From contig QPGO01000076.1 of the NCBI GenBank assembly GCA_008632985.1, positions 124,001 through 188,000 of the forward strand: DNA of 64,000 bases. Direction: 5' to 3'. The stretch is from Psammoneis japonica (lineage: Eukaryota). Positions within the stretch are counted from its first letter, which is position 1. Each line of letters opens with the position of its first letter. The notes under the pieces were generated by a model. The model was not told where the DNA came from. It saw only the letters and a program-made list of their open reading frames with translations, and made no database searches. This document shows positions 1 through 64,000 of the stretch, piece after piece. Both the position numbers and the translations under genes were made by a program.

Positions 1-1356
1 CCAGCCAAGGTTTCACTCTACCCAAAGGGCCGACCGGAATACCCTGGCCAAAATAAAGAAGTTATCCAATTGGGTAGCTCGTATGCGACCAATCCCTTTC
101 AAGGAAATGGACTTGTGGACGCGCAATGGGCTAAAGGTCGTGCGTTCTTTAGAAGGGGACGGTCTGTAGGGCAAATCTAAGGTTGATGTGATGCCAGTCT
201 TGGTGTTGTATCACGGTGGTGTACCTAGGATGTCTATGAATCTTAAAAATCTCAACTTGATGTCACGAGCTGTTTAGCCCCCCGACTGAAGGTCGGGTGT
301 CCTCGATAGCTCTGATTAGTTGTCATTTCTCGGCTCTAGATAGTACTTCTATTTGATTATCCTGTGGCTACCTCCCTTTTCTTGTGCCGTCACAGCATCA
401 CAAAGACGTACCAGTTGGTCGTGCCTTGTCTCAATGCGAAATCTACTTCCATCGTTCGATTATTGAAAGAGCATATCAAGTTGTAGCTTTAGAATACACA
501 CATTAAGTTCTCTCCTTCTCCAACAGATATTGCGGCAAATAGAGAGACTTCGCGATCGCTTTCTGGAGAGTTTGAAAGTACAGGAGCCTACGCGGTACCG
601 TTGCATTCCAGAAGCGAACGAGAAGTCGGTCGATCCGTGCGCGAGTGAATGAGTCATCGGACTATAATTATTTTACCGGTAATAAAGAAACGGTACCTTA
701 TGTATTTTATTATGAAAGATGACTATGACGTCATACACATTTTTATTTATGGGCAGTTACAAGATCAACGCGTCACGCCACGTGGTTGCTACGACCGTTG
801 TACTTGCACGTAGAATCCTACGTCTTTCTTCGTACTTGTCTAAGCAACGATCCTTGGCATAATTTCATCGCGAAAAAGCCTCTCCGATCCTTCAAAACAG
901 CAGGTTTCACCTGTGAAGCATCATAGTTGGCGATAATCGGTCCTCAAGCTCGTACAAAGCCTTTGATTCATCCATTGAGTGGTATACTTGCATCTGTGAT
1001 CAAGCGAGAAAGAAAAAGCTCCATTCGTACTCGAGATCCTCCGATTGATAGGGTTCCGATTTTTCGGGTTCGATCGATCTCTGCAGTTCCTCTGTAGAAG
1101 CTGTACTGGATTTCACGTAGAACTTTGCCACACAAAAAATCATCAACATCTCTTCTGAGATTTCCTCCTCCATAACTCTCTTTTGGAAGCACAGAACAGC
1201 CATCAACCACTGTCCAACGTTAATACGTGCATTTGAGTTGCTGTACCTTGGATCTAAGGTCGATTGGTCACCGTTGGGTACCTTTCCGAGACAGTCGTTT
1301 TTGCTCACAAAGTTGGAACAATTTTTTTCGACGTAGAAAGGTTACCAGGCCTACGA

Positions 1357-2525
1357 ATGATGTCTGCCAAGTCGCCAACTTCCGCTCCTAACAAGGAGAC
1401 AAGCAAAGATAAGAAGAGTATGGATCGAAACACACCAAAAAAGACCATTGAACCAAAGAAGACCACTGACAACTCGAATCCTCAACAGGGAACAGGGAAC
1501 TATAACAAGAGTCACAAATCCAGTGGCACGACAGAAAAAGCTAGCAAGGGGGGCGATCAGTCCAAAGAAAGACTTCCTCCAAACAAGAAGGACTCTCGTA
1601 AACTCTTCGTTGGTGGACTACCAATGAATGGTAAGCTCTGATAGTCTTTTCAATAGCTTGTTTGTAGCATACACGATTCTTCTAACCACATTTCTGTTTG
1701 CCTCTGAATCGTGCAGTAACCGAAGAGGAGTTTCGAGAGTGCTTTGAACAGTATGGCACTTTGGTGGACTCTGTAGTTATGTTTGATCGAGACACACGTC
1801 GTTCACGGGGTTTCGGCTTTGTTACGTTCGAGGATCCTGCTGTTTGCAACAGTCTATTAAATACTATTGAGAACGGCAAGCACGTTGGAAGAGTGACCAT
1901 GAGCGGCAAGGTCTGTGAGTTAAAACCAGCCGAGCCGCGGGAGTGGGCTCCTCCTGCGGCACGCCATCGCAATCGAAACAAGCACAGTGCGAGTAACCGA
2001 AAACCATCCGCCCATAGTCAGCGATCAATGACGCCAATTACCATTCCTCCGAATGTGATCCCAGCGGAGTACGCTCCAGGCGCAGTCCCGCCTCCTGGTG
2101 TTGCGCCTTGGCCGTACTCGGATTACGCCCAACCTATTCCTATTACAGACGTGCCAGTACCAGGTATGGTGTTGCCGGAAGGCTACTATCCTGGTATGCC
2201 GGCTGTCCCGCTAGAAGTTCCTTATGAATATCCAGGAACCGCTATGCCGCCCGTCGGGGTAGTTCCTTCGGTTCCAGCTACTGTTTCACCCGTTCCATTC
2301 AATCCATATGTGGGATACCCCCCACAGTATCCCGTGCCTCCCCCACAAGACGTTATCCCAGGACCAGTTCCGTACAGTCAGGTCGTCATGGGTGCACCGC
2401 AGATTAACCCTACCGAGGTAGGTCCGCCAACACAAAACGGTGCTTCTCATCATGACGGCGACAAGCTGCAACAAGAAGCTGGTCCAGATGTGTCTGGGGA
2501 AGGCAAAGAAACTGGTCAACCGTAA
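1357..2525 (+). CDS. RRM RNA-binding protein (Musashi/hnRNP A/B-like) with Pro-rich C-terminus; 2 exons (1357-1630, 1717-2525)
   Basis: RNP2 'KLFVGGL' and RNP1 'RGFGFVTF'; GT..AG intron 1631-1716 joins LPMN-VTEEEF in frame. Confidence 0.9.
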
Positions 2526-3096
2526 AGGACCAGGTCAATAGAAAAAATAAAACATCTAACTTAAAACTCATTCGCTGAAATTCAGTGCTGACCCGTGATC
2601 CTTGCAATTTGTTCTGGAGTCAGATGCTAGGTTTTGTTGCTTTCCTACGTTCTAATCGAGATTTTAGTACGTCTATCATAGTCAGAGCGACTTACTGCTC
2701 CCGATACGATTAATTTACTTCAGAGTAGTAGTCGCGCTCGCTCATCCGCCACTGGTTACAGTACGACAGTCGTCTGATATGATGCAAGGTAGGTCGCAGC
2801 AGTCACATTTGCTCGTTGACGTTTCCGAGTGTCCGAACAGGAGAGAGAGAGAGAGAGGAAACGATTTACCGAAAACGCCAAAACTCAACCAACCTATTAC
2901 AACAAAAATGACGACATGAACTCTCGTTACCACTTTTCACACAGTTATAGCATTAGGTATATATATCTCAGTCTCCGGTGCATTGATCATAAGGAAGGCA
3001 TGGAGAAGCCGACAAAATGTAAACAATGGTATGTAACCTGCTATAACAACAAAAATTGAGCGCGTATCGTGTAACCGCCCAAATCTAAATAACCGA

Positions 3097-3360
3097 TTAA
3101 GACGACATGGACATGGACATCGATCCCTGAAGCAGGCGATCCCAGAATTCTCCGTCTTCTTCCTCAACAATCTGCAACGAGCAAGAAAAACAAACAAAAA
3201 GAATCAGTTTGGATGATCAACGATACCCGCACCCCACAAGCCTGTAGCTACGTACACTCTTCATGAAAGAGCTTTCGTCCTGGCCACGTAGATTGGGGAC
3301 GCCTTCGGTGTCGCCGGCTACAGCTCCAACAAGGAGAGCGATGAGTGCCAATATTTTCAT
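3097..3360 (-). CDS. Small secreted peptide, 59 aa, with RXL-like motif and SMSMSM tail; 2 exons (3360-3256, 3171-3097)
   Basis: Signal peptide MKILALIALLVGAVAG; phase-0 GTACGT..GCAG intron gives ...SFMKS|IVEEEDGEFWDRLLQGSMSMSMSS*. Confidence 0.7.
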
Positions 3361-4639
3361 TGTGCCTTTCGAATTAACGACCTGCAAGTGCGCAAAAATA
3401 AAAACCAACAATAACAAACAGTGTGAGTCATCGTGTGAAAGAGAATTGGCCAATAACCATTGGTCATTGGATTCGACGAAACGATGGCCGACAGAAGCAA
3501 ACTTGTGCAGATCAAGGGAAGAACAGCACGATGTGATGTCTCATTCCCCTTTACAAAAACATGACAGTTCAATGATATCACATGGTTTCGTTCTGCAAAA
3601 GTTGCCTGGTACGGCGCCTTGGAAACTAGTCAAATAACCTTGCAAAACCGCACCTTGTCAAAAATTGTGTTCCGAATGATCGGTGAGAGTCAACAGCCAA
3701 AAACCCGACCCAAAATTTTGTTTCTTTTGAAATTTTGATGAGGCGGCAGTTATTTATTGTCAAACAAAGAGTACAATTTCAATAGAACAAAAGTGCGTGG
3801 ATTTCTACGCAACGGAAAAGGCATGTGCTGGAGGTGCGACAATATCGAAAAAATAGAGACCGCCTGCCCTAAATAATTCATGTGACGTGCGAAATTTGCG
3901 CGAGACGCAGTCACGAGGCGGTCAACACGACACACGACCATGATGGATGGCCCGTTTATGACTCCTTCCACGTAAACAAAAACGCAACAATCTCACCGAT
4001 AGAGACACTACATCTATTTAGACGCAGATATGGAGCAATTCAGTGGCAGAGAAGACACAATCATGCGGATAATCCTCGCGAAACATGCGCGATATATTCC
4101 GTTCATGAAAAAATGAGACATCGATGGGCACAGTTCTTCCCTTCGCTCTTTCCTCTGCAACAATATCTACAAAAATAAGAGCGAGAATTATGCAGTAGCA
4201 CATAGTCTCCATAGCGCAGCATAAGGACAACAACGGGGTAAGCTCCAGATGCTAGTTTTACGCACCTTGCACACAGTTGTGCGTTCTTACTTTGCGGTTT
4301 GCGTTCTCCAAAACTCTTTCCACGTGGTTTTCAATACAATTTCTACGAGTCCCGGATGCGCGAAATTGGTGCGTGAGGCTGGAATATCAATCGTTTTGGA
4401 TGTTAGCGCACAAGAATCGATATATTAAACATTCATGGAGGTTACATACAACCAAAATCTTTTCTTTGTATCGACTTTCCTTTGAATTTTCTTCTGATCC
4501 GACTCAGTTTCGTTGATACTACCTCATAGATATATTCAAACGCAAATATCATACATATCCTGGAAGTCGAGTGTGGTCACAAAATACCCGCGTTTCAACC
4601 CGCCTTATCTTCAAACCTCTTCTAAAGTACCTATAGTAG

Positions 4640-5881
4640 CTAGCATCGGACTGCTAAGAACTTCTTCGGATTGACATTGGTAATCGACCTCCACAATTCG
4701 TCGCCAAGAGTGCTATTTAGCTCATTCGTTAGGTTTTCCTCTTTCATCTTTTCTTGCTCGCTCATGTAGTAGTCAGATCCAAACAGAACTCTAGACCTGA
4801 CACGAGGTTCTTCTTCCAACAGCTTTCGGAGATCTTTCCCATACCTATGGACGCGAAAGAACGTGTATGAAATGTCAGTGTACAGATTGGGGAAGTCGCC
4901 ACTTTTCATCATTGTGATGATCTGATCGACCCAATTCATCTTCTCAAGTGGGACATCATTGCTCCTTGGGATCTTAAGGCCTTTTGTGTACGCGTCCCAT
5001 TGTTGTATGCCGCCGAAATGTGCCAAGCAGAGTCGCATGTTTGGGTACTTGCGGAGCACTGAAGCGTAGCTGGAGGGAGCCGTATACTCAATGAGCGTCT
5101 TTTGCGGAATCCGTTTGTGGTCATCAAGCGTTTTCGTCCAGACACCTCGGCTCATGCAGTGAACAGTGACGGGCAACTTTTTCTGATTGGCATACTTAAA
5201 AATCTCGTCGACGCACTTGTCCTTTGGACTGTAGCCGAGTCCTGGGTAGAGCTTGATTCCTTTGAACTTGATGCCATTGAGGCCTTTTTGGGTGAGATTC
5301 CTAATGAATTCGATTGCTATTGGCTCTTTCATGTTCGTGTGTGATCCACTTCGTGGATCAATGTGAACAAACGGTATGAGTAGCTTTTTGTTCTCGTTGA
5401 CAAGATTGGCTAGCTCGAGATGTTGGGCCGTAATATTTTGTTTGGGTTGTCCTTTATCCAGTCCTCTCAAATCCATGGGCAACACCGCAAAGCGGGTACC
5501 GTTTGGATAGTGTCCCTTGACAATGTCAAAGAGTTCCTTCTGCGATCCCTTTGTTGCGTGATCAAAAAAGTCTGCATATCGCTCAATCATGTCGTTGCTC
5601 GCCCACGGGATCATCCCTTTGAGAAACCGCACTAAGAAATTGGCAATGTACTTGTTTTGACCCAGCAAATGAATGATTGGGTTTGGAAATCCAGGCGGGA
5701 CGTTCTCTTTGTGATTAAGATGGATATGGCAGTTGTAAATGTCCGTTTCTCTTGATGGCTGGGACGACGATAGGGCGTTTGAATGCGAGGCGGTTGACCG
5801 GAAAGTCGGAGTAATGAATGCATGGGACCATGTCGGAGGCAGCAGAAGGAATGAGGCTAAGTGTCTGCATTTGAAGAGCAT
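4640..5881 (-). CDS. Amidohydrolase_2 family metal-dependent hydrolase, probably plastid-targeted
   Basis: Motifs YNCHIH, GIKLYPGLG, VTVHC, LCLAHFGG, LYTDIS, VLFGSDY; N-terminal signal-like stretch ending SHA-F; intronless. Confidence 0.85.
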   Translation of the reverse strand: MLFKCRHLASFLLLPPTWSHAFITPTFRSTASHSNALSSSQPSRETDIYNCHIHLNHKENVPPGFPNPIIHLLGQNKYIANFLVRFLKGMIPWASNDMIERYADFFDHATKGSQKELFDIVKGHYPNGTRFAVLPMDLRGLDKGQPKQNITAQHLELANLVNENKKLLIPFVHIDPRSGSHTNMKEPIAIEFIRNLTQKGLNGIKFKGIKLYPGLGYSPKDKCVDEIFKYANQKKLPVTVHCMSRGVWTKTLDDHKRIPQKTLIEYTAPSSYASVLRKYPNMRLCLAHFGGIQQWDAYTKGLKIPRSNDVPLEKMNWVDQIITMMKSGDFPNLYTDISYTFFRVHRYGKDLRKLLEEEPRVRSRVLFGSDYYMSEQEKMKEENLTNELNSTLGDELWRSITNVNPKKFLAVRC

Positions 5882-6243
5882 TGTGATTGTAATATGCTTG
5901 TCGGGGAATGGGATTGATAGTCGTGGGAATAATAGTGTTCCTGACGCGACATGCACCAAAACACGATAGGAACTCCGCGAGTGCCCCGCGTGTTTCAGTC
6001 GTGACTACTTGCTAAGACCGCGCTTCTTTCTTCTGTGCCGCTTTTTTGATGTTGATCATAGTATTGGGATTTATTGCGACACTTGGTGCTTGTTCTACTC
6101 AATGCGAAAGACATGCTCCAAAGATACACAGTATTTTGTTTGTGTTCAGGCTCACCGAATACTACGCAGGAGAAACGTCTCTAACTAGATAGAGCAAGGT
6201 CTTAGAGAGTAGATTGGGACAGGACCAAGAAAACGCATCAGTT

Positions 6244-7302
6244 TTATTTTTTCAACAAACAGTCTGATATGTCGCTGGATGTGTACCAGTTTGTGGCTAT
6301 CCACTTTTCTCGGTCGGTCGGCATCCCTGCATGGACCGATTTCCAGTCCATAATATAACCTCCACCTTGTTGGCTATTGATTTGGCTGAGACCTTTGGCG
6401 GCTCTATTATCAAGCCATTCATAATTATAAAACACCAGAGCATCCCCTGGATTGATGCAAACCACGTGACTCTTTGATGATTCGCCTTCATACCGTAGCG
6501 TTTCACGATCAACTTCGCTCCCCACTATCCACAAACCATCTTTTCCCGGAGTCTTGCCATCCGCCATACCTTTACCTTCTAGTTTCATCTCGGGAGGTCC
6601 TTCTTCGTCACTGTCTTCCTTGCTGAGTACAGCAAAGGGAAACCACGTACCAGCAACACCGTTAAGATATGTGAGCACGGTAATGGCTCGCCCAAAGCCA
6701 TCATGGTGAAAATCGAATTTCCCCCCTTCGTCGTATTTCACTACTTGTAGGTCTTCAGGCTGGAGATCTAAGCCGCTCTCATCAAAAAATAGATAAGATG
6801 CGAGCTGAGTCATGAAACTAGATACCTCAGATCCAAAGTGCTTGACTTCCTCGATGTCACTTGGAATCCAGGTTACGTACGAATTCTTTCGATGTACGAC
6901 ATGACCTGCCTTTGTCCCTGCATGATTCATTCCAAGCTGTAACGATACGTCCATTAATGCCTGTCGATCCTCCTTGTGAGGGAGAAAATTTCGGATAATA
7001 AATGCATCGGGTTCAAGCGCGACCCTTTCAATGGCTACCGGCGCCGAGGAGCCAAAGGGACGCCAATGTTCTCCCAATTCTAAATCCTGCAACACTTTCG
7101 GTGGTCTCAACTTTTCTTGAGCAGTACCAGATACATTGTCGATGCACGTTTCTGATGAAGCCGGGCATATACTTCTCCGTCTGAACGAAGCAGATAGACG
7201 ACGCTTTCTCGAATTAGCGAAGGCTTTTATAGTTTGAGGCGCATTGAGCCACAGCAGCACAAGCAACTTGAGCGACGTCATAATGAAGGTAATTTTCCGC
7301 AT
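6244..7302 (-). CDS. 2OG-Fe(II) oxygenase, prolyl 4-hydroxylase-like
   Basis: LQVVKYDEGGKFDFHHD (HxD), ITVLTYLN, SVHAGMP..EKWIATNW; signal + 'AF' N-terminus. Confidence 0.85.
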   Translation of the reverse strand: MRKITFIMTSLKLLVLLWLNAPQTIKAFANSRKRRLSASFRRRSICPASSETCIDNVSGTAQEKLRPPKVLQDLELGEHWRPFGSSAPVAIERVALEPDAFIIRNFLPHKEDRQALMDVSLQLGMNHAGTKAGHVVHRKNSYVTWIPSDIEEVKHFGSEVSSFMTQLASYLFFDESGLDLQPEDLQVVKYDEGGKFDFHHDGFGRAITVLTYLNGVAGTWFPFAVLSKEDSDEEGPPEMKLEGKGMADGKTPGKDGLWIVGSEVDRETLRYEGESSKSHVVCINPGDALVFYNYEWLDNRAAKGLSQINSQQGGGYIMDWKSVHAGMPTDREKWIATNWYTSSDISDCLLKK

Positions 7303-7796
7303 TATGAATGATTCTTCGGCAACATTGCAACTCTTGTGGCCATTGCAGTAACGACCAACGCAGCCAACCACGTAACTCGTGGCAAACTACGGTTGTTGCT
7401 GTTGACAAAGTTCGGGTGAGAGGAATTTTTCTCAGCTTTGTGAGTAACTCAATCTACGTAGATTTCTACGTGTGACGCAAACACGATTCCTTTTGAGATG
7501 AGTCGTTCACGCGGGCGGCTGACAGGCGGAGGCGACGTCAGTCCTGCGCTGCGCTGCCTCACCTCGTCCGCCCACCTCATCCTTTCTACAGTACCATATG
7601 GTTTACCTGCGAACCAGGTCGCAAAACATAAAGCTTTATCATTCTGTTCATGTAGCTGTGGTCTGTGGTTGAGGTATTAATAGCTGGCTTTGACTCAGCA
7701 AAATGTATGTAGGAAGAAAAAGGCAATAAGAGAGTCTAACCTTGTATGGTACATCATTTAGATGGAACCTGCGTCAAAAAGCAAGACTCCTTGTTT

Positions 7797-8338
7797 CTAC
7801 TCTTCGCTAACTCGAGCATCCAATACGATGATACTCCCCCGTCTTGACACGTCGCCCACAGATTTACTTGCTTTAATTGAGAAAGCTACATCCATATCCG
7901 CATTGCCTCTTACTGATATCCTCTCCGTCAATTCTAGCGCAGTAGTTTCAAAGGAACCAATTTCTCGAGGATTTCCAATCCGTTGCCAATCAAAAACAGT
8001 TACCTTGAGAGGCCATTCCAAATCACCATTGCACAGTTGTTCCAGCGGAATAGTCGCAGGTTCCCAGTATGGGTTGAGGTTGTCTGATATAGTCTCTGAT
8101 CTGTACACAACAGCCCTACAGCAAGAAACAAAAAGACAAGCCTTTCAGCATAATCTTTATCAGACTCATTGTACTAAACATCACACTGCCAGTTTCTTGT
8201 TTACCATCTTTCGCCATCGGTCGATTGACCGGTTGACTCTTTTGATATTTCGAAAAAAGGATCGGACTTTCCCAGTTGGAAGAGCCCGAGCTCCATGTTC
8301 TTGATGTGCAAGCCTCGCAAGTGCAGATCAAATGACAT
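7797..8338 (-). CDS. Single C2-domain (copine-like) protein; 2 exons (8338-8205, 8115-7797)
   Basis: KSDPFFEI...YRSETISDNLNPYWEP...VTVFDW; GT..AG intron 8204-8116; paralogous to the gene at 13366-14484. Confidence 0.8.
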
Positions 8339-8844
8339 TTTCAGGCGCTGTCTGAATTTTGCGCTGTTCGAATCAGCGTTTATCCCTTTTACTCTTAGGT
8401 GAGCCGCTCCTGTAAAAGCTTGCAATGCGGGACGTGACTTCCAAATACCCGGTACAGTAGGAGGTAGGAATACCATACGTCGACAACCGACAACACCAAG
8501 CGGGAACCAGAACGGAACAAGAACGGAATCGAAAATTCCAAAAACACATCCCGTCTTGCCGTCTACTCGTTTCAGATTGACCGAAAAGTCAACAATGACC
8601 TCTTTCAAAATACAATACTGTACAGTACGTAAATTCGTTACGTCAAAGGAGTACGACATTATCGTAGAACATACAAGATGACCAATGTCATTATTTTGAA
8701 AATGAGGGCATAAATAATTAAAATTTTCTCTGGAGGAGAAACTGGTCTCACAAGAGAGAGATACCATACATGTAAATAGAACGATTTCAGATTGATTATG
8801 ACAAAAGCTATCCTTATTACGATGCCTTGCGATTGAGCATCAAG

Positions 8845-11800
8845 ATGAAGATTGGTTTAGTCAGTGTCACGGTTGTAGGCATCCTTGCCATCCCAGTCCT
8901 GACTGACAAGACGAGAACTGCACATGAAATGGATGGAATGGCCATTTGGGGCGAAGGTGTGACTGCCGAGGCCAGATTTTCCTCGTGGAATGGGACAGAC
9001 TTTTCTCCGTCTTACAGTATGGAAGATACGCGATCAGGTTGGCAACAAATTAGGGGAGCATACTCATCGACACGTGATGAAGCCATCGCGCTTGGTCTCA
9101 CAGTCAACCGCGAGATCACCGCACAAGTGTATTCCAGAGACGAATGGAGTACGCTACCTTTTTCACCCCTCGATAACAACGCCTTCCCTAAAACCTATGT
9201 GGGTTTTGATGTTCAGTACGAGAGTCCCAGTGGGAATGCCCTCTTGGTTTGGCATAAAGGGGGGGCTGGCTCGATTTCCTATAGAACGTTTGATGGCTCG
9301 TCATGGAGCTCAGAAATGAGCCTGCCTTTACCTAACGCGTCCGTAAGAGATACCAACTACCAATTGAAGTTGGTGGCAAGCCACAAAGGAATGAGATGGT
9401 GCTCATTGTTTCTGGAAAGTCCTCCTCAGACAGAGTCATTGTATGGAACGGGGGTAAATGGGGAAGTTACTTGTCATTGAACAACCCACCCATGCTTTAT
9501 TCAATGAAGGTCAATGCGGCATACGAAAAAATAAGTGGTCGCTTAATGATTTTGTACTCAAAAAAGTCGCGGACACTACATTATCGGCTATATGATGGAA
9601 ACATTTGGAGTAGCGAAAAAACTGTGCATCCTCCAACAAGTATCCCATCAGATTATAAGATCAAGCACATCCGAGTTGCTTCTGACCCGTCAGGTAATCG
9701 CATAGCGGTTGCTGTCACAACCTGGAAAACATTTGCCTTTTGGTTGGCTGTGTGGCACGGCGGCAATGAGTGGGGGTCAATAATATCCGCTGCAGCTGCA
9801 TCTAACTCATCGAAATGCGAAGCTATAGATGTTGCATTTGAAGAAGACAGCGGAAGGTGCTTGGCGTCCTACATTCAGGATGACGATCACGTGCGATACA
9901 GAACATGGTCGTCTTCGTGGTCACGCGAACTCACAGGCCCTAACGTTGGGAATCTACCAAAACAATTACGGCTCTATTCTGCTCCACATGGTCGTGATAT
10001 TATGCTTTCCGTTCAGGACGACCTACGGGAAGCGAAACTCTGCCTCTGGAGTGAAAGTGAGTGGAGAGAAGTGCACCGAGTTACAGAATTGACTGTTTCA
10101 CCTGAATATACAGGACATCCTGTCCTTTTCTTGTGGAACCCGCAACTAACGCGAACGGCATCACCAACCACTACGCCTACGAAACAACCAACAGCATCTC
10201 CTACATCACGACCAACACCAATAGTAACGTTGTCCCCAACGTCCTCGCCAACTGGAGTTCCGTCTTATGGGCCCACACCAAAACCAACATCTGTACCAAC
10301 TCGATTACCAACTGCTACACCGACTGTACATCCTACAGTCAAGCCCACATCCAATCCAACTGTATCACCAACGACTAGTCCTACAGGAATCACAACAGGA
10401 GAGCCGACTCTACATCCAACGCCTCTACCAACGCCAGCTCCTACGGTCAAACCCACGCCCAATCCATCTTTTTCGCCCACATCTCCACCTACTCTAGCTC
10501 CAGCTGACGCGCCGAGTGCAGGACCGACCATCAGCCCAACGCTTCCATCCACGTCGCTTCAAACAGCATCAGCAGATTCAGACCAAGAAGGAACCAAAAG
10601 TTATGGGTCCGTCGAAACTGGCAAATCTTGCTTGACCAATACGGATTGCAAGTCCCAAACTTGTCGCCATGGCGTTTGCATGGCATCATCCGCATGTTAT
10701 CCAATCAAACACAAGTACGGCGATGAATTCGACGAGAACAGAATCAACATTGTGTTTGTAGCGTCTGCTTTTGATTCAGTGGGTCGCGATGTCTGGAAGT
10801 CACAAGTCAATTCCACCAAAGAATTCATGAGCAAATACAACATGTTTGCAAACGACATTGACGAGCTCAATATATTCATGGTTGATTCCACCAAATTAGA
10901 TGAGTCGTTTTGCTATTTTGGATGTGGTGGGATCGATCGCCTCCTTTGTTGCGACATTCATCGGGCCCGTGCGTTGACCAGCAATTGTCTTCCAATTGGT
11001 TCAAACGTGCAGAGTGTCATAATACACAACTCCAAGCAGTATGGAGGGGCTGGATACACCAAAGACAATATCGCTACAGTCTCGACTCATGAGTTGTCTC
11101 CTTATGTGCTGGTCCATGAGATTGCGCATTCCCTTTTCGAGCTCGGAGATGAGTACGCAAGTGGGACTGACACAGCGTTGGCGCCAAACTGTGATTCAAG
11201 CTCGACGTGCGAGAAATGGTCGGATCTCATTGGAAGAGAGAACACGCCACGAGGTTACAGCAAAGTCAAGTGTGTCCCTGGATGTCAAGGAAGAGGTTAT
11301 TTCATTGCGAGACAATCATTCATGGAAGATTTGTTTCTTCCAGTTGGAGCCGTAAATGAACGGTTCAGCTGTTGTACTTACCTCGCATTGACGAAGACGT
11401 TTCCTCGATACTGCCAGGCATTCAATCCTTCTCAGGGCTACCTCCTCAACTACTGTAAACTGAACGATTACCAAGAGTACGGAAAATCCAACTATGAGAG
11501 CAAGGAAGTTCTGGCTATTCCCGGATACGTGAATCAAGACAAACCAAGCGCGAAATACATTTACGTCTCGAATCCATTGTTGGTGACAATCAGCGCCAAG
11601 GTTAAACGTTCCGGAGCTATTGTATACAGAGCAAAAAGAACTCGGTTAAAAGCCGGAACATTTCCCCGGTCTCAAGTCCAAGGCGACTTTCCCAACCCAA
11701 AGGCTGCCGTCAAGGCTGGCGCTGATTCGTTGTTGAAAGTAATGGTGGACTACCGATGGGGAAAAGAGACGCTGTTCTTTTCCCAAACCACCACCATCGA

Positions 11801-11945
11801 AATCCCATTGCCGAACCCCCGTGACGAGTCCACTCAACAAGACGGACCTCCGAGTATTTCGGAGAAATCTCATGAGTTCAAGGTAGTGCTAGATGCAAAA
11901 GGCCGAGGCGTTAGAAAGATTCGTGCAAAATCAATAAGCTTATAA
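8845..11945 (+). CDS. Secreted multidomain zinc metalloprotease (M64/IgA-peptidase-like) with N-terminal Trp-rich repeat domain and Pro/Thr linker; apparent 1-nt frameshift near 9390
   Basis: Signal peptide; PTxxPT linker ~10150-10560; YGGAG and HEIAHSLFELGDEY; ORFs 8827-9480 and 9396-11945 join if one base is added at AAAGGA^ATGAGATG. Confidence 0.75.
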
Positions 11946-11987
11946 ACATCTTAATCGCATGGAAACATGTAGGACGTGGTTCGGTGC

Positions 11988-12138
11988 TTCCGGAGCTATT
12001 GTATACAGAGCAAAACGAACTCGGTTAAAAGCCGGAACATATCCCCGATCTCAATCTCAAGTCCAAGGCGACGTGCAAAGTCAATAAACTTGTATACACC
12101 TTATTCGCATGGAAATACGTAGGACGTGTTTCGGTGCT
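11988..12138 (+). repeat. Internally deleted tandem duplicate of the 3' end of the peptidase gene
   Basis: Matches ~11609-11687 fused to ~11922-11988. Confidence 0.85.
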
Positions 12139-12331
12139 CATGAAGTTTCTTGCGAAACGTGGTACAAATCCTTCCTCATTTGCAGGAACAGTATAGTAAG
12201 AATGCGCCTCCGTACTTCCTTCGGAAACGCCTATCCAATTGAACTCGTACACACTTTGCTCGATACTGTGAACTCTGATGTCAAGTTATATATATTGAGA
12301 ACCACTGTATAAGCAAACTATACGTCCTGGA

Positions 12332-13018
12332 TCACGGAGCTGCGTTCTCGTATCTGTCCGAGTACCCAACCACAATTCGGTCAACACCACGAGGAACCCG
12401 ATCTGTGCAAGGTCGAACATATCTCGTCTTGTCGCCCACTTGCAAGATTTGCTCACACGTTCCACAAGATCCACTCCTGCACTTGAATGGGATTTTCGCT
12501 CCCGCATCCCACGCAACATTGCACAGGGGTGTTCCGGGCAGAGCCGCAATCGCTACACCGTTTTGTGCAAAACAAACCGCTACCAACCCGGCCGGGCGTT
12601 GAAATTCAAGCGTGATGGGTCCGTCTGTAATACCAGCCAATGTATCCATGACTTGATCAAACGTCCATTGCTCCACGCTTTGATCTTGAATCGACACGAG
12701 CACATCGCCCAAACACAAATCAATCTCTCCTCTCGCAGAGGCTTTTGCAGCGGCTCCACTCATTTCAGCCACTTGAACTCCTGCAGTCGGATCGTCCTTG
12801 TCTACTTCTATAAGAATCAAACCCATTGGCTTGTCGAGAGCTACGGTTCGAGTCGTTGTTGTCGTCGCTTGGTTCTCCGACGGTGTTGACAGGGCATTTC
12901 GACAAGAAAGCTGCAGTTTCTCAGAGACTCTGAAACTTCCCGGCAGCGGATGAATGAAAAGAAACGCGTCACTTGACGCCATTGGGAACACAATAAAGAG
13001 ATAAATTAAATGAAGCAT
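12332..13018 (-). CDS. Plastid-targeted PDZ + 2Fe-2S ferredoxin-like domain protein
   Basis: Signal + SDA-F; PDZ 'LDKPMGLIL...LCLGDVLVSI...PITLEFQR'; CRSGSCGTC...RPC cluster ligands. Confidence 0.85.
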   Translation of the reverse strand: MLHLIYLFIVFPMASSDAFLFIHPLPGSFRVSEKLQLSCRNALSTPSENQATTTTTRTVALDKPMGLILIEVDKDDPTAGVQVAEMSGAAAKASARGEIDLCLGDVLVSIQDQSVEQWTFDQVMDTLAGITDGPITLEFQRPAGLVAVCFAQNGVAIAALPGTPLCNVAWDAGAKIPFKCRSGSCGTCEQILQVGDKTRYVRPCTDRVPRGVDRIVVGYSDRYENAAP

Positions 13019-13365
13019 GGTACAGTTTTCAACGAATAGCAGGAAGGTGCAACTTTTGCTCTACTGAATATTCTAACAAAGCCAGTATACGACAGAACAT
13101 TGGCATCAACGCGTCGAAAAAAGAGAACAGAAAGATTCATATCTTACGTACATTTTGTACGGAAGTCTACGTGATCACGAAAAGGGCCGGAGACTACTCC
13201 TCAAAACGGAAAATCCAAAATTTCAAACTTGCGTAGCGCTTGTACCAGAGGCTACGGTGAGACTCTGCTGCCGACAAAGTGCGAGCACACCGCACACAAC
13301 GCCCGCCGCTTCTCAACCATCATTGAACATACAAAGGACAACAACTTCTGCTAACGACAAGAACG

Positions 13366-14484
13366 ATGCGTATGCAACTAACTCTGTCTGCCGAGAAGCT
13401 CAAGAATATGGGTGGGACCTTTCGTGACCGAGTGTCGGATCCCTATGCCGAAGTAATCATTAACGGTGGCAAGTACGAGGGCACTGTTCTGGGTCGAACC
13501 GAAACGTAAGAAGTTATACTGTATGAATTGCTGTGATTGCTATTTATGGCTTAGTCTATATCTCTCTCTTATGTTGATATATTTTCAATTTGTTTGAACT
13601 TCAGAATAAAAAACAACCTCAACCCTGTGTGGACAACAGTTCTCTTTGTAGATGTGGACGAACAGTCGAGCTACATGCCATTTCGAGTTACCATTATGGA
13701 TGACAATGACGGCAAAAGAGACGATGTCGTCATGGCAGAAGCGAACTTTGTCGACGTCTTGTCTGTGCATAGCAATGACGGACACATGGGCTCTGTGTAT
13801 CTGAGGGATGGTGGAGTGTAAGTGGTCGGCAGTCGATTTTCATTCGTGCTTTCCAACAACGTTTTACAGTTGCTCACTTTTTCTCGTTATTCTTGCTAAA
13901 GTGTTCGCGCTACCATTACAAAGAGCATAAAAGGCACCGATAAAGGTATTTTTGATTTTCAATTGCGAGGGCTTGATATCAAAAACGTTGAATTAGGCGT
14001 CTTGCAGCTTGGAGTTTCCGACCCGTACTTTGAAATCAAAAAGAAGTCGGCTGACCACGCAGCCGGTGTGGTTCAATGGTACGAAGCAACGACTCATGTC
14101 GACAATTTTCGTAAACTCGGATTGAATCTGTCTGGCTCAAAACTATCTTTCGTTGCATTCATACGTCATAGGATACCCGTTTATAGATCAGAAACAATCA
14201 TGGACAATCTTAATCCCTTCTGGGAGCCAGTGCAAAGAGGGATGGAGGCATTGTGCTTTTGCGACGCCAATTGGCCCCTCATGATTACGGTAATGGACTG
14301 GCAACGTAATGGCAAGCACCGAGAAATAGGATCTGTTGAAACTACTGTTTCGGGAATTAAGGAACGAGTGACAAAGCGAGACAATGCAAACAGGGAAAAT
14401 GCGCTGATTTTGATGAGCGATGACAAGACCAACACACGAGGGGTGTTGGTCGTGATTTCTGCAAATGTCAAAAAAGTAAAATGA
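13366..14484 (+). CDS. Double C2-domain (copine-like) protein; 4 exons
   Basis: SDPYAEV...GRTET|IKNNLNPVW and SDPYFEI...YRSETIMDNLNPFWEP; GT..AG introns at ~13506-13604, 13818-13901, ~14079-14171. Confidence 0.8.
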
Positions 14485-15339
14485 AAAATGTGAGCTGCAT
14501 CTCACGTCAGTTTATGCCGCATCTATCATAATGTTACAAAACCTGTGTCAAGCTTTTATTCGCTAGCAACGGAATCTCCATTGTGCCATTCGACTCAGCT
14601 GGCCTCAGATGTCTAGACACTTCAAAACCCACAGATTGTCTTGACTATGCTCGAGTCAAGATCGCAGTGTATCCGATTCAGTCACTGCAATGCAGAACAC
14701 AGACGCAATGTTGCGCAACTGTCCACAATGGCGGCTTTGGCCCCTCTAGAGCTTCTGGGTTGCATCTGCAAGGTGCCAGCAAGGCTCCATTAAACTGAGC
14801 ACCACACTGAGGGTGCCAGCCAGTCCATGCCTGTGAAAGCTGGCAGTGCAGTGATGCTGTCATCAGGCACATTTGCAAACTCCCTGTCATGCATGCATTG
14901 CCCACAGAAATGGAGGCAGTGGGTGTGTGGGGAAAATGTTGTGTTGCTGCACCTTCAAAGATGGCTGCAACTGCAAGCATCCAGTGAGGGAGAGCTGTTT
15001 CTTGCGCCACTTGTTGACCATCTTGCCAGTGACACATTCTCCTGGGTTTGGGGCAAAACATGGTCCAAACTGGCCAAACCTCTGGCATGAGAGTTGCAGA
15101 AGATGTGTGCACAAAAACAAGTCACAGATGCACAATGTGGCACCACTGACCATTTGTTCCATCAAAACACCAAGAGCTGCCTGAAGACCAGCATCACTGA
15201 CAGATCTGCCACAAAGGTCATGTGGGGTGCACTTCAATCTGGGTCAGCTCAGAGGTGCATGGAGGAGGCTGCCACATCTGCACCTCCAAGGATGGTCCAA
15301 TGCACAGGCAGTGCAACAACCACATTGTTGCTGACAATG

Positions 15340-16215
15340 ATGCAAGGCACATGGCTGGATGGTGGATGGCAGATGGCGGATGGTGGGTGGCAAATGACCA
15401 GTGCTGGATGACAGATGGCAGGTGGCAATTGGCAGATGGCAAGTTGCAGATGCTGGAATTTGGGTGCTGAATGGCAGATGGTGGATGGCAGACAGTGAAT
15501 GCTGGGTGCTGGACATTGTGGGTGCTTGATGGCAAATGGCAAATGGCGGATGGCAGATGGTGGAAATCAGATGGCAGATGCCGGGTGGCAGATGGTGGGT
15601 GCTTGATGGGTGCCATTGTCATTGCACGCAGTCCAACATGGGGCTGCTCTAATTTTTTGGAGTCTTTTTCAAGCAAAATCTTTTCTCCTGCTCTGCATGT
15701 GTGTGCAGCTGATGGTGGATGGCGGATGTTGGATGGCAAATGACAGATGCTGGATGCTGGATGGCAGATGTTGGATGCTGGATGGCAGATGCTGGGTGCT
15801 GGATGGCAGATGTCAGATGGCAGATGGCAAATGGCAGATGGTGGATGGCAGACAGTGGACAGTGGATGGTGGATGGCAGATGGCAGATGGCAAATGACCA
15901 GTGCTGGATGGTGGATGGCAGATGACAACTGGCAGATGGTGGGCTGTAGATGCTGGAATTTGGGTGCTGAGTGGCAGATGGTGGATGGCAAACAGTGAGT
16001 GCTGGATGCTGGATGCTGTGGGTGCTTGATGGCAAATGGCAAATGGCAGATGGTGGATGGCAGATGGTGGAAATCAGATGGCAGATGCCGGGTGGCAAAT
16101 GGTGGGTGCTTGATGGGTGCTGTTGTCATTGCGTGCAGTCCAACATGGGGCTGCTCCAATTTTTTAGAGTCTTTTTCAAGCAAAATCTTTTCTCCTGCTC
16201 TGCATGTGTGTGGAG
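15340..16215. repeat. Degenerate 7-bp (GATGGCA/GATGGTG) minisatellite organised as a ~510-bp tandem duplication
   Basis: Identical anchor 'caagcaaaatcttttctcctgctctgcatgtgtgtg' at ~15670 and ~16177; 'caaatgaccagtgctggatg' at 15391 and 15891. Confidence 0.85.
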
Positions 16216-19200
16216 CACGTCAAGCATTTTCTCATGCATTGTTTCCATTTGTGATTTCTTGTTCTTGTTTCCAAACAAACTTCCAATCAGCAATGTGCTG
16301 GACATCAAAAAATCATGTCTCTGTTGCTTGAAGACCAGTTGCTCCAGCGCAGCTTGCACAGCGGCACAATGCTGTGCACAGAAAGCACAGCAAAAAGGCC
16401 GCTGCCAACAACATGCCAGAAAACGGATTGTCCATGTGTCCAGAGGTGTGTCTTTCAGGTCAAATGTGTGCAGCATGTTGCCTGGGACTTGATGCATGTG
16501 TTCAACAACTGTGTTTGCTCATGAATTTTGTGCAGTCATTGGCTTGCACTTTGTGCCACAGTGCTCTTGAGCCATGTTTCTTGATTGGCATCCAATGAAC
16601 TCACTTCCATGGTCATGTGCAGTCAACTGTGGCAAAGGACATCTGCTTGGCCATGTCCATTCTAACAATCCAGCAATGGTCATGGACTCTTCACTTGGAA
16701 TTTCCACAACTTCAAACCACCCTGTTGCCAGATCAATCATTGTCGAACATTTCAGGACTGGGGATCTCTTCTTTCTCTTGTGATGCACCTTGTGTGGTCC
16801 AATGAGATCCACACACAGCGATTCCCACGGCGCCGTTTCTGCAAACTCAGGGGGTGATTGTCCACATTTCTTTTGTTTCTTTTTAAATTTTTGGCACGTC
16901 TCACATTTTGACACATGTTTTTGCATGTCATCATGCAGTGCAGACCACCACAAGTGTTGTGAGATTGTTTCTTCAGCCCTGTTTGTGCACTTTTTGCAAT
17001 GTCTTTGGTGCCACAATTTTTTCCTTGTGACACTTGAGCAACCAGTCTTGCTCGCCTCCCTAAAAAGTCTTTGCACAACATGTCATGTCCAACAATTTGG
17101 ACAGAATGTCTTCACCCCACTTTTGTTCAGCATCAAAAGCTTTTCATGTCAATGGAAAGACATTGTTGTGGGATTCAGGTGCAACTTTCTCAGCCAGATC
17201 TTCAATGCTGAGGTTTTCCATGTGGTTGATTTTTCCACAGCAAGTTGGCTGATTTTGTCTGCGATGATGTTCGCCTTGCCCTTGAGGCAAATCAATCCAG
17301 GACTGCATTCTTCTGTCATCAGTCACCAACACATGACTCTGTCCATTGTGAAGTTCTCATGGTTGAGATTCTTGTGATCCACACGCATTTTAATTGGTTG
17401 GCCAAACAGCACATTCTGGAATTCCTTTGGTGTTTCCACAGAGGACAGAAGTTCTTTTTTCGTTGCAGTGCAGCATGTCTGCACTCCATTTGGCTTGCAG
17501 CTGCAGAAAGCAACAGGTCAGTTGCTTTTTGTGCAATGGCTGCCCCAATTGAGAATTGCTCACATCAGCACATGTCTCAAAGGGTTTGCTGAAATTTGAG
17601 CATGGTGATGACAGATCTTTTGAAACAACTTGCTTTGTGTTTTTGAAGGCTTTTTGTTCTGTTTTGGTCCGTTGCGGCTTGACCTTGGATGAGATGAGTT
17701 TAGCCAGAGGAGCAAGAATGTGAGACTGCCAAGGCCACATGTCTTGACAGCAGCCAATCACACCAATGAAACATTGCAGTTCCTTGCAAGTTTTTGAAGT
17801 TGCGATCAAGTGGATCACTTCCACTTTCTTTGGCATCAGACCAACGCCATTGTGGGTGACATGGAAGCCCAGACAGCCCACTTTGGGTTTGATGAAGAAG
17901 GGCTTTTTGGCACTGACCTTCAGCCCGGCTTGTTCCAGGTGCACAAACACCATTTCAAGCTTTTTGAGATGGCCCTGAAAATCACCTTTTGCAAGACACA
18001 GCACATCATCAACATGAGTTCTGACAAACTCCAGACCTGTCATGAGCTCACTCACATGCTCATTCCCGCAGGTGGTCTGCAGGGGGCTCACATTTGCCCC
18101 AAGGCATGACAACAGCGCACAACCAATGTGCATGTGGAGCCAATTTGACACGACAGTGTCCCATGTTCAAATCCAGGGAAGCAGCACACATGAAACCTTT
18201 GAGTTTTTCCAGCATGTCTTGAACATTGAGCAGAGGAAATGGAGCACATGTCAACCTCTCACTCAGTTCACTGAAGTTGGACAGAAACTGAACTTGACCA
18301 TTTTGCTTTGGTCGAACAAAAGTTGGAGCTGTCCATTCAGAACAGCTCATTTTTCTTGAGACTTTCAACTTGCGCAGTCTTTCCCCTTCCTTTCAAGCAG
18401 TCACCTCCAAGGCTTGTGCGAACTTGTGGGTCAGGGTTTCCCATTTCACTTGCCTGGAGAACCATCAAAAAGGTTTTCAAATCTTTTTGGGAGGAAGTTC
18501 AGCTGCTTCTGCTCCTCTGGAGTAAGATGAGTTGCTGCTGCAGCTGCAGCATCAAGGTTGGCTGCATGATGATCTGAGTCAAGGATCCAACTGACTCTGT
18601 CATCAAGACCAATCATGGCATGAGATTCCCCAATGTGACCGGCAATTAACTTGAACACATCAGCGCCAAAGAGTGAGTCAACATTCTGCGTTGGTGTGGT
18701 TGCTTCTCCCCATTTGATTTCTTCATTTGCACAGTCCATGAATGACTTGAAGAAGAAGGGTTTTCATCAACATGTGCCGTTGTTTCTGTCATCTTGTGCC
18801 CATCAAATTCAGGCAAAGAGAGCGGCATTGAACAGCAACTGTCAGTCGTGAAGACAGCCCACCCTTGGTTTCCCAAGTTTTGGTGGTGAATTTCTTCATT
18901 CTCAATTTCTGCGTGAATTTGTGCAAAATTGTGGTTGACAATGTTCCGCTGTCAAGGAGAACATGCAGAGGCTTGTTCTTTGCTTTGCCTGAGCAATGAT
19001 TGCTGGACTGGCATGAATTGCTTTGGCCCTTTTTCTGGGCTTCCTGACATCTAGCAGCACATGAGACACCTCGAGCGATGCTGGCCATTCTTCAGAATTG
19101 CTGCATGTCATTTTTTCAAATTGACAATTCTCCTTGCTGAGGGTGTCAGAACTGCACTCTTTGCACTTTGTGTTGTTGTTCAAAGAACTCACCTTGAGTG

Positions 19201-20280
19201 TTTTTTTGAACTGCCTGGACCGCCATGGCATTCAGCTCTTCTTTGCAAGCAGCATTTTCATTGTTGCAACGCAACCACATGCAACTGCCATTTGAACAAC
19301 ACCTTTTTGGATCACATTTGCAGCTTCCATGGTGTTGTTCTTTTGCTGGTCGTTCAATCACCCAGCACTTGTCTGTGCATGGTCAGCAGATTTCTTGCAA
19401 CAGCTGCGTGCCACTTGATGGACTCAGATCATTTGGCACCAGATTGGCAGCCATTTTTGGAGCCAGGATTGGACCCATCTTTGGCTTTTGATCCAGGCTT
19501 GTTCCTGGTGTCAGCTTTGACATGGGCAGCATCAAAGACCTCCTCAGCAACCTCCAAAAGCTCTAAAAACTGGACCACCTTGTTTGGCGCATGTTTCAAA
19601 ATCTTGAAACCTTGGGCTGTCAACTGGCGCTGCCATTTGCAAGGTGCAAGATTGCAGAGGATGTCATTGAGCTCATCCTCCTTGATCTTCTGACCTTCTT
19701 CAAAGGGAGGACAAAGCTTGAGGTCTTTGTTGACTTCTTGCACCCAAGCAGCAATTTCTCGAATCTCTTCCTCATGCTCTCTGGCTTTTTGAGATTGTGC
19801 CGCAGATGACGCTTCTGAATCTGAAGTGTGCTCTTTGGGAAAACATGCCTGGTGAGGTGCTGTTGACATTTTTCAAGGTTCCTTTGCTCTTTTTGTTTTC
19901 AACATTCACAGCCCCATTCTCAAAAGCATGCAGAGCGTCTCCCTGTGAAGCGACATGCACACAAGACGGAACTCACCCAGTTGCTTCTTGACACTCTGAC
20001 CCACCAAGAGTTGCTTGCAGTTCTTTGAGAATTTGGTGCATTTGGGGATGCATTGCTTCTTGCAGTGCTCAACACTGATGGTGCAAGCGCGGCTGTTCTT
20101 CTTTCTTGGGTGAAAACACTGCTCCATCTTGAGGCACTGACTGGCTTTGAGCATCTTTGGTTCGGAGATTGATTCTTCCAATGGCTGTGGCACAATTTTC
20201 TCTTGCTTGAAGGAAAACTTGGCATCAGCAACATGAGGTGATGAAAGCTTCATTTTTGTCTTGGCACCTTCTGCGGTGTG
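16210..20280 (-). mobile_element. Heavily degenerated Ty3/Gypsy LTR retrotransposon body (gag-PR-RT-RH-INT); LTRs not identified
   Basis: PR 'VLLDSGT'; RT 'LDLNMGHC', 'PWGKCE', 'RTHVDDVLC'; RH-like 'FETCADVSNSQLG'; INT 'PWESLCVDLIGP', 'MIDLATGWFE', 'HDHGSEF'; Gypsy domain order; many stops and frameshifts. Confidence 0.92.
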
Positions 20281-20831
20281 CACACACGGCGCACTGTGCT
20301 CGAAGAGTGGGTGTGCAAACGAAAGCAGAGCGAAGCACGAAAAGTGAAAATTGTGAGGCTCAGAGCATTGAAAAGGCCATCAGCAGCAGGCACTTTCTGT
20401 TAAAAAAAAAAAACAAGCACTCACAAGAATCGCACGACTTTGCGCATGCACTTTACCTTCGACTTCCAATGTTGTTGCAGATGTTCAAAACACCCCACAC
20501 CCTTTGTTTGCTTGTCTTTATCACCCACGACTAACTCGAGACCCCGGCGTCTGTGCTGGACAACCACTATGACTCTCTACTAGCTAAATATATAATATGT
20601 TCATCCACAAGCCTTGGAAAAGCATTCCGAAATCTGAAAATGTCTGCTCTTGTTGCTCATAAATTCATACCTTCCCATGACATATCTGGGGCAAGAGTTT
20701 TTGTCCATTTTGCGTACATCACTTGCGAATTGGCTTACTCCGATGGTCATAGTCATTCAATGACATAAATCCCTCCACTCGCTGGTGAGTTCAGTCACAA
20801 TTTATTTCATCACGACAACACACAATGAACT

Positions 20832-22294
20832 ATGACACGGCGGAGCTTAGCCGCTATTGCAGCTCTCATTCTCGCTGCCGCATCTAGCGTTTGCAGTGAG
20901 CATGAAATGGTATCACGACGAGATCGGGTAGTCATCAAGAAAATCTATGAAAAAGAGCTTCTTCCGAATGGCTCTTACTCCTACAACTTATCCTACTATC
21001 CGATTGACATCCCCGCTTCGGAAATAAGCTCTTATCCCGTCGATACATGCGGAAGAAAGGATCCCTTTACTGCTTTTGTTCTTGTTGAGCATACGCTTAA
21101 TGACACTGAAAACATCACCAGGCAGACGAGATTGTTGATGCAGGATGCCTTTAAAGAAACGTACAACTCAATCAACATGCCCAAGCCGCCATACAGTAAT
21201 ATTTGCGACGAAACACATATGCGCGTCGTTGAAAGCGTTGAACTCTCAATTTCGGATGTCATATACAAGAAACTTGAGAATCAAACGGACTATATCAGGA
21301 ACTTCCTCTACAAAGTAAAGGGGCTTGGTGTGGGCATAAAAGAAGAAACAAAAATGTTTGAGCACGATCCTGAGGTCTCGAAAAATCCTTCCTACATGTT
21401 TGAACCATATGATCCAGGTGCTTGTAAATGCCCCTTCAACATAACGGAGAACCGGGGTGCAACAACTACAGAGTTTCTGACTGCATTCAGGTTGGAGGTT
21501 GAACTGATTGCAAGTCTTAGACTGATTGACAATTTCAAGAGCGTAAATCGTGTTGTTGAGTACGACGCTGTCGATTGCAAGCCGAAGGAGAACAACTTCT
21601 TTTCGGATGTGTCTGTGATATTCGACGAAGAACCAACTCCTGAGGATTTTGCGTCCCTAAAAGATACTTTCCAGAATGCCTACAATCACGTGACAGTGTA
21701 AGTTACGGTGTTAGTACGTTTGTGCCTTCTTGGTTTTTGCTTTGCCAAACCATCTCCTATACACTTCCCGCGCCCATCAGAAACTATTGTGACCCCAGAT
21801 TCCGGTTTGTGAGAGACGTTGAGATAAAGCATCCAAGACAGGACTTTCGGAGGTTCCTCATTGGCAAGAACAGGAAAAAAAGGATGAACGTAAGGGTGAG
21901 AGGAAGGTGCAGGGGCTGCCGAGGACGAGTGAGATTGTTTAACGATGCAAGCGATGTAACTCTCAAAACACGGGCATTACATGATGTCGACGACGACTAT
22001 GAAGATTTAGATGAATACGATGATGACGAAGCCTACCAAGATGGGGATAACAACGAAAGAGAGTTGGACTCCTCGAATCAGGAAAACTTTGATTGGCACC
22101 ATGTTTTCAAAGGAAAAGACGTTTGTTTCTGCGCCCTTCGCCCGAAAGGAGTTGGTACTCCGTCTGACTCGGAGTTTGAGAAGCGTTATGTTGAAGAACT
22201 TCGAACAGCGCCGGTAGTCGAAGAGTATCATATTAAGAAGCTGATTGAGCGCAAAAAGAAGAAGAAGAAACCCAACTTGCGGCGTGGACTGTGA
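20832..22294 (+). CDS. Secreted protein of unknown function with RXL-like motifs; 2 exons (intron ~21698-21780)
   Basis: Signal peptide; long ORFs 20832-21701 and 21722-22294 joined by GTAAG..CATCAG; RRFL/RAL/REL and CRGC motifs. Confidence 0.75.
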
Positions 22295-22580
22295 ACACCA
22301 AAGGTCTCGTTGGGTGGGCTTCCTCGCCGGGGGCTGCGAGTTTCAAGTCACACGCTATTGCTACTAACTAGTTAGGGCCCTAAAGCATCAAGCGAATAAA
22401 TAGAAGAAGAACCATTGAGCTCTATCTACTCTACTAGTAGGACGTACAGCTCTCAAAGCCCTACTCTACTACCGTAGGGGGCCTATCTAGTAGCTACTAC
22501 TCCCCTTTTTGGTTTTGAGTCGGTGGATTCGACCAGCTGGTTTTTATCAGGAAAAGGCGGAAAAGGCAACATAAAAGTCC

Positions 22581-23084
22581 ATGGCGGATAAAGATAGAAG
22601 AGCGATAGAGTCCCGTCATATTGTTGAAGACAATATGGGCAAAACAACTGCTGAACCCATTCTAATCATTGTGGTTGCTGTCTCATTTTGTGTGGTAGTT
22701 GTTGTGATTGGCGTGTGGCTAATTGCGAAACGACGAAATAATACGCAAAGGTTATCAATCTGTCAGAAGTGCTGCTCACGATGCTGCTCTCGGTGCTGCC
22801 GCCGCCGAGAAGAAGAAAGTGAAACCTGTGCAGACGCCAACGATTTGAAAGAGTTTTTGTTCACTGTCCGACAAGACGATGTGGTTGTGGACTCTGTGTT
22901 AGAAGAAGAAGAGCAGTCATTGTTGAGCGCTCGATTGTCATCTTTTTTCTTTGTGGATCTCCTCAAGAGTGAAAACAACCACCAAGCCAAACTGTCCATG
23001 CTGGAACCGGCAAGAAACAGCGAGGAAGATAGCTCCGAAATCAGTATTCACGACAATGGGCATTTCGAAGAACCGCTGCTTTGA
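22581..23084 (+). CDS. Single-pass membrane protein with Cys-rich juxtamembrane segment
   Basis: Hydrophobic ILIIVVAVSFCVVVVVIGVWLIA followed by KRR and CCSRCCSRCC. Confidence 0.6.
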   Translation: MADKDRRAIESRHIVEDNMGKTTAEPILIIVVAVSFCVVVVVIGVWLIAKRRNNTQRLSICQKCCSRCCSRCCRRREEESETCADANDLKEFLFTVRQDDVVVDSVLEEEEQSLLSARLSSFFFVDLLKSENNHQAKLSMLEPARNSEEDSSEISIHDNGHFEEPLL

Positions 23085-23228
23085 AACGAGAGTTCTGCAT
23101 TAAAAACGGGAGCATTCAACCTCGCTATGCAACTCTCTTCTCACGACTGATCATATTGAGAAATTCTCATAACAGTATGATGGCTTAGCGGTTATATAGC
23201 AATTACGATCACGCATCTTTCAGTACAG

Positions 23229-24229
23229 TTATTCTTCGTCACTATCACCACTACTGCTGAGAAGTCCCTTGATGAAACCTCCAATACTTCCCTCGGGTGC
23301 TTCCAAGGCATCGTCCAGCTCTTGCTGTGTGGGTTGTTTGACAAATTTGCGATCCTTAATGAATCCAGCCTCCTTCAATCTCATGGCCTGTGGGTTATTC
23401 AAGAGCGTAAATCCTTCGCCATTGGCATTCATAATGACAACCTGTCGATCAAAAGGACCAAAGCTGGCGGACTATGATATGACCAGAAGAGAAATATTTG
23501 AGTCTTCAGTATACAACCTCATACTGTACTCAACTTAGAAATTGCATATCGATAGCTTACCTGATCGTTTTGTGCAGTCTTTTGTTTCACCAGCAAATCG
23601 TTCTTTTCCTTGTTGTCTTGAGATTGTTGCTTGAGCCTCTTGATCAAGTCCGAGGAAGAATCTTCTTTTTCAATCGAAGCACGCATCTGCGCCTCTTTTT
23701 CCTTGACAATTGGAGATGGATCCTGAAAATATTTTTCCGCCTTGTCATTGTCATTATCTGCGGTGCGTACTTGTGTTTCTAAACACGCACCAAGAGGTCC
23801 ACGTTTGGTGCAAATCTATAGAGTATAGGAGCGATATATGCGAGAATAGAATAGAGGAGGAACAGCATGAACACATGATGACACACAAGAGCAAACACAC
23901 AAAAAAGTGAGGGCCTGTCTTAGTTTCATACCATGACACTTTCTCCCGTAAAGAGAGTTGGAGCTTCGGTCTCTACTCCCAATTCATCGGCACGAGCTGC
24001 GGTCGGATTCACCGAGATGGATGACAAGAAGAAAATTGCACCAGCCAATGCGACACGAGCGGCCTGCTGTGCCTGCTTCGGGAAGTCATCTTGCTGGCTT
24101 GAGCTGAAAGTCTCATAGGCGATTGTTGCAGAGTGAAAGTTGGTTTAGCTTTCTTGGTGTCGTTGACGTGGTAAAGGAGAAAACGGGCGACACCACGAAC
24201 AACGAGAGAAACACGAGTGATAGCTTCAT
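23229..24229 (-). CDS. Putative thylakoid-lumen protein; 3 exons, with an apparent frameshift in exon 1
   Basis: Signal MKLSLVFLSLFVVSPVFS-F, then a hydrophobic lumen-signal-like stretch ending ARA-DE; exons ICTKRGPLGAC...NDQ and SASFGPFDRQ...SDEE* bounded by GT..AG. Confidence 0.6.
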
Positions 24230-24529
24230 CACGGTTCTTGGTGCTTTTTATTCCAAACCCACCAACTGAAAAGCAAATACAACTGCACTACTGAATAGAC
24301 TTCTGCAACTTTAGCGTGCAGATGAGCTAGCTATCCTTCGCTACTACTGGAAGCTCAACGTCGTTGTTGGAGCGTCGGAGGGAGTTTTTCGTTTTTGATG
24401 TTGAATGTGTGACGCAGAAACTCGCGCGACATCGCGCGAGTTTCTCGAGTAAGGTTGTCATGGTGGCTGTGGATTTGAAATTTGGGGTGTGTCTCTTTTT
24501 CTGCAGCATACCAAAACAAGCCATCCACC

Positions 24530-25776
24530 ATGGCGGCGGGAGACAGCCGGAGTCGGTCTCTAAGCTTTATTGCTATTGCGTATAGTATCGCCTCTGCATT
24601 GACAAGTCATTTCATCTTCCGTTTTTTGACAGGAGCACATTTTTTATTGTACAGCCGCATTTTCCGTAACAGCAGGAATACCGAGACATGCTTCGTCTCG
24701 CAGCTTATTCGCCACGATGATGGCTGGTGATTCAGACGAAACACTACTTCCAACAGTCACGACGTGCTCCTCCCGGGCAAAGAAACTGTTTTGTGGTCAA
24801 AACGTTCTCCTGACGGGTGCATCCGGTGGTTTGGGCCGAGCACTGGCTTTGCAGTTGGCGAGTTGTGGCGCATCGACTCTGATTCTAAGCGGACGAAATG
24901 CAAAGGCGTTGAATGAAACAGCATACTGTGCCGCAATGTCAGCTCCAGAAGAAGCAGCAGCAACCCTCGCATAGATATCCATACGTTGACATGTGACTTA
25001 TCAAATGCAACTTGTGTTTCAGAACTGGCTTCTGATACACTCCACCGGGCTGGTGGGAAGATTGATATCCTCATCAACAACGCTGGTGTATCGAGTCGAT
25101 CTAGTTTCTTGGATACCAAATTCGACGTGGATGAGTTGGTGATGCGAATCAACTTTTTATCGGGTGTAAGCCTAGCCAAGGCTCTAGTGCCAGGCATGGT
25201 GAAGCGCAACACGGTGCTGTTGTTTGGATTAGTGGTATTCAGGGTCGGGTGGGGATTCCCGGACGAACCAGTAACGTTGCATCCAAATTTGCCATTCAAG
25301 GGTATTGCGAAGCGCTGCGCGGAGAGTTGGCATCCAGTGGTGTTGCTGTTCATGTCGCTTCTCCTGGATATATCCGAACGAATCTCAGCTATTCTGCTCT
25401 ATGTGGAAATGGCGAAGCTTATGGAAAGATGGACGAAACAACCGCCAAAGGTGTGTGTGTGTGTGTGTGTGTGTAGCTCGACGACGTTGCTTATCCCTGC
25501 ATATCTTCCCATTTATTTTCTGATTCCATTCCATATTGGCAATGGTTTTCTCTTGTATCATGATCAACGTCAGGCGCCAATCCAAACCAAGTGGCGGTAT
25601 CTATACTCAATGCGGTTGCATGTGGTAAGGCTGATTTTGTCGTGGCATCGACCATGTCTTCCAAGGCTGCGATTTGGTTGCGGCTCGCTGCGCCGTCGTT
25701 TCTACGGAGAATGCTGACAAGGCGATACCAAAAGATGATCAGAGACGAGAAACAAAAAGCAAAGGAAACTGGTTGA
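24530..25776 (+). CDS. Short-chain dehydrogenase/reductase (DHRS7-like); several frame disruptions (pseudogene or sequence error)
   Basis: TGASGGLG, IDILINNAG, GIPGRTSNVASKFA, VASPGYIRT spread over several frames; catalytic Tyr of YxxxK not present. Confidence 0.7.
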
Positions 25777-26207
25777 CAAGGTCTACAGAAGAAGAGAGAT
25801 AGAAAGGAGTTTCGCCGGCAAGGCTTTGCAAATCGATGTACAGACTCAGTCTCTTCAACGCGAAATAATACATTGCAATAGTGCATCGCAACAAGTCTTT
25901 TGAACTAATCCGTTACCACGAACGTTTTTCTCCGACTCAAGTTGGCTCATTGCGAGCCGCCTGGTTACGTGTCACCGACCCCAAAGGCACAAAAGCCTTC
26001 CTTAGGAGTGAGGAGATTCAGGGTGGACTTCTTTGATGCAATTGTTTTGGTAACACCGGCCTTCTCGTACGATCATCAGTGGATCCGCCTGCTCCATTGA
26101 CTTGAGTAGCTCGGTCCGCACTGCCGTCGTTCTCTCGGGTGGGGGCTTGTCAAGCACCATAGCCGCCTCAATGCCAGATGATATTACTTTCTTTCGAAGT
26201 TCTTAAC

Positions 26208-26385
26208 GGTTACGAACCCCAGTGGATAGGCAGCTAGCAAATCGAACTGTGTCTGGGCAAAACGGAGTTGAACTGATGCCATTCTCAGATTGCACTGAAG
26301 GAAGACAGATGCCCCGCATATGGCGACTTTTTAGTGGGCGATGAATGACGACGGCCACTACCGACCTGTGTATGTACCTGTAGCG
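26208..26385 (-). repeat. Diverged ~180-bp copy of the 3' end of the class C GPCR gene
   Basis: Aligns with ~31711-31885 (VQSENGI...VRF.SCLSTG in both). Confidence 0.85.
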
Positions 26386-27914
26386 ATTCTCCGCCTTATC
26401 TTTCAATTATTAGGCTCCTTCAGGTGACCACTTCATTCAATGCTCACGGATGGGTTTCGTAACGGATGCCGAGATTTTCGGCTGCGTCTATAGAATCTGA
26501 CGACTGAAATGCGCGCGCATCGTGATCGTTCCGAATGAGTCCGAATCGGGCGGGATGCTCGAGATGCTATCCCATTTACTCACAACCCGCTTCCTCCTTC
26601 CACGACAATTCAATCTTATCAAATAGAAATGAGCTGGGTTCAGCAGCAACAACAACATACGCCATGTGAACGTTTTTTCACGCCTTTTTTATTCATCAGC
26701 TTCATTTCTCACCATGTCGATGTGACGCGACGACCGACGAATCACCGTCATTGAGTGCTCTCTCGCTAAGTCCTCCACAATGTTCACAAAATTCACACCA
26801 AAAAAATGCCATTCAATTTACGCAAAGCCCTTTCACAGTCGCGTGTGAGCGCAGGTGAAGGACGGATCGAGTTGCATGGCTCAATGGGGGGCATGCCGTC
26901 AAAAGTCTGTGGTGCTCTGAGCCAACTGCGGCAGCTCCACTTCCTTCTTCAAATGTCAAAGGATGGTGGAAAAGACCTCGAGTCCCTTCATGCAATGCGG
27001 CTCAACTTGGCGCATGAGATCCAAGGAGCGTTTGGTGCTTTTGCAGCCAGCGACTTCAAAGCATGCCCAACCGACCTGATGAAGCACCCATCCTGTTTCA
27101 ATTGCTTGGGCAAGAGGGGGCAGAGAATGTCCGCAAAGCCTCACAGCAGCGGTGCTGCTGGCACACCAAGAAGGACATGTGGTGGTGCAAGCAATCCAAG
27201 GTGAATGCAAATGATTTTTGCACTCAAAAACAAACACTGTAAATGTCCTTGTTCAAATGCCGAGGCAACTCTGGGACAAACACGGGGATGACCCCGGTCG
27301 GGCGGTTGCTGCATTTTTTAGCTCAAATTTGGCCAGTTTGGCTCGTGATTTTCTGCTGAAAAATTGATTTGCCGCACTTGGAACATGGCAACAATGGTGG
27401 CTTCAGATGATCCAGGCAAGTGCAGTGGAGGTGGTCCATCTGCCAACTCTTGCTTGTTTTGCATTCCTCATGTGTCAAAGATGTCATGTGCATCAAAAGT
27501 TTGTAGACGGCATGCTGCGTTTTTGAGAGCAAACAGTGCTTGTCAGCCAGTGCCATTGCGACACATCCATGATGACACTCACGCTTTGTTGCTTTGTGTT
27601 TTTCAGGCAAGGCAAAGAAGTGCTGCAAAAGACTGAAAATACAAGATGAGAGGACTCAACAGAGTCATGCAAAGGCAATGGCGGCTGAGAAGAAGATGCT
27701 TTCAGCAGCCTTGCTTCAAGCCAGAAGTGACTCCAACTGCTGAGTTTCCAGTGCATGCTCTGAGTTGCACAAGTGTGTCCCATGTGCCAAGAGCCATGGG
27801 GAAAGATTTCCAATGGCAGACTCTGACTCGCCATTGGTGGGAGCCAAAGATGCCAAGTCACCAACCCTTCAATCCCTCCCAGAGTTGTCAAATGGTTTCT
27901 TTGATGAAATCATG

Positions 27915-29060
27915 TCAAACGGGCGGCAACTCACTGGTTTCTGCTGCGGCATCAACCGAAACTTTGGGAAGCTCTGTCAAGGATGGACGAGCGCCATTTT
28001 TGTTCCACACATCACACGGTGACCACAACAAAGCTGTGGTGTCAGCATCAAGTGGCTCCATGACGTTTGATGTGGACAGATTCAAGACTGTGATGACAGA
28101 CGCACCATGCATGTCAAATGAAGTCATGCAGCTGCCCACAAAAATGCGAGTCACTGTGCAACCATGTTGCTTTTCCAGACAGCCCAAAATGGAGTTGGTC
28201 AAGATTGACATTTCAAAATTAGATGTCCAACCCAAATTGTTGATGAGGACACAGAGATTGTCTCCTTTTTCAAACATGGGAATGACTGCTTCTGATTCAT
28301 TGACACGCCCATGCTTGTGAGTCGCATCAATCATCTCTTTTGCAAGTTCCTTGCTTGACAAAAGTGCAGACTGCTTTGCCCCAGCTTTGCCATGAAGTCC
28401 AAGACCAATTTCAATCATGTTGTCATCATCCAGACAATCTTTGACCGCCACTGCACCAGGCACCATGACTGCATCAAGCGCCACACCCAATGTTCCCATG
28501 TGTTTTGCAGTCAACGCAGCAAAGTTTGCCACACCCTGCAAAGATTTCCCTTCGGCAGCAGCCGCTCCTGCAATCTGGTGAACAAGGGTGGTTTTGGAAA
28601 TGCCTCAAGCTCCAGCGACACCCTTGGTTCTCTCCGAGGCTGTGTCATTGGCTGCAACCACCACTTGGCAGGAAACACCTTCCAAGCTGGCTCGCTCACA
28701 TGCCGCTCCAAAGCTCAAACAGTTGCCGACGCAATTCTTTGCCACTGGCAGAATGGGGCTTGTTTTCCCACACAAAGTGGCACAAATTGCAGCCAAGATG
28801 GCGGCAACAGAGGGAGATGCAAAGATTCCTCCTGGAATGGCTCCACTGAGCATGCCGTTGCCTGTCCATCCTGCATGACTCGGCTCATGTCCGCCACCAC
28901 CACTGCTGAAAATCTGAACACCCGCTCTGGCCTTCAAGTTGCTCTTGAGCACAACATGGTGATTTTTCAATTTTGTGAGGCAAGTCAGATGTTGCAACAG
29001 CAGACCAGCAATGAATTCATTGACAGCATCGGCTGGATCGTTCTTGATGATCATTTTTTC
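27915..29060 (-). pseudogene. Dihydroxyacetone kinase (DhaK/DAK1 domain) pseudogene inside a TpA-depleted island
   Basis: SGGGGHEPSHAG, GGIFASPS, KNCVGNCLSFG (cf. KNYTGDRLNFG), IEIGLGLHGKAG, VLINNLG, SCMTSFDMHGASV; frameshift near 28600. Confidence 0.9.
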
Positions 29061-30252
29061 GGCTTGGACGGCATGACACTTTTCTGCTGTGCGAGCTGAG
29101 CCAAGCAACAGCCAACCATTTTGCGCGAGGGTCAATCACTGCTGGGAAGACTTGCATGGACATTCTCAGCAAGAAGCTCCTTTGCACAAGGGCTGTCGCT
29201 CAAGAGCACGGAACAAAAGCTGCGGCCCAACCAACCAGCTGTGACCTGTCTTGTGAGTCGCAGCCGAGACAGCGAGTTCTTTGAGAATTGCGCTCACTTT
29301 GCTCTGCTTGTCAATGACCATGGCATCATTGCACACTTTGTTGGAGTTCTTGAAGATGCACATGCAAACGCGGAACAGGGGCCCACTTGTTGATGGATCA
29401 TCGCCGAGTGCATTTTGCTCTTGCTGGAGCGGTCGGCTGAGTGCAAGAGTCAGTTGAATGGAGTTCACCAGCGATTGGAGTGCACACAGTGTGATGGAAA
29501 AAACTGCTGTTGTGACAAGCAGAAAGCTTTCATCAGCTTCCACAGTTTGCCCACACCGCTGCGATGGCTTGGTCGCCCACATGCAGTCATCTGGGTTTGG
29601 TTTGACTTTCTCCGCACCCGCGGGACAAAATTTTTTGTCCCGGTGTTTTCTCCACTCAACTCAAGTGCAGCTGTCATTTCATTGTCATTTGTGTGTTTAA
29701 TCACACATTTCCTGGTGTTGTGTCATTTGAATGGAAAATGTTGCCTTTCCTCTTTGTCAGCGACTTCAGAAAAATGACTCGGCTTGACACATTTCGACCC
29801 ACGGACATTTGGTTTGGACACTTGCAAAGCAGGGTGCACAGCCGCCCAGCTGACAAAACCCATGCACAATGCAAAACTTTGAACAGGACCGAAGATTTCG
29901 GAAATTGTCGCCAAAAGTCACTCTTCCATGGTGTCTGCACACATCTCCAGCATGTGTGCACATCTGCCCGTCACTTTTTTGCACCCTGTTGCCCTGGTCC
30001 ATTCAGATGTGTCGTCCGGTTTTGCACATGGCACGGATCTCTTCGCAGTTGTCCAAACTGCAGGTCCAAAGTCTGTCCTGGGGCTTGCTGTGCCATTGGA
30101 CAAAACTGTCACGGTCGAAACAGCAAACATTTATTTGTATTTATTTGAATAGAAAAGTTTTGTTATTTATGTTGGCATTCTTCATAATGGAAAATGTTGT
30201 TTAAATACGGCAATCGCGCGAAACCGCATGGGTACGGAAAAAGTTTTAACGC

Positions 30253-30341
30253 GACCCAAAATTCCTCCGAGACCCAAAATTCCTCCGAGACCCAAAATTC
30301 TCCGAGACCCAAAATTCCTCCGGGACCCAAAATTCCTCCGA
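30253..30341. repeat. Tandem 18-bp repeat (GACCCAAAATTCCTCCGA) x5
   Basis: Directly visible; one copy is 17 bp. Confidence 0.9.
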
Positions 30342-31710
30342 ACAGAGAGTCACAGTGGAGCGCCGACCCACACTCGGCCTTGTCTTTTTGATGAGCAATT
30401 CATTGAAGACACGGATGTTGCTTTCAGGAGTCCGGATTCTTCGGCAAGGCCCTTGCTTGGTTTGGCCAGAAGCGGGGTTGTTGTTGGGTCTTTTCGCTTG
30501 GCGGCAAACCCGTGCTTTGGCGTGAGAAGTGTGCTCTGTCTTGGGTGGTGTGCTGTGTGTTTGATCTTTGTCGAGAAAGGCACCCGGCGCGGCACACCCC
30601 TTTGTTCCGAAGCACGGAGCAGTGTTTTTGCACTTTATGGTGTGTGCTGACAGGTTTTTCGATCTCTGTGACAGGTGTGCATGATACTTATGACTGTCTT
30701 GTTCTGTAAGAGTGGAATGATTGCCTCAGGGCAGATGCGAGCGACCGCATCATCATCGTGTTTCTGTGGTGATGTCGAGCACTAAGTCGGTGGGGTGTAG
30801 CCGTTGTATCGTCAAGGGTTTGGCTTTTCGGTCGGCTGTGGATATTCGGTACTCGCCATGGGAATGGCCACGACTCGAGCATTTGGAATCAATCCTTTAT
30901 CATCCTCCATGGCAGGTCGCCTTCTCTCTCGACGAGCACAGAGCAACAAGAAGAAATTCAAGGAATTTGACAAGAGCCCTCGCTTGAAACGCTTTCTATT
31001 AGCACTCGGAATCTCACTGTTTCATGCCTTGCTCCTGCACTTTACGCACTCCGTATTGTCGCAGATGGTGCCGTCACCAAAGGATGAATTGGCTTGGCGT
31101 TGTTCTGGAGATCAAACAAATACTTTGCTGGTCCTACGTTGTGAGTTTATCGTGTTTGTCGCCACCCAAACTACTTGGGAGACGCATTGTTTTGTTTAGG
31201 CTTGGCGGTCAGCGGTGTGGCGAGCTTTGGTTCCAACATAATTACACGTCACGACCAGCATTGGATTGTATGGTATTTTCTCCATAATGACTTTCCAAGA
31301 AAGCCGAGAAACTGTGGAAATGGACGATGAACAAGGACCTCCACATCGATTTTCCTGTGCGTAAAAAGCGAGACTTTTACTCCATCTTGGCGAACGCCAT
31401 GAACGGTTACATTCGCATCAAGTCTTCAATTGAGGTATTTCTCATGGTCAATAATAACTGTAGCAGTTCCGGTCGAGTACGAGAAGAAGGATGAACGAGA
31501 ACTATAACATCATGTATGTTGTACAACGGGTGATCTTGCGTTGTAGCTAGTAACTCTTACTCTAGAGAATCTATGGAGACGATACAGCTAGATAGTAGTA
31601 ACTCCGAATATTCTAGTCTAGAGCCAAGACTGAAAGTAGGAAAAAGAGGAGAATCAGTTTTTCTTTCAAAGCGACAGGATCGCCTTTGGGAGACGATGTT
31701 GTCTCGACGC

Positions 31711-34394
31711 TTACGATCCAGTGGATAGGCAGCTGGTAAATCGAACTGTGGCTGGGCGAGTCGGAGTTGAACCGATGCCATTCTCAGATTGCACAGTAGG
31801 AAGACACGACACCCCATATGACGACGCTTTAACAGGCGATGAATGACGACGGCCATTACTAGCCTTTGTACCAGACGTCTGTGTGGGTCGACCTGGAAAC
31901 GCCGGCCTTGCACCGAACGCCATTGGTGCCACTCCGTCTCTGTCGCTCAAATACATTGATGTTCGAACTGCCCGTCGTCTTGTGGATTCCAGAGGCCGTG
32001 CGTTCCGATTTATGTACTTTGGGACAAACAGTGGTACCTGGATGGCGAGGCAAATGATGGTGACCAATATAGAATGCATCAAAAAGTAAGCAGATGGAAT
32101 ATCCGCCACCACAACCAAAATTGGTACTGCCAAAATAAAGGCTTCAACTAAACTCGCCAGAGAGATGGTAATGTAGGTACTTTCGTTGAAATTTGAGGGA
32201 GGAATATTTCGTGCCTTGTACGCTTGGTAGGTGGCAGTCATCAGAGCGATCACATTCACCACGGCAAGACAGGACACAAAGATCCGTTGTTTCGTCGAAT
32301 CCAAGGCCAGGCATGTCCCGTAGGACTCATTAGACCGTCCAAACTCATCTGATTTTGTTTTTTGAACTCGCGTCCATTGAAGCGGCGCTATTATTGTCCA
32401 AGCTATCAGAATGGAAAGATTGAGACCCATCAAAACTACAAAAGGTAGCAACACGTCGTTGGCTCGTATCTTGACTCTTCGGAACTCGCGGCTCATTGCA
32501 AAGACTCGGTTGAGTCTCCACGTCTTGGAGAAGAGCGCCGAGAATGACGTAACGAATCCAATAGACAATAGCCACGGTGTCGCCATGCAAGCAATGTCTA
32601 ATCCACGTTGAGAAACTGGTTCTTGTAAGCCCTGAGGTATTATCGAGCTTGCCATGATAAAGGTCCCAACACACAGTTTAACAAGAAACACTGGTTGTGA
32701 TGCACGAACAACGGGCTTATTCCGATACAAAACGGTCCATATCAGCCACCCCAAAGACATAATCATGACAATAGTAGCGAGGCCGTATCCAAGGACATGC
32801 ACCCATGGACTAATCAAGTTCATATCTTCTTCCAGTGGTGGCAATGCCAATGGGGGCGTAATATCTGGACTTCCCGCATACACAAAGGGTCTGACTTCCT
32901 CAATACTACCGGCCAAATCAATGACAGCCGCTACTTGAGATTCAAATTGTATGAATCCATCTTGCATTTTTCCGTTTGAAATAACATTGTGGACAGCATA
33001 AATCAAGCTATCCGAACTTCGTGTTCCCGTGTCAACATTAAACTCAACAGTTCCGGAAACGCCCTCAAATGAAGTATTCAACAGAGATTCATAAAGCTCA
33101 CGTCCTGAAAAGAAATCGTTTTCTGCGTTGCATGCTGCCAATCCCATGGCCATGACGGCGTCGTAATTCAAGTATTGATACAGCGACGAACCCGGCATTT
33201 CAAAATCGTAATTATCAAACAGTTCAGGTTCAGTCTTTGAGAGAGCAGAGCACAACGAGATTGAGACGGGGTAGAATAAGTCAAAAGCCGTATCATGCTG
33301 CTATTATCTCAATTGTGAGGACTTACGTGTCTTGAAATAAAATACTCATGCAATGTGTCATTGGTACTAAACTCCTGCAGTGCCGCGTCAAACTCTGGAT
33401 GAGACGGTACGTCAATTACCACCACGCCAACACCATGAATGGCTCGAACCAAATCCATATCTGTAACTGCATTCAATCGAAAGCTTGGATTGAGCAATTC
33501 CAATGTTGATTCCGACAAGAGCCATACATAACCTGTATTCCCAACTATCCCACGTTGATAGGCTTGTATCAGCATTTCCCTGTAGGTTCGTGGATTCGGT
33601 ATGCCGAAGAAATACTTTAATTTTGATCTTTCCAGCACATCGATTGCTTTATCCAAACTGCCCTCCACATCATCTTCATACGGTGCCGAAACTACCGTTA
33701 TGCCCATCTCCCGAGCTAGCTCTAACACGTCTTTGTGGAAATAAGTTCCGTAATCGTCTCGCACATAAATGACTCCAAAATTCTCTACATTCAAACTCCT
33801 CAGGTACAGAAGGACGGCATGAGCATCGCCTCGATTGTTGGGTACGGTTCTAACAAAATAAGTAAACGCATCCTTATTGTCGAGTGTTGCAGAAGTGGAG
33901 GTTGCTGATATTTGAGGGGTCTGGTACACACTTCCCAGGACTGCTACACTGGAAGACACAACGGAGCGAGCGGCACCCACCAGCGCTGTTGGCTTTACGG
34001 ATGATTGAGTTTCGGCTTTATGATATTTTCCTGACGCGTGTATTGGACTGAACTGTGTATCCATGTAATCGACAGTCCAGTAAACATTGCAATTCTCCAG
34101 AAGCGAAGTCAACTGGGGCAGTACTTTTGAATCTCTCTGATTGAAATGAACCATGGCGAGAAAACCGCTTGCTTCCAACCCAATTCGAAAGTCAATCGGT
34201 TGTCGAATACCTTGAACTGAATCGAGAGATGAGAGCGGAAGAAGACTGGTCAATTGGCATAATCGAACCGTGTCGTTCTCATCGTCATCCAGCACTTGAA
34301 TCACTGTAGAATCTTGTCGCGACTCGCTGTTCTTAGCACTGGAACTGTTTCGTAATTCATCATAGTAACCAAGCGGTCTGTTTGACAACGCCAT
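31711..34394 (-). CDS. Class C (GABA-B-like) GPCR: ANF-receptor/Venus flytrap domain + 7TM; 2 exons (intron 33326-33235)
   Basis: LVGAARSVVS, PQISATSTSATLDNKDAFTYFVRTVP, FEGVSGTVEF, VVRASQPVFL, SALFSKTWRL, FNESTYI; start codon uncertain. Confidence 0.9.
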
Positions 34395-35020
34395 CTTGAG
34401 ACTTAGCGAAAGTTTAACCCAACGAATAAGACACAAGGAGATCAATCAGACTTAGGGCTCTGATGTTGCAATTTTGCACAGAGGCGTGACACATCACGCA
34501 ACTGCACACTGAACACCGACCGGTTGCTGTTTCTCAGTCACGAAGAAAGAGGGATCACGTCATTGGGTGAAAGATGTGGATAAATGTGTCTTTACAATTA
34601 TATTGTTAAAAATGTCCATGAGTCTTTGTTGGACAAATTTGTGCAAATCCGAAGGTCCAGTTGGCGCGGTTGAGTTGATTTGGAGAGATTTACAACTTTC
34701 TTTTTGTGAAAATCTGTGTGTGTGTTGGCCTGTTTTGGCAGTTTTGAGATGGGGCAGAACCACGAACCACCAATGACATCAGCTGTCGTGGTTTTGCATC
34801 ATCGATTGTTTTTTGTCTGTGCAAAATGATGGCAAGGCAGCGGTGGCACTGTTCGTTGTTTCAAACAAATGGGCCGAGGCACACCAGCTGCAGAGCTGGC
34901 TGTGTTGGAGCTGAGCCAGCACAGCCAAGCCTTTGCTTGCGCTCACCTTGCTTTGCCTGTGCTTTTTTTCTCAACAGCACAGTTTGGCCAGTCAAGGACA
35001 TTGTGTTTGTCTTGCTTTGC

Positions 35021-35577
35021 ACACCAACTTTGAGACAAAACTTGGCATGTCAACTTTGGAGCGAAGCTCAGTGCGCCGACTTTGGAGCGAGACTCGGCGC
35101 GCCAACTTTGGGGCGAAACTCGGCACGCCAACTTTGAAACAAAACTTGGCGCGCCAACTTTGGGGCAAAACTTGTCATGCCAACTTTGAGGCAAAACTTG
35201 GCATGCCAACTTTGGGGCAAAACTTGGCGCACCAACTTTGAAGGAAAACTTGGCATGCCAACTTTGGGGCAAAACTTGGCACGTCAACTTTGGCACGAAA
35301 CTCAGCGTGCCAACTTTGGAGCAAAACTTGACACGCCAATTTTGGCACAAAACTCAGCATGCCAACTTTGGGGTGAAACTTGGCGTGCCAACTTTGGGGC
35401 AAAACTTGGCATGCCAACTGTGGAGCAAAACTTGGTGTGCCAACTTTGGGGCAAAACTTGGCACCAAAACTTGGCATGCCAACTTTGAGGCAAAACTTGG
35501 CATGCAAGCAAAACTCAGCATGCCAACTTTGGGGCAAATCTTGGCATGCCAACTTTGTAGTGAAACTTGGCATGCCA
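35021..35577 (+). repeat. ~26-bp tandem array (GCCAACTTTGGGGCAAAACTTGGCAT)
   Basis: About 20 degenerate copies; unit has GCCAA...TTGGC inverted ends. Confidence 0.9.
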
Positions 35578-36344
35578 GAGGGGTCATTCCCTGGCACTTT
35601 TTTCTTGTCACCGCCGGCAGCCCAGCGGATGACAGCAGCCACAAAGTTGGACAACAGCAGCACTCACAGACTCCCAGCTTTGGATGGCATGCCACCTTCA
35701 CCCACACCTGAGATCTCAGCTGTCTGGGCAAATTGTTGAATGTGATGGCGGTGTGTCTCCAGCTGGAAAGGCAGCACACACACGCAAAAGCTGGTCCAAC
35801 ACTTCAAGGCTGGCAGCAATTGAGCATCCTGGCACAGCAATGCATTCCAGGTCTGGGTGGGACCTTGCGCTGCTGAACTGTGACATCGACAGTTTTTTGC
35901 ATGACTTTTGCAAACTTTTGTGTCGTTTTACAGTGCAATTGTCAGGCGATCCATTCAACAACTTTTGATGTTTTTTTCTTCTTTGCCATTCTTGAGTGTC
36001 TTGAGAATGGCGCAGGGAAGGCGAGCTGTCCAAAACTTTGAGCACGAACAGGGATGTGTTCACTGCAAACTTGGCCGCCTGTTTTCATGTCGAGGACAAA
36101 TGTGTCCATTGACCAGAGCACGAACTGCAGAGCTTGCGTGCAGAATTCCACGGGGCAACTGTCACAAAAAGTCCCGCCTGGCAGGACTGGAACCCACCCA
36201 GCAACCTCAACATCATGCCCAGCTTTTCTTTGCACATGTGTTGCCAGCATGCAGTGGCCCCTGTCACAGCACGGCTCTTGGTGGCCACAGCTGCTTGCGC
36301 AATGCTCAAGGTTTTGCATGCAGCCAAAACTGGTTTGCAGCTGA

Positions 36345-36776
36345 TGCCCTGTGCATGCACCAGGCGCTGAAAAAGAAGATGTGTTGCGACTTTGTCGTTG
36401 TGAAAATTATGAGCTAGTTTAGAGTGGAGAAAATGGGATCGTGCGAACAGGGAATCTTGCCAAATCCCCATTCGTTCGCATTTGGATCGCATCAAATCGA
36501 TCGTGCGTTCGCATTGTGGATCGTGCGAATCAAGCCATCACGCGCCATGCACGAGTGATGTCATCGTGTGGAATCACGCCACCATCGTGGGCCAGACGAC
36601 GGGCCAGTGTGCTTCACACGGACGCTCTCTTAGCATCCTTCTGGAATTGCCCAAGACCTGGAGCCACGCCCTCCTGTGGTCGTGCTTCCCAGGCACGTGT
36701 TAACAATGCTGCGTTGCCACGCACAAGAGGCTCATGCACGGTCTCGCCGTGTTGTCCAGCAGCGAGGCATGCTGCA
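36345..36776 (-). repeat. 3' LTR of the Gypsy element
   Basis: Gap-free match to 41130-41561. Confidence 0.95.
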
Positions 36777-36815
36777 CACTCCCCCATGATCAGGGCCGTT
36801 AAGTGACAGGATGTC

Positions 36816-39800
36816 TCACTGGTGACAGGGCACAATCTGCCGTAGATTGCACGTGTCCATCAGTGCTCCGTTCTGGATGTGCAGCGTGCCATTGTCACAT
36901 GCACGGACAACTCTGGCGGGTCCTGCATGGCTGTCAGAACCGCACTTGGAGGATTGTTCCTGTTTGACAAGTGCCAATTGCCCTGCGGTGTGTTGACACT
37001 CCTTGCGTTTCTGATTTTCACGCTTGTTGTTTAAGTGGATGAGCTTCTGCTTTCTGGTTTCTATGTGCTTCCACTTGGCACGATGGGCAACAGACAAAAC
37101 CGCATCGCGTCCGAAGACCAATTGCATGGGACTTGCACGCGTGGTCGTGTGTGCCGCAGCTCTAACAGCGAAGGCTGCTGCAGAGAGGATGCCACTCCAT
37201 GGGTCATCTTCGTCCAGTTCCACATCCTGTGCTGAAAAGGAACGCACCATGTCACCAAGTGTCTGGTGTGCACGTTCCACTGTGGCATTTGCCTGTGGAT
37301 TCCGTTTGCTTGTGGGTTTCTTCAAAATCCCACAGTCATTTTTAATCATCTGGCTAAATTCTGCCACAAATTCTGTCCCACGGTCATGAACCACCTGGGT
37401 TGGCCACGGACATCTGCATGGCCACGTTTGTTCCACGACGTTTGCTGCGACGTCTGCGCGTTTCGTAGACACTTCTTTAATCTCGAACCACCCGGTTGCT
37501 GGGTCAATCATTGTGACTGCCCACAATTGCAAGGTGTCCTTTCCGCGTCTTTGAATTTTACATGGCCCCATCACATCTGTGCACAGAGTCTCCCATGGAA
37601 TTATCTCTGCGACCTTTTCTGGCAGCTTCCCATGACGCTGCGTTCGGCGTTTTGTCTTCTGGCATCGATCGCACTTGACGCACGTAGAATGCACCGTAGA
37701 CCTCATGCCAGGCCAATGGAAGTGCTGGGCAACAGACATTTCCGTGCGTGTCTCACCTGGATGACACAGTGTCTCGTGGTGCCATTCAGTTAGCGGAACC
37801 TGCAATGACTGTGGTGCTGCGATTTTGTCCTTATGACAGATTAACTGTCGTGATGACCCTCCCCCACGATGCGCGCGAATGGAGCAGTCGGACGAGACCT
37901 TGGCTCTTGAGAGTGGGCGCTTGTCCTTTTGTTGTGCTTTTTGAATGCGCTTGAAGCCAATGGGCAGAGATGGCTCATCTTGCGCGTCTGCATTAAAAGC
38001 TTCATGCAAAGGACGACTCGATGGAGTGTCTTTTACATCCGGATTAGCCTCGGAAGGCAAGCTGGGTGCCAGTCGAAGGCGACTAAGAGCGTCAGCGACT
38101 GGGTTGTGGGCACCCTCAACATGGCGTAATTCGGGACCGCATTCTTCGCACATCAACCGCCAGCGCATGACGCGCTCGGTGTTGAACACTTTGTGCGCAA
38201 GATTTTTATGATCAGCATGTGCAATTGTGTGATGACCAAGGAGAATCGTTCGAAATTCTTTCAACGTCTCCACAATGGCGAGCAATTCTCTCTCCGTTGT
38301 TGCACAATTTAATTGCACACTGTCAAGCTTTCTGCTGTAAAAGGCGATGGGTTTGTTGTCTTGGGATGCAACTGCTCCCAATTGACATTTAGAGGCATCG
38401 GCGTGCACCTCAAAGGGTTCACTAAAATCAGGATGTGACAACAAAACATCATCCGACATTGCCCGTTCAATGGTTTCGAACGCCTCATCTTCAACGGACG
38501 TCCACTCCCACTTAACAGTCTCGCTTGCGAGTCGTGTCAGCGGAGCCAAGACTTCAGAACGTCCAATCCACATGTCGCGGCAGCAGTTCACCATGCCAAC
38601 AAATGAACGTGGGTCGCGTTTGTTGGTTGGGGTCGCGATTCACTCAATGGCATCAACTTTGTCAGGTGTTGGTCGCATTCCGTCTCTGTTGACCAGATGA
38701 CCCAAGCACTCTAATTGGGTTTGACAGAAGTGAGATTTAGTTGCGTCAACTTTTAGTCCTGCTTTCTGGACCCTCAACAAAACTTCTTCAAGTTTGTTGA
38801 GGTGATCTTCATGGGTGCCTTTCGTCATGACGAGAAGGTCATCTAAGTGCGTTCGAACGAACGACAGATCTTCAAATGAGCCTGACATGCGTTCTTGGAA
38901 AATGTCTGGTGAATTGCACAATCCCATGGGCAATGCCTGCATCTCATGCTTGCCCCACGGGAAGATGAGCGTGCAGAGCTTCTTGCTGTCAGTGTCCAAT
39001 CGGATGTGACAATGGCCCATGTTTAAATCCAGCGATGCAGCCCACACAAAGCCTTCGAGCTTGAGCAGCACATCTTGGATGTGAGGAATCGGATGAGGCA
39101 ATCGCTTGATCCGTTTGTTCAGCTCTCTGAAATCATCAACAAAGCGTGCCGTTAAATCTTTCTTCGGTGTGATGGATGATGGAGCTGCCCATTGGGATCG
39201 GTTGATGCGTTTGAGAACACCGACACGCACTGGGCATTCTACTTCTTTACGCAGCGTAGCTTCGCACGCACGAGGCACTTCATGCGGACGAGCGTGGTGT
39301 GGTTCTACACCCTCCTTGAGTTGGATGTGGAAGGGTTCTCCCTTCCATTCTCCTGATGTCCCATCAAACAAGGACTCATGGCGTTTCAACAGTGCCAAAA
39401 GGTCATTTTGTTGAACTGCAGAAAGTCCCATTGCCCCTCGCGTTGTGTCCTCGAGGCAGGCCGGTGTGCACTTGGCGTCCAAAATGCACAAAATCCGGTC
39501 GGTTTCCGAAGATGAGGCTTCTGGATCTTGAAGATAGAAGGAGGTTTCCACCGCAGCATCTACGTGCCTCATTGGTGCTTCTCCATTGACCAATGGCCAC
39601 TCTGTCATCTGTTTGGAGAAGACAACATCAATGCCTTGCGTCTCCAGAATGTCACGCCCAACAATCACATCGCACTTGCCCAACTTTCCGTTGTGCACGT
39701 GGACGGCATGCTCAAGTTCTGCAGTTTTGGATGATTCTGGCAACCAAAATTTAATGGCACAGTCGTCAGACGCACTGAACGAGCCTGCTGCCGTGGTCCA

Positions 39801-41035
39801 GTTTGTCTCAGCCATTGAATGGCTTCGCAGACGTTTGCAGTGTCGACTGTCGAGTAGAGTGCTGCTGGTGCCACTGTCTGGCAGTGCCTCAACAGTTTGA
39901 GCCTTGCCCTTGCCATGTTTGGCATTCATGGCCACAAACAAGATTGGAGCAAGATGAGTCTTTTTAACTCGTTTGCGGGATTGGCCTGCAACACGTGTGC
40001 GTAATTCAATTGTTCATCAATGCATTCATCCAATGCATTGAAACTGCCTGCATCGTGTCGGCAAGTGTCCGAGTCTTCGGAATCACTTAAATTGAGGTCG
40101 CGGAAGTGATTGAGCTCCTCCTCGCGTGCCTTGCGCTTTTTCTGAGCGTTGGCAAAGAACTCCTCGACCTTCGATCCGATGAGAGCATCAATGTCTTCCT
40201 CATTCTGAGGTTTCATGTCAGGCTCACTGCCTTCGTCACTGGAATGTCCAGTCTTGACACGTTTCACGTGGGTGTTCGGTTGGGTCGTGATCAACGACTC
40301 AGAATTGTCCGTTCTACGTCCCCGCTTGCGTGGGACCCTAGCATGTTGGTCGCGGTTGCCTTCGGTGAGCTCGACCTGCTCGGTGCGCTCGCAGAACTGC
40401 ACCAATTCGGCGACAGCATGCGCCAACGGGTCAAAATTCTGTAGCGTCATGAACTTCTGCCATGCGTTCGGCACACCGCACTCGAACATGTCGCACAGTT
40501 CGTCATCAGGCAATGGTGCCGGTGTTTCTCCATCCTCCGTCACGGGTGGAAACTGAGAGACACAGCCGTTAATTTCAACAGCCCTTGCGACGTAGTCACG
40601 AGTGGAAACCTCTGCGGGCTTGCGCATGAAGCGCCGCAGATGACGCTTCTGCAATGGTGCCGCCCTGTGAGGGAAGACACTTTCCTTTAGCTTCGCGACG
40701 CATGCTGCGCACGCAGCATTGGTTTGGGATGCCTGCTTGTCAGCGGCATTGTCAAATGACGTCAGAGCATCGCCCTGTGGCAGGTCACGCACAAGGGCAA
40801 ATTTCGCTGGCCCGGTCGTGATGTTTTGTCCTTCGTGCACGCGATCCACGTTGCGCAGAAAGATTGGGAGTGTCTCGCATGCAGCCGTAGAAAGGTGCGG
40901 AATGCCCATCTCGTGCATTGGACTGTCCGGATCAGTGGGGTTGTTACGCAGCTTGAACGTCTGGTGCTCGCCCTGCTACAGCTCTTTCTTCTCCGGCCGT
41001 GCGAACGGAATCGGCGGCTCAACCCGCTTCTTCAT
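36816..41035 (-). pseudogene. gag-pol of the Gypsy element (stops, frameshifts, Tyr->Cys/His substitutions)
   Basis: PR 'ALPDSGT'; RT 'LDLNMGHCHI', 'RTHLDDLLV'; RH 'ADASKCQLGAV', 'ERELLAIV'; INT 'HHETLCHPG', 'DRGTEF', 'NPQANATVERAH'. Confidence 0.95.
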
Positions 41036-41129
41036 GGTCGTTTTAAGATTTGTCGGTCCTGCCAACATTTCGCAGTTTCGTTTCTGCAGATTTCGTTGCC
41101 TCGCACAACATGCGGGAGCAATGTCACTG

Positions 41130-41561
41130 TGCCCCATGCATGTGCTGGGCGCTGAAAAAGAAGATGTGTCAAGACTTTGTCGTTGTGAAAATTGTGAGCT
41201 AGTTTAGAGTAGAGAAAATGGGATCGTGCGAACAGGGAATCTTGCCAAATCCCTGTTCGTTCGCATTTGGATCGCATTAAATCGATCGTGCGTTCGCATT
41301 GTGGATCATGCGAATCAAGCCATCATGCGCCATGCACGAGTGATGTCATCGTGTGGAATCACGCTGCCATCGTGGGCCAGACGACGGGCCAGTGTGCTTC
41401 ACACGGATGCTCTCTTAGCATCCTTCTGGAATTGCCCAAGACCCAGAGCCATGCCCTCCTGTGGTCGTGCTTCCCAGGTGCGTGTTGACAATGCCACGTT
41501 GCCACGTGCAAGAGGCTCATGCACGGTCTCGCCGTGTTGTCCAGCAGCGAGGCATGCTGCA
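41130..41561 (-). repeat. 5' LTR of the Gypsy element
   Basis: Gap-free match to 36345-36776. Confidence 0.95.
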
Positions 41562-43989
41562 CTGACCCTGCTGCTGAACAACTTTGAAAACTTGCGCACC
41601 ACATCTGACCCTGCATCCTCAATTTTGAGCAGTCAGGCAATGACTGCACCATTGAAGAAAAGTGCCAATTAATGACTCACAACAGGGGGGGCACCACAAA
41701 GCCAGCAACACTCTCTCCAAGTGGCGGGCCACCTGAAATGAACTTGGCAGTTGTGTGCTGCCATGCTGTGCCATCTGCAAATTCTCATGACTGCCACATG
41801 GTGTGCTGGCATGTGCGTGCAAAATGACTTGGTGCACAACAACTTGCCAGATCCAGTGTCAAGCAAACATGTGATGGAAATCCACTGAGGTTGTGCCAGT
41901 CACTGACTTTCCAACAAAGAAGAAAATTGTGAGACAACCCACAACCCACATCTCATGTGCGCTGGGGCCAATGGACTGGCCCTGGCGCAACAGCTGTGGG
42001 CTCCTGCATGATCACACTTGCAGAGCTGCCACACTCAAAAGGTGCACAAATGTTGGCGAGTGCCCCTCAAATGAGACCAGCATTGGTTGGGCACCTCAAG
42101 TCCACACTGGCGGCAACCAGCAGGGCAAGAAAGCTGGCAGCTGCTGCGAGATTGGCAAGGTTCTTGACAGAGAGGGGTGCTGCAAGGAAGTGCTGGCAGA
42201 ATTTTGCAAAGCTCTTGCAATGGACAGCTTGTCCAGCTCATTTTTGGTGTGCCAGCACAAAGTTGTGCAGATCTGCACATGCAAGTTTCTGCGCATGTTT
42301 GTGCTGAAATTGTGGCAGTTGGGCCCATCAGCTCATTCAAATTTGTGCGGCAACCCACCCGCGCATGCCGCACTCACAATGATGATGACATAACGGCATT
42401 TTTTGTGCTCTGATGCCACCTTGCCACATCACATCTCCCTTGCCATGGAGTCTCAGAACATTGCTGACAACTGGTTCAAGAAAATGGCCAGTCGTGACCA
42501 AGTTGCAGGGGTTTTGTTTCGCCACAAAAAGACGCTGTTGGACCCATCAACATGACGCACAATGGTTGGTGTCGGAATTGCCATGATGCGCTGACCCTGT
42601 TTGAAGCATCTTTGGTGGTGTTGTGATGTTGGCATGCAGCATGGAAGACTCAGCAGTTCTCAATGTGGTGGCATGACGGCGGAGTTGGCTGGAGGCAAAG
42701 GAGGGCTCACCCTGAATGTGTGTGTGTGGATGCAAGAACCGCAAATGATGCATTGGCCCCATTGCTGGAAGTTGCCTCAGCAGCACTGTGGCAAACACAG
42801 CCGGCATGGATGACTCAGCAGAGCTCACGCTGGCGGCATGACAGCAAATTTGGTCTGATCCCAAGGAGGGCTTGTTCTGAAAAGAGGTTGCTCATCGAGG
42901 AGCTGTGGTTGGCTGCTTTGTTGTCCTTTTCTCCATGCAGCAGCAGCTTGGAGGGCTCTGCTTTGTGAGCGCAAACAAGCGATGCTTCCAAAAAGATTCA
43001 TGGTTGTGGACATTGACCAGTCACATGACAAATCTGTGACTGAAACAAAAATGCTGAAGAGCTGTCAAGTCGGCGGCATTGTCATCTTGTTGAATGAGCC
43101 AGAAGTCTCATCATTTGCTCTTCTGCTGCAGAGAGCATTGATTGAATTGAACAGCAACTTGACAGAGAAGACATCAGCAACATTGGTGGAGGAATTGGCT
43201 GTGGTTGTCATCTGAGAATGACTCAAAGTGGGTGACGCATGCCTCTGTCTGTTGCGACCCAACAACACGCGAACAGCTGTGCAGTCTGTTGAAGCTTCTG
43301 ACCAGCTTTGAAGGCAACACATTTTGTCTGTCAACAGACCAACCATCTGCACGTCATGCAACAACAGTGTTTTGGCATTTTTGCTTTGCACCCACAGTGT
43401 GTTGGCAACGCCGCTTGCTCTCTTGCAAACTCTCTTCATGTCTCGCGCCATTCTTGTGTTGGAGCTTGCAGAGCTCAAATTGAATTTCTGCTGGCACGCC
43501 AAAAATGAAACTCGGCAAGCTGTCCATTTGCCAAGCTGCTTGTGTGGGAAGGATCGTCCATGGACATCACAGCTGCCTGATGCTGATGATGATGCTCAAG
43601 CACAGCACACTGGCACTCTGCATTTGAGCCAGCAAGAGAGGCCTTTGCTGCTTTCTCTCTTTCCTTCCCTTGGCCCTGTGGCTCCAAACCTGATCCATGA
43701 GCTTTTGTGCAAAACCTGAGCTCCGCAGCTTTCTGCACACTGTGGCTTTTGTGCAAAATTGTGCCCCGCAGCTTTCTGTGCCCAGCAGCTTTTGTGCAAA
43801 ACCTGTGCCCTGCAGCTTTCTCCCTTGAGTGTGGGCAACTTTTGCAACCCTCCCTCTTGGGCACAGCATTTTTTGAATGTTGGCACACCAGCTTTGGCAC
43901 AAAACTTTGCATGGAAAGTTGTGTTTTCAAGCAAAAAATGGAAATTCTGAGTGAGTTTTGACCGCATGCAATGCCAGTTGCGCAGCTGC

Positions 43990-45770
43990 ACGTGCTTTTT
44001 CCATGTGACGAGCTCACGCATTTTTGACACAACTTTTGACACAACTTTTCACACGGGTCAAAGTTGTGTCACATTTTCAAAAATGCACATCCAGGCACAT
44101 TTAAAATTCCTGCAAGACTTCCAGTGCAAATTCTGCACAAAGAAATGGAGCCCAGGTGTGAATTTTGAAAGTTGTGCTGCACATTTTTAAAAACGCATGT
44201 GCGGGTTCTGTTGCACACAGAAGTCCAGTGGATCCTGCATCCTGCCACAATGTCAAAGTTGGGACATTTTCAACTGTGCACACCTGGATCTTTGCACAAC
44301 TCTTTTTTGTCCCACACATTTTTTGTGTCAAAAGTTTGTTTTTTTGCGAGGTGGTGTCGGCAATGAATTTGTGTCATCCAACAGATTTTGTGCTGGCAGG
44401 CAAAATTCACATCAATTTTGACATGCAGGTGGTGAAAATGGCAATTTCCCACAGACCCGTCGGCATGCCAAGTTTTGCTCCAAAGTTGGCACACCAAGAT
44501 TTGTGCTGAAGTTGGTGCACCAAAACATGTGCCAAAGTTGGCATGCCAAGTTTTGACCCAAAGCTGGCATGCCCAGTTTTGCTCTAAAGTTGGCATGCCC
44601 AGTTTTGCTCTAAAGTTGGCATGCCAAGTTTTGCCCCACAGTTGGCATGCCGTGTTTTGTGCCAAAGTTTGGGTGCCGGGTTTGCTCCAAAGTTGGCAGT
44701 GCCAGTTTTGTGCCAAAGCTGGCATGCCAAGTTTTGAGCCAAAGTTGTCATGTCAAGTTTTGCTGCAAAGTTGGTTTGCCAAGTTTTGTGCCAAAGTTGG
44801 CATGAGGAATTTTTCTCCAAAGTTGGCATGCCAAGTTTCACACCAAAGTTGGCATGCCAAGTTCTGCCCCAAAGTTGGCATGCCAAGTTTTGTGCCAAAG
44901 TTGGCATGCCAAGTTTTGGGTCTGCAGGAAATCATGTGTTCAAGCAAAAAACAGAGAGTCTGTGTGAGATTTGAGGGCCATTTGCAACAACAATGGCGCA
45001 GCCACATTGCTTTTCCTGTGTGACAAGCTTGCGTGTTTTTAACACAACTTTGGAACAGCTTTTGTCACAAATCAAAGTTGTGCCACAGTTTCAAAAATGC
45101 ACACCTGGGTGATGTCAGAATTCCTGCGAGACTTTCAGTGCAAATTCCACACTAAAAAAGAAAACCCAGATGTGCACTTTGAAAGTTGTGCCACACATTT
45201 TGAAAAATGTGCACGCGGGTTCTGTCGCATGTGGAAGTCTGCTGCATTCCTGCACAACACAAAAGTTGGGACATTTTCAATTGTGCACATGCCCGGGTCT
45301 TTGCACAACTTTTTTTGCCCAACACATTTTGGTGTCGTGTGTCAGCAACAAGTTTGTCTCATCTGACAGATTTTGTGCTGGCAGGCATGGCTTGCATCAA
45401 TTTTGATGTGCAGGTGGTGGAAATGGCAATTTCTCGCGCAGACCCTTTGCACCAAAGTTGGCATGCCAAGTTTTGCCCCAAATTTGGCATGTTGAGTCTT
45501 GCTCCAAAAAGGTGGTGTGTTGAGTTTTGCTCCAAAGTTGGTGTGCTGAGTTTTGTGCCAAAGTTGGCAAGACCAGTTTTGCTCCAATGTCGGCATGCTG
45601 AGTTTTGCTGCAATTTTTGCAAAGCAGCTTTTTCCCCAAAGTTGGTGTGACATGTTTTGTGCCCCAGTGTTGGCATGCCAAGTTTTGCCCCAAAGTTGGT
45701 GTGCCAAGTTTCCCCCCCAACAGTGGGCATGTCAAGTTTTGTGCCAAAAAGTTGGCACTTTTGCGCCACA
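43990..45770 (-). repeat. Two ~1-kb tandem units, each ending in a reverse-complement array of the 26-bp repeat (~44462-44915, ~45450-45760)
   Basis: 'tcaaagttgtg..ca..tttcaaaaatgcac' at ~44060 and ~45072; 'gtcaaagttgggacattttcaa' / 'acaaaagttgggacattttcaa' at ~44252 and ~45259. Confidence 0.85.
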
Positions 45771-46663
45771 AAGAGCTGGCACAACAGGGGATCCGTCACA
45801 AGCCTTGTCGGTCATTGGCGATGGCAATTTTCACAGTGGAGTGGTCCAAAAGATTGATCTGGCTGACCATCTTTTCCAACCAAATGTCACAATCAGAAAG
45901 ATGCATTCACAGTGTGGTGGTCAAGAGCTTGCACCCACCAACGGCCACACACTCGGGCCCCTCTTCTCTGCACACTTCTGGAGCGCAACAAGTTTCTCCA
46001 TTGACAAACCATTGCGGCAGGTTTTGTTTCATCAACCTTGGGTGTGTTTGCTTTTGCAGCCCACAACCTTGTGCAAACTGACAGAAGCTGCCCCCCCCCC
46101 CCCCTTCACTCATTTTTGTTGTGGGCCTTGGTCACTCCTCGCTGGAGGAGAGCGGCTTCTGCACCACCCTCCTGCTCTGGCTGTGCTTGCTCCTCATTGA
46201 TTGCAGAGCTTGTGGTTGTTGTCTTGTCTTCACCACAGATTCGATGAAGTGGGTCCGATTGACAAAGTTGTGTGCTTCTGCACGAGCAGTTTCCAGTTGG
46301 GCCGGACGAGCATTGAATTCGACAGGTTTGCGATGAGGAGTCCTCCTCGTCGTCCGCCACCCCCCGCGGCGCGCCACGCACGGCGCACGCAGCCGCAGCC
46401 GCAGGTTATTGTTGTTCCCACCCGTCGAACTCATCGCCCATCGCACATCAACGCTATGAAGAGGACATGGGAAGGCACGGGGAATGCTTTCCTATTCCCT
46501 GGATGTCGACTGATGAGACTCCATTCTTCTCTTTGTATGGCTTTGAGTGTGAATGTTGCGTGGTGTGCTAGACACTGCTGAGTTATTACCGTTTTTGCGG
46601 TAGACACCGCATAAAAATGAGACAAACGCGGAGGTTATTGCTTAGCCGTACCAACTCATCCTG

Positions 46664-47735
46664 GTGGATCACACTTGCGACATTGACTCCGGTCCTATCT
46701 TTATGATTGAGCCTCATCACTTTATAAAGCCAACGTCGACGAGAGGTTCAGTATTGTTGCATGAGTCATGTTTTGACGAGTTCGCCACCACCGAGAAACT
46801 GTTTGCGTGGATCACAAGAGCCATTCACGGAGATTACCGCTACGATTGTTTGGACGTTGCCATGGCAGCCATTTTTGATGAGGAACTCGAAGATGATTCT
46901 GAACCTATTCAATTGCTAGAGAAAGCCATGAATACGAAGCCAACCGAGCACGAACCGTGTGGCATTGTGATTTCTCGGAAGATCGGGAAATGAATTCGTG
47001 GGTCCACTTGGAGCTGGACAGTGGAGCGGCAGACTGGAATTTTCCCTCACTCATTACTCGTTGTGATAACATATCGAATATTGGGGAATGGGAGCAGAGT
47101 TTGCGACGCACATGCCGTCAGAATATCAGAAAGGCGCGAACAGCGGTTGCAAACATGACTGTATCAAGCCTTCCTATTCACGATGGAGTTGCTCCACATT
47201 CTACACTTGCACACTTTCGATGTATTGTTGAACACGAGGTCCGATTGCATCAAAATGTTCCCGGTGGCTACTTTACTGCACTTTGTGAAGCGGTGGGACG
47301 CTTTGTCGCGACTACGCGTATGGCTGGCACAATTTATGAGATTCGAAACTACAACGGAGATGTGCTAGCATTTTTGCACGAAGTTCGTAAAGGGAGGACT
47401 GCTCGGGGGCAATGGTTCTACGCTACCGATGAAGGTTCTAAACAATACGTATGGTTTCATTGTGTCCATATTTTAGTAGAGAGGGCACTCGAGGAGAAGG
47501 GAAGACTCGATGTGTGGATTTGGGACCCAACGGACTTGACGGAAAGTTGGACGAACACGCCAATCTCAAGAGTCGATACGGCTTCAATCTTGTGAAATTG
47601 GCCAACGATTGCAGACTATCGCGGTCCGTTTTGGTAATTGCGTCGAAAATGAATTTAATGTTCCTCCACAAGCTTAAGTCGCAGCAGCCGCAGCTGGGCA
47701 TAACTCTTCGGATCTGTTACACTTTGACACATTAA
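46664..47735 (+). CDS. Hypothetical protein, possibly GNAT-fold; split over three frames
   Basis: Consecutive overlapping ORFs with ordinary composition (RQNIRKA, GQWFYA, VDLGP...LKSRYGF); family assignment is weak. Confidence 0.4.
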
Positions 47736-47787
47736 TTTCTTTTTTCTAATAAGATCAAAGGAGGATAGAATTTGGTTTGCTACTTTG

Positions 47788-47965
47788 CCCTTAGTCCCCT
47801 CTCTAGTGCAGTACCGCAGGAGGCTATTTTGGAGCTCTAACCCACGGCTGTAGCTACTGTAGGCCTACCTCTAGGCTTAGTCCCCTCTCTAGCTAGTGCA
47901 GTGCATACCACAGTAGGCAATTTGGAGCTCTAATCTATGGTTCTAGCTACTGTAGGCCTACCTTT
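47788..47965. repeat. ~90-bp imperfect tandem duplication, CTAG/TAG-rich
   Basis: 'cttagtcccctctctag...ggagctctaa...tagctactgtaggcctacct' occurs twice. Confidence 0.8.
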
Positions 47966-48593
47966 GGCTAGTACATAGAGAGAGAGCACCGTTAGCATGG
48001 TTAGGTTGTTTGCTTCAGCTTGTCTACTAAAGACTGACGGTACAAGTACAAGATCTTTTGTCGTTGCCCTCGCCCGATCTGACCTTCTCGTCGTCGGCGA
48101 TGCAAATACACATCAGCGTTGCTCAGTACCGATTCCTCCGTGACACGTAGAACTATACCAGGCTACAAGCGTAATACATACCTTCAAGTATATATTGAAT
48201 ATATCGCACATTGCGAGGCCGCATCATCCAAATTTTCAAAATATTCGACAAATGATTGATAGCCACGTAGTCACTATGAGGAAAAGAGGTATAATTGACG
48301 TAATCGCGACAAAACACGTCGTCGTTCAGGCGGTCGGAGTCGCACTAAAATGAGGCGCCAATTTCGCCACGTATGTTGCCGGAACTGAGATATGCTTCTG
48401 TAGAAATCACGTAAAAACTGGTACATTGTGAACTCAAGTCATCACACACATTTACCCGTCAGAGAACGGTCGGCAAGCGAAGAATCCACACGCATCTTTC
48501 TCACTTTTGTTGCTGGAAGCAGTTGCACTTCTTCTTCACGTCCACCTGAAAAAGGTTTATTATACATATCTTTCTCTTGTCAGTCAGACAGAA

Positions 48594-49619
48594 ATGAGTA
48601 GCCATGGAGGAATAAACGTGCAATTGACCGAAAGCGTAGTGGAGCAGGTGGTTGCAATGAGAAAAAAGGAAGAAACGTGTTACAACTACCGCAATTGCTT
48701 TCCCGAAGGGAATCAAGACCAGACATTGAATGTGACCTGGAGAGAAAAGATCTGCCACTGGTGCTACAATGTCGTCGATCACTTCGACTTGTCACGAGAG
48801 GTTGTATCGATTTCACTCAACTTGTTCGATCGGTTCTTGGCTACGAGGGGAAACAAGTGCAATGGGAACATGGCTCTCCTGACCTCGTTGAGTACCTTGC
48901 ATCTGGCCATTAAAATGCACGAAACAAAGAAAATCAAGCTGTCGACACTGGCCAACTTGAGTCGAGGACAGTTCGGACCGTCTCATATTGAGGATATGGA
49001 GTGGACTATTCTATCTGCACTCGAGTGGAAAATCCACCCTCCTACTGAGAATGCCTTCATCTCTCATTTGCTGGTGTTCCTACCTCAAGAGACTCTGGCC
49101 CCGGTACGCAAAGACTTGATGGAACTGTCACGCTATCTCTCCGAATTAGCTGTATGTGACTCCTACTTTTGCGATTTCAACGCATCATCCGTCGCCTTTG
49201 CGTCCATTCTCAACGTTATGGAAGACATGAGCTACTCTCGCTTATCCGCGGGTACCCGGGAACGCTTCCTGAGTCTCATTGCCGACAAGGTTGGTCTTTG
49301 CTGTAACACCCCTCAAGTGTTGGCGGCAAGAGAACGCATTCGGGCCATGTTTTCCGCAACCATTGGATACGAGACGAGCGGCGTAAGCAACGCCAATGTC
49401 ATTTCGCCGACTCGTATCGTGGACGTTTCGCCTGGTCAGTTTCACCACAACAACCGTTCTCGCAACAACTCTGTTGACAGCAGCTCCAAGAGCTCCTGTC
49501 GCTATTCAGCATCGCCGGCATCCGCAACCAGGAGATGCACTACAGTCGTTTCGCCAATGACGACAACGCGAGGTGGACGAAGACTCGCTTCATCACCGAT
49601 TGTCGCAAGTGTGCAATGA
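48594..49619 (+). CDS. Cyclin (diatom-specific cyclin type)
   Basis: Cyclin box WREKICHWCYNVVDHFDLSREVVSISLNLFDRFL, MEWTILSALEWKIHPPT, YLSELAVCD. Confidence 0.92.
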   Translation: MSSHGGINVQLTESVVEQVVAMRKKEETCYNYRNCFPEGNQDQTLNVTWREKICHWCYNVVDHFDLSREVVSISLNLFDRFLATRGNKCNGNMALLTSLSTLHLAIKMHETKKIKLSTLANLSRGQFGPSHIEDMEWTILSALEWKIHPPTENAFISHLLVFLPQETLAPVRKDLMELSRYLSELAVCDSYFCDFNASSVAFASILNVMEDMSYSRLSAGTRERFLSLIADKVGLCCNTPQVLAARERIRAMFSATIGYETSGVSNANVISPTRIVDVSPGQFHHNNRSRNNSVDSSSKSSCRYSASPASATRRCTTVVSPMTTTRGGRRLASSPIVASVQ

Positions 49620-50149
49620 CTGGGCTACACTACACAAGATATTCTTGCACATACACTACAACATAGACTTCATGGGATACAACTACACTACATTTGATAC
49701 ACACAATCGATTGGGAACGGTTCTCTTTCGAATATTTTGAGACAATAGATTATAAATATAGACGTCTAAGCACATGCATGTTACAGAAAGAGTTCAACCT
49801 AGTTTCCCTGTTGCACGTCACAGAAAGAGTTGAACGTGGGTGTTGTAGTTTGCACTCACCATAGTTTCGTCGAAGATCTATCTTATTGGCGCTTTTGAAG
49901 AAGATCTGACTTTGCGAATGACGTGTCCTGTCAATGGTCGGAGTCGCGCAAATGGACGCGATCCGATTCGCCTATTTTTCTCAACGGGGTATTTTTCTAC
50001 GTGCGTCATCTTGGAATAGATGATGTGTGACTTTGACGTTTATGTTTTCGGTACGACATACGTAAGCACGAACTAATTACAATGACCGAGACATCTTGTC
50101 AATGACCACGTCGTTGTTGCGATCGGGTTTTGTGCGCCGTGCTATTTTG

Positions 50150-50820
50150 TGGAATTGTTCGACATGTGCACACAATGCAACAATGACAACGACTCCATGC
50201 GTCGCACAGGAGTGACCTCACACTGAGACCCCCACATCAATGGGAGAATCCAAAGCCCAGTGGATCAGAATTGAAGATCTTCTACTGTTGCAAAAAGGCA
50301 AGAACATGGCAAAAGTGAAAGTTGCCAAAAAGAGCTGGCACGCAGGTTTGCCACCAACATGTGCTCTCCAGCTTCGGGTGGGACCTTGCACTGCTGGACT
50401 GTGACATTTGTGTTTTTTTATTTGCACCACATGCCATGCAGCTGCATGACTCTGATGGTGGCATTTTGCACCATTTTGCAGCGCAGCCGTCGAGATGTGG
50501 TGTTTCTGGCTTGCTGTTTTGCTGACGATGCTGGCCAGCTGTTGTCAGCCACATCTGCGTCTCTGAGCAGCAGCACGCACTTGGCCTTCTGGATGAAAAC
50601 AAAAAAGGGAGTGTGTCTCTCTGTGCTGCAGATCTTTCCATGCTGGCTTCGCTGCTGCTGGCTTTTTGAGCACATCGCAAAATTGCGAGTCTTTCTGGTG
50701 TGCTGCTGGTTCTCTGAGAGATGGCGGTGACTCCTGACATTCCCATGTGCAGCATGAGTTCTTTTCACCATGGCAAGATTCCAATGAAGCCACGTTCCCC
50801 ACGACAAGCGCGGGGGGTGA
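50150..50820. mobile_element. Small TpA-depleted repeat fragment related to the 35.8-kb sequence
   Basis: 'gggtgggaccttgcactgctggactgtgacat' (~50376) vs 'gggtgggaccttgcgctgctgaactgtgacat' (~35855). Confidence 0.6.
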
Positions 50821-50988
50821 GATTAGATCTGTAAGAGTCAGCGAGTCTGTCAGACGTCAGAGATCTTCCAGCGATCTTTTGTCTGTTGAAGAGGAAAGAT
50901 ACGAGATCACCACGTGCCGATGCACGACTCGGTGCTCGATGCTTTCTCACAAAAGCTTGACATGTGATCCTTCTTCCTTGGATGCACC

Positions 50989-52173
50989 ATGTTGTGGAAA
51001 GGATTATCCCTGAATCTTGTGGTGCACGTTCTTCTCCTATTCTTATCTTGTGACACGTCAGAGTGTTTTGCGTTTGTCGGCAATAGTAGGTTTCGGTTTG
51101 GAACACAATTGTCAAAAAGAACAAGTACAAATCTCGGATTTGCATCTCCAGAAGACGCCTTGTCTGGATTTGGAATTCCCGATGGATTGCGCGACACTCT
51201 TCTTGAAAATGCTCGTGATGCGTTTCACAAGCGAATCTGGATTGTGGACAATAGTGGATCCATGAAAATGTGGGACGGGCATTTGGTATTGAATCGAGAC
51301 ACCGATTGCACGCGTTGGGATGAACTCAAGGAGACAATTAGTTGCCATGCTCAACTTTCTGCAGCTCTGGGCGCACCGACAGACTTTCGTTTACTGAATG
51401 GTCCTAACAATGGCCAAGATTCGTTTCGAGTTGGCTACGGCTCTCGCATTCAACGGGATTCCAAACGAGCACAAGCAATCATGGCCAAGAGCCAGCCAGG
51501 CGGCATGACGCCGTTGCATTCTCGTATCAAGGATATCCGTAGAGAAGTGATCCAGATGCTTCCCCAGCTCAACAAGGATGGATCCAAAATCGCCTTGATT
51601 GTTTGCACGGATGGATGCAATTTCGACGCGGCAGCAAGCTCCACGTGCATCGACCCAGAAGAAATGAATAGGGAATTCCTTGAAAGCTTAGAGTCCCTAC
51701 AAGGTCTCCCAGTCCATGTTGTCATTCGACTGTGTACCGACTTTGGACCCATTGTTGATTTCTACAACAGCTTGGATGAACGTCTGGATTTGAAGCTGGA
51801 TGTCTTGGATGATCATGTGGCCGAAGCTTTGGAGGTGAATCAACACAACAAGTGGTTGAACTACGCGCTCGTCCTGCACCGCATGCGAGAAATGGGGCAA
51901 TCGAACGCCCTATTTGATTTATTGGACGAGCGTCCTTTCACCAAGGACGAGATATGGGAGTTTATTGAGTTGCTCTTTGGTCCCAATAAAGTGCCAGATC
52001 CCTCGTCTTGCGACTGGTCTACTTTTTGCGAAGAAGTTGATAAGCTGCAGCAGGCCGAGCGCATGCACTGGAATCCGCTCACCAAGGAACTGTCTCCGTG
52101 GATTGACGTCGACGAGCTTGAATTGGCGGATTGCATTGTCGTTGATGACTTTATTATCGAAGAATCCGTTTGA
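50989..52173 (+). CDS. vWA-domain protein with signal + 'AF' N-terminus
   Basis: MIDAS-like RIWIVDNSGSM, GMTPL, IVCTDG, LDVLDD. Confidence 0.85.
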   Translation: MLWKGLSLNLVVHVLLLFLSCDTSECFAFVGNSRFRFGTQLSKRTSTNLGFASPEDALSGFGIPDGLRDTLLENARDAFHKRIWIVDNSGSMKMWDGHLVLNRDTDCTRWDELKETISCHAQLSAALGAPTDFRLLNGPNNGQDSFRVGYGSRIQRDSKRAQAIMAKSQPGGMTPLHSRIKDIRREVIQMLPQLNKDGSKIALIVCTDGCNFDAAASSTCIDPEEMNREFLESLESLQGLPVHVVIRLCTDFGPIVDFYNSLDERLDLKLDVLDDHVAEALEVNQHNKWLNYALVLHRMREMGQSNALFDLLDERPFTKDEIWEFIELLFGPNKVPDPSSCDWSTFCEEVDKLQQAERMHWNPLTKELSPWIDVDELELADCIVVDDFIIEESV

Positions 52174-52234
52174 GCGTTTGAGCAAAGTAGTACCAAGACA
52201 CGAAAATTGCCGCCGTATCTCCCCCCCCCCCCCC

Positions 52235-52265
52235 NNNNNNNNNNNNNNNNNNNNNNNNNNNNNNN
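52235..52265. other. Assembly gap (N run) after a poly-C tract
   Basis: Run of n characters. Confidence 0.99.
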
Positions 52266-52424
52266 TGTTGCACCTGATGAACACAAGAAACGAAGCTAAA
52301 AGCATTGCATAATTTTATAGAACAACGAACTATTGAGCTTTTTCTCCCTCGTTGAACGCTCGGAAGCGCTTGAATTTGAATTTCGCTAACAAGCGTAAGT
52401 TTTCTTGGTCGTATCCCTGTTATT

Positions 52425-55413
52425 TTAAAGTATGAATTTCAAATTTAACACAGAAGCTGGCAGAAGTTTCAATTCTGACTCAAAATCTGGCGGCTGTGGT
52501 TGCTCATCCTCGTTCCACCATTGGTTCTCTGATACCGATATGGAAGTAAAGACAAGAAACTCTTTGGCCCTAGTTGCAGCAACGTGCCCAAGCCTACGTT
52601 CCTCGTCTTCATGGCGGTGTATGGGATTGCCGTTGCGCATTTTGTCTTTCCTCGAAATTTCTTTATCACAAAACGGATCGCAAGATGTAGCGCCTTTGCG
52701 AGCTTTGCACTCTTCACTGTGGCGACATGCCCCAAGCTGTTTTTCTTTCCTGTAATTTGTTGGCATGAATCCTTGATTAAGGTATGGAACGTACACATCA
52801 TTCCACTCCAGTCCTTTGGCTCGATGTATTGTACTAATGCAAACGCCACGATTTTGTTTCTCACCTCCATCATGTTGATCAGTTTCAGTAGTATTGAGAG
52901 CTACTTCTTCTAGAAAGCTCTGAATCACAGGAATCCCCACTGCTCCGTCCGAAAACAAACTGTCAAGACTGTGCGGGGGCAGATTGAGAAACTGCGGAGA
53001 AGTCTGCTCTTCCCACATGCACTCCAACAAGCTCCGCCTTGACAATTCTAGTAAAGAGGGTATGTGACTCTTTGATGCTCTAGAGACATTCGCATTCTCT
53101 TGAAGCTTATCTTCTCGAGCCTTCCACTTCTTAACATGGCTTTTAGCCAGTTCAATCACCGCTTGCACTTGCCAAGGAACATATCCACGGATGCTTGGAG
53201 CCATAGACACGGCATTGGTATTTTCCTTCTTCTGCGCTTTCTTCTCGTTCATTTCCTCCAGGCCACTTTGCTCCCATATCAGTTTCAGGATTTCCGGCAA
53301 AGGTTTTCGCAAAGCATATATCTGCAGCTTCGTAACAAGCTCGAAGAATTCTCTAAGAGAACGGTGTTGTGGGACCGAGAGACCAACGCCAGTGTCCACC
53401 ATTCTCGATGCTGCTTCCTCTAGACTCAACAGATTCATGTTTCGTTGAAACTCACGAATACTTTCCAACGCCTTCTTCGAAAGACGTCTGGAGGGTTTGT
53501 TGAGAACACGGGCAAATGCTGCGTCATCGTAGTTCCCAGGTAACGCAATATGAAGATAGGCCATTAAATCTCGGACGGACTCGCTGTCAAAGAATGAAGT
53601 TCCGCCAACTACAGTAAACGGAATTTGCTGGAGTGCAAGTTCTTTTTGAAAATCACTGTGAAGCAGTCCATGTGCACCCATACGAAAGCAACGGAAAAGG
53701 CAAGCCATGTCTTCCCATGGAATATTGTCTTACTGTGTCTCCCTTTCATTGAGGACACAATGTGTCGAGCCTGTGAGATAGGCGTACTACATTTCCATAG
53801 CTCCACTGGACAGCCTTGGAGCGTGTGGGTCTCAGTACTTTGTGTTCTCTGTCGTGACAACCTTCAAGAAACTTTGCCCCGACCTGAAGAATGTTCGCAC
53901 TTGACCGGTAGTTGTCCACAAGCGTAAGCTCACGAATCTGTGGAGGCTCGTAGTGTCCACGAAGACGAGTGAAGTTTCCAGGACAAGCTCCTCGAAACTG
54001 ATATATGCATTGATCATCATCGCCGACGACAGTCAACTGACCGGCTGTGACAATGTGATGTAAAATCTTTGTCTGGATCTCGGAATTATCTTGGTATTCG
54101 TCAACCACCACGTGAGTGAATCTTTCACGTAAACGATTTGCGAGCGTCGCGTTTCGCAGAAGTTCTTCAAATAAAATTAACATATGATCAAAATCGATTT
54201 TGCCGGTCTTTCTCTGAAGGGCCTCGTACATCATCCAAACCCTGGCGTCTTCAGGAAGATACTCGTTAGTGTCATGATTACCAATGCGAGCTCGTCGCAC
54301 AAGTTCCAGATACATGTCACATTGTTTAGCGTCACCTTTCCATCTCGCCGCCAAGTCATCTGTGCTATTATTCCGTTTTAGTCTAAGCAACTCCATATAA
54401 CAGCCGACACGCAATGCCGAGACACGAATAAGAGAGAGCTGCCGCTCGAAATCCTCAGTGCGCGGTTCGGACTTCTTGGGTGTGTTCTCCTTGACGACGC
54501 TCTCAGCATGCTCGGTAGCGGAAGCATACAGCGCTGGAAAGCGCTCCCGCACAGTATTGACTACATCATCCCAATCTGTCGTGTCAAGCGACAAGAAGCC
54601 AATACAACGTTCAAGGCGTAGCTCATCCAAGATAACACTAATGGCTTGTTTCATGAGCTCACGTTGCTGTGCTGGCGTGCTGAGCACAGATGGTGGTCGA
54701 TCGAGCCCACATGCGCGATAGTTCCATTTTATCCAAAAGAATGCAAGGGAGTGAAACGTCTTTATGGTGGGAAGAATACTGTGGGTTTCTGACAAGGATG
54801 CAGAAATTCTCTCTTTTAGCTCCGCGGTTGCCTTGACAGAAAAGGTCATCATAAGAATGTTTGACGGATGAATCTCCCAGTTTTTTACAAGGTGCAAAAC
54901 ACGCTGCACCATTGTGTGAGTCTTGCCAGAACCAGCCCCAGCGCGAACGGAAAGCGCAACGTAAGGAGGACATTCAGCCACATTGCGCTGCTCTTGACTC
55001 AAACTGGGGGTTCGCGACCCTTTCTCTGATTGACGCTCTGCAGCACCTTCAGCTTCATCAGCGTCAGAATTCAACCCTACCCTCATTGCATCTCGATCTA
55101 TGTCTTTCGTGAGCATTTGTTGGTGGACATCTGATGGGCCAGAGGCGCATGGCCCGGGTCCAAGCAAAGAAGATGGAGATCGAGCGGGGACAATGCGAGT
55201 GCGAGATGTCGGCAGGACGTTTTGCAGTGGAACATTGTCGCTGAAATTGAGCTTCCTCTTTGCACTCGGATTTGACGACACTGCCTTCTTCTGTGCTGGT
55301 GGACAAGTCGCTGTATTTCGCGAAGGACGCTCCGGTGGATAGAAGCTGTCGATGGTCCTCTGCGCACGAGGCGTCGACGGCGTGTCAATCTTTTGCTTCT
55401 TCTTTGGCGGCAT
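52425..55413 (-). CDS. UvrD/PcrA/Srs2-family SF1 DNA helicase; apparent frameshift near 53800
   Basis: AGAGSGKT, TFHSLA, VVDEYQD, VGDDDQCIYQFRG, NYRS, STIHRAKGLEW, EERRLGHVAATRAK; start uncertain. Confidence 0.9.
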
Positions 55414-55744
55414 TTTTCTTTGATCAAATGATCGGCCCTTGGCGTCAACTTGTGATAAGCTGCGTACCCTTTGTTGATATACTGTAGCAGTTGTGCAATC
55501 ACTGTGACTACCTTTTATCGTTTTAACACTGTATCGCTGAAAGTTCGCGCCCATCAGATTTGTGATCCTCCATCCTCCTTCAGATCGCGATGCCAAAAAT
55601 CCATCAATATGTGATATTCGTATATATAGAAGTTATAAATGATAGCATACCTTCGTTTACAGTGCGAGTACCTGTATGCGATCAACGAATCAAAAATAAC
55701 GTCGAGCCAAACCAATGCACCATTGGCCAAACGAACAGCTGGCC

Positions 55745-57760
55745 CTACTCAAAACTTTGTCGACAACAGGGACATTCAGGTTTTCGATGAGCCCATGGCA
55801 ACAAACATTGTAGGTGAAAGGTGTGGCCACAAGGAAGGCACGTGCCACTTTTCGTCATCGAGCGCTTCTCAGTCGCTGCTTCAAGCTGTTCCTGACAGAT
55901 CACGCAAATTGAATTGCCCGGGACTGAAATACCCTGGAGTTTCTGAAGGGTGGATGCACTTGCTCTGGTAAGATCTTCTTCTTCTTGAGCGCGAACTGCA
56001 AAGGCCTCTTCTCGGATTCGGACATAATCATTTGGTCCAATGAATTCCTGTGGACAAGACGTTAAATTCTCGGGCTTAACGCCAATCACAAGGGGCTCTT
56101 CGCCGTCAAGAAAGCACTCGAGCTTCACCCTCCATCGTTGCACATCGCCAACCCACTTTGTCACCCGGCCTACTCGACCGTTCAGGTCACTTCTCGCTTT
56201 CAGTCCGTTAAGTCGTACACGTTGTCCAACAAGCGTGTCTGCTTCTTCTTTTTTGCGTTCGCCACCCGTTTCGAAATCTGTTTGCATATTTGCGCACGCA
56301 AAGCGTAATTCTTCCTCTGAATTTAAAATGCAGGGAACCTCGACACGTTCTAACAGCTCTGAAAGTTCAGCGTGCCGGTCTCGCAGTCGATAGCTTAGAA
56401 CAAGAACACTTGGACGACGCGGTGGCCCAACATAAGCGCGAGTCTCGGATCCGGCTCCAGCCATGGCTGCAAGTAAGAGGCGATACAGATCCTTTGCACT
56501 CGGCATATGGTGAATATTTGGATCCTCCCCGCGACACATCTTGCTGTCCATGATCATTCCGCTGAACGGACTCTTCACTCCCGTATCCATCACGGTCACC
56601 ATAGTTGCGTTCTTCTCACCGAAAGCCCCAAGCATACACGACATGTTCCAAACTTTGTCTTGGGGCGGAGTTTCATCGTCGTCTTCGTATTGATCCATGC
56701 CTCTTACGAATTCCTCTGTCGGCTCAAAAGGTGTTCCTGGAAACATGTAACGCATATCTTCAACCACCTTCCTTCCTTTGGGGTTAGTTTCCACGGCATC
56801 CCAGTTTGCCAAGGCTGCAGCTGCCCTTCTTCCAAAGCTGTGTTCCACCACCATGAAGCGCTTTGCCAATTCTGAATAGGTACCAGCGTCAACCAGAGAG
56901 CGAAAGCGAAAGCTGCTGGTTTGGGCGTCCCTTAAAGGTTTAAAGAGAATGAAGCGGGCGGTGCTTCCGGCTTGACCCCACCAATAGTCAGCCAGATAGG
57001 TCTTTTCACAGTTTCCACCAATGTCATAAAATGGTACGTCGATTTCCCACCCGAGATGCTCGTCATAATCGTCGGTCACGTTATCTTCGTCGTCCGGCAC
57101 CAATTCCCACGGACCAATACGCCCCTTTGGCCTTTCCCCACTTGCAGTGTCTGCTTCAAGTGCCGCCGTGAGCTCCGACATGAGCAACTGTATTTCACAC
57201 CTTAAGAGCCAAGCCTCTGCAATACCCGGGCGAGAATGCACACCTTTGTCGTTTGCAACCTGAAGAATGCAGATCCGAGCGATATCCGCAAGACAACTGG
57301 CACGCTGAGACCGGTGACGTCCAGCCTCCATTAGTTTCTGCCGGATGCGCTGTTTCACTGACCCTCCCTCTGACTTTGCGGTCTTTTGAGGCTTGATATC
57401 AATGTTATCAAAATGAGATTTGGCGGCGAGCCATAGAGCCGATCGCGCCAGGAGCAAAAGCGCTCTGGAGAAGAGAACCGACGGTCCCTGAGGTTTAAGC
57501 ATATCGCAGAGAGCCGTTGCACGGCAGTATGCTAGAGCAGCCAATGATTCATCACCAAAATTCCATTCGTCAAGATCAGTTTGAGATAGAGGCTCATAAG
57601 CCAGTTTCTCAATTCGTGTAGGAACCTTGAACTGGTTGTTCTCACAAGCCATTGGATCATCTTCGCCGCTCTCAAACTTGCTGGACTTCAGAACTTGATA
57701 CGAGGGCCATGGAAACGAGGCCTTTTCAGGAGCGGGAGCCTTTAGATCTGAACTAGACAT
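55745..57760 (-). CDS. RING-H2 finger protein (putative E3 ligase)
   Basis: C-terminal CVICQE...LPCGHTFHLQCLLPW...CPCCR; 671-aa ORF. Confidence 0.85.
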   Translation of the reverse strand: MSSSDLKAPAPEKASFPWPSYQVLKSSKFESGEDDPMACENNQFKVPTRIEKLAYEPLSQTDLDEWNFGDESLAALAYCRATALCDMLKPQGPSVLFSRALLLLARSALWLAAKSHFDNIDIKPQKTAKSEGGSVKQRIRQKLMEAGRHRSQRASCLADIARICILQVANDKGVHSRPGIAEAWLLRCEIQLLMSELTAALEADTASGERPKGRIGPWELVPDDEDNVTDDYDEHLGWEIDVPFYDIGGNCEKTYLADYWWGQAGSTARFILFKPLRDAQTSSFRFRSLVDAGTYSELAKRFMVVEHSFGRRAAAALANWDAVETNPKGRKVVEDMRYMFPGTPFEPTEEFVRGMDQYEDDDETPPQDKVWNMSCMLGAFGEKNATMVTVMDTGVKSPFSGMIMDSKMCRGEDPNIHHMPSAKDLYRLLLAAMAGAGSETRAYVGPPRRPSVLVLSYRLRDRHAELSELLERVEVPCILNSEEELRFACANMQTDFETGGERKKEEADTLVGQRVRLNGLKARSDLNGRVGRVTKWVGDVQRWRVKLECFLDGEEPLVIGVKPENLTSCPQEFIGPNDYVRIREEAFAVRAQEEEDLTRASASTLQKLQGISVPGNSICVICQEQLEAATEKRSMTKSGTCLPCGHTFHLQCLLPWAHRKPECPCCRQSFE

Positions 57761-58263
57761 TCTTTTAAGAAGCGAAGGATAGTGTTTTCATCAAACGAGA
57801 GGTATTGGTGATGGTGAAAGAGTCAACATGGTGGACGAGGGGAGCGTCGTTCCAACAGGATCTGTCAAAGATTTTTCTGAGATTTTCGCCGAACCCTTCG
57901 ACTCATGTTTTCCCGCCATTTTTTCACGCGTTGCAACGCGCATCGCCCCCGACTGTTCGTGCTCCTCGACAGCAACACTTCTATTCTTCGATTCTTGATT
58001 GATCTATCTCACTTACCACGGTATCTGAAACAGTAGAGGGGAAAAATGCATTTGCTGACCATCAGCTTAGCAGCAGCCAACATTAATTCAGTGCTACTTG
58101 CCTGCTGCTCTAGAGCACACGCACCGACGCAAATTTTTCGTTGCATTTTCTGACAGTCTTGTATGGTCCTGTGTGTACACGGAATTTTAACTTACTACTA
58201 CTCTCTTACTGAAGTTTCACTTACAACAACAACGTTCGTACCTAAAATAGAAAATCTCGGCTT

Positions 58264-59565
58264 TTACTGGGAATCAGAATCGTCCTCAATGACGGTAATG
58301 CGCTTCTTCACATCATAAAGCTCACGACCTTTCTCGTCGACTCCGTTTCGAACAAGCTCGTAGTTGTTGGGGTCAGAGTGAAAGAAATCAACGAGACCCT
58401 TTTCCTTTTCGGCAAACAAGGCATCTCGATGCGCTGCCGAGACGGTTCGCATGGGCATTTGAACAAGAGTTTCGTGAACGTGAAAGTCCTCGGGAACTTG
58501 TTTCCCAATACAGATAATATAAGCGGCAGTTGGGGACAGGGTGGCGTTCATGAAATGAACCAAATCCTCCGTGCCAACTGCAGAATTCACGTCTGGCGAT
58601 GCCACACCCGAAGGAGCTGGTGTACCTGGGTTCACGAGTCCCTCAATGCGCGTGTACCTGTTGTTCTGCAACCAGGTGAGAAACAACTCAATGAAAAACT
58701 TCCGCTTTGTCTTGTTCGTGTTGAATTCGGCGAGAGGTAGAGCGCGAAGGCGAGTCGGTTCCTTGTATACGTGAAAATCTTGTTGAGCCTGGTACCCTGC
58801 AAGGTCGTTGAAGATGATACGCGACTCGTAGGCAATTTCGTATTTGAGTTCCGCAACATTTTTACTCCTCTTTTCAACCTTCATGCGCTTGCCGACACCG
58901 GTGCAAAAATGTGTGCCTTTTCGCTTCAGTACGCCATCCACAAAGTCTTTGCTTACTGTAGGCACCGCAGATTTTTTGTCATGCCTTCGTCGAACCACTC
59001 GAGGCACCATTTTCTCAACAAGAGAAAATTGAAACCGCAAACTCCCAATTCGTCTCGCTGTTTCTTCGACTTGATCGACGCCATGGTACGATTCGGCGGA
59101 TCTTGTGAGATCCCCAAACTTGAATCCGTACCTCTCTTCCCCGCTGCTGTAGAAACTGCCCACCGTGTGTGAAGTCTGCTTGGAATTGAACCAAAAATAG
59201 TGGTCGTACGTAGACTGATCCACCCGCATACCCACTTCCGCATCTCCTCCTTTGGCGACATCAAAGACCTGGTGGTTTTCGCAACCCTCGTCGATATAAA
59301 CACGGCATCCCCACCGCTGCCCCTGCGGCGGTGCCTTGTCTAGTTCAACTCGGCACTGAAACGCTTTTCCTGGGATGGCCACGAATCTCTGAACGGTGAG
59401 AACATCATCTGGCCTGTCAATAGTAATGGGGATCATCTCCACAAAATTATCTGGCTCGGTTTCGACGAGCAAAAAGACTTTGAAGTACCCATGGCTCGCA
59501 ATTCTGGACGAACTGGGCGCCGGCACGGGAGGAATGTACGCACGAGGTTGCTTCACGTCTTCCAT
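58264..59565 (-). CDS. Hypothetical protein
   Basis: Uninterrupted ~433-aa ORF with ordinary composition; no confident domain. Confidence 0.7.
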   Translation of the reverse strand: MEDVKQPRAYIPPVPAPSSSRIASHGYFKVFLLVETEPDNFVEMIPITIDRPDDVLTVQRFVAIPGKAFQCRVELDKAPPQGQRWGCRVYIDEGCENHQVFDVAKGGDAEVGMRVDQSTYDHYFWFNSKQTSHTVGSFYSSGEERYGFKFGDLTRSAESYHGVDQVEETARRIGSLRFQFSLVEKMVPRVVRRRHDKKSAVPTVSKDFVDGVLKRKGTHFCTGVGKRMKVEKRSKNVAELKYEIAYESRIIFNDLAGYQAQQDFHVYKEPTRLRALPLAEFNTNKTKRKFFIELFLTWLQNNRYTRIEGLVNPGTPAPSGVASPDVNSAVGTEDLVHFMNATLSPTAAYIICIGKQVPEDFHVHETLVQMPMRTVSAAHRDALFAEKEKGLVDFFHSDPNNYELVRNGVDEKGRELYDVKKRITVIEDDSDSQ

Positions 59566-60009
59566 AATTTCCGCTCTCTCGTACGTGCACACTTAGCGCT
59601 TTGTTAAAATGAAACTTCTATATGCAGCTGTTGTTCAATAGGAACGTGAAGCAATGAGCAATGCGCAAAGCGCAACGTGGGTGAGGTGGAACAGAGTATC
59701 CATTGCGATCTTTCCTTGCGTACGGTACGATACTCGTTTTGATCGATTTTTCGAAATCGCGTAGCCGTCGTAAGATTTGTACCAAGATGATTAAAAGCTC
59801 TATCCCCGAATATAAATTTAGATTTTCCCGCGCAAATTCATCTACTCGGGTACCCGTAACCCGGAAATAGCAGCACTGCAACTTTGATCTTTTCGCGCAT
59901 GACGCGTGAGACAACCAAAAGATGCCATTGCGTTTGACAGTCATTCTAGCCGCTGAATCAATCCTTCCGCAACACACCATGGCACTGATGTCTCTCAAGT
60001 GTGTTTTAC

Positions 60010-62095
60010 AGATGGTCAGCATCCATGATCCATGATCAAAGAATGACTGACCTGCTGGAGCTCAACACCAGCATCAACACAATCAAGTGGAGAGAACAGG
60101 CGCGCCAGAGATGAGAGAGCAGAGCTGGCAAGTGTGCCAAGAGAAAAATGCTGCTGTGGAACAATCACCTTGCAAGTCAGAAGAAGAAGAAGAAGGGGCA
60201 GTTGAGCCTCCACCCAAAGTGGAGTGAGAGACAGACAATGAAGCGAAGAAGAAGGCAGAAGAGGCGAAGTCAGGACAAGCAGCTTCTGTGCCGTGGAAGA
60301 TGAAGGAAAGAACGGAGAAAGAGGGCGACACAAAACACGCAACCCCTTTGAGCATCCCAAGGACTGCACACCTGGAAACAAATCAAGCATTGGCCAGAAC
60401 CATGTGCAGGAGCTCAAAAGGAAGAAGAAAGGCAAAAAAGATGAGGCAAGTGCCAAGAAAAGACGAGACCTGTCCTGCCAGTGTTGCAAAACATCAAAAC
60501 TCAGACAAATCTGTGCTTCAGGTGGTGAAAGCTTGCTCGCAAGTCAACAACCATGCAAAAATTGTGCAAATGTCATTTTTGTGCATGACTTGGTTCATGC
60601 GCAGCTGGGGCATCATGTCATGACAAAAATGCACCTCCCAGCTGGTCTGGCCCAAAAGACAGCTGCTTGGTGCGTGGGGATCACTTCTCTTTCTTCATGG
60701 GCTTGAGAGGCTGATGACCACAGAATTGACACCACCCAGAGTTAAGATGGAATTTGACCATGCACTTGGTTCTGTGACTGAGCAAGACAAGCTCTGGTGC
60801 TGCAGCTCAGCCAAGTCATGGAAACAATCCACAGCACACCCCAGTTGAAGCCTCCACACCAAGTCAGGAGTGCACTTCAAACACACCAGGGTTGTCAGCC
60901 TGCATGTGGACAACATTCATGCCCCTGGGACTGGTTGTCCATCAACACAAAAATTCAAATGCATCCACCTGCTGCCAGTGGCAACCCTTCAATTGCTTCA
61001 TGCCAGCTTCTGCCCATGGCACTCAGCTGCCAGCATCATGCAGCACCACATTTTGCTCTCTCTTTCACTCCTTTCTTGTTCTTTGCTGGATTCTCTGGGG
61101 TGCACATGTTGAGGAAGGCATCTGTCAAATTGCACCTTCCATTTTCCCAGACATGGGGGATCCCCGTGTGCAGCAGCCAAGGGGTGTCACACTCCACGAG
61201 ACTGTGTGTGTGTGTTGCACTCTCCATGACACCTGAATTTGTGCTGTTTTTCCACACCTCATTTTGATTTCCCTGGTGTCTCACAATGACAGTTTTCATT
61301 GCCAGAAATTTCCCAAACAAATTTGCTGCACTTTGAACCAGTTTGATTTTGAGATTGTGTGCGATCATGCAGCAAGAGTCTTGGGGCAAGAGATCTTCTG
61401 CTGTGAGCAGCTGCCGCCCACATCATCAACTCCCAACTGTTTCATTTGTGAGACAGCCCAGCTGCAAGAGTTCCTTTGCTTCTTTCTCTTTCTTTGCTGT
61501 CACCTGTTGGGTTGTGAAATGATGCATCATGGCAGTGCGCCCATCTGCAACAAGCCTTTTGTGTCAAGATTGTCCAAACTGGTCAGTGTGTGAATTCATT
61601 GCCTTGTCTGCCTCAGGAGCAACATCCTTGCATTGAGTGGAGCTTTTGGAGAGGGAGAGAACCCAATCAACTGAGTGCAAACTCTTGGCACTCAATGATG
61701 ACTTGGAAAGGACCTCTGCTGAAGTCCTTTGGGAAGGTGTTGGCTCATTGCTTGTTGCTTGCAACATTTCTGATGAGCTCTGTGCGCAGATGAGTGCCTT
61801 GAAGCAAACTCTGCTTGTTGCTTTTGTCACTTTTCCATCTTGTTGCCCTCTTGAGAGCCTGTCATTGGGTGCTTGAAGAAACAAATTCTTCAAGAGGTTG
61901 TTGTCATCATTTTGGCAAATCCTTGCAGCTCGTCTGCCGAGCCGTTCCAGGGGAGAGCCGGACCTCAACGCTCCACTTCAGGCTGCACCAAGAAAGAATG
62001 AAGTGCCAAAGCAAGTGAACAAAATCAGTCTTCATTTCTGTGGGAAAACATCCCCACAGCAAGTTCACAGGCCACTCTCTGGATGCATTTGGCGA
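60010..62095. mobile_element. TpA- and CpG-depleted degenerate island of unknown origin
   Basis: I found only one TpA (TTAA, ~60743) in ~2.1 kb; TE origin is inferred from composition only. Confidence 0.5.
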
Positions 62096-62382
62096 ATCTA
62101 CCTTCAAGAAAAGAAAAGCTATTCGAGAACGGCATCCAAAAGCCGGTGAGGAACCTATCCTACGGGGAATTGACAAGTGGCCTCCACCGTAATGTGCTAA
62201 TTTATAGAATCTAGCTATTCGGTTGCTGCATGCAGCGTTTCCTGTTTCCTTCTGCCTTGAGGTATACATTTGTTGGTTCTCTAGCTTCACTCTTCAATTG
62301 AAATCCCACCAGCATCCAATTGCGCCTGTCTTCTATTTGCATCATCCCCATTGTCGAGCTCATCTCCATACCTGGTAAATGA

Positions 62383-62883
62383 TTAATCGCTGTCACCGTC
62401 ACTGCTACTACTACTCTCACTTTTGTCATCGCGCTTTTTTCGTTTCTTCTTCTTTTTTCGGCTGCTCTCCTTTTTCCTCTTTTTCCTCTTGCGCTCTCGA
62501 CGTTCCTCTTTATCCTCTTCATCACTACCACTACTGCTGTACTTTCGTTTTCGCTTCTTTCGTTTCTTGTCCTTCTTTTTTCGCTTCTTTTTCTTTTCAT
62601 CGTCCTCGTCATCTTTTTTCGTCATGAGCGCAACAACCTGTCCACTCAGTCCTTGCGACGCCAATTCCAAGTGCTTTTCCGATACGCGCCTCTTCTTTTT
62701 TGTTTTGGAATCTCGTTCTTGTTCTAATGAAGCACGATGAGCTTCCTCGTCTTGATTTGAAGTTGTTTTGGTGGAAGCAATCTTGTCGAGCTGTGATCCA
62801 ATGACTCGATCAAAGGCGCGATCGAGCAGTGCTTGTTTCTGCAATTGACGCTGTAATTTCGCATCGCGTTCGCGGGGGTCCAT
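62383..62883 (-). CDS. Lys/Arg/Ser-rich low-complexity protein
   Basis: 166-aa ORF from ATG with KKKR tracts and SSSSDGDSD end. Confidence 0.6.
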   Translation of the reverse strand: MDPRERDAKLQRQLQKQALLDRAFDRVIGSQLDKIASTKTTSNQDEEAHRASLEQERDSKTKKKRRVSEKHLELASQGLSGQVVALMTKKDDEDDEKKKKRKKKDKKRKKRKRKYSSSGSDEEDKEERRERKRKKRKKESSRKKKKKRKKRDDKSESSSSSDGDSD

Positions 62884-64000
62884 GTTGTATTATTTTATAG
62901 AAAATGGTGCGGATGTAAGTGATGTGAATGCAATGGAGAGAGAATGCTTCAATAAGACTTGTGACGAGATGATAATTGCAGCAACAACGCACTGTATGGC
63001 AGATGATGGCACACAACAACAACGAAGGCCCCAAAACAAAAAAGAAACAAAAAAAATTGAGGGTGTCGCGCGGTTGTTTGTGTGCAAAGTGCATGGAGCG
63101 CGCCACACCCAACATAGACAGACCAACAAATCAATATTTTATCCAATGACAGATAATCTCGCGCACGTGTGCGCGGTTATTAGACTGTGTAGGTGTGTGT
63201 ACGTGTGTGAGGTGTAAGTAGAATATACGTAGGATTACTACTGAGTGAGTTGACATGCGGTGGATTTTCCGCCGGTACACAATCTACGTGGTCTACATGG
63301 AAGATAAATTTATGTCGGTCTCTGAGGCTTCAACATATCATTAAATTTTGTTTAGCCTTTCCAATATATATACCCCAATTCAAAAGTCTGACAGAACACC
63401 CCGAAAGAACTCTGGAATCTGTATAAAAAAAATTTCTATTTAACGGTCCGAACAGGGTCGCCCCGAAGCGCTTCTCAAAATATCCTCAGATTCTATACAA
63501 TAAAACATCTACTATGACCAAAACAGAGTCACTATCGGATAAATAGATCCGGTATTCTTCGCGCGCAAACAACACGAGAACGACCAACAACACCATGGCG
63601 AGCAAACGCGAGCGGCGTTCACTGATCTACAAGCTGGGAATACGAGATACTACTGAAGTGATTGGACAATATTTATGCACTGTATTCATGGGTCAAGTTG
63701 GGTTTCTTCTCACTGTTTGTTGTCGCGTCATTTTACAACGTTTTGACCCACGCCGTGTTTTTTGCTTTGTTGCTTCTGCTCGCAGCGTGCCACCAACAGC
63801 TTTTCCTGCAGGGTATGGCTAGTTGCGCATCACATCGAACCCAAACGTGCGCGACCAACTAGCCCTACCCCGGCTAACTCATATATATTGATTCGTTCCG
63901 ATCCGACGCACGACAGAAAAAAAAAAAAAAAAAGGCTCTTCGATCGAAATACACGCACAGCACACAACGACGCTGTTGTGACACAACATTCCCGACGGAA

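Follow-up and report, generated by a model that had tools for sequence, protein, structure and literature searches.

TpA-to-TpG/CpA hypermutation confined to transposon, repeat and gene-copy blocks in the nuclear genome of a probable diatom

In fungi, RIP changes C to T, mostly as CpA>TpA, with a rise in TpA and a fall in GC; it operates premeiotically on duplications and needs RID, which is cytosine-methyltransferase-like, and DIM-2. Deamination against mobile elements is represented by the hyper-editing of retroelements and viruses by ADAR/APOBEC enzymes in animals. The tRNA adenosine deaminases TadA/ADAT, like ADAR, prefer a 5' U or T before the edited A. A-to-G change with this 5' preference is familiar from RNA editing by ADAR and fungal TAD2/TAD3. 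In tRNA, TadA/ADAT edit A34, which follows the invariant U33, and YAC was the favoured site of early base editors derived from TadA.

The closest described system is that of Bigelowiella natans, where TpA>TpG/CpA hypermutation of integrated viral DNA has been reported (Mettrop et al., 2026 preprint, bioRxiv 10.64898/2026.01.13.699255). According to the accessible part of that preprint, 230 of 231 de novo mutations found in two viral insertions of mutation-accumulation lines were A>G/T>C, all at TpA, and arose at ~6e-7 per site per generation versus 3.5e-10 elsewhere; its authors propose an ADAT2-like deaminase. The same source describes 124 TpA-poor, CpA+TpG-rich clusters in the B. natans genome, an enrichment of RT and DDE domains in TpA-poor gene models, and, as the main target, single-copy viral insertions that are mildly depleted (Rho 0.45). 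The statement in the preliminary description of the DNA analysed here that no pathway of this kind had been described is thus overtaken by the de novo mutations in B. natans. In the literature searched, which covered few subscription journals, neither loss of TpA nor A>G hypermutation was described for diatoms; a natural adenine-deaminase genome defence was likewise not found in that literature.

The window, that is, the whole 64-kb stretch of DNA analysed, contains six sharp-edged blocks in which dinucleotide counts revealed 29 TpA against ~770 expected at the flanking rate (Table 1), along with an almost twofold level of TpG and CpA (o/e about 1.7-2.0). The rest of the window has a TpA o/e of 0.60, equal to 0.043 TpA per position, and with this rate as reference the Poisson log10 P per block ranges from -7.5 to -85; none of 1000 mononucleotide shuffles per block approached the observed counts. 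The block edges are abrupt, a density of one TpA per 20-40 bp giving way to zero over a distance of at most 100 bp. The islands have a GC content of 0.48-0.53 versus about 0.46 and an ApA o/e of 1.29 versus 1.14 outside, and depletion is likewise absent at ApT and the remaining dinucleotides. The TpA-poor islands are therefore real, and the earlier manual counts for three of them (~14, ~7 and 1) lie near the computed ones. The stretch from 34640 to 46400, previously taken as one island, is TpA-poor in its flanks but not uniformly so, its core being a younger gypsy insertion with 64 TpA. The short fourth island was correctly recognized as TpA-poor, and its limits have been redrawn: TpA per 200 bp is 1, 1 and 0 over 50200-50799 versus 8-18 upstream. 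Two general processes were considered and rejected, namely GC-biased gene conversion, which would affect all A/T although AA/TT rise, and unrepaired UV TA-photoproducts in silent DNA, which would not yield 100-bp edges or near-total conversion.

Table 1. Features of the TpA-poor blocks and of the younger insertion within them (window coordinates; o/e, observed/expected).
Feature	Position	Strand	TpA count	TpA o/e	CpG o/e	Remarks
Island 1, old degraded Ty3/gypsy	14792-20400	-	12	0.03	0.21	
Tandem array inside island 1	15711-16071					7/14/21/42-bp units
rve/Integrase_H2C2 remnant, island 1	16522-17082	-				Pfam
RVT_1 remnant, island 1	17393-18166	-				Pfam
Island 2, dead dihydroxyacetone-kinase gene copy and unclassified repeat	26820-30131		6	0.03	0.49	
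Dak1-domain pseudogene, island 2	27933-29150	-				one frame, one in-frame TGA, no Tyr codon; Pfam Dak1 E=2e-39 and 7e-30
Unclassified repeat, island 2	about 29270-30600					
Island 3 left, older unclassified element	34692-36344		2	0.02	0.43	
26-bp tandem array, island 3 left	35015-35577					inverted relative to 44459-44918 and 45446-45757
Target-site duplication of gypsy insertion	36341-36344 and 41562-41565					4 bp, CTGA
Complete Ty3/gypsy insertion, younger, partly hypermutated	36345-41561	-		0.22	0.91	
gypsy LTRs	36345-36776 and 41130-41561					each TG...CA
gypsy pol frame (protease/RT/RNase H/integrase)	36819-40013	-				1065 codons, one in-frame TGA; Pfam RVT_1, RT_RNaseH_2, Integrase_H2C2, rve
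Island 3 right, remainder of older element	41562-46406		8	0.03	0.34	counted over 41563-46406
43-bp repeat, island 3 right	43700-43821					
26-bp arrays, island 3 right	44459-44918 and 45446-45757					
Island 4, short unclassified TpA-poor block	50200-50823		0			counted over 50420-50823
Island 5, unclassified, TpA- and CpG-poor	60008-62098		1	0.007	0.19	2091 bp

The coding content of the blocks differs from that of the flanking genes, which have 1.4-5.2% Tyr and a TpA o/e of 0.37-0.86, versus 0-0.7% Tyr in island ORFs. As TAA and TAG stops are lost in the hypermutated blocks, long open frames appear in all six frames, and 45 ORFs of at least 150 aa lie between 14 and 47 kb; such frames risk being mis-called as genes. 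The integrase and RT ORFs of island 1 contain 0% Tyr, 6.2-6.4% Cys and 4.7-6.4% His. Self-BLAST of the window detected neither an LTR pair in island 1 nor any similarity at the DNA level between the window's two gypsy elements. The gypsy insertion that splits the older element of island 3 is genuine, as judged from its TG...CA ends and target-site duplication. No Pfam match was obtained for the scanned ORFs of island 3 left (5), island 3 right (20), island 4 (4) and island 5 (13), and among 70 further island ORFs only the known gypsy remnants matched; the flanks of the Dak copy are unclassified, as are islands 3 (left and right), 4 and 5.

The direction of change was read from the pol frame of the younger element by comparison with 60 relatives. 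Of the 30 columns with conserved Tyr, 13 now hold Cys, 13 hold His and 3 hold other residues, and Tyr is retained in 1, while the remaining conserved columns are retained in 449 of 548 cases, including Gly 37/37, His 11/11 and Pro 35/36; Tyr content is 0.19% versus 3.8% in the relatives. Among single-transition changes, 61 of 74 are TA>TG/CA (33 TG and 28 CA), T precedes in 33 of 38 A>G changes and A follows in 28 of 29 T>C changes. The ancestral state was thus TA, as the preliminary description had held, the process hits both strands, and A>G change is concentrated at TpA. Replacements of Tyr by Cys or His, together with similar changes, have inactivated pol.

A TpA-free native composition, or selection against TpA, conflicts with the state of the relatives, whose TpA o/e is at least 0.59 at 78 of 79 loci (median 0.77) and whose Tyr content is at least 2.95% in all of the closest 120 proteins. 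Selection is moreover not the explanation, since these elements are no longer functional: they contain in-frame stops and have lost Tyr at invariant positions. The companion possibility, a sequencing, base-calling or assembly artefact, draws on the N-run in the window and its draft assembly. In X1, a public run with an independent contig set (word depth about 60), a contig of 2924 nt and depth 59.7 nonetheless reproduces window positions 26600-28143 with two differing letters and no half-depth alternative at each site, so the reads do not show TA; X1 may be the sample behind the window assembly itself. The same signature recurs in other collections (ENA, JGI/IMG and Logan), where one contig from a metagenome and four proteins carry it. 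Artefact and native composition together are therefore scarcely credible. A further run, X2, is RNA-like, with a spliced joint 33234>33327 (ends CT..AC); it has next to no island cover and is uninformative on silence.

The timing of the mutations follows from the two LTRs of the younger insertion. LTRs of one insertion are identical at integration, both being copied from one template. The pair differs here by 18 events, of which 17 are transitions of the TA/CG versus TG/CA type at YpR steps: nine TG<->CA doubles, four TA<->TG/CA and four CG<->TG/CA. The single remaining event is a C<->A change joined to a TG<->CA double, so that no clean ordinary substitution is present, and the pair has neither indels nor an isolated transversion. 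Only transitions with one hit per site are seen, and no CpG was created. The nine doubles are what is expected when the two strands of a single ancestral TA are hit independently. Differences at 17 TA/CG-type events imply DNA-level change after integration. With at most one ordinary change between the LTRs in 432 bp, the TpA rate can be put at roughly 1000 times the background or more, an estimate from one LTR pair. Summed X1 contig depth over the element is 11000-21600 versus about 55-60 for single-copy DNA, which marks a high-copy family.

These observations bear directly on editing before integration, in which retrotransposon RNA or cDNA would be hyper-edited by an ADAR-, ADAT- or APOBEC-like enzyme and the edited copy inserted. 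The A-to-G change after T resembles such editing, and two blocks are indeed retroelements; LTRs from one template should however not differ at 17 TA/CG-type places, nor should both strands be equally affected, as in the 13:13 ratio of Cys to His. Besides retroelements, the change has reached tandem arrays, a gene copy and non-coding blocks of no assigned class, and TpA depletion stops where composite blocks stop, not only at the ends of retroelements, which leaves pre-integration editing very improbable.

Misincorporation at TpA by error-prone repair or a specialised polymerase at methylated or heterochromatic DNA, including the Pol-eta WA hotspot put forward in the preliminary description, would agree with the confinement to silent blocks in which CpG has decayed too, and heterochromatin-specific differences in repair are known in general. 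A WA hotspot should deplete ApA as well; as no such depletion is seen, Pol-eta is a disfavoured candidate. The lack of indels and of an isolated transversion in the LTR pair also speaks against polymerase error, and it is hard to see such errors converting nearly all sites by a single hit each. We regard this whole class of explanation as improbable.

The TpA sites that survive are not a random sample with respect to their flanks. Counted as RTAY, one-sided and YTAR sites, they number 0/28/36 in the gypsy element (about 17/31/16 expected), 1/7/21 in the old islands (about 9/15/4 expected) and 0/24/23 in an unrelated contig, L056 (about 12/23/12 expected), with P between 1e-5 and 6e-17. RTAY is accordingly lost fastest and YTAR slowest. 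At one-sided sites the strand with the Y flank was changed 17 times and that with the R flank 11 times, and these counts do not support a rule based on the flanks of one strand (TAY or RTA). The context dependence fits recognition of a duplex better than that of a single-stranded substrate resembling a tRNA loop. Along pol, strand outcomes form 33 runs versus 31.3 expected and hence no clusters, unlike the clustered action of processive single-strand DNA deaminases.

A deaminase is suggested by the chemistry only, and an A:T>G:C change at TpA could equally begin at T. A TET/JBP-type enzyme acting in silent chromatin would form 5-hydroxymethyl- or 5-formyl-uracil, and mispairing with G or mis-repair would then yield T>C. 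The duplex outcome TA>CA/TG is silent on which base was attacked, and the symmetry of both flanks together with the equal use of strands (in pol, for Cys and His as for TG and CA) suits a reader of palindromic duplex. In dinoflagellate DNA, TpA and TpC are the preferred sites of 5-hydroxymethyluracil; our literature search on its occurrence at TpA in dinoflagellates found no source. Oxidation of thymine usually leads to transversions or strand breaks as well, yet 17 of the 18 LTR events are pure transitions, and we know of no oxidised thymine base in diatoms. An origin at thymine is in our judgement unlikely, though less so than polymerase error.

The TpA-poor blocks are also poor in CpG, with an o/e of 0.19-0.50 versus 1.01 outside, a feature little stressed in the preliminary description. 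The edges of the two depletions coincide at 100-bp resolution, and their extent is correlated over 126 windows of 500 bp (Spearman rho 0.66). In each LTR ~80% of ancestral TpA has been changed versus ~6% of CpG, which makes CpG loss at least 10 times slower. Two related gypsy loci from other sources are CpG-poor with normal TpA (L014, CpG 0.12 and TpA 0.62; L061, CpG 0.19 and TpA 0.62), and the TpA and CpG processes are thus separable. The slower loss is as expected if the silent chromatin carries 5mC, and diatom transposons are described as CG-methylated via DNMT5a in the accessible text of Hoguin et al. 2023 (PMC9998398).

The dihydroxyacetone-kinase copy of island 2 extends these observations to a gene. 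Its closest relatives are diatom Dak proteins (57-58% identity), and it comprises Dak1 only, the Dak2 domain not being found by Pfam in the island ORFs. It is by homology that the window is assigned to a diatom. Both conserved Tyr (2/2) have become Cys or His, and 5 of 9 conserved Arg have become TGT, TGA or CAC. TpA accounts for 10 and CpG for 15 of its 34 single-transition changes. The copy is older and less clean, with 7 of 17 A>G/T>C changes lying away from TpA. Between the window and X1 contigs in island 2, four of the six differences listed are of CpG type and none of TpA type, so CpG loss is polymorphic. Summed X1 contig word depth, which is not a strict copy number, is ~94-144 over the Dak part, 720-795 over 29268-30601 and 50-75 over the neighbouring gene. 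A 168-bp duplicated fragment of 83% identity just outside the island is untouched, though it may be too short. Repeat length or homology as sole trigger was rejected on this ground, with the same reservation about length. The proposal that repeated or silent DNA is the target therefore holds as regards confinement, but repetition as the trigger does not fare as well, given the untouched duplicate and the single-copy main target reported in the B. natans preprint.

The Tyr columns, the LTR pair and the TpA context of the changes bear out the proposal of a separate TpA>TpG/CpA process on both strands that is neither RIP nor 5mC decay. The explanation that we prefer, with about even confidence, is that the nuclear genome of a probable diatom undergoes region-confined, post-integration TpA>TpG/CpA mutation of silent blocks, likely by adenine deamination at 5'-TA-3'. 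Working on already integrated chromosomal DNA, an enzyme directed to silenced chromatin would convert adenine in either strand to hypoxanthine, which is read as G, and so produce A:T>G:C transitions. Its targets would be LTR retrotransposons, other repeats and the dead gene copy, with duplex context setting susceptibility from RTAY, the fastest, to YTAR, the slowest. Proceeding at roughly 1000 times the ordinary substitution rate and stopping at block edges, the process would run near completion and destroy coding capacity, with every Tyr codon turned into Cys or His and TA-containing Ile, Leu and Val codons altered too; its function may be defence. More tentatively, and with less than even likelihood, the process could be an old defence common to diatoms, chlorarachniophytes and perhaps much of SAR, in which an enzyme reads duplex RTAY in 5mC-marked silent chromatin and deaminates adenine on either strand of dsDNA. 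Such an enzyme would be a naturally occurring adenine editor of DNA, able to inactivate transposons, integrated viruses and stray gene copies in a short span of evolution.

RIP is the textbook example of a genome mutating its own repeats. The first report of a counterpart with opposite chemistry dates from 2026 and concerns a single alga; the window offers a near-complete case in a probable diatom. Its probable occurrence in the diatoms, which are distant, ecologically dominant and amenable to genetic tools, suggests a widespread or ancient process. LTR pairs provide a clock, and the hierarchy of RTAY over YTAR gives biochemistry a motif to target. A natural enzyme making A>G in chromosomal DNA would be of interest to base editing. 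The process is also a strong local force raising GC that standard repeat-age estimates ignore.

Compared with the known systems, 5mC deamination likewise yields TpG/CpA, and CpG loss of the kind that it would cause is present in the same blocks, 4 of the 18 LTR events being CpG>TpG/CpA; it is unable to remove TpA and would explain only part of the signature. RIP in Neurospora and other fungi shares a logic of genome defence, in which heavy, region-confined transition mutagenesis with sharp limits strikes duplicated or foreign DNA and kills transposons and gene duplicates, but the window shows the opposite outcome, A:T>G:C at TpA with TpA near zero and GC slightly up. Enzymes of the ADAR/APOBEC type act before integration on RNA or single-stranded cDNA and leave strand-biased, clustered tracks, in contrast to the post-integration, symmetric, unclustered and both-flank-dependent pattern of the window. 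B. natans is a chlorarachniophyte within Rhizaria, the window probably belongs to a stramenopile diatom, and the proof differs in kind, being de novo mutation in culture lines in the former and historical (LTR pair, Tyr codons) in the latter. The targets reported for B. natans are single-copy viral insertions, whereas those in the window are retrotransposons, tandem arrays and a gene copy with TpA o/e of 0.01-0.03; the preprint contains no mention of CpG, and its accessible text gives no flank context beyond TpA. Both cases nevertheless share change that is almost exclusively A>G/T>C, placed at TpA, region-confined and ~1000-fold above background, and the window thereby displays the traits of the Bigelowiella type: transitions, restriction to TpA, confinement beside normal genes and, as estimated from one LTR pair, a rate above background.

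Sliding counts along the 64-kb window revealed six blocks in which TpA has nearly vanished (observed/expected ratio, o/e, 0.00-0.05) and TpG and CpA are raised to 1.6-2.3. Together the blocks hold 29 TpA, where about 770 would follow from the TpA frequency of the flanks (0.043 per position); they agree with the TpA-poor islands reported in the preliminary description. The deficit of each block corresponds to a Poisson log10 P of -7.5 to -85, 1000 shufflings of each block never approached the observed counts, and at the block edges normal TpA density gives way to none within 100 bp or less. CpG was likewise depleted inside the blocks (o/e 0.19-0.50 versus 1.01 outside), with edges common to the TpA depletion (Spearman rho 0.66, 126 windows), a point not previously stressed. 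Beyond TpA and CpG, the block counts showed no lost dinucleotide; GC content was 0.48-0.53.

Coordinates of the TpA-poor blocks, each delimited by the last TpA of its flanks, and of the gypsy insertion that splits island 3
Feature	Position	Description
Island 1	14792-20400	TpA-poor block
Island 2	26820-30131	TpA-poor block
Island 3, left part	34692-36344	TpA-poor block
Island 3, right part	41563-46406	TpA-poor block
Island 4	50420-50823, better 50200-50823	TpA-poor block
Island 5	60008-62098	TpA-poor block
Younger gypsy	36345-41561	complete insertion; 432-bp TG...CA LTRs, CTGA target-site duplication

A decayed Ty3/gypsy element makes up island 1; it contains a 7/14/21/42-bp array of the GATGGCA type (15711-16071). 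Island 2 contains a dead gene copy with a Dak1 domain (the Dak copy), and just past this island an 18-bp tandem repeat (30253-30341; 5 copies, 94% matches) sits within a 389-bp TpA-free stretch. Island 3 is composite: an older, unclassified element, whose 26-bp tandem arrays occur in inverted orientation, has been interrupted by the younger gypsy element, which is only partly affected (TpA o/e 0.22, CpG o/e 0.91). In islands 4 and 5, as in the outer element of island 3, scanning of ORFs gave no recognisable coding content. Summed contig depth in a public run (X1), which is not a strict copy number, suggests hundreds of copies of the gypsy family, and by the same measure all island bins exceed single-copy depth. 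The neighbouring genes, including a family-C GPCR, a cyclin, a UvrD-type helicase and a RING protein, are of normal composition and contain 1.4-5.2% Tyr versus 0-0.7% in the island frames. Since TAA and TAG need TpA, each of the six reading frames stays open over long distances in the islands, a likely origin of spurious gene models; 45 stop-to-stop ORFs of at least 150 aa overlap the span 14000-47000. A scaffold gap of 31 N (52235-52265) separates an unannotated 401-aa ORF from the UvrD-type helicase gene.

Direction and timing of the change are settled by three tests within the window: conserved Tyr columns, the spectrum of changed columns and the LTR pair. The polymerase frame (pol) of the younger gypsy was compared by alignment to 60 relatives (49-57% identity), a Tyr column being defined by Tyr in at least 70% of them. 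At the 30 conserved Tyr columns pol carries Cys 13 times, His 13 times, Tyr once and other residues three times, while other conserved residues are kept (Gly 37/37, His 11/11, Pro 35/36, Arg 35/39). The pol ancestor therefore had TAY codons at these columns, with TGY and CAY as equally frequent outcomes, and the 26 columns now occupied by Cys or His bear out the earlier claim that TA was ancestral. Among 128 changed conserved columns, TA>TG explains 33 and TA>CA 28; six are A>G or T>C outside TpA, five are CpG changes, two are other C>T, which leaves 54 that are transversions or need several steps, as is to be expected with relatives so distant. The older Dak copy displays both the TpA and the CpG process: conserved Tyr is replaced in both of its two columns (Cys, His), and conserved Arg has become TGT, TGA or CAC in 5 of 9. 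This copy is noisier: of its 17 A>G or T>C changes, 7 lie away from TpA.

The two LTRs of an element are identical at integration. Those of the younger gypsy differ at 29 bases, representing 18 events without a clean ordinary substitution among them: nine pair TG of one LTR with CA of the second, four pair TA with TG/CA, four pair CG with TG/CA, and one is mixed. A TG/CA pair is expected if one ancestral TA was hit independently in the two LTRs, once on each strand, and CpG hardly explains such pairs, since per LTR no more than about 6% of CpG sites changed. From this one LTR pair we infer about 25-27 ancestral TpA per LTR, about 80% of them hit in each; with at most one ordinary change per 432 bp, the same single pair places TpA mutation at roughly 1000 times and CpG mutation at roughly 50 times the background. 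The process acts after integration, on chromosomal DNA. Editing of retrotransposon RNA or cDNA before integration cannot yield differing LTRs, would be strand-biased and would leave the tandem arrays and the gene copy untouched, and is considered highly improbable. The LTR pair and the Tyr codons thus uphold the core of the preliminary description, a separate TpA>TpG/CpA process acting on both strands of repeated or silent DNA, and we hold region-confined TpA hypermutation to be a real phenomenon with high confidence.

Native composition or selection as the source of TpA scarcity is contradicted by related metagenome gypsy loci, which are normal (TpA o/e at least 0.59 in 78 of 79, median 0.77), and by the closest proteins, 120 of 120 of which have at least 2.95% Tyr. 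RIP creates TpA instead of removing it. An assembly or base-calling artefact is unlikely: X1 contigs (word depth about 60) match the window across 26600-28143 except at two places and show no half-depth alternatives, although X1, a run with no recorded platform, may be the source sample of the window; the same TpA signature also occurs in unrelated collections. Three of 149 cluster representatives related to pol lack Tyr entirely and one has 1.3%; these four, from records of Logan, JGI/IMG and ENA, have Cys or His in place of conserved Tyr in 13/17, 12/13, 6/9 and 7/8 columns. Artefact or native composition is accordingly given next to no credence.

Among the differences listed between the window and X1 in island 2, four of six are CpG<->TpG/CpA; CpG decay there is therefore still polymorphic, and TpA exhausted. 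Diatom transposons have been reported as CG-methylated via DNMT5a (PMC9998398), consistent with the slower CpG decay in the window. In the GPCR gene between two islands, the ten differences listed from X1 and a second public run (X2) include three TpA>CpA (32149, 32950, 33365), which may have arisen by chance or by the process reaching slightly into this gene, and two CpG transitions. X2 contigs skip 92 nt (33235-33326) bounded by CT..AC (GT..AG when read on the minus strand), so X2 is probably RNA; if so, the GPCR ORFs at 31711-33300 and 33309-34445 would belong to a single expressed gene, as two exons flanking a short intron. A dense intergenic cluster of at least 28 substitutions and at least 5 small insertions relative to X1/X2 (30470-31250) suggests a divergent haplotype or a strain difference.

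Surviving TpA sites were classed as RTAY, one-sided (RTAR or YTAY) and YTAR. Their counts are 0/28/36 in the younger gypsy (16.8/31.2/16.1 expected from 78 related loci), 1/7/21 in the old islands (9.2/15.4/4.4 expected from the window background) and 0/24/23 in the independent contig L056, a 2.9-kb microbial-mat sequence whose gypsy pol is 48% identical to that of the window (TpA o/e 0.24, CpG 0.56; 3 Tyr versus 23 Cys and 21 His in 579 codons). The survivors being nonrandom, RTAY is lost fastest and YTAR slowest, and both flanks matter. One-sided sites are hit on either strand (Y-flanked 17, R-flanked 11), so susceptibility seems to belong to the duplex site rather than to a single-strand motif. 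The process is confined to the blocks, uses both strands equally and makes transitions only; each TpA is hit once, because the TG/CA product is no longer a target. TG and CA outcomes follow each other randomly along pol (33 runs versus 31.3 expected), with no sign there of long single-strand tracts.

The most likely chemistry, and the simplest path to pure A>G, would be deamination of adenine to hypoxanthine at 5'-TA; TadA/ADAT enzymes follow a 5'-T rule. The main rival, a start from modified thymine, is judged rather unlikely. The WA hotspot of Pol-eta does not fit, ApA being undepleted in the islands, and error-prone repair as the source of the TpA changes is thought improbable. The putative deaminase would be recruited to methylated, silenced chromatin, and the outcome may be defence, because coding capacity is killed quickly; for this full chain of deamination, recruitment and defence we consider the chances evenly balanced. 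Duplication by itself seems insufficient to trigger TpA loss: a 168-bp direct duplicate of the GPCR gene 3' end (26206-26372 and 31707-31870, 83% identity), about 450 bp outside island 2 and perhaps too short to be a target, retains TpA in both copies, which differ by mixed, ordinary substitutions.

Of the 120 best relatives of the Dak copy, all that carry an organism name are from diatoms (51-58% identity; Seminavis, Fragilaria, Nitzschia, Pseudo-nitzschia, Mayamaea, Odontella, Amphiprora), and the best named relatives of the UvrD-type helicase gene are Thalassiosira and Attheya; the long, nearly intron-free genes of the window are consistent with a diatom. Two gypsy relatives on metagenome contigs (L014, L061) have CpG o/e of 0.12 and 0.19 and normal TpA (0.62 in both), which by sequence would be CpG decay without TpA loss in other organisms.

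A literature search covering few subscription journals found no diatom report of TpA hypermutation and a single match to the signature, a 2026 preprint on Bigelowiella natans (bioRxiv 10.64898/2026.01.13.699255), because of which the complete novelty claimed earlier cannot be maintained. As the preprint describes, two viral regions in B. natans mutation-accumulation lines, one from an integrated giant virus and one from a virophage, gained 231 de novo mutations, of which 230 were A>G or T>C, every one of these at TpA; the rate was about 6e-7 per site per generation versus 3.5e-10 elsewhere (10.64898/2026.01.13.699255). The B. natans genome carries 124 TpA-poor clusters, reverse-transcriptase and DDE domains are over-represented in those of its gene models that are poor in TpA, and an ADAT2-like adenine deaminase was suggested by the authors (10.64898/2026.01.13.699255). 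The main text of the preprint contains no occurrence of CpG or of diatoms and no mention of context past TpA. New in the present analysis are the internal proofs (LTR pair, Tyr codons), the rate hierarchy TpA >> CpG >> other sites, the CpG decay co-localised with TpA loss and the extended RTAY motif. The window is a further case of a very young kind, in a lineage that is important and distant from B. natans.

Follow-up and report, generated by a model that had tools for sequence, protein, structure and literature searches.

Loss of TpA in hypermutated repeats of the diatom Psammoneis japonica depends on both neighbouring bases

The window analysed here is a stretch of 64,000 nucleotides from the diatom Psammoneis japonica (GenBank assembly GCA_008632985.1, contig QPGO01000076.1, positions 124,001 to 188,000 of the forward strand). 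Dinucleotide counts reveal six sharp-edged blocks in which TpA stands at an observed/expected ratio (O/E) of 0.03-0.22 and CA and TG are in excess. The host DNA flanking the blocks has a TA O/E of 0.44-0.65 and a CpG O/E of about 0.8-1.0, and the CpG O/E of the older blocks is 0.2-0.4. Block A (14680-20401, minus strand) is an old Gypsy-type retrotransposon with what is left of pol at about 16160-18990 and a stretch resembling gag at about 19430-19900. It is depleted of both TA and CpG, its tyrosine codons have decayed, and it keeps 14 TA in 5721 bp (TA O/E 0.04; CG 0.21, CA 2.02, TG 1.68). A search for an LTR pair in this element found none. Block B (26819-30132, minus strand) is free of TA and carries a truncated copy of a diatom-type dihydroxyacetone kinase gene. 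The Dak1 domain alone is present (27918-29072; Dak1 E=2e-39 and 7e-30, with alignments to PDB DhaK/DAK entries), an in-frame stop at 28605-28607 takes the place of an arginine that homologues conserve, and the best named matches are diatoms, at 51-55% identity.

The centre of the window holds a nested arrangement. A young Gypsy element, block G (36345-41561), with gag-pol on the minus strand, is bounded by a pair of 433-bp LTRs (36345-36777 and 41130-41562) and a 4-bp target-site duplication, CTGA. It is inserted into a heavily mutated, satellite-bearing repeat whose left part, block C1 (34691-36344), contains a 26-bp satellite array at 35024-35577, and whose right part, block C2 (41562-46407; 8 TA, O/E 0.03), contains two more 26-bp arrays (44462-44918 and 45446-45757) in the orientation opposite to that of C1. 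The young element is only partly mutated, with 64 TA left (O/E 0.22) and CpG almost intact (O/E 0.91), so that a less mutated Gypsy with intact CpG lies inside a saturated, CpG-depleted repeat. Two smaller pieces complete the set: block D (50143-50824), a short TA-poor stretch with 6 TA in 50100-51000 and a depletion less clean than that of the other blocks, and block E (60007-62099), with 2 TA in 2 kb and both TA and CpG depleted. No strand is assigned to C1, C2, D or E. A Pfam search on the open reading frames of blocks C, D and E gave no identity, nor did tblastn of these blocks against 78 related environmental Gypsy loci, to which block E has no similarity.

Sequencing run X1 shows the family of the young Gypsy to be present in very many copies, with 6714 contigs matching it and a word depth of about 1e4, against 28 for the flank. 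Copies in runs X1 and X2 differ from the element in the window almost entirely by transitions (520 of 547 places). Contigs of X2 matched the element in 4 of 30 bins. Its closest protein relative in a large protein collection is 59% identical at best.

The mutations can be read from the LTR pair of the young Gypsy. The two copies differ at 29 positions: 24 of them fall in 14 TA-derived sites, four more are transitions at CpG, and the last is a transversion. At ten of these 14 sites one copy reads TG and the other CA; at the other four, TA in one copy faces TG or CA in the other. In all, 14 of 17 TA-derived sites are altered in at least one copy, and the 433 bp contain a single difference that is neither TA-derived nor at CpG. 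Coding sequence shows the same changes. Conserved tyrosine codons have become Cys (TGY) or His (CAY) in 23 of 27 cases in the young Gypsy and in 21 of 27 in the old one (14 Cys, 7 His), with pooled products over blocks G, A and B of 26 TG and 20 CA. Among conserved A-initial codons, a preceding T goes with a change of A to G in 17 of 20 cases, any other preceding base in 6 of 96, and a preceding A in 0 of 23. The mutations are A:T-to-G:C transitions, are confined to TpA and yield TpG or CpA. The two strands have been struck to about the same extent, each site changing on its own and with no runs coordinated along a strand (13 strand runs against 12.5 expected in the young Gypsy, 13 against 10.3 in the old; Kolmogorov-Smirnov test on survivor positions, p=0.66). 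Mutation ends sharply at the block edges and has proceeded much faster than background or CpG decay. TpA was lost through DNA-level mutation in place, probably after each piece had arrived at its present site.

These features separate the process from several familiar ones. Methylation-driven CpG decay likewise yields TG and CA, is confined to repeats and is present in the older blocks here, but it is much slower: 28 CpG are intact in both LTRs of the young Gypsy and four have undergone transitions, compared with 14 of 17 TA-derived sites changed. Polymerase eta mutates A in both TA and AA contexts and produces a share of transversions. Comparison with that spectrum, suggested in an earlier note on this DNA, gives no match, as A to G is absent after A and the LTRs differ by one transversion in 29.

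Editing could also have taken place at the RNA level: two of the blocks are retrotransposons, and hyper-editing of their double-stranded RNA by an ADAR-like enzyme could have been fixed by reverse transcription before integration. ADAR hyper-editing and fungal A-to-I editing of mRNA are strand-coordinated, and the former favours UAG. ADAR-type enzymes favour a 5' U, as cited in a preprint on Bigelowiella natans (bioRxiv 10.64898/2026.01.13.699255), and fungal sexual-stage A-to-I mRNA editing readily edits UAG and UAA (PMC11156358). Both share with our blocks an A-to-G outcome and U or T before the edited A. In our blocks, however, no context resists change more than TAG and TAA, mutations fall equally on the two DNA strands and without runs, and at ten sites the LTRs of a single element have changed independently and in opposite directions. 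The truncated kinase gene copy and the satellite arrays are mutated as heavily as the retrotransposons. We consider this origin extremely improbable.

The TpA that survive are far from evenly spread over contexts. In the young Gypsy, 36 of 64 survivors are YTAR, 14 are YTAY, 14 are RTAR and none is RTAY; the old Gypsy keeps 12 YTAR and 2 RTAR (n=14), and block C2 keeps 7 YTAR and 1 RTAR (n=8). The earlier note, counting by eye, had already placed the survivors of the young Gypsy in the first three classes, with none in RTAY, and had found 7 of 8 YTAR in C2, all of which our recount reproduces. The strong YTAR skew that it saw in the old Gypsy also stands, with 12 of 14 in place of its 13 of about 14, and its 55-60 survivors in the young Gypsy become 64. 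In 38 kb of host background (1678 TA), by comparison, the fewest TA fall in YTAR (249, 15%) and the most in RTAY (540, 32%). Survivors depart from these host classes with chi-square p=1e-20 in the young Gypsy and p=4e-18 in the five heavily mutated blocks pooled, and from the TA classes of the 78 related environmental Gypsy elements with p=3e-10 in the young and p=1.5e-5 in the old Gypsy. Because the skew stays significant against both the host background and the related Gypsy elements, survival is not uniform across NTAN classes after normalisation to estimated ancestral frequencies.

Such a skew could in principle be secondary, with TA lost evenly and YTAR created anew by later C-to-T change at CA and TG, or the depletion itself could reflect inherited composition or errors of sequencing or assembly. 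Given the great abundance of CA and TG in the blocks, some new TA must arise. TA newly made from these sites would nevertheless be YTAR in about 25% of cases (959 of 3861 sites in the heavy blocks), and 23 of the 32 TA surviving there are YTAR; moreover, three YTAR sites remain TA in both LTRs of the young Gypsy. Regarding artefact, an X1 contig contains 288 bases of the TA-free C1 with zero differences, although X1 may be the assembly's own source, and the replacement of tyrosine by Cys or His at catalytic positions speaks of decay, not design. The lack of TpA is not inherited composition, because the 78 related Gypsy loci elsewhere are undepleted (0 of 78; TA O/E 0.56-1.06, median 0.75). Together, we judge these explanations very improbable.

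Survival rates require an ancestral TA baseline, for which we used the 78 undepleted environmental Gypsy elements (49-64% protein identity) or host DNA, not a family consensus. Against the 78 elements, survival in the young Gypsy is 0/86 for RTAY, 14/88 for YTAY, 14/69 for RTAR (28/157 for the two mixed classes) and 36/75 for YTAR, and in the old Gypsy 0, 0, 0.03 and 0.13 in the same order, absolute figures that are rough because the baseline comes from distant relatives or host DNA. The host-background baseline yields an identical survival order. At the tetranucleotide level, survival in the young Gypsy rises from 0 at ATAT, GTAC and ATAC to 0.73 at TTAA, and the ranks of the ten strand-symmetric tetranucleotides agree between the two elements (Spearman 0.90, p=4e-4). 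Sites whose ancestral state is documented within the young Gypsy give the same answer free of any baseline: RTAY survives at 0 of 23 (13 tyrosine codons, 6 LTR copies and 4 codon-boundary sites) and YTAR at 10 of 21 (Fisher p=1.4e-4), and among LTR copies the counts are 8/14 for YTAR, 2/12 for mixed sites and 0/6 for RTAY. The 26-bp satellite units were dropped as a further source of ancestral TA because their TG/CA variation is inseparable from CpG decay.

Both neighbours of TpA thus set its rate of loss, and loss is quickest where a purine precedes T and a pyrimidine follows A. ATAT, GTAC and ATAC/GTAT are lost fastest, sites with one good flank are intermediate, and TTAA is lost most slowly, followed by CTAA/TTAG. 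With the age of the element RTAY goes first and YTAR lasts longest, as the earlier note had proposed.

The same note had read this gradient as an asymmetric, one-sided motif on the edited strand, TAY or RTA, under which RTAY could be edited from either strand and YTAR from neither; mixed sites would then be open to editing on one strand. A strictly one-sided, TadA-like T-A-Y motif accounts for the order RTAY < mixed < YTAR, and its strand logic is correct. The direction of change also leans the way it predicts. At mixed sites where both directions are detectable, the A followed by a pyrimidine was edited in 20 of 30 cases (binomial p=0.10), made up of 15 TG and 8 CA at tyrosine YTAY codons and 5 CA and 2 TG at isoleucine ATA codons in RTAR context; those eight His codons among 23 bear out the remark that Tyr-to-His change in YTAY context makes the preference less than absolute. 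Codon-boundary sites point the same way (RTAR 4 TG and 19 CA, YTAY 15 TG and 19 CA; Fisher p=0.047), as does the excess of YTGY plus RCAR (474) over YCAY plus RTGR (168) in the heavy blocks, a comparison that CpG decay confounds; tetranucleotide product excess was rejected as a direction test in those blocks for that reason.

Against these leanings, a one-flank model fitted to survival predicts a 79% direction bias, above the 20 of 30 seen (P=0.08), and about 5.7 surviving RTAY where none is seen (P=0.0035). At four YTAY sites the two LTRs went opposite ways, one to TG and one to CA, and YTAR, supposedly a target on neither strand, is lost as well, at about half of its sites in the young Gypsy and about 87% in the old. 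A two-flank model, in which a purine 5' of T raises the per-strand rate about 2.2-fold and a pyrimidine 3' of A about 3.8-fold, is preferred by a likelihood-ratio test that inherits the same baseline (LRT 9.9, 1 df, p=0.0017). Of the two half-motifs, TAY seems to be stronger than RTA, and we regard a strictly one-sided motif as unlikely. The direction bias tying the flank effect to one strand is itself weak (20:10, p=0.10), with a baseline-dependent product-excess estimate of about 55% in the young Gypsy.

Near-symmetry of direction (26 TG to 20 CA at tyrosine codons, 20 to 10 by flank) is what one would expect if the chemistry or the recognition were of another kind, either oxidation of T to 5-hydroxymethyl- or 5-formyl-uracil mispairing with G, or a reader of the TA step for which the flanks act through duplex mechanics. 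In the latter variant, RTAY, in which purines and pyrimidines alternate, would be easier to open or flip than YYRR sequences such as TTAA, and susceptibility does track this alternation (ATAT/GTAC > mixed > CTAG > TTAA). As TA is palindromic, deamination of A and chemistry on the opposite-strand T are inseparable in sequence. The modest lean towards A followed by a pyrimidine is unexpected from a purely symmetric duplex effect, however, and the almost exclusive occurrence of transitions, with one transversion among 29 LTR differences, fits deamination well. We give these alternatives a rather small chance of being right.

We consider it likely, from the sequence signature, that the blocks are repeated or silenced DNA of the diatom nuclear genome that was hit in place by DNA-level TpA-to-TpG/CpA hypermutation, probably as a deaminase-based defence. 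The targets would comprise two Gypsy retrotransposons, a satellite-bearing repeat, a truncated host-type gene copy and two further pieces. The most plausible agent would be an adenine deaminase of nucleic acids that can attack either strand of DNA and convert A to inosine, which is read as G. Its preferred site may be written 5'-(R)T-A-(Y)-3', in which the pyrimidine on the 3' side would weigh roughly twice as much as the purine on the 5' side, and the enzyme might be directed to heterochromatic or repeated DNA.

TadA deaminates A at U-A-C, a site with a 3' pyrimidine; a purine at -2 is no part of this tRNA site. TadA, ADAT2-ADAT3 and the TadA-derived base editors share with the blocks a T or U before the target A. 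Of the remaining preferences, the +1 pyrimidine is favoured here in survival, with the edited strand following in 20 of 30 cases, and the -2 purine counts too. The likeness of TAY to the UAC substrate, raised in the earlier note, is a lead only. An ADAT2 can deaminate DNA, and this amphioxus enzyme prefers GAA for adenine and TCG for cytosine (PMC10354150). Known adenine deaminases show other motifs, GAA on DNA for amphioxus ADAT2 and UAG/UAA for fungal editing.

Among genome defences, a process to compare is repeat-induced point mutation (RIP) of ascomycete fungi. RIP changes C to T, mainly at CpA, and so enriches TpA and makes DNA AT-rich. Like the process in our blocks, it is an in-place transition hypermutation of repeats with sharp edges and a dinucleotide preference, destroys coding capacity and can also mutate duplicated host genes. 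Here, in contrast, TpA is destroyed (O/E 0.03-0.22), CA and TG are enriched and the DNA becomes GC-richer. Apart from papers on fungal RIP, a literature search on TpA-depleting hypermutation, diatom reports included, yielded the Bigelowiella preprint alone among the texts it covered. In mutation-accumulation lines of the chlorarachniophyte Bigelowiella natans, A>G/T>C hypermutation occurs at TpA only, at about 1000 times the background rate (Mettrop et al. 2026; bioRxiv 10.64898/2026.01.13.699255). According to the same preprint, TpA-poor, CpA- and TpG-rich clusters of that genome are enriched in RT and DDE domains, integrated giant-virus and virophage DNA is mutated, and an adenine deaminase is proposed (bioRxiv 10.64898/2026.01.13.699255). 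The resemblance is close: changes nearly confined to TpA and yielding TpG or CpA by strand (24 of 29 LTR differences are TA-derived here), and restriction to particular foreign or mobile regions, matched here by the sharp block edges. The hosts differ, a rhizarian there and a stramenopile here, as do the extent (TA O/E 0.45 in the viral region described there, 0.03-0.04 in saturated blocks here) and the targets; in the diatom these are LTR retrotransposons, a repeat with satellite arrays and a piece of a host-type gene. The main text of the preprint describes neither the flanking context of the TpA changes nor a flank hierarchy (bioRxiv 10.64898/2026.01.13.699255). The two processes may well be of the same kind.

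TpA-directed, GC-increasing hypermutation of mobile DNA was previously represented, in the literature covered by the search, by this one 2026 preprint on a chlorarachniophyte. With a saturated signature in a diatom, the process now reaches into a major group of algae amenable to genetics, has LTR retrotransposons and a fragment of a host-type gene among its targets, and outpaces CpG decay by far. The flank hierarchy, with ATAT, GTAC and ATAC fastest and TTAA slowest, offers a biochemical fingerprint for candidate deaminases, can be checked in the Bigelowiella mutation list and could act as a relative-age clock for repeats. More tentatively, diatoms may have a dedicated DNA adenine deaminase, or an equivalent TA-directed editor, with a preference for R-T-A-Y that acts on silenced repeats and stray gene fragments and is homologous to the Bigelowiella system, as part of an ancient, RIP-like, SAR-wide defence working in the opposite direction; we hold this broader possibility to be doubtful. 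If it is true, the signature could guide a search for the enzyme and help in dating repeats. Annotation is affected as well: because the process removes TAA and TAG stops along with nearly all tyrosine codons, dead elements come to look like long open reading frames.

Ordinary gene-bearing DNA in the window (GC ~0.47) is interleaved with six nearly TA-free blocks whose edges are sharp. The ordinary DNA has a TA O/E of ~0.44-0.65 by region and a CpG O/E of ~0.8-1.0, and among the host ORFs in it are those of an amidohydrolase, a class-C GPCR, a cyclin, a UvrD-type helicase and a RING protein. The nearest named relatives of the cyclin are from diatoms (Fistulifera solaris, 55%, then Mayamaea, Thalassiosira and Cylindrotheca), which places the host among the diatoms and sets it apart from Bigelowiella. 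An assembly gap of 31 N (52235-52265) sits just upstream of the UvrD-type helicase, which is present as two ORFs (52425-53729 and 53746-55632), and within two other plus-strand ORFs (50968-52173 and 51860-52312). The blocks are an older, minus-strand Gypsy element (block A, 14680-20401), a block holding a truncated dihydroxyacetone kinase (B, 26819-30132), two parts of a satellite-bearing repeat (C1, 34691-36344, and C2, 41562-46407), and two further TA-poor blocks, D (50143-50824) and E (60007-62099). Block A retains 14 TA in 5721 bp (TA O/E 0.04, CG 0.21, CA 2.02, TG 1.68), and C2 retains 8 (O/E 0.03). Pfam searches on ORFs and tblastn against 78 related metagenome Gypsy loci gave no identity for blocks C, D and E. 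Loss of TA also removes TAA and TAG, so that TA-free blocks such as 14680-20400 have long open frames, several of them on each choice of strand and reading frame compared, which risk being taken for genes. Block A also has a tandem array (15711-16071) with 7-bp (GATGGCA-like) and 14/21/42-bp periods and a 350-bp internal duplication of 87% identity (15337-15709 versus 15838-16216). Just beyond block B lies a 389-bp TA-free stretch (30247-30636) in which an 18-bp unit is tandemly repeated five times (including 30253-30341).

A complete young Gypsy element, G (36345-41561), separates C1 from C2; it has a CTGA target-site duplication and is partly depleted (64 TA, O/E 0.22; CpG nearly intact at 0.91). 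Surviving TA dinucleotides, classed by purine (R) or pyrimidine (Y) on either side, are strongly skewed: 12 YTAR and 2 RTAR in block A (n=14), 7 YTAR and 1 RTAR in C2 (n=8), and 36 YTAR, 14 YTAY, 14 RTAR and no RTAY in G (n=64). In host DNA, RTAY is the commonest class (540/1678) and YTAR the rarest (249/1678), and against this baseline the skew is significant in G (p=1e-20) and in the five heavy blocks pooled (p=4e-18). The earlier note, made by eye, had proposed that RTAY is lost first and YTAR last. Its figure of 7 of 8 YTAR in 41562-46400 is exact; its 13 of ~14 in 14680-20400 should read 12 of 14, with the predominance of YTAR upheld; and for G it was right that RTAY is absent and low in its count of ~55-60 survivors.

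We preferred as baseline the TA contexts of the 78 related elements (RTAY 27%, YTAY 28%, RTAR 22%, YTAR 24%; 61 TA per kb). Normalized in this way, survival across NTAN classes is not uniform (chi-square p=3e-10 in G, p=1.5e-5 in A), and the proposed order is borne out: estimated survival in G is 0/86 for RTAY, 14/88 for YTAY, 14/69 for RTAR and 36/75 for YTAR, and in A it is 0, 0, 0.03 and 0.13, respectively. At the tetranucleotide level, survival in G rises from 0 for ATAC/GTAT, ATAT and GTAC through ATAG/CTAT (0.05), ATAA/TTAT (0.09), GTAA/TTAC and CTAG (both 0.20), CTAC/GTAG (0.38) and CTAA/TTAG (0.44) to TTAA (0.73), and the order of the ten strand-symmetric tetranucleotides in A nearly matches that in G (Spearman 0.90, p=4e-4). 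Two comparisons are free of any baseline. Among LTR copies of G, 8/14 YTAR, 2/12 mixed (YTAY or RTAR) and 0/6 RTAY survive, and at documented ancestral sites in G, pooled, survival is 0/23 for RTAY versus 10/21 for YTAR (p=1.4e-4). The graded flank preference is real, and YTAR is slowed rather than exempt, with about half of such sites lost in G and ~87% in A.

The earlier note read this gradient as an asymmetric enzyme motif, TAY or RTA on the edited strand. Were the base 3' of the edited A the sole determinant, YTAY should become YTGY and RTAR should become RCAR. Direction can be read where both outcomes alter the protein, namely at Tyr codons in YTAY and Ile-ATA codons in RTAR. The former gave 15 TG versus 8 CA and the latter 5 CA versus 2 TG, so that the prediction is followed at a combined ratio of 20:10 (p=0.10; small sample), while Tyr codons in RTAY gave 11 TG versus 12 CA. 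A similar lean is seen at codon boundaries (RTAR, 4 TG and 19 CA; YTAY, 15 TG and 19 CA; p=0.047, with CA counts that include ancestral C), and product excesses are ambiguous on direction. That a strictly one-sided T-A-Y motif accounts for everything is nevertheless distinctly improbable: fitted to survival in G, it predicts a 79% direction bias, as against the 20:10 counted, and ~5.7 RTAY survivors, where none is observed (P=0.0035). A two-flank model fits better (LRT 9.9, p=0.0017), with the per-strand rate raised ~2.2-fold by a purine at -2 and ~3.8-fold by a pyrimidine at +1; both fits use estimated ancestral counts and small direction samples and are indicative, not exact. The preferred site is better given as R-T-A-Y, with T-A-Y as the stronger half, so the asymmetric reading is supported in part.

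The transitions are TpA-specific and struck both strands of the DNA in place, as independent, flank-dependent events confined to the blocks. The two 433-bp LTRs of G are 93.3% identical, and their 29 differing positions comprise 24 in 14 TA-derived dinucleotides, 4 CpG transitions and 1 transversion. At ten of the 14 TA-derived sites one copy has TG where its partner has CA; at the remaining four, TA stands opposite TG or CA. Since the LTRs were identical at integration, TA was altered independently in each and in both directions; hardly anything else has changed in them since, and 28 CpG are intact in both. The surrounding repeat C has 26-bp satellite arrays at 35024-35577 (~21 units), 44462-44918 (~18 units) and 45446-45757 (~12 units), inverted relative to each other across the G insertion, with unit variants that are mainly CG/TG/CA alternations.

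We aligned the pol regions of G and A to 120 homologues (48-60% identity). Each element has 27 conserved Tyr codons, of which 11 are now Cys and 12 His in G, with 1 kept, and 14 Cys and 7 His in A; replacement extends to the catalytic region, and the Tyr content of G pol is 0.2% versus a homologue median of 4%. At conserved codons starting with A, A->G change is found in 17/20 after T versus 6/96 after other bases. TG and CA products are not grouped into runs along either element (13 runs versus 12.5 expected in G, 13 versus 10.3 expected in A), and survivor positions are evenly spread (KS p=0.66). None of the 78 Gypsy relatives is depleted (TA O/E 0.56-1.06), so the TA-poor composition was not inherited. 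Selection and an inherited composition were ruled out, as was editing of RNA prior to integration. An assembly artefact is an unlikely source of the depletion; a contig from a sequencing run that is possibly the assembly's own source agrees with TA-free C1 without a mismatch over 288 bases. The only in-frame stop of G pol is a TGA (38640-38642, minus strand), and at position 38642 the base giving CGA makes up 99% of related-contig depth in this run, which indicates that the stop arose via CpG deamination and not the TA process. One ENA metagenome homologue, P0074, has His or Cys at 7/28 conserved Tyr columns and keeps 15 Tyr, while the other homologues have such replacements at no more than 3; it may represent a relative in another organism that has been hypermutated in part.

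A cellular, host-type gene fragment underwent the same hypermutation as the transposons. The dihydroxyacetone kinase copy in block B (27918-29072, minus strand) is as TA-free as they are. It is truncated to the Dak1 domain (Pfam E=2e-39 and 7e-30; PDB alignments were made), its homologues aligning up to about residue 385-424 of ~590, and its nearest named relatives are diatoms (Seminavis robusta, 55%, then Nitzschia and Fragilaria). An in-frame stop at 28605-28607 stands where homologues have Arg.

The TA process is far faster than CpG decay: G has lost ~80% of its estimated TA with CpG nearly intact and 1 other LTR difference. It is also cumulative: depletion has reached saturation in the older A, C and E, where CpG is depleted too, and G sits within C. 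The agent is most likely an adenine deaminase that acts on DNA and is probably targeted to repeats or other silenced sequence. Judged from sequence, a chemistry directed at thymine, or a flank effect due to duplex mechanics only, is a less likely alternative.

Fungal RIP, a C-to-T hypermutation of repeats, is a functional analogue of the diatom TA loss with opposite chemistry. ADAR favours UAG. Fungal mRNA editing is likewise described as readily editing UAG and UAA (PMC11156358), whereas TAG and TAA contexts are the most resistant in the window. Amphioxus ADAT2 on DNA is reported to prefer GAA (PMC10354150), which differs from R-T-A-Y. The closest known case is Bigelowiella natans, in whose mutation-accumulation lines A>G/T>C changes are reported only at TpA, with 231 de novo TpA mutations and a rate ~1000-fold that of the background, within the integrated DNA of a giant virus and a virophage; 124 clusters are TpA-poor and CpA- and TpG-rich, and an ADAT2-like DNA deaminase is proposed, with flanking context absent from the preprint's main text (bioRxiv 10.64898/2026.01.13.699255). 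Literature searches for a diatom report of TpA hypermutation found none. Judged from the sequence of this one window, we appear to have a diatom case of this very recently described genome-directed hypermutation, and the flank hierarchy is a new, testable fingerprint of the process.

The old blocks A, B, C1, C2 and E, pooled, have an excess of 474 YTGY+RCAR versus 168 YCAY+RTGR, a surplus larger than the TA direction bias can account for, and CpG decay looks direction-biased. CpG survival in these blocks is lowest at pyrimidine 5' flanks on both strands (YCGR, 56/230 expected, versus RCGY, 95/226), which suggests that C-to-T change was favoured at YCG.

Follow-up and report, generated by a model that had tools for sequence, protein, structure and literature searches.

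A retrotransposon at positions 36345..41561 of the window (the whole 64,000-nucleotide stretch of diatom DNA analysed here) carries two long terminal repeats (LTRs) that differ from each other almost exclusively by transitions at pyrimidine-purine (YR) steps. This raises the question of which process produced the differences, and whether it acted on the chromosome or on an intermediate of the element before integration.

Structure and setting of the element

The element has LTRs with TG...CA ends, a target site duplication (TSD) and the domain order protease, RT, RNase H, integrase, as is characteristic of the Ty3/gypsy type. The features of the locus are listed below.

34692..46406, no strand: composite TA-poor block enclosing the element
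36341..36344, no strand: TSD CTGA, left copy; the identical four bases adjoin the right LTR
36345..41561, minus strand: LTR retrotransposon of the Ty3/gypsy type, based on LTRs, TSD and domain order
36345..36776, minus strand: 3' LTR in the orientation of the element (left-hand copy), 432 bp, TG...CA; TA O/E 0.23, CG O/E 1.03
36777..36790, minus strand: putative polypurine-tract side; minus-strand ...GGGGGAG abuts the 3' LTR upstream
36816..40013, minus strand: pol frame with protease (DSG), RT, RNase H and integrase; Tyr 2 of 1066 residues, Cys 3.3%, His 4.9%
38640..38642, minus strand: sole in-frame stop of pol, TGA
38838..38849, minus strand: RT motif YxDD, read here as HLDD
39926..40975, minus strand: putative gag frame, overlapping pol in another frame; no Pfam match
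40214..40215 and 40225..40226, minus strand: two TG↔CA doublets in gag relative to family contigs
41130..41561, minus strand: 5' LTR in the orientation of the element (right-hand copy), 432 bp, TG...CA; TA O/E 0.22, CG O/E 0.91
41562..41565, no strand: TSD CTGA, right copy, repeating the left one

Outside the element, the enclosing block is nearly devoid of TA (two TA in 41562-43900, O/E 0.01), with CG O/E of 0.3-0.5 and TG/CA O/E of 1.7-2.0. Composition changes stepwise at the edges of the LTRs, which marks the element as a younger insertion in older, more decayed DNA. No further copies of it were found within the 64-kb window.

Across the window, five sharp-edged blocks have TA O/E values of 0.01-0.12 (0.01-0.05 in the four largest) and CG O/E values of 0.2-0.5; TA O/E in the surrounding genes is 0.5-0.7. 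Two of the blocks contain gypsy-type pol domains and one contains a Dak1 pseudogene that is not obviously foreign. Besides retroelements, TA-free DNA thus includes this pseudogene and satellite arrays. Pfam searches with 95 ORFs of TA-poor blocks returned gypsy integrase/RT fragments and Dak1 only, with no match for the ORFs in 41562-46406, 50275-50838 and 60008-62098. A deaminase gene was not found among the scanned ORFs of the window. Protein similarity places the host among the diatoms on the basis of one protein; a UvrD-like ORF and an amidohydrolase ORF were uninformative in this respect, with unnamed or bacterial best hits at 52-58% identity.

Stops in the TA-free blocks are almost exclusively TGA, which will inflate gene predictions.

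Differences between the two LTRs

Aligned without gaps over 432 bp, the LTRs differ at 29 nucleotides in 18 runs. The alignment reproduced the count of a previous sequence-only reading, which had described 19 sites comprising ten TG↔CA doublets, four TA-versus-TG/CA sites, four CG-versus-TG/CA sites and one transversion. Of the 18 runs, nine consist of a TG↔CA doublet alone, and one (TGC/CAA) combines a doublet with a neighbouring C/A transversion. The single-step sites consist of three TA/TG and one CA/TA, and of three CG/TG and one CA/CG.

All 29 differing nucleotides fall on YR steps, which cover 240 of the 432 bases (P ~1e-6 for 28 or more of 29, binomial test), and transitions outside YR steps are absent. 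Random placement of 29 changes, repeated 20,000 times per setting, produced 0.16-0.36 TG↔CA doublets on average and never more than five, versus ten observed. Such doublets also occur in other repeat pairs within the TA-poor blocks of the window (3 and 17), but not in a pair that lies outside the blocks. The two LTRs share 28 CG/CG sites versus three TA/TA sites. Doublet orientation is 4 versus 6, i.e., there is no strand polarity.

A model in which reverse transcription imposes polarity, with the 5' LTR changing to TG and the 3' LTR to CA, is ruled out by the 4:6 orientation.

Direction of change in the coding region

TG↔CA doublets could stem from TA or from CG, as the sequence-only reading had pointed out; the evidence now favours TA. 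We compared the element with 120 homologues and counted Tyr columns where at least 70% of the homologues have Tyr. At these 28 conserved columns (TAY codons), the element encodes Cys (TGY) at 12 and His (CAY) at 12, whereas Tyr is retained at one and Phe, Trp and Met occur at one each. Conserved Arg columns, in contrast, are kept in 34 of 37 cases, with one replaced by Cys. The composition of pol is shifted accordingly compared to the medians of the homologues (Tyr 0.2 vs 4.1%, Cys 3.3 vs 1.35%, His 4.9 vs 2.6%).

At 551 conserved columns, 127 mismatches were found. A change of TG/CA to TA reverts 56 of them, a change of TG/CA to CG three and another single transition seven, whereas the remaining 61 do not correspond to a single transition. 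Polarised coding changes in the element are hence predominantly A:T→G:C, and the ancestral state is TA. Consistent with this direction, CG is undepleted in the element (O/E 0.89-1.03) versus a TA O/E of 0.22-0.23. The balance between TpG and CpA outcomes (12 Cys to 12 His in the coding region, 4:6 in the LTR doublets) bears out the earlier proposal that the LTRs were struck independently, on either strand, after their duplication. Judging from these sequence comparisons, the ten LTR doublets most likely descend from TA and not from CG.

Sequence context of TA loss

A one-rate model of TA loss fits with ~24 ancestral TA sites in the LTR and p = 0.79. The fit is not a good one, as three TA/TA sites survive and one of these is CTAG, yet two doublets would also derive from CTAG; heterogeneity among contexts must therefore be invoked. 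Surviving TA sites of the element comprise 0 RTAY, 28 mixed and 36 YTAR, compared to 548, 916 and 258 in genic DNA (chi-square P = 3e-19). TA is thus lost in the order RTAY > mixed > YTAR. YTAR density is 6.9 per kb in the element and 6.6 per kb in genic DNA versus ~1.2 per kb in old blocks. A preference for hitting the strand that has pyrimidine at +1 or purine at -2 did not reach significance (18 vs 10, P = 0.18).

Doublets might also arise from ancestral TG/CA that was swapped directly, either by a tandem double transition or by a RIP-like CpA→TpA change followed by conversion on the other strand. This would make a double hit at the same TA site unnecessary, and one conserved His column of the element does read Cys. 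Such swaps would have to occur at 6.4% of the TG/CA sites in each copy; the coding region, where 68 conserved C/H/W/Q/M columns contain one swap, speaks only weakly against this rate (P = 0.06). However, the YTAR densities indicate that TA is destroyed rather than made, and the lack of non-YR transitions between the LTRs also speaks against such swaps. Moreover, a coding TA loss of ~73-96% acting on ~20-24 ancestral TA sites roughly predicts the observed number of doublets, so that an extra process is not needed. We therefore regard direct swaps as improbable.

Another origin to be weighed is methylated CG that was deaminated on opposite strands in the two LTRs. CpG loss is genuine in this DNA, as seen from the CG O/E of 0.2-0.5 in old blocks, from CG, TG and CA alternating at equal positions of a 26-bp satellite, from the four CG-versus-TG/CA sites of the LTRs and from five internal sites, among the places listed, where the family has CG and the window TG or CA. 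Nevertheless, with 28 CG intact in both LTRs and four hit once, CG decay amounts to 0.062 per copy, and only 0.063 discordant doublets are expected versus ten observed (Poisson P for at least ten, 2.5e-19). Neither the CG O/E of the element (~0.9-1.0) nor the retention of Arg alongside the loss of Tyr agrees with a CG origin. Furthermore, three doublets would be GTAC if derived from TA, a class without survivors; derived from CG they would be of the GCGC/CCGC/CCGG type, i.e., among the flanking contexts in which CG survives best in old blocks (GCGC 0.93, CCGC 0.75). Finally, at the two gag doublets the first base is T in all seven family contigs and the second G in six and A in one, giving TG or TA; CG, which the sequence-only reading had named as the contrary outcome, occurs in 0/7. 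A CpG origin of the doublets is accordingly very unlikely, and descent from TA is retained.

Family copies in sequencing data

Sequencing data were available as three runs from one sample and study, no RNA run being among those listed, and 6147 contigs from one run were aligned to the window. Of the sampled words, a fraction of 0.62 occurs in this run, and at some places the letter of the window itself is missing, so that the run does not reproduce the assembled genome exactly. Variable places numbered 527 in total, with 502 transitions and 23 transversions, and the transition types were balanced (A>G 118, T>C 108, C>T 148, G>A 128). The 40 variable places listed include none in the LTRs, and the polarity of the LTR doublets rests on the other evidence. 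At two of the listed places, the family has TA where the window has TG or CA. Family contigs read CGA at the single stop of pol, so that this TGA is a private CpG transition of the window copy.

If TA carried a modified base in silenced DNA and were misread as TG or CA depending on the strand, this assembly or base-calling artefact would likewise yield random TG/CA at TA sites. Yet the contigs derive from independent k-mer data in which the above fraction of 0.62 was recovered, and 1326 of the 6147 reach 99% identity or more. If the true letters were TA, most near-fixed differences of the element should restore TA, whereas only 2 of the 21 listed do so. Given also that the variable places are symmetric and that independent metagenome assemblies carry the same signature, such an artefact is very unlikely.

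A related element in microbial mats

A related element occupies one locus (L013) in microbial-mat metagenomes. Its TA O/E is 0.2-0.4 while its flanks are normal, and its pol contains 0.4% Tyr, 4.0% Cys and 4.2% His. Between samples, 6 of 14 differences at this fixed locus are TA↔TG/CA (P = 6e-5). Self-BLAST, a gap-free repeat search and relaxed BLAST did not reveal an LTR pair there.

These data also bear on editing before integration, either of RNA (ADAR-like) or of cDNA (APOBEC-like or by an adenine deaminase in the particle), which the sequence-only reading had argued against. Retroelements are known targets of such editing, ADAR favours U before the edited A according to the main text of a recent preprint (10.64898/2026.01.13.699255), and finished double-stranded cDNA would still be a compatible target for this one element. 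Edits of RNA or first-strand cDNA, however, would enter both LTRs, whereas the LTRs differ at 18 of 18 such sites; strand polarity is absent, TA-free DNA includes the Dak1 pseudogene and satellite arrays, and TA↔TG/CA differences segregate between samples at a locus that is fixed, all of which makes editing before integration extremely unlikely.

A model of TA erasure in place

Together, the results very probably reflect a single insertion of a Ty3/gypsy element followed by mutation of the chromosomal copy in place, specifically from A:T to G:C at TpA. One insertion event would have produced the CTGA duplication. As TA is self-complementary, a top-strand hit would yield TG and a bottom-strand hit CA, both of which would then be inert to the process, and TA sites would be resolved separately in each LTR. 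Sites hit in both LTRs would end as TG/TG or CA/CA half of the time, and remain invisible, and as TG↔CA doublets the other half; a site hit in one LTR only would appear as TA versus TG or CA. Among the TA contexts, RTAY is lost most rapidly and YTAR most slowly.

A second, slower process probably converts CG to TG or CA, fastest at WCGW, as would fit deamination of methylated cytosine. It may account for the four CG-versus-TG/CA sites of the LTRs and the single stop in pol. Both processes converge on TG/CA, and both are confined to blocks of mobile or silenced DNA whose edges are sharp.

By analogy with the proposal for Bigelowiella natans, the most likely chemistry would be that a TadA/ADAT2-like enzyme deaminates adenine in DNA. 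Mispairing of oxidised thymine with G is a route that the present data do not distinguish from it. More speculatively, and with considerable doubt on our part, diatoms, and perhaps a wider stramenopile-alveolate-rhizarian group, might possess a chromatin-guided DNA-editing defence in which one deaminase system drives both self-complementary YR steps to TG/CA (TA fast and RTAY first, CG slowly and WCGW first), disabling mobile or silenced DNA without stop codons; the Bigelowiella case and the present one would then be one ancient system.

Implications

The naive LTR divergence is 6.7% versus 0.23% when only the 1 of 29 nucleotides outside transitions at TA, CG, TG or CA steps is counted. This agrees with the earlier estimate of about one background substitution, and supports that the element is young and that LTR dating overestimates its age ~20-30 fold. 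In such genomes, LTR dating, repeat-age landscapes and protein-based transposon annotation will be biased, the last because Tyr is systematically turned into Cys or His and ORFs are open in all frames. Conversely, the number of TG↔CA doublets in LTR pairs gauges the process and offers an assay that needs sequence only, and the RTAY rule constrains any candidate enzyme.

Apart from the Bigelowiella case, full-text literature searches returned no report of TpA-erasing hypermutation of integrated DNA, and none for diatoms. The present locus adds a new lineage and target class, together with the RTAY preference and the slower CpG loss. Mobile DNA thus seems to be the target of a dedicated mutation process that has so far been reported from only one unrelated alga, and the signature on diatom retrotransposons and an environmental relative suggests a wide spread among algae, aimed at transposons as well as viruses.

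Comparison with known systems

The present case resembles the editing of retroelement intermediates by APOBEC or ADAR (for example PMC4866542) in its clustered transitions within LTR retrotransposons, viewed as host defence. Such editing occurs before integration, is strand-polar and is common to both LTRs, whereas the two LTRs of the present element were hit at different sites and without strand preference. Decay of methylated CpG changes CG to TG or CA on either strand and would cover the four LTR sites, the low CG content of the old blocks and the change of CGA to the TGA stop, but fails for the ten doublets and for the Tyr to Cys or His changes.

Fungal RIP shares in-place, dinucleotide-context transitions of mobile or repeated DNA, on either strand and in sharp-edged blocks. 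Its direction is the opposite: as also stated in an abstract (PMC2621366), RIP changes C:G to T:A, mostly CpA to TpA, and enriches TA, whereas here TA is erased (O/E 0.01-0.22) and the GC content rises.

The closest parallel comes from mutation-accumulation lines of the chlorarachniophyte B. natans. The main text of the preprint (Mettrop et al., bioRxiv 2026, 10.64898/2026.01.13.699255) reports 231 mutations in two integrated viral regions, of which 230 were A→G or T→C, and further that every GC-biased mutation of those regions lay on TpA and that the de novo rate was ~1000-fold over background in some lines only. The terms CpG, LTR and retrotransposon do not occur in that main text; the supplementary table of mutated sites may bear on the context rule. 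As far as the main text goes, both cases have in common the restriction of A:T→G:C changes to TpA, with TpG or CpA produced depending on the strand, the confinement to discrete stretches of integrated foreign DNA (here mobile or silenced blocks), and TpA-poor, CpA+TpG-rich sequences enriched in reverse transcriptase and transposase domains. They differ in host, the present one being a diatom by protein similarity, and in target, which is integrated viral DNA in B. natans and comprises LTR retrotransposons, satellite arrays and a Dak1 pseudogene here. Depletion is also deeper, with TA O/E of 0.01-0.05 in the four largest blocks versus 0.45 in the B. natans NCLDV region, and the order RTAY > mixed > YTAR and the accompanying CpG loss are seen in the diatom DNA.

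Structure and setting of the element

The retrotransposon at 36345..41561 is bounded by direct repeats, 36345-36776 and 41130-41561, which align without a gap over 432 bp. Both begin with TG and end with CA, and CTGA flanks each. Three open reading frames lie between them:

36816-38594, minus strand: RNase H, integrase zinc-binding and integrase core domains
38640-39941, minus strand: RVT_1 domain
39926-40918, minus strand: putative gag, upstream of pol, without a Pfam match

Both parts of pol are in the same frame, interrupted by a single TGA (38640-38642), and a purine run (GGGGGAG, minus strand) adjoins the left LTR. Given the LTR ends, CTGA flanks, domains, shared pol frame and purine run, the retrotransposon belongs to the Ty3/gypsy group and derives from one insertion event. 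The 64-kb window contains no further copies.

Dinucleotide counts delimit five sharp-edged TA-poor blocks:

14792-20400: block 1, with a degraded gypsy-type element (minus strand; integrase 16522-17082, reverse transcriptase 17393-18166)
26820-30131: block 2, with a Dak1 (dihydroxyacetone-kinase) pseudogene (minus strand; ORFs 27918-28604 and 28608-29135, E 2e-39 and 7e-30)
34692-46406: third block, enclosing the Ty3/gypsy element
50275-50838: TA-poor and CG-poor, without a Pfam match
60008-62098: TA-poor and CG-poor, without a Pfam match; 1 TA per 1.9 kb

TA occurs 0-2 times per 500 bp in the blocks, with an observed/expected ratio (O/E) of 0.01-0.05 in the four largest. CG is also scarce (O/E 0.2-0.5), whereas TG and CA exceed expectation (1.7-2.0). 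Genic DNA of the window has a TA O/E of 0.5-0.7 and a CG O/E near 1. Relative to the third block around it, the element is intermediate (TA O/E 0.22, CG O/E 0.89-1.03), and composition shifts in clear steps at its LTR edges. These steps are consistent with the element being younger than the decayed DNA into which it inserted. Satellite arrays of 26 bp, partly inverted, flank the element (35007-35577, 44459-44918 and 45446-45757), their units differing from one another at shared positions, where they read CG, TG or CA. One possibility is that these arrays were subterminal in a larger, older element that received the gypsy insertion.

The gypsy-type element of block 1 is older and more decayed (12 TA per 5.5 kb, CG O/E 0.21). 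Hypermutation also reached Dak1, a cellular-type gene and not an obvious transposon; this copy may be a duplicate, a retrocopy or foreign DNA. Neither sequence encodes any Tyr, Cys and His are abundant in both, and the Dak1 copy has few Arg. A repeat pair in block 1 (15356-15709 and 15863-16216) carries TG<->CA doublets, i.e., sites reading TG in one copy and CA in the other. The Dak1 block is bracketed by a 168-bp direct repeat within DNA of normal composition (26206-26372 and 31707-31870, 83% identical) with ordinary differences and no such doublets.

Genes are densely packed in the window, which has long ORFs free of interruptions. The best named relatives of its cyclin ORF are all diatoms (Fistulifera solaris at 55%, Mayamaea, Thalassiosira, Cyclotella, Skeletonema and others); none of the searched window ORFs has a near-identical database protein (best 52-70%). 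An Atlas lead likewise pointed to Bacillariophyta. On this evidence the host is a diatom that lacks an annotated proteome in that database, and is not Bigelowiella. A UvrD-like helicase gene (minus strand, ORFs 52425-53729 and 53746-55632) lies beside an assembly gap of 31 N just downstream of it (52235-52265).

Differences between the two LTRs

The LTRs differ at 29 nt in 18 runs, exactly matching the differences that the sequence-only reading had listed. All 29 lie inside YR steps (the pyrimidine-purine dinucleotides TA, CG, TG and CA), which make up 240 of the 432 bases (P ~1e-6).

Difference runs and YR sites, LTR vs LTR
Runs, clean TG<->CA doublets: 9
Runs, TGC/CAA (doublet plus neighbouring C/A transversion at CpG): 1
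Runs, single-step: TA/TG 3; CA/TA 1; CG/TG 3; CA/CG 1
Sites, same in both: TG/TG 38; CA/CA 30; CG/CG 28; TA/TA 3
Sites, different: CA/TG 10; TA vs TG/CA 4; CG vs TG/CA 4

When 29 changes were placed at random, doublets averaged 0.16-0.36 with a maximum of 5 (20,000 trials per setting). The three TA sites left in both LTRs (CTAG, TTAG and TTAG) persist because TA loss is heterogeneous with respect to context.

Sequence context of the loss

TA sites surviving in the element comprise 0 RTAY, 28 mixed and 36 YTAR, compared with 548, 916 and 258 among genic sites (P = 3e-19); the old blocks retain 1, 7 and 21. CpG loss in the TA-poor blocks is likewise context-dependent, with ACGT, ACGA/TCGT and TCGA at 0.08-0.17 of genic density. 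The ratio of CG density in old blocks to genic DNA is 0.93 for GCGC, 0.75 for CCGC and 0.41 for CCGG, as opposed to 0.08 for ACGT. A possible marker of the hit strand, pyrimidine at +1 or purine at -2, gave 18 vs 10, which is not significant (P = 0.18).

TadA/ADAT2 naturally acts on A34, the base after U33 in the anticodon loop of tRNA, and a T-A-C-like context was preferred by the early base editors derived from TadA. Both preferences would fit a T at -1 with a pyrimidine at +1.

Ancestral state of the doublets

The sequence-only reading had left undecided whether the doublets derive from TA or CG. The element's pol contains 2 Tyr in 1066 residues (0.2%), with 3.3% Cys and 4.9% His; medians among its 120 best homologues are 4.1%, 1.35% and 2.6%, respectively. 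Tyr is present in at least 70% of homologues at 28 columns; in the element, 12 of these read Cys, 12 His and 1 Tyr, with F, W and M at one each, and the reverse transcriptase motif YxDD reads HLDD. Conserved Arg was retained in 34 of 37 columns, with Cys in one. The 551 conserved columns include 127 mismatches, of which 56 fit one TA->TG/CA change, 3 one CG->TG/CA change and 7 another single transition. The remaining 61 are not single transitions, which is unsurprising in a family whose nearest relatives share only 59% identity with it. Judged by the Tyr and Arg columns and the mismatch classes, TA was converted at most sites of the element, to TG and CA equally, with CG left almost unchanged.

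A one-rate TA model fits the LTRs with ~24 ancestral sites and p = 0.79, close to the TA loss estimated from the coding part. Origin of the ten doublets from CG is very unlikely: at the CG decay rate of 0.062 per copy seen in the LTRs, 0.063 discordant doublets would be expected (P for at least ten = 2.5e-19). Three doublets, if once TA, were GTAC, the class with zero survivors; if once CG, the doublets were mostly of the GCGC/CCGC/CCGG type, among the best-surviving CG contexts in old blocks. Together, pol columns, CG decay rate and context resolve the choice in favour of TA as the probable ancestor of the ten doublets.

Family copies

Family contigs came from one public sample (share of words 0.62; 6147 pieces at 80% likeness). 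Summed contig depth is ~10,000-23,000 in the interior and 70,000-77,000 in the LTR, with single contigs near 65. This suggests hundreds of copies and more numerous solo LTRs, as a rough estimate, since summed depth is not copy number. Variable places comprise 502 transitions and 23 transversions.

Among 40 of the 527 variable places, none of them in an LTR, the family has TA where the window has TG/CA at least at 36948 and 38747, and CG where the window has TG/CA at least at 38317, 38572, 38642, 38828 and 40206. The change at 38642 created the TGA stop in pol. At two gag doublets (40214-5 and 40225-6) the window reads CA; all seven contigs have T first, followed by G in six contigs and A in one, so the family state is TG or TA and never CG. 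The opposite direction, window TA where the family has TG, occurs at least at 38046 and 40978, and near-fixed differences among these places include at least eight non-YR transitions and two transversions. We read these TG->TA-direction sites, non-YR transitions and transversions as probable lineage differences older than the insertion.

Action on chromosomal DNA and environmental relatives

Editing of the RNA or first-strand cDNA before integration is very unlikely: both LTRs should then carry the same edits, the observed hits show strand symmetry, and DNA other than retroelements is affected too. Furthermore, two repeat pairs within TA-free blocks carry 3 and 17 TG<->CA doublets, and a pair outside has none. 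The LTR differences, strand symmetry, non-retroelement targets and other repeat pairs instead support action on chromosomal DNA after insertion. The LTR observation was confirmed, and its original interpretation, independent hits on each LTR after insertion, is supported.

A scan with the RNase H-integrase protein as query recovered 18 loci from metagenome contigs (L001-L018). Four of them (L009, L010, L011 and L013) represent a single locus sampled in microbial-mat metagenomes, with 99.9% identity; L012 resembles it. Its gypsy element (L013:2000-8500, ~6.5 kb) has a TA O/E of 0.2-0.4 between normal flanks, and its pol contains 0.4% Tyr, 4.0% Cys and 4.2% His; no LTRs were found in it. The 14 between-sample differences in this element comprise 6 TA<->TG/CA changes, 2 at CG, 3 other transitions and 3 transversions (P = 6e-5 for the TA share), and all six variable TA sites are of the mixed class. 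This suggests that TA erasure is ongoing in a wild population. L001-L008 and L014-L016 are not TA-poor; L017-L018 have a near-normal TA O/E (0.57-0.59), with only partial Tyr loss in L017.

Consequences for reading frames and dating

TA->TG/CA changes never create stops and remove TAA and TAG. Stops in TA-free blocks are nearly all TGA (282 vs 22 TAA+TAG in block 1), and long ORFs occur in every frame. An 'intact' ORF does not therefore indicate activity here. The LTRs diverge by 6.7% on a naive count, and by 1/432 (0.23%) once transitions in YR steps are set aside. Purely as an illustration with the rates of another organism, Bigelowiella (~1.1e-5 per TpA per generation), 79% TA loss would take ~1.4e5 generations, with 0.04 background LTR differences expected.

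Comparison with known systems

The process is real, and its kind has a single, very recent precedent, from an unrelated alga: a full-text literature search returned one paper on such a process, a preprint (10.64898/2026.01.13.699255). In mutation-accumulation lines of Bigelowiella natans, it reports 231 of 302 nuclear mutations in integrated giant-virus and virophage regions, 230 of the 231 being A->G or T->C, at a rate of ~6e-7 per site per generation (10.64898/2026.01.13.699255). The GC-biased mutations are stated to be all on TpA, TpA-poor coding sequences are enriched in reverse transcriptase and DDE domains, and an adenine deaminase resembling ADAT2 is the enzyme that its authors suggest (10.64898/2026.01.13.699255). 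A term search of the preprint's main text gave no mention of CpG, LTR or retrotransposon (10.64898/2026.01.13.699255).

Fungal RIP is alike in logic but opposite in direction. The B. natans process, as the preprint describes it, shares its signature with the window, which represents another lineage and other targets, and the window adds near-complete erasure, an order of loss led by RTAY and accompanying CpG loss.

Follow-up and report, generated by a model that had tools for sequence, protein, structure and literature searches.

Over a third of a 64-kb window (the whole stretch of DNA that was analysed) has been reshaped by a process acting at TpA. Conversion of TpA to TpG or CpA after integration, affecting a Gypsy retrotransposon and the islands of old DNA in the window, is quite probably the work of a host-directed mutator that acts at silenced repeat or foreign chromatin as a defence. 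Five sharply bounded TpA-depleted islands occupy about 23.6 of the 64 kb, and the adjacent host genes are spared. TA O/E is 0.03 in the old islands, 0.22 in the young Gypsy and 0.62 in the gene-bearing background, while CA O/E and TG O/E reach 1.84 and 1.70 in the old islands (1.4-1.8 for CA/TG across affected DNA). GC content is 49-52% in affected DNA versus 46.5% in the background, and CG O/E is 0.34 in the islands versus 1.02 in the background. TA-free runs of 400-1700 nt occur in the islands, the longest being 1711 nt; the background holds 44.0 TA per kb. Among the 108 ORFs overlapping the five islands, Pfam matches were found in six, namely C2 and ANF_receptor (at island edges), RVT_1, integrase and two Dak1; islands 4 and 5 gave no Pfam match. 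The window also contains an assembly gap of 31 N.

The young Gypsy, nested in island 3, is a complete Ty3/Gypsy LTR retrotransposon on the minus strand (36345-41561), with both LTRs and a 4-bp target-site duplication, TCAG (Table 1). The sequence-only reading had placed the element at 36816..40918; it is present there, and its full extent, with both LTRs, is slightly larger. The LTRs (36345-36776 and 41130-41561) are direct repeats with TG...CA ends and are 93% identical. On the minus strand the Pfam domains follow the order RVT_1, RT_RNaseH_2/RT_RNaseH, Integrase_H2C2 and rve, as in Ty3/Gypsy, and 1610 homologs contain the same domains at E<=0.001. The gag-like ORF (39926-40975) gave no Pfam match. 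The element has a TA O/E of 0.12-0.27 and a CG O/E of 0.66-1.07, the flanks of island 3 have 0.00-0.05 and 0.24-0.44, respectively, and no DNA-level alignment was found between the young Gypsy and the older one at 16-20 kb.

Table 1. Positions of the islands, repeats, element parts and pol motifs within the window.
Feature	Position	Strand	Basis or remark
Island 1	14792..20400	.	TA O/E 0.03-0.04, CG O/E 0.10-0.26; holds older Gypsy remnant
Tandem repeats in island 1	15354-16216	.	Part of island 1
Older Gypsy remnant, island 1	about 16129-20379	-	Pfam RVT_1 17393-18166(-), Integrase_H2C2/rve 16522-17082(-)
GCCQDMW	17735-17755	-	Older Gypsy
RTHVDD	18005-18022	-	Older Gypsy
PWGKCE	18087-18104	-	Older Gypsy
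MGHC	18153-18164	-	Older Gypsy
Island 2	26820..30635	.	TA O/E 0.02-0.06
Dak1 (dihydroxyacetone kinase) pseudogene, island 2	27918..29135	-	Pfam Dak1, E 2e-39 and 7e-30
Island 3, 11.7 kb, old repeat domain enclosing young Gypsy	34692..46406	.	TA-free runs up to 1711 nt
26-bp satellite array, island 3	35007..35577	.	TA O/E 0.03 in 35001-36000
Target-site duplication TCAG, 3' side	36341..36344	-	After 3' LTR end ...GGGCA
3' LTR, TG...CA, 432 nt	36345..36776	-	Gap-free alignment to 41130-41561
Purine run GGGGGAG, polypurine-tract-like (putative function)	36779..36785	-	Two bases upstream of 3' LTR
pol ORF, RNase H and integrase part, 607 aa	36816..38639	-	Pfam RT_RNaseH_2, RT_RNaseH, Integrase_H2C2, rve
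NCATTE (AAT TGT GCA)	38292-38309	-	Young Gypsy
DASKCQ	38382-38399	-	Young Gypsy
NCCRDMW (AAC TGC TGC)	38568-38588	-	Young Gypsy
pol ORF, protease-like N-terminus and reverse transcriptase, 457 aa	38640..40013	-	Pfam RVT_1, E 1e-17; ends at in-frame TGA
ECLGH	38697-38711	-	Young Gypsy
HLDD	38838-38849	-	Young Gypsy
PWGKHE	38943-38960	-	Young Gypsy
MGHCHI	39003-39020	-	Young Gypsy
gag-like ORF, 349 aa, other frame, 88-nt overlap with pol	39926..40975	-	Named by position
5' LTR	41130..41561	-	Alignment to 3' LTR
Target-site duplication TCAG, 5' side	41562..41565	-	Precedes 5' LTR start TG...
Island 4, small, TpA-free	50420..50823	.	TA-free run
Island 5	60008..62098	.	TA O/E 0.00-0.03, CG O/E 0.19-0.20

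The change had been described from sequence as a systematic recoding of Tyr to Cys or His in retrotransposon motifs. All 11 quoted motifs and codons are found on the minus strand, with the codons as given, and the loss of Tyr is real; it is not Tyr-specific, as all TpA are affected, including those in the non-coding LTRs, the satellites and the Dak1 pseudogene. Tyr is worst affected because TAT and TAC constitute the most susceptible contexts. The pol frame (36816-40013, minus strand) was aligned with 56 homologs of at least 980 aa, drawn from the 120 listed of 1610, and a column was treated as conserved for Tyr when at least 60% of the 56 homologs had this residue (31 columns). The window pol retains Tyr in a single one of these columns, with Cys in 13, His in 13 and another residue in four, whereas other conserved columns are kept in 460 of 588 cases (Fisher p=4e-18). 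Its overall content is 0.2% Tyr, 3.6% Cys and 4.8% His, versus 4.0% (mean), 1.3% and 2.6% in the 120 listed homologs. Host-gene ORFs of the same window contain 2.2-4.1% Tyr, and the older Gypsy, as described from sequence, shows the same pattern, with no Tyr in eight ORFs.

The effect extends to codons of the ATA, GTA, CTA and TTA type, where all 19 within-codon xTA replacements show the predicted codon. At the replaced conserved columns of pol, Ile gave way to Thr as ACA (4/4) or to Met as ATG (2/2), Val to Ala as GCA (6/6), and Leu to Pro as CCA (4/4) or to Ser as TCA (3/3). Of 26 first-position A>G replacements, 19 come after a T, versus 37 of 140 in the baseline. Of the 158 conserved columns with a replacement, 64 are explained by one TA>TG/CA step and only five by CpG, and the LTRs keep 28 shared CpG versus four decayed; CpG decay is thus unable to yield the pattern, in line with the earlier claim. 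Likewise, Cys and His represent the two strand outcomes of A:T>G:C at TpA, which are symmetric (34 TG versus 30 CA) and distributed independently along pol (runs test z=0.03).

HLDD stands in place of YxDD in the reverse transcriptase, and the catalytic motif is therefore not intact. It is reasonable to infer that the loss of Tyr inactivates the proteins. The suggestion that this needs no stop codons is nearly true, the exception being one nonsense TGA inside pol (38640-38642), which is a CpG transition because CGA is read in 0.99 of the depth of the other copies. Judged by these sequence features (YxDD lost, 30 of 31 conserved Tyr replaced, TGA in pol), the young Gypsy is a family member, but a dead copy.

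The two LTRs of a retrotransposon are identical at integration. Here they differ at 29 positions within a 433-nt ungapped block, all inside TA, TG, CA or CG (YpR) steps, while none of the 193 positions outside such steps mismatches. As the differences are confined to these steps, the change postdates integration. The 18 difference events comprise 10 CA-vs-TG pairs, four TA-vs-TG/CA and four CG-vs-TG/CA; by origin, 13 are purely TpA-type, one combines the TpA type with a C/A transversion and four are CpG-type. Since far more CpG are shared than decayed, the 10 CA-vs-TG pairs do not derive from CpG. According to the LTR counts, about 0.91 of the TpA sites have been hit per LTR versus 0.067 of the CpG sites, so that the two rates differ by a factor of about 35. 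At three sites TpA has survived in both LTRs, versus 0.2 predicted by a uniform rate; the rate is therefore heterogeneous, and 0.91 is only an average. The lack of mismatches outside YpR steps, set against about 91% of TpA hit, suggests a TpA rate excess of at least a few hundred-fold.

Such differences contradict editing of the retrotransposon RNA (ADAR-like A>I) or cDNA before integration, in which the copy would have been inserted already mutated. ADAR-type enzymes do prefer to edit an A that follows a U (Mettrop et al., bioRxiv 10.64898/2026.01.13.699255, 2026, main text), and hyperediting of retroelements has been described in animals (PMC4866542). Editing of a single RNA strand gives one outcome, whereas the hits are strand-symmetric (34:30); the satellites and the Dak1 pseudogene are equally affected, and depletion is deeper in the old flanks than in the young element nested between them, which leaves this explanation with next to no chance of being right.

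The TpA process acts on DNA and is not confined to reverse-transcribed sequence. The 26-bp satellite, which has further inverted copies at 44459-44920 and 45446-45758, has a TA O/E of 0.03. The Dak1 pseudogene, with an in-frame TGA at 28605-28607, has no Tyr, 14 Cys and 13 His in 405 residues and reads KNC and GSCM where DhaK chains have KNY and GNYM (PDB search, two ORFs). The islands are delimited as in hypermutation of the Bigelowiella natans type, although 'foreign' does not strictly apply, as one island holds a Dak1 pseudogene. A slower CpG>TpG/CpA decay also runs in the same islands.

None of 79 related metagenome Gypsy loci has a TA O/E below 0.5 (minimum 0.54, median 0.77), and the depletion is therefore imposed by the host; in one of them, CG O/E is 0.01, yet TpA is normal at 0.71. 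The same loci weigh against an account without any mutation process, based on TpA/UpA avoidance, codon usage, the composition of the retroelement lineage or a modified base misread in the assembly. TpA is under-represented in most genomes, the background O/E of 0.62 included, and the 31-N gap could raise doubts about the assembly. Selection, however, would not favour loss of a conserved catalytic Tyr, the non-coding LTRs and satellites are affected as well, and a misread base would not remove CpG too. In addition, the sequencing run X1 contains 0.53 of the element's sampled 31-mers; its platform is not recorded, and it is possibly the window's source sample, hence not independent. An account of this kind appears very improbable.

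In X1, 6070 contig pieces lie on the young Gypsy at 80% likeness or more, and 425 of the 442 variable places among these copies are transitions. Whether intact copies share the Cys and His residues, as would speak against the sequence-only reading, is answered in part: among the best-supported 40 of about 442 places, other copies read TA at 15 and CG at eight where the window has TG/CA, and none of the 40 lies in a Tyr codon. The abundance of the element could also point to a RIP-like trigger, in which duplication or copy number is sensed and not a mark of chromatin or foreignness. All identifiable island content is repeated or plausibly duplicated: besides the Gypsy pieces, the satellite occurs three times in the window and the Dak1 pseudogene is a copy. 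On the other hand, the window contains no repeat partner for islands 4 and 5 or for much of island 3, and the direction of change is opposite to that of RIP. The main hypermutated viral region of B. natans is single-copy by depth and BLAST, according to the preprint's main text (bioRxiv 10.64898/2026.01.13.699255). A trigger of this type is accordingly rather unlikely, and a mark of silenced or foreign chromatin is preferred.

Susceptibility depends on the neighbouring bases, as estimated against baselines (host DNA or the 79 distant relatives) that stand in for the element's true ancestor. With the 79 relatives as baseline, no ATAC/GTAT, ATAT or GTAC survives of about 88 expected, while TTAA survives in 17 of 26 expected cases and CTAA/TTAG in 16 of 38; the order is unchanged against the host background. 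The preference for the adenine's 3' neighbour is T > C > G > A, and having T as best and A as worst is unlike natural tRNA substrates of ADAT2/3, a point against the adenine-deaminase reading. The hierarchy constitutes a concrete prediction for published mutation-accumulation data.

Two host genes in the window are most like diatom genes. A dinoflagellate host was dropped, as a spliced-leader motif had no match in the window with up to two mismatches and the host genes point to diatoms. Two further ORFs did not enter this assignment: an amidohydrolase ORF, whose named relatives are all bacteria-like, and an unexplained ORF, for which the Atlas gave weak look-alikes of fungal DUF7918 and, at 0.86, one cluster labelled as diatom. 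The likeliest mutator would be a DNA adenine deaminase of the kind proposed for B. natans, whose product, inosine, is read as G. It would be steered by the host to silenced repeat or foreign chromatin as a form of genome defence, with sparse hits falling independently on the two strands. The islands probably correspond to repeat domains with CpG methylation, as known from diatoms; this would explain the accompanying loss of CpG. Dead copies would keep long open frames because TAA and TAG are destroyed and stops are rarely created. No deaminase is encoded in the 64-kb window according to Pfam.

Both the enzyme and the chemical step are inferred here, since TpA is palindromic and the sequence fits either side. 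All counts would agree equally with T>C after a 5' neighbour in the order A>G>C>T, as expected if a modified thymine at TpA, such as 5-hydroxymethyluracil (5hmU) or a further-modified base, mispairs with G and no adenine is deaminated. In dinoflagellates, 5hmU is found preferentially at TpA. The host is, however, diatom-like and not a dinoflagellate, and we know of no report of 5hmU in diatoms. The B. natans preprint prefers adenine deamination, itself by candidate-gene reasoning only (bioRxiv 10.64898/2026.01.13.699255, main text). Thymine-side chemistry thus seems unlikely, and deamination of adenine remains the favoured step.

Tentatively, and with more doubt than confidence, TpA-directed editing could be seen as an old SAR-wide defence, common to diatoms and chlorarachniophytes and read out from silent chromatin. 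It would hit silenced DNA of any kind, be it a retrotransposon, satellite, pseudogene or viral insert, with a four-base hierarchy (ATAT, ATAC/GTAT and GTAC first, TTAA last), proceed about 35 times faster than 5-methylcytosine decay and, as frames stay open, leave thousands of Tyr-free ghost 'ORFs' in such genomes. If the host is a diatom, a process documented in one preprint for one chlorarachniophyte also operates in major marine primary producers. After fungal RIP, it would rank as a second natural DNA mutator with regional targeting and a defensive role against mobile DNA; its opposite chemistry (A:T>G:C) would make the enzyme interesting as a naturally occurring adenine editor that works in a double-strand context. 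In such genomes, TpA O/E could serve as a simple marker of silenced or foreign DNA, dead elements will be annotated by gene finders with long ghost ORFs free of Tyr, and dating by LTR divergence will go badly wrong if TpA and CpG sites are left unmasked.

The closest known system is that of B. natans, where A>G or T>C made up 230 of 231 mutations in two viral inserts of mutation-accumulation lines; every one of these A>G/T>C changes lay at TpA, at about 6e-7 per site per generation, or approximately 1000-fold the rate of the genome (Mettrop et al., bioRxiv 10.64898/2026.01.13.699255, 2026). Its low-TpA coding sequences are enriched in reverse-transcriptase and DDE domains, and an ADAT2-like deaminase is the candidate mutator (bioRxiv 10.64898/2026.01.13.699255). 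Both cases show nearly exclusive A>G/T>C change, confined to TpA, with TpG and CpA as the two strand outcomes (bioRxiv 10.64898/2026.01.13.699255), a regional effect with sharp limits, and a lasting footprint in which TpA is low and CpA+TpG is high. The rate excess is of a similar order, about 1000-fold as measured in B. natans and at least a few hundred-fold as estimated from the LTRs here. They differ in host, which is probably a diatom (stramenopile) here and a chlorarachniophyte (Rhizaria) there, and in target, LTR retrotransposons, satellites and a pseudogene as opposed to viral inserts. Depletion is near saturation here (TA O/E 0.03-0.22), whereas the NCLDV insert of B. natans is at 0.45 and its virophage insert is not depleted. 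The main text of the preprint does not mention CpG, LTR, retrotranspos-, Gypsy, tyrosine, trinucleotide, context or diatom (bioRxiv 10.64898/2026.01.13.699255), and the LTR-pair proof, the CpG decay, the four-base hierarchy and the effect on Tyr are therefore additions to it. In the openly accessible literature searched, TpA>TpG/CpA is reported only for B. natans and not for diatoms. The process is known from B. natans viral inserts; what appears to be a second lineage, retrotransposons as targets and near saturation are new.

Diatom repeat domains have CpG methylation in a binary pattern, and the islands resemble the methylated repeat blocks of Cyclotella cryptica in size and in their binary alternation with gene-rich DNA (methylome, PMC5124317). 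As in 5-methylcytosine decay, CpG is lost to TpG/CpA in the islands; unlike the TpA process, CpG decay removes neither TpA nor Tyr codons, and it is about 35 times slower here. Deaminase-type transitions with a neighbour preference on retroelement copies, and a proposed role in defence, are shared with APOBEC3 and ADAR of animals. Those enzymes work on the pre-integration cDNA or RNA and leave their mark on a single strand, whereas the change in the window is post-integration, strand-symmetric and also present in DNA that was never reverse-transcribed. RIP of ascomycete fungi is likewise a DNA-level, post-integration, transition-only process with a dinucleotide context, and it too affects repeat and transposon islands beside untouched genes and leaves compositionally aberrant blocks. 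In RIP, which acts premeiotically and has a cytosine-methyltransferase-like protein, RID, C is changed to T, mostly CpA to TpA; this lowers GC and creates stop codons. Such a signature (C>T at CpA with a TpA-rich, GC-poor product) is not seen in the islands. TpA/ApT is 0.04 and (CpA+TpG)/(ApC+GpT) is 2.0 in the islands, and typical RIP indices run the reverse of these values. The outcome here is thus opposite to that of RIP: TpA is destroyed, GC rises and stop codons are removed.

Tyrosine has largely given way to cysteine and histidine in pol of the young Gypsy, a complete Ty3/Gypsy LTR retrotransposon on the minus strand. The motifs and codons quoted for this change in the sequence-only reading were all found in their places, both here and in the older Gypsy remnant of the first TpA-depleted block (island 1), and an alignment bears out the claimed replacement at conserved positions. 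The pol frame was aligned with 56 homologs of at least 980 aa, drawn from the best 120 of 1610 matches (metagenomic, 48-60% identical); 619 columns with an occupancy of at least 70% and a consensus of at least 60% were scored. In the 31 Tyr-consensus columns the window retains Tyr once and has Cys in 13, His in 13 and another residue in four, whereas other consensus residues are retained in 460 of 588 columns (p=4e-18 against the Tyr columns). Tyr constitutes 0.2% of pol versus 4.0% in the homologs, and Cys plus His are raised by roughly the deficit. The older element has no Tyr across eight ORFs; in the host genes of the window its share is 2.2-4.1%.

The dinucleotide TpA, rather than Tyr, is the target of the process, and the interpretation of the Cys/His pattern as A-to-G change at TpA is essentially right. 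Every within-codon replacement of an xTA codon in pol yields the predicted codon: Ile to Thr ACA (4/4), Ile to Met ATG (2/2), Val to Ala GCA (6/6), Leu to Pro CCA (4/4) and Leu to Ser TCA (3/3). First-position A-to-G replacements are preceded by T in 19 of 26 cases, compared with 37 of 140 retained G-initial codons. Of the 158 replaced columns, 64 can be accounted for by a single TA to TG/CA step and five by CpG, in agreement with the earlier claim that CpG decay is not the source of the pattern. At 0.22, the observed/expected ratio (O/E) of TpA in the young Gypsy, where 64 TpA sites remain, lies between the 0.03 of the older islands and the background value of 0.62, while CA and TG rise to 1.4-1.8 in affected DNA and its GC content is raised. 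Neither strand is favoured in pol (34 TG versus 30 CA outcomes), and the two outcomes interleave at random (runs z=0.03), which suggests many sparse hits on either strand and argues against processive single-strand tracts.

The LTR pair dates these changes, as both LTRs of an element are identical at integration. They now differ at 29 positions, every one inside TA, TG, CA or CG steps (none of the 193 positions outside such steps differs), including a single transversion that adjoins one of the YpR-step differences. CA in one LTR faces TG in the other at 10 sites, TA faces TG or CA at four, and CG faces TG or CA at four. With 28 CpG sites intact in both LTRs and four decayed, double CpG hits are expected at only ~0.07 sites; the 10 CA/TG pairs therefore stem from TpA sites at which the two LTRs were hit separately. 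The counts give ~0.91 of TpA and 0.067 of CpG sites hit per LTR, a roughly 35-fold difference in rate. Three TpA sites are intact in both LTRs against 0.2 expected, so susceptibility is uneven among sites. The process thus acted after integration, on DNA in place, and editing of RNA or cDNA before integration is contradicted by the differing LTRs and the strand-symmetric outcomes. Three ORFs lie between the LTRs, and those for reverse transcriptase and RNase H/integrase form one frame broken by a single TGA, the sole stop in pol. Since the other copies read CGA there in 99% of their depth, the stop arose via a CpG transition; the source of the nonsense mutation is CpG decay, and the TpA process is excluded.

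Features of the window, with window-based coordinates
Feature	Position	Strand	Remarks
Island 1	14792-20400
Island 2	26820-30635
Island 3	34692-46406
Island 4	50420-50823
Island 5	60008-62098
Older Gypsy	about 16129-20379	-	Island content; Pfam RVT_1 and integrase
Dak1 (dihydroxyacetone-kinase) pseudogene	27918-29135	-	Inside island 2; one in-frame TGA
26-bp satellite	35007-35577		Island 3, one side of young Gypsy
26-bp satellite, inverted	44459-44920, 45446-45758		Island 3, other side, 9-10 kb distant
Young Gypsy	36345-41561	-
3' LTR	36345-36776	-	432 nt; TG start, CA end
5' LTR	41130-41561	-	432 nt; TG start, CA end
TCAG			4-bp duplication outside both LTRs
gag-like ORF	39926-40975	-
Reverse-transcriptase ORF	38640-40013	-	Pfam RVT_1
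RNase H/integrase ORF	36816-38639	-	Pfam RT_RNaseH_2, Integrase_H2C2, rve
pol stop (TGA)	38640-38642	-
168-nt repeat	26206-26372, 31707-31870		Direct, 83% identical, either side of island 2
Amidohydro_2 gene	4640-6004	-	In host DNA of normal TpA
Unannotated ORF	50968-52173		401 aa
Assembly gap	52234-52264		31 N
UvrD/PcrA-type helicase	52425-55632	-	Two adjacent ORFs, one at 52425-53729

The five islands were delimited by TA-free stretches as long as 1711 nt, whereas the background carries 44 TA per kb. Nested in island 3, the young Gypsy is less depleted than its flanks in both TA (O/E 0.12-0.27 versus 0.00-0.05) and CG (0.66-1.07 versus 0.24-0.44), which indicates that depletion rises with residence time and that TpA is lost ahead of CpG. 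The satellite arrays of the same island are 65-80% identical to each other and all free of TpA. Mobile DNA is not the sole target, since a copy of a host-type gene was also hit: the Dak1 pseudogene has no Tyr, 14 Cys and 13 His, with KNC and GSCM at the sites of KNY and GNYM in solved DhaK proteins. It may be a duplicate, a retrocopy or a gene captured by an element. The direct repeat around this island, with a second copy that overlaps the class-C GPCR ORF at its 3' end, may be what remains of a local duplication that gave rise to the insert with Dak1. The remaining island sequence gave no Pfam matches.

Two Tyr-free peptide patterns, scanned against metagenomes, retrieved 79 related Gypsy loci totalling 368 kb; in no locus does the TA O/E fall below 0.5 (minimum 0.54, median 0.77), which contradicts selection or lineage composition as the cause. 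Several of them combine extreme CpG loss with normal TpA; in loci L039, L011, L058 and L063 the CG O/E is 0.01-0.20 and that of TpA 0.54-0.71, suggesting that their hosts methylate and decay CpG without the TpA process. Depletion is hence neither a trait of the element lineage nor a side effect of CpG decay, and on these sequences it reads as host-imposed. With the same relatives standing in for the ancestor of the element, ATAC/GTAT, ATAT and GTAC are absent against ~88 expected, while ATAG/CTAT survives at 2 of 38 expected sites, ATAA/TTAT at 4 of 48, CTAA/TTAG at 16 of 38 and TTAA at 17 of 26; a host-DNA baseline gives the identical order. If adenine is taken as the target, its 3' neighbour is preferred in the order T > C > G > A, which accounts for TAT and TAC, the codons of Tyr, being lost first. 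Chemistry on the thymine side (thymine modification) is a possible, less favoured alternative to adenine deamination.

Other copies of the young Gypsy were sought in one DNA data set from the same organism, possibly the window's own source and thus non-independent, which contains 0.53 of the element's sampled words. At 80% likeness, 6070 contig pieces lie on the element, and transitions make up 425 of the 442 variable places. The sequence-only reading had been staked on intact family members not sharing the Cys/His residues; among 40 variable places listed (407 more exist), the other copies have TA where the window has TG or CA at 15, but none of the 40 is a Tyr codon, so these places answer the question only in part. 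The other copies have CG against TG or CA in the window at eight further places, the reverse occurs at four, and 13 are of other kinds. A sequencing artefact is contradicted by specific results.

The DNA between the islands carries ordinary genes with long, uninterrupted ORFs (RRM, amidohydrolase, 2OG oxygenase, M64 peptidase, SDR, class-C GPCR, cyclin, UvrD-like helicase and RING). None of their relatives exceeds 66% identity. The best named relatives of the UvrD-like ORF are from Thalassiosira sp. (51%) and Attheya sp. (38%), and the three organism-named clusters among the best ten for cyclin belong to Attheya sp., Cyclostephanos tholiformis and Odontella aurita; the host is probably a diatom with no proteins of its own in the collections compared, and it is distinct from Bigelowiella natans. 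Close relatives of the helicase are only diatom or unnamed (38-52% identity), followed by bacterial helicases (24-47%), and diatoms may have acquired it from bacteria long ago. The Amidohydro_2 gene, whose relatives among the matches listed are mostly unnamed or bacterial (35-58%), is a candidate for bacterial ancestry. The assembly gap falls close to the 3' end of the unannotated ORF and just upstream of the helicase ORF at 52425-53729.

TpA is converted to TpG/CpA after integration, regionally, strand-symmetrically and in a context-graded manner, and a slower CpG decay accompanies the conversion in the same DNA. We infer a host mutator that would be aimed at silenced repeat or foreign chromatin and would most simply be an adenine deaminase working on DNA; a RIP-like sensing of duplication is a possible, less favoured trigger.

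In full-text searches the signature was found reported solely in a 2026 preprint on B. natans (bioRxiv 10.64898/2026.01.13.699255). According to its main text, mutation-accumulation lines carried 231 mutations in an integrated giant-virus region plus a virophage region, of which 230 were A>G or T>C; these 230 all lay on TpA, at ~6e-7 per site per generation (~1000x the genomic rate); the genome has 124 TpA-poor, CpA+TpG-rich clusters, TpA-poor CDS are enriched in RT and DDE domains, and DNA adenine deamination by an ADAT2-like enzyme is proposed. That main text does not treat CpG, LTRs, retrotransposons, tyrosine, context past the dinucleotide or diatoms. The phenomenon in the window is genuine and striking, though no new category, since a report on another alga has very recently described the same process. 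Novelty appears to lie in its occurrence in a probable diatom, in retrotransposons and satellites being the principal targets, in the closeness to saturation, in the proof of timing from the LTRs, in the association with CpG decay and in the extended target hierarchy. The islands and CpG loss of the window resemble the pattern described in part of the Cyclotella cryptica methylome report (PMC5124317), in which CpG-methylated repeat blocks alternate with unmethylated gene-rich DNA.
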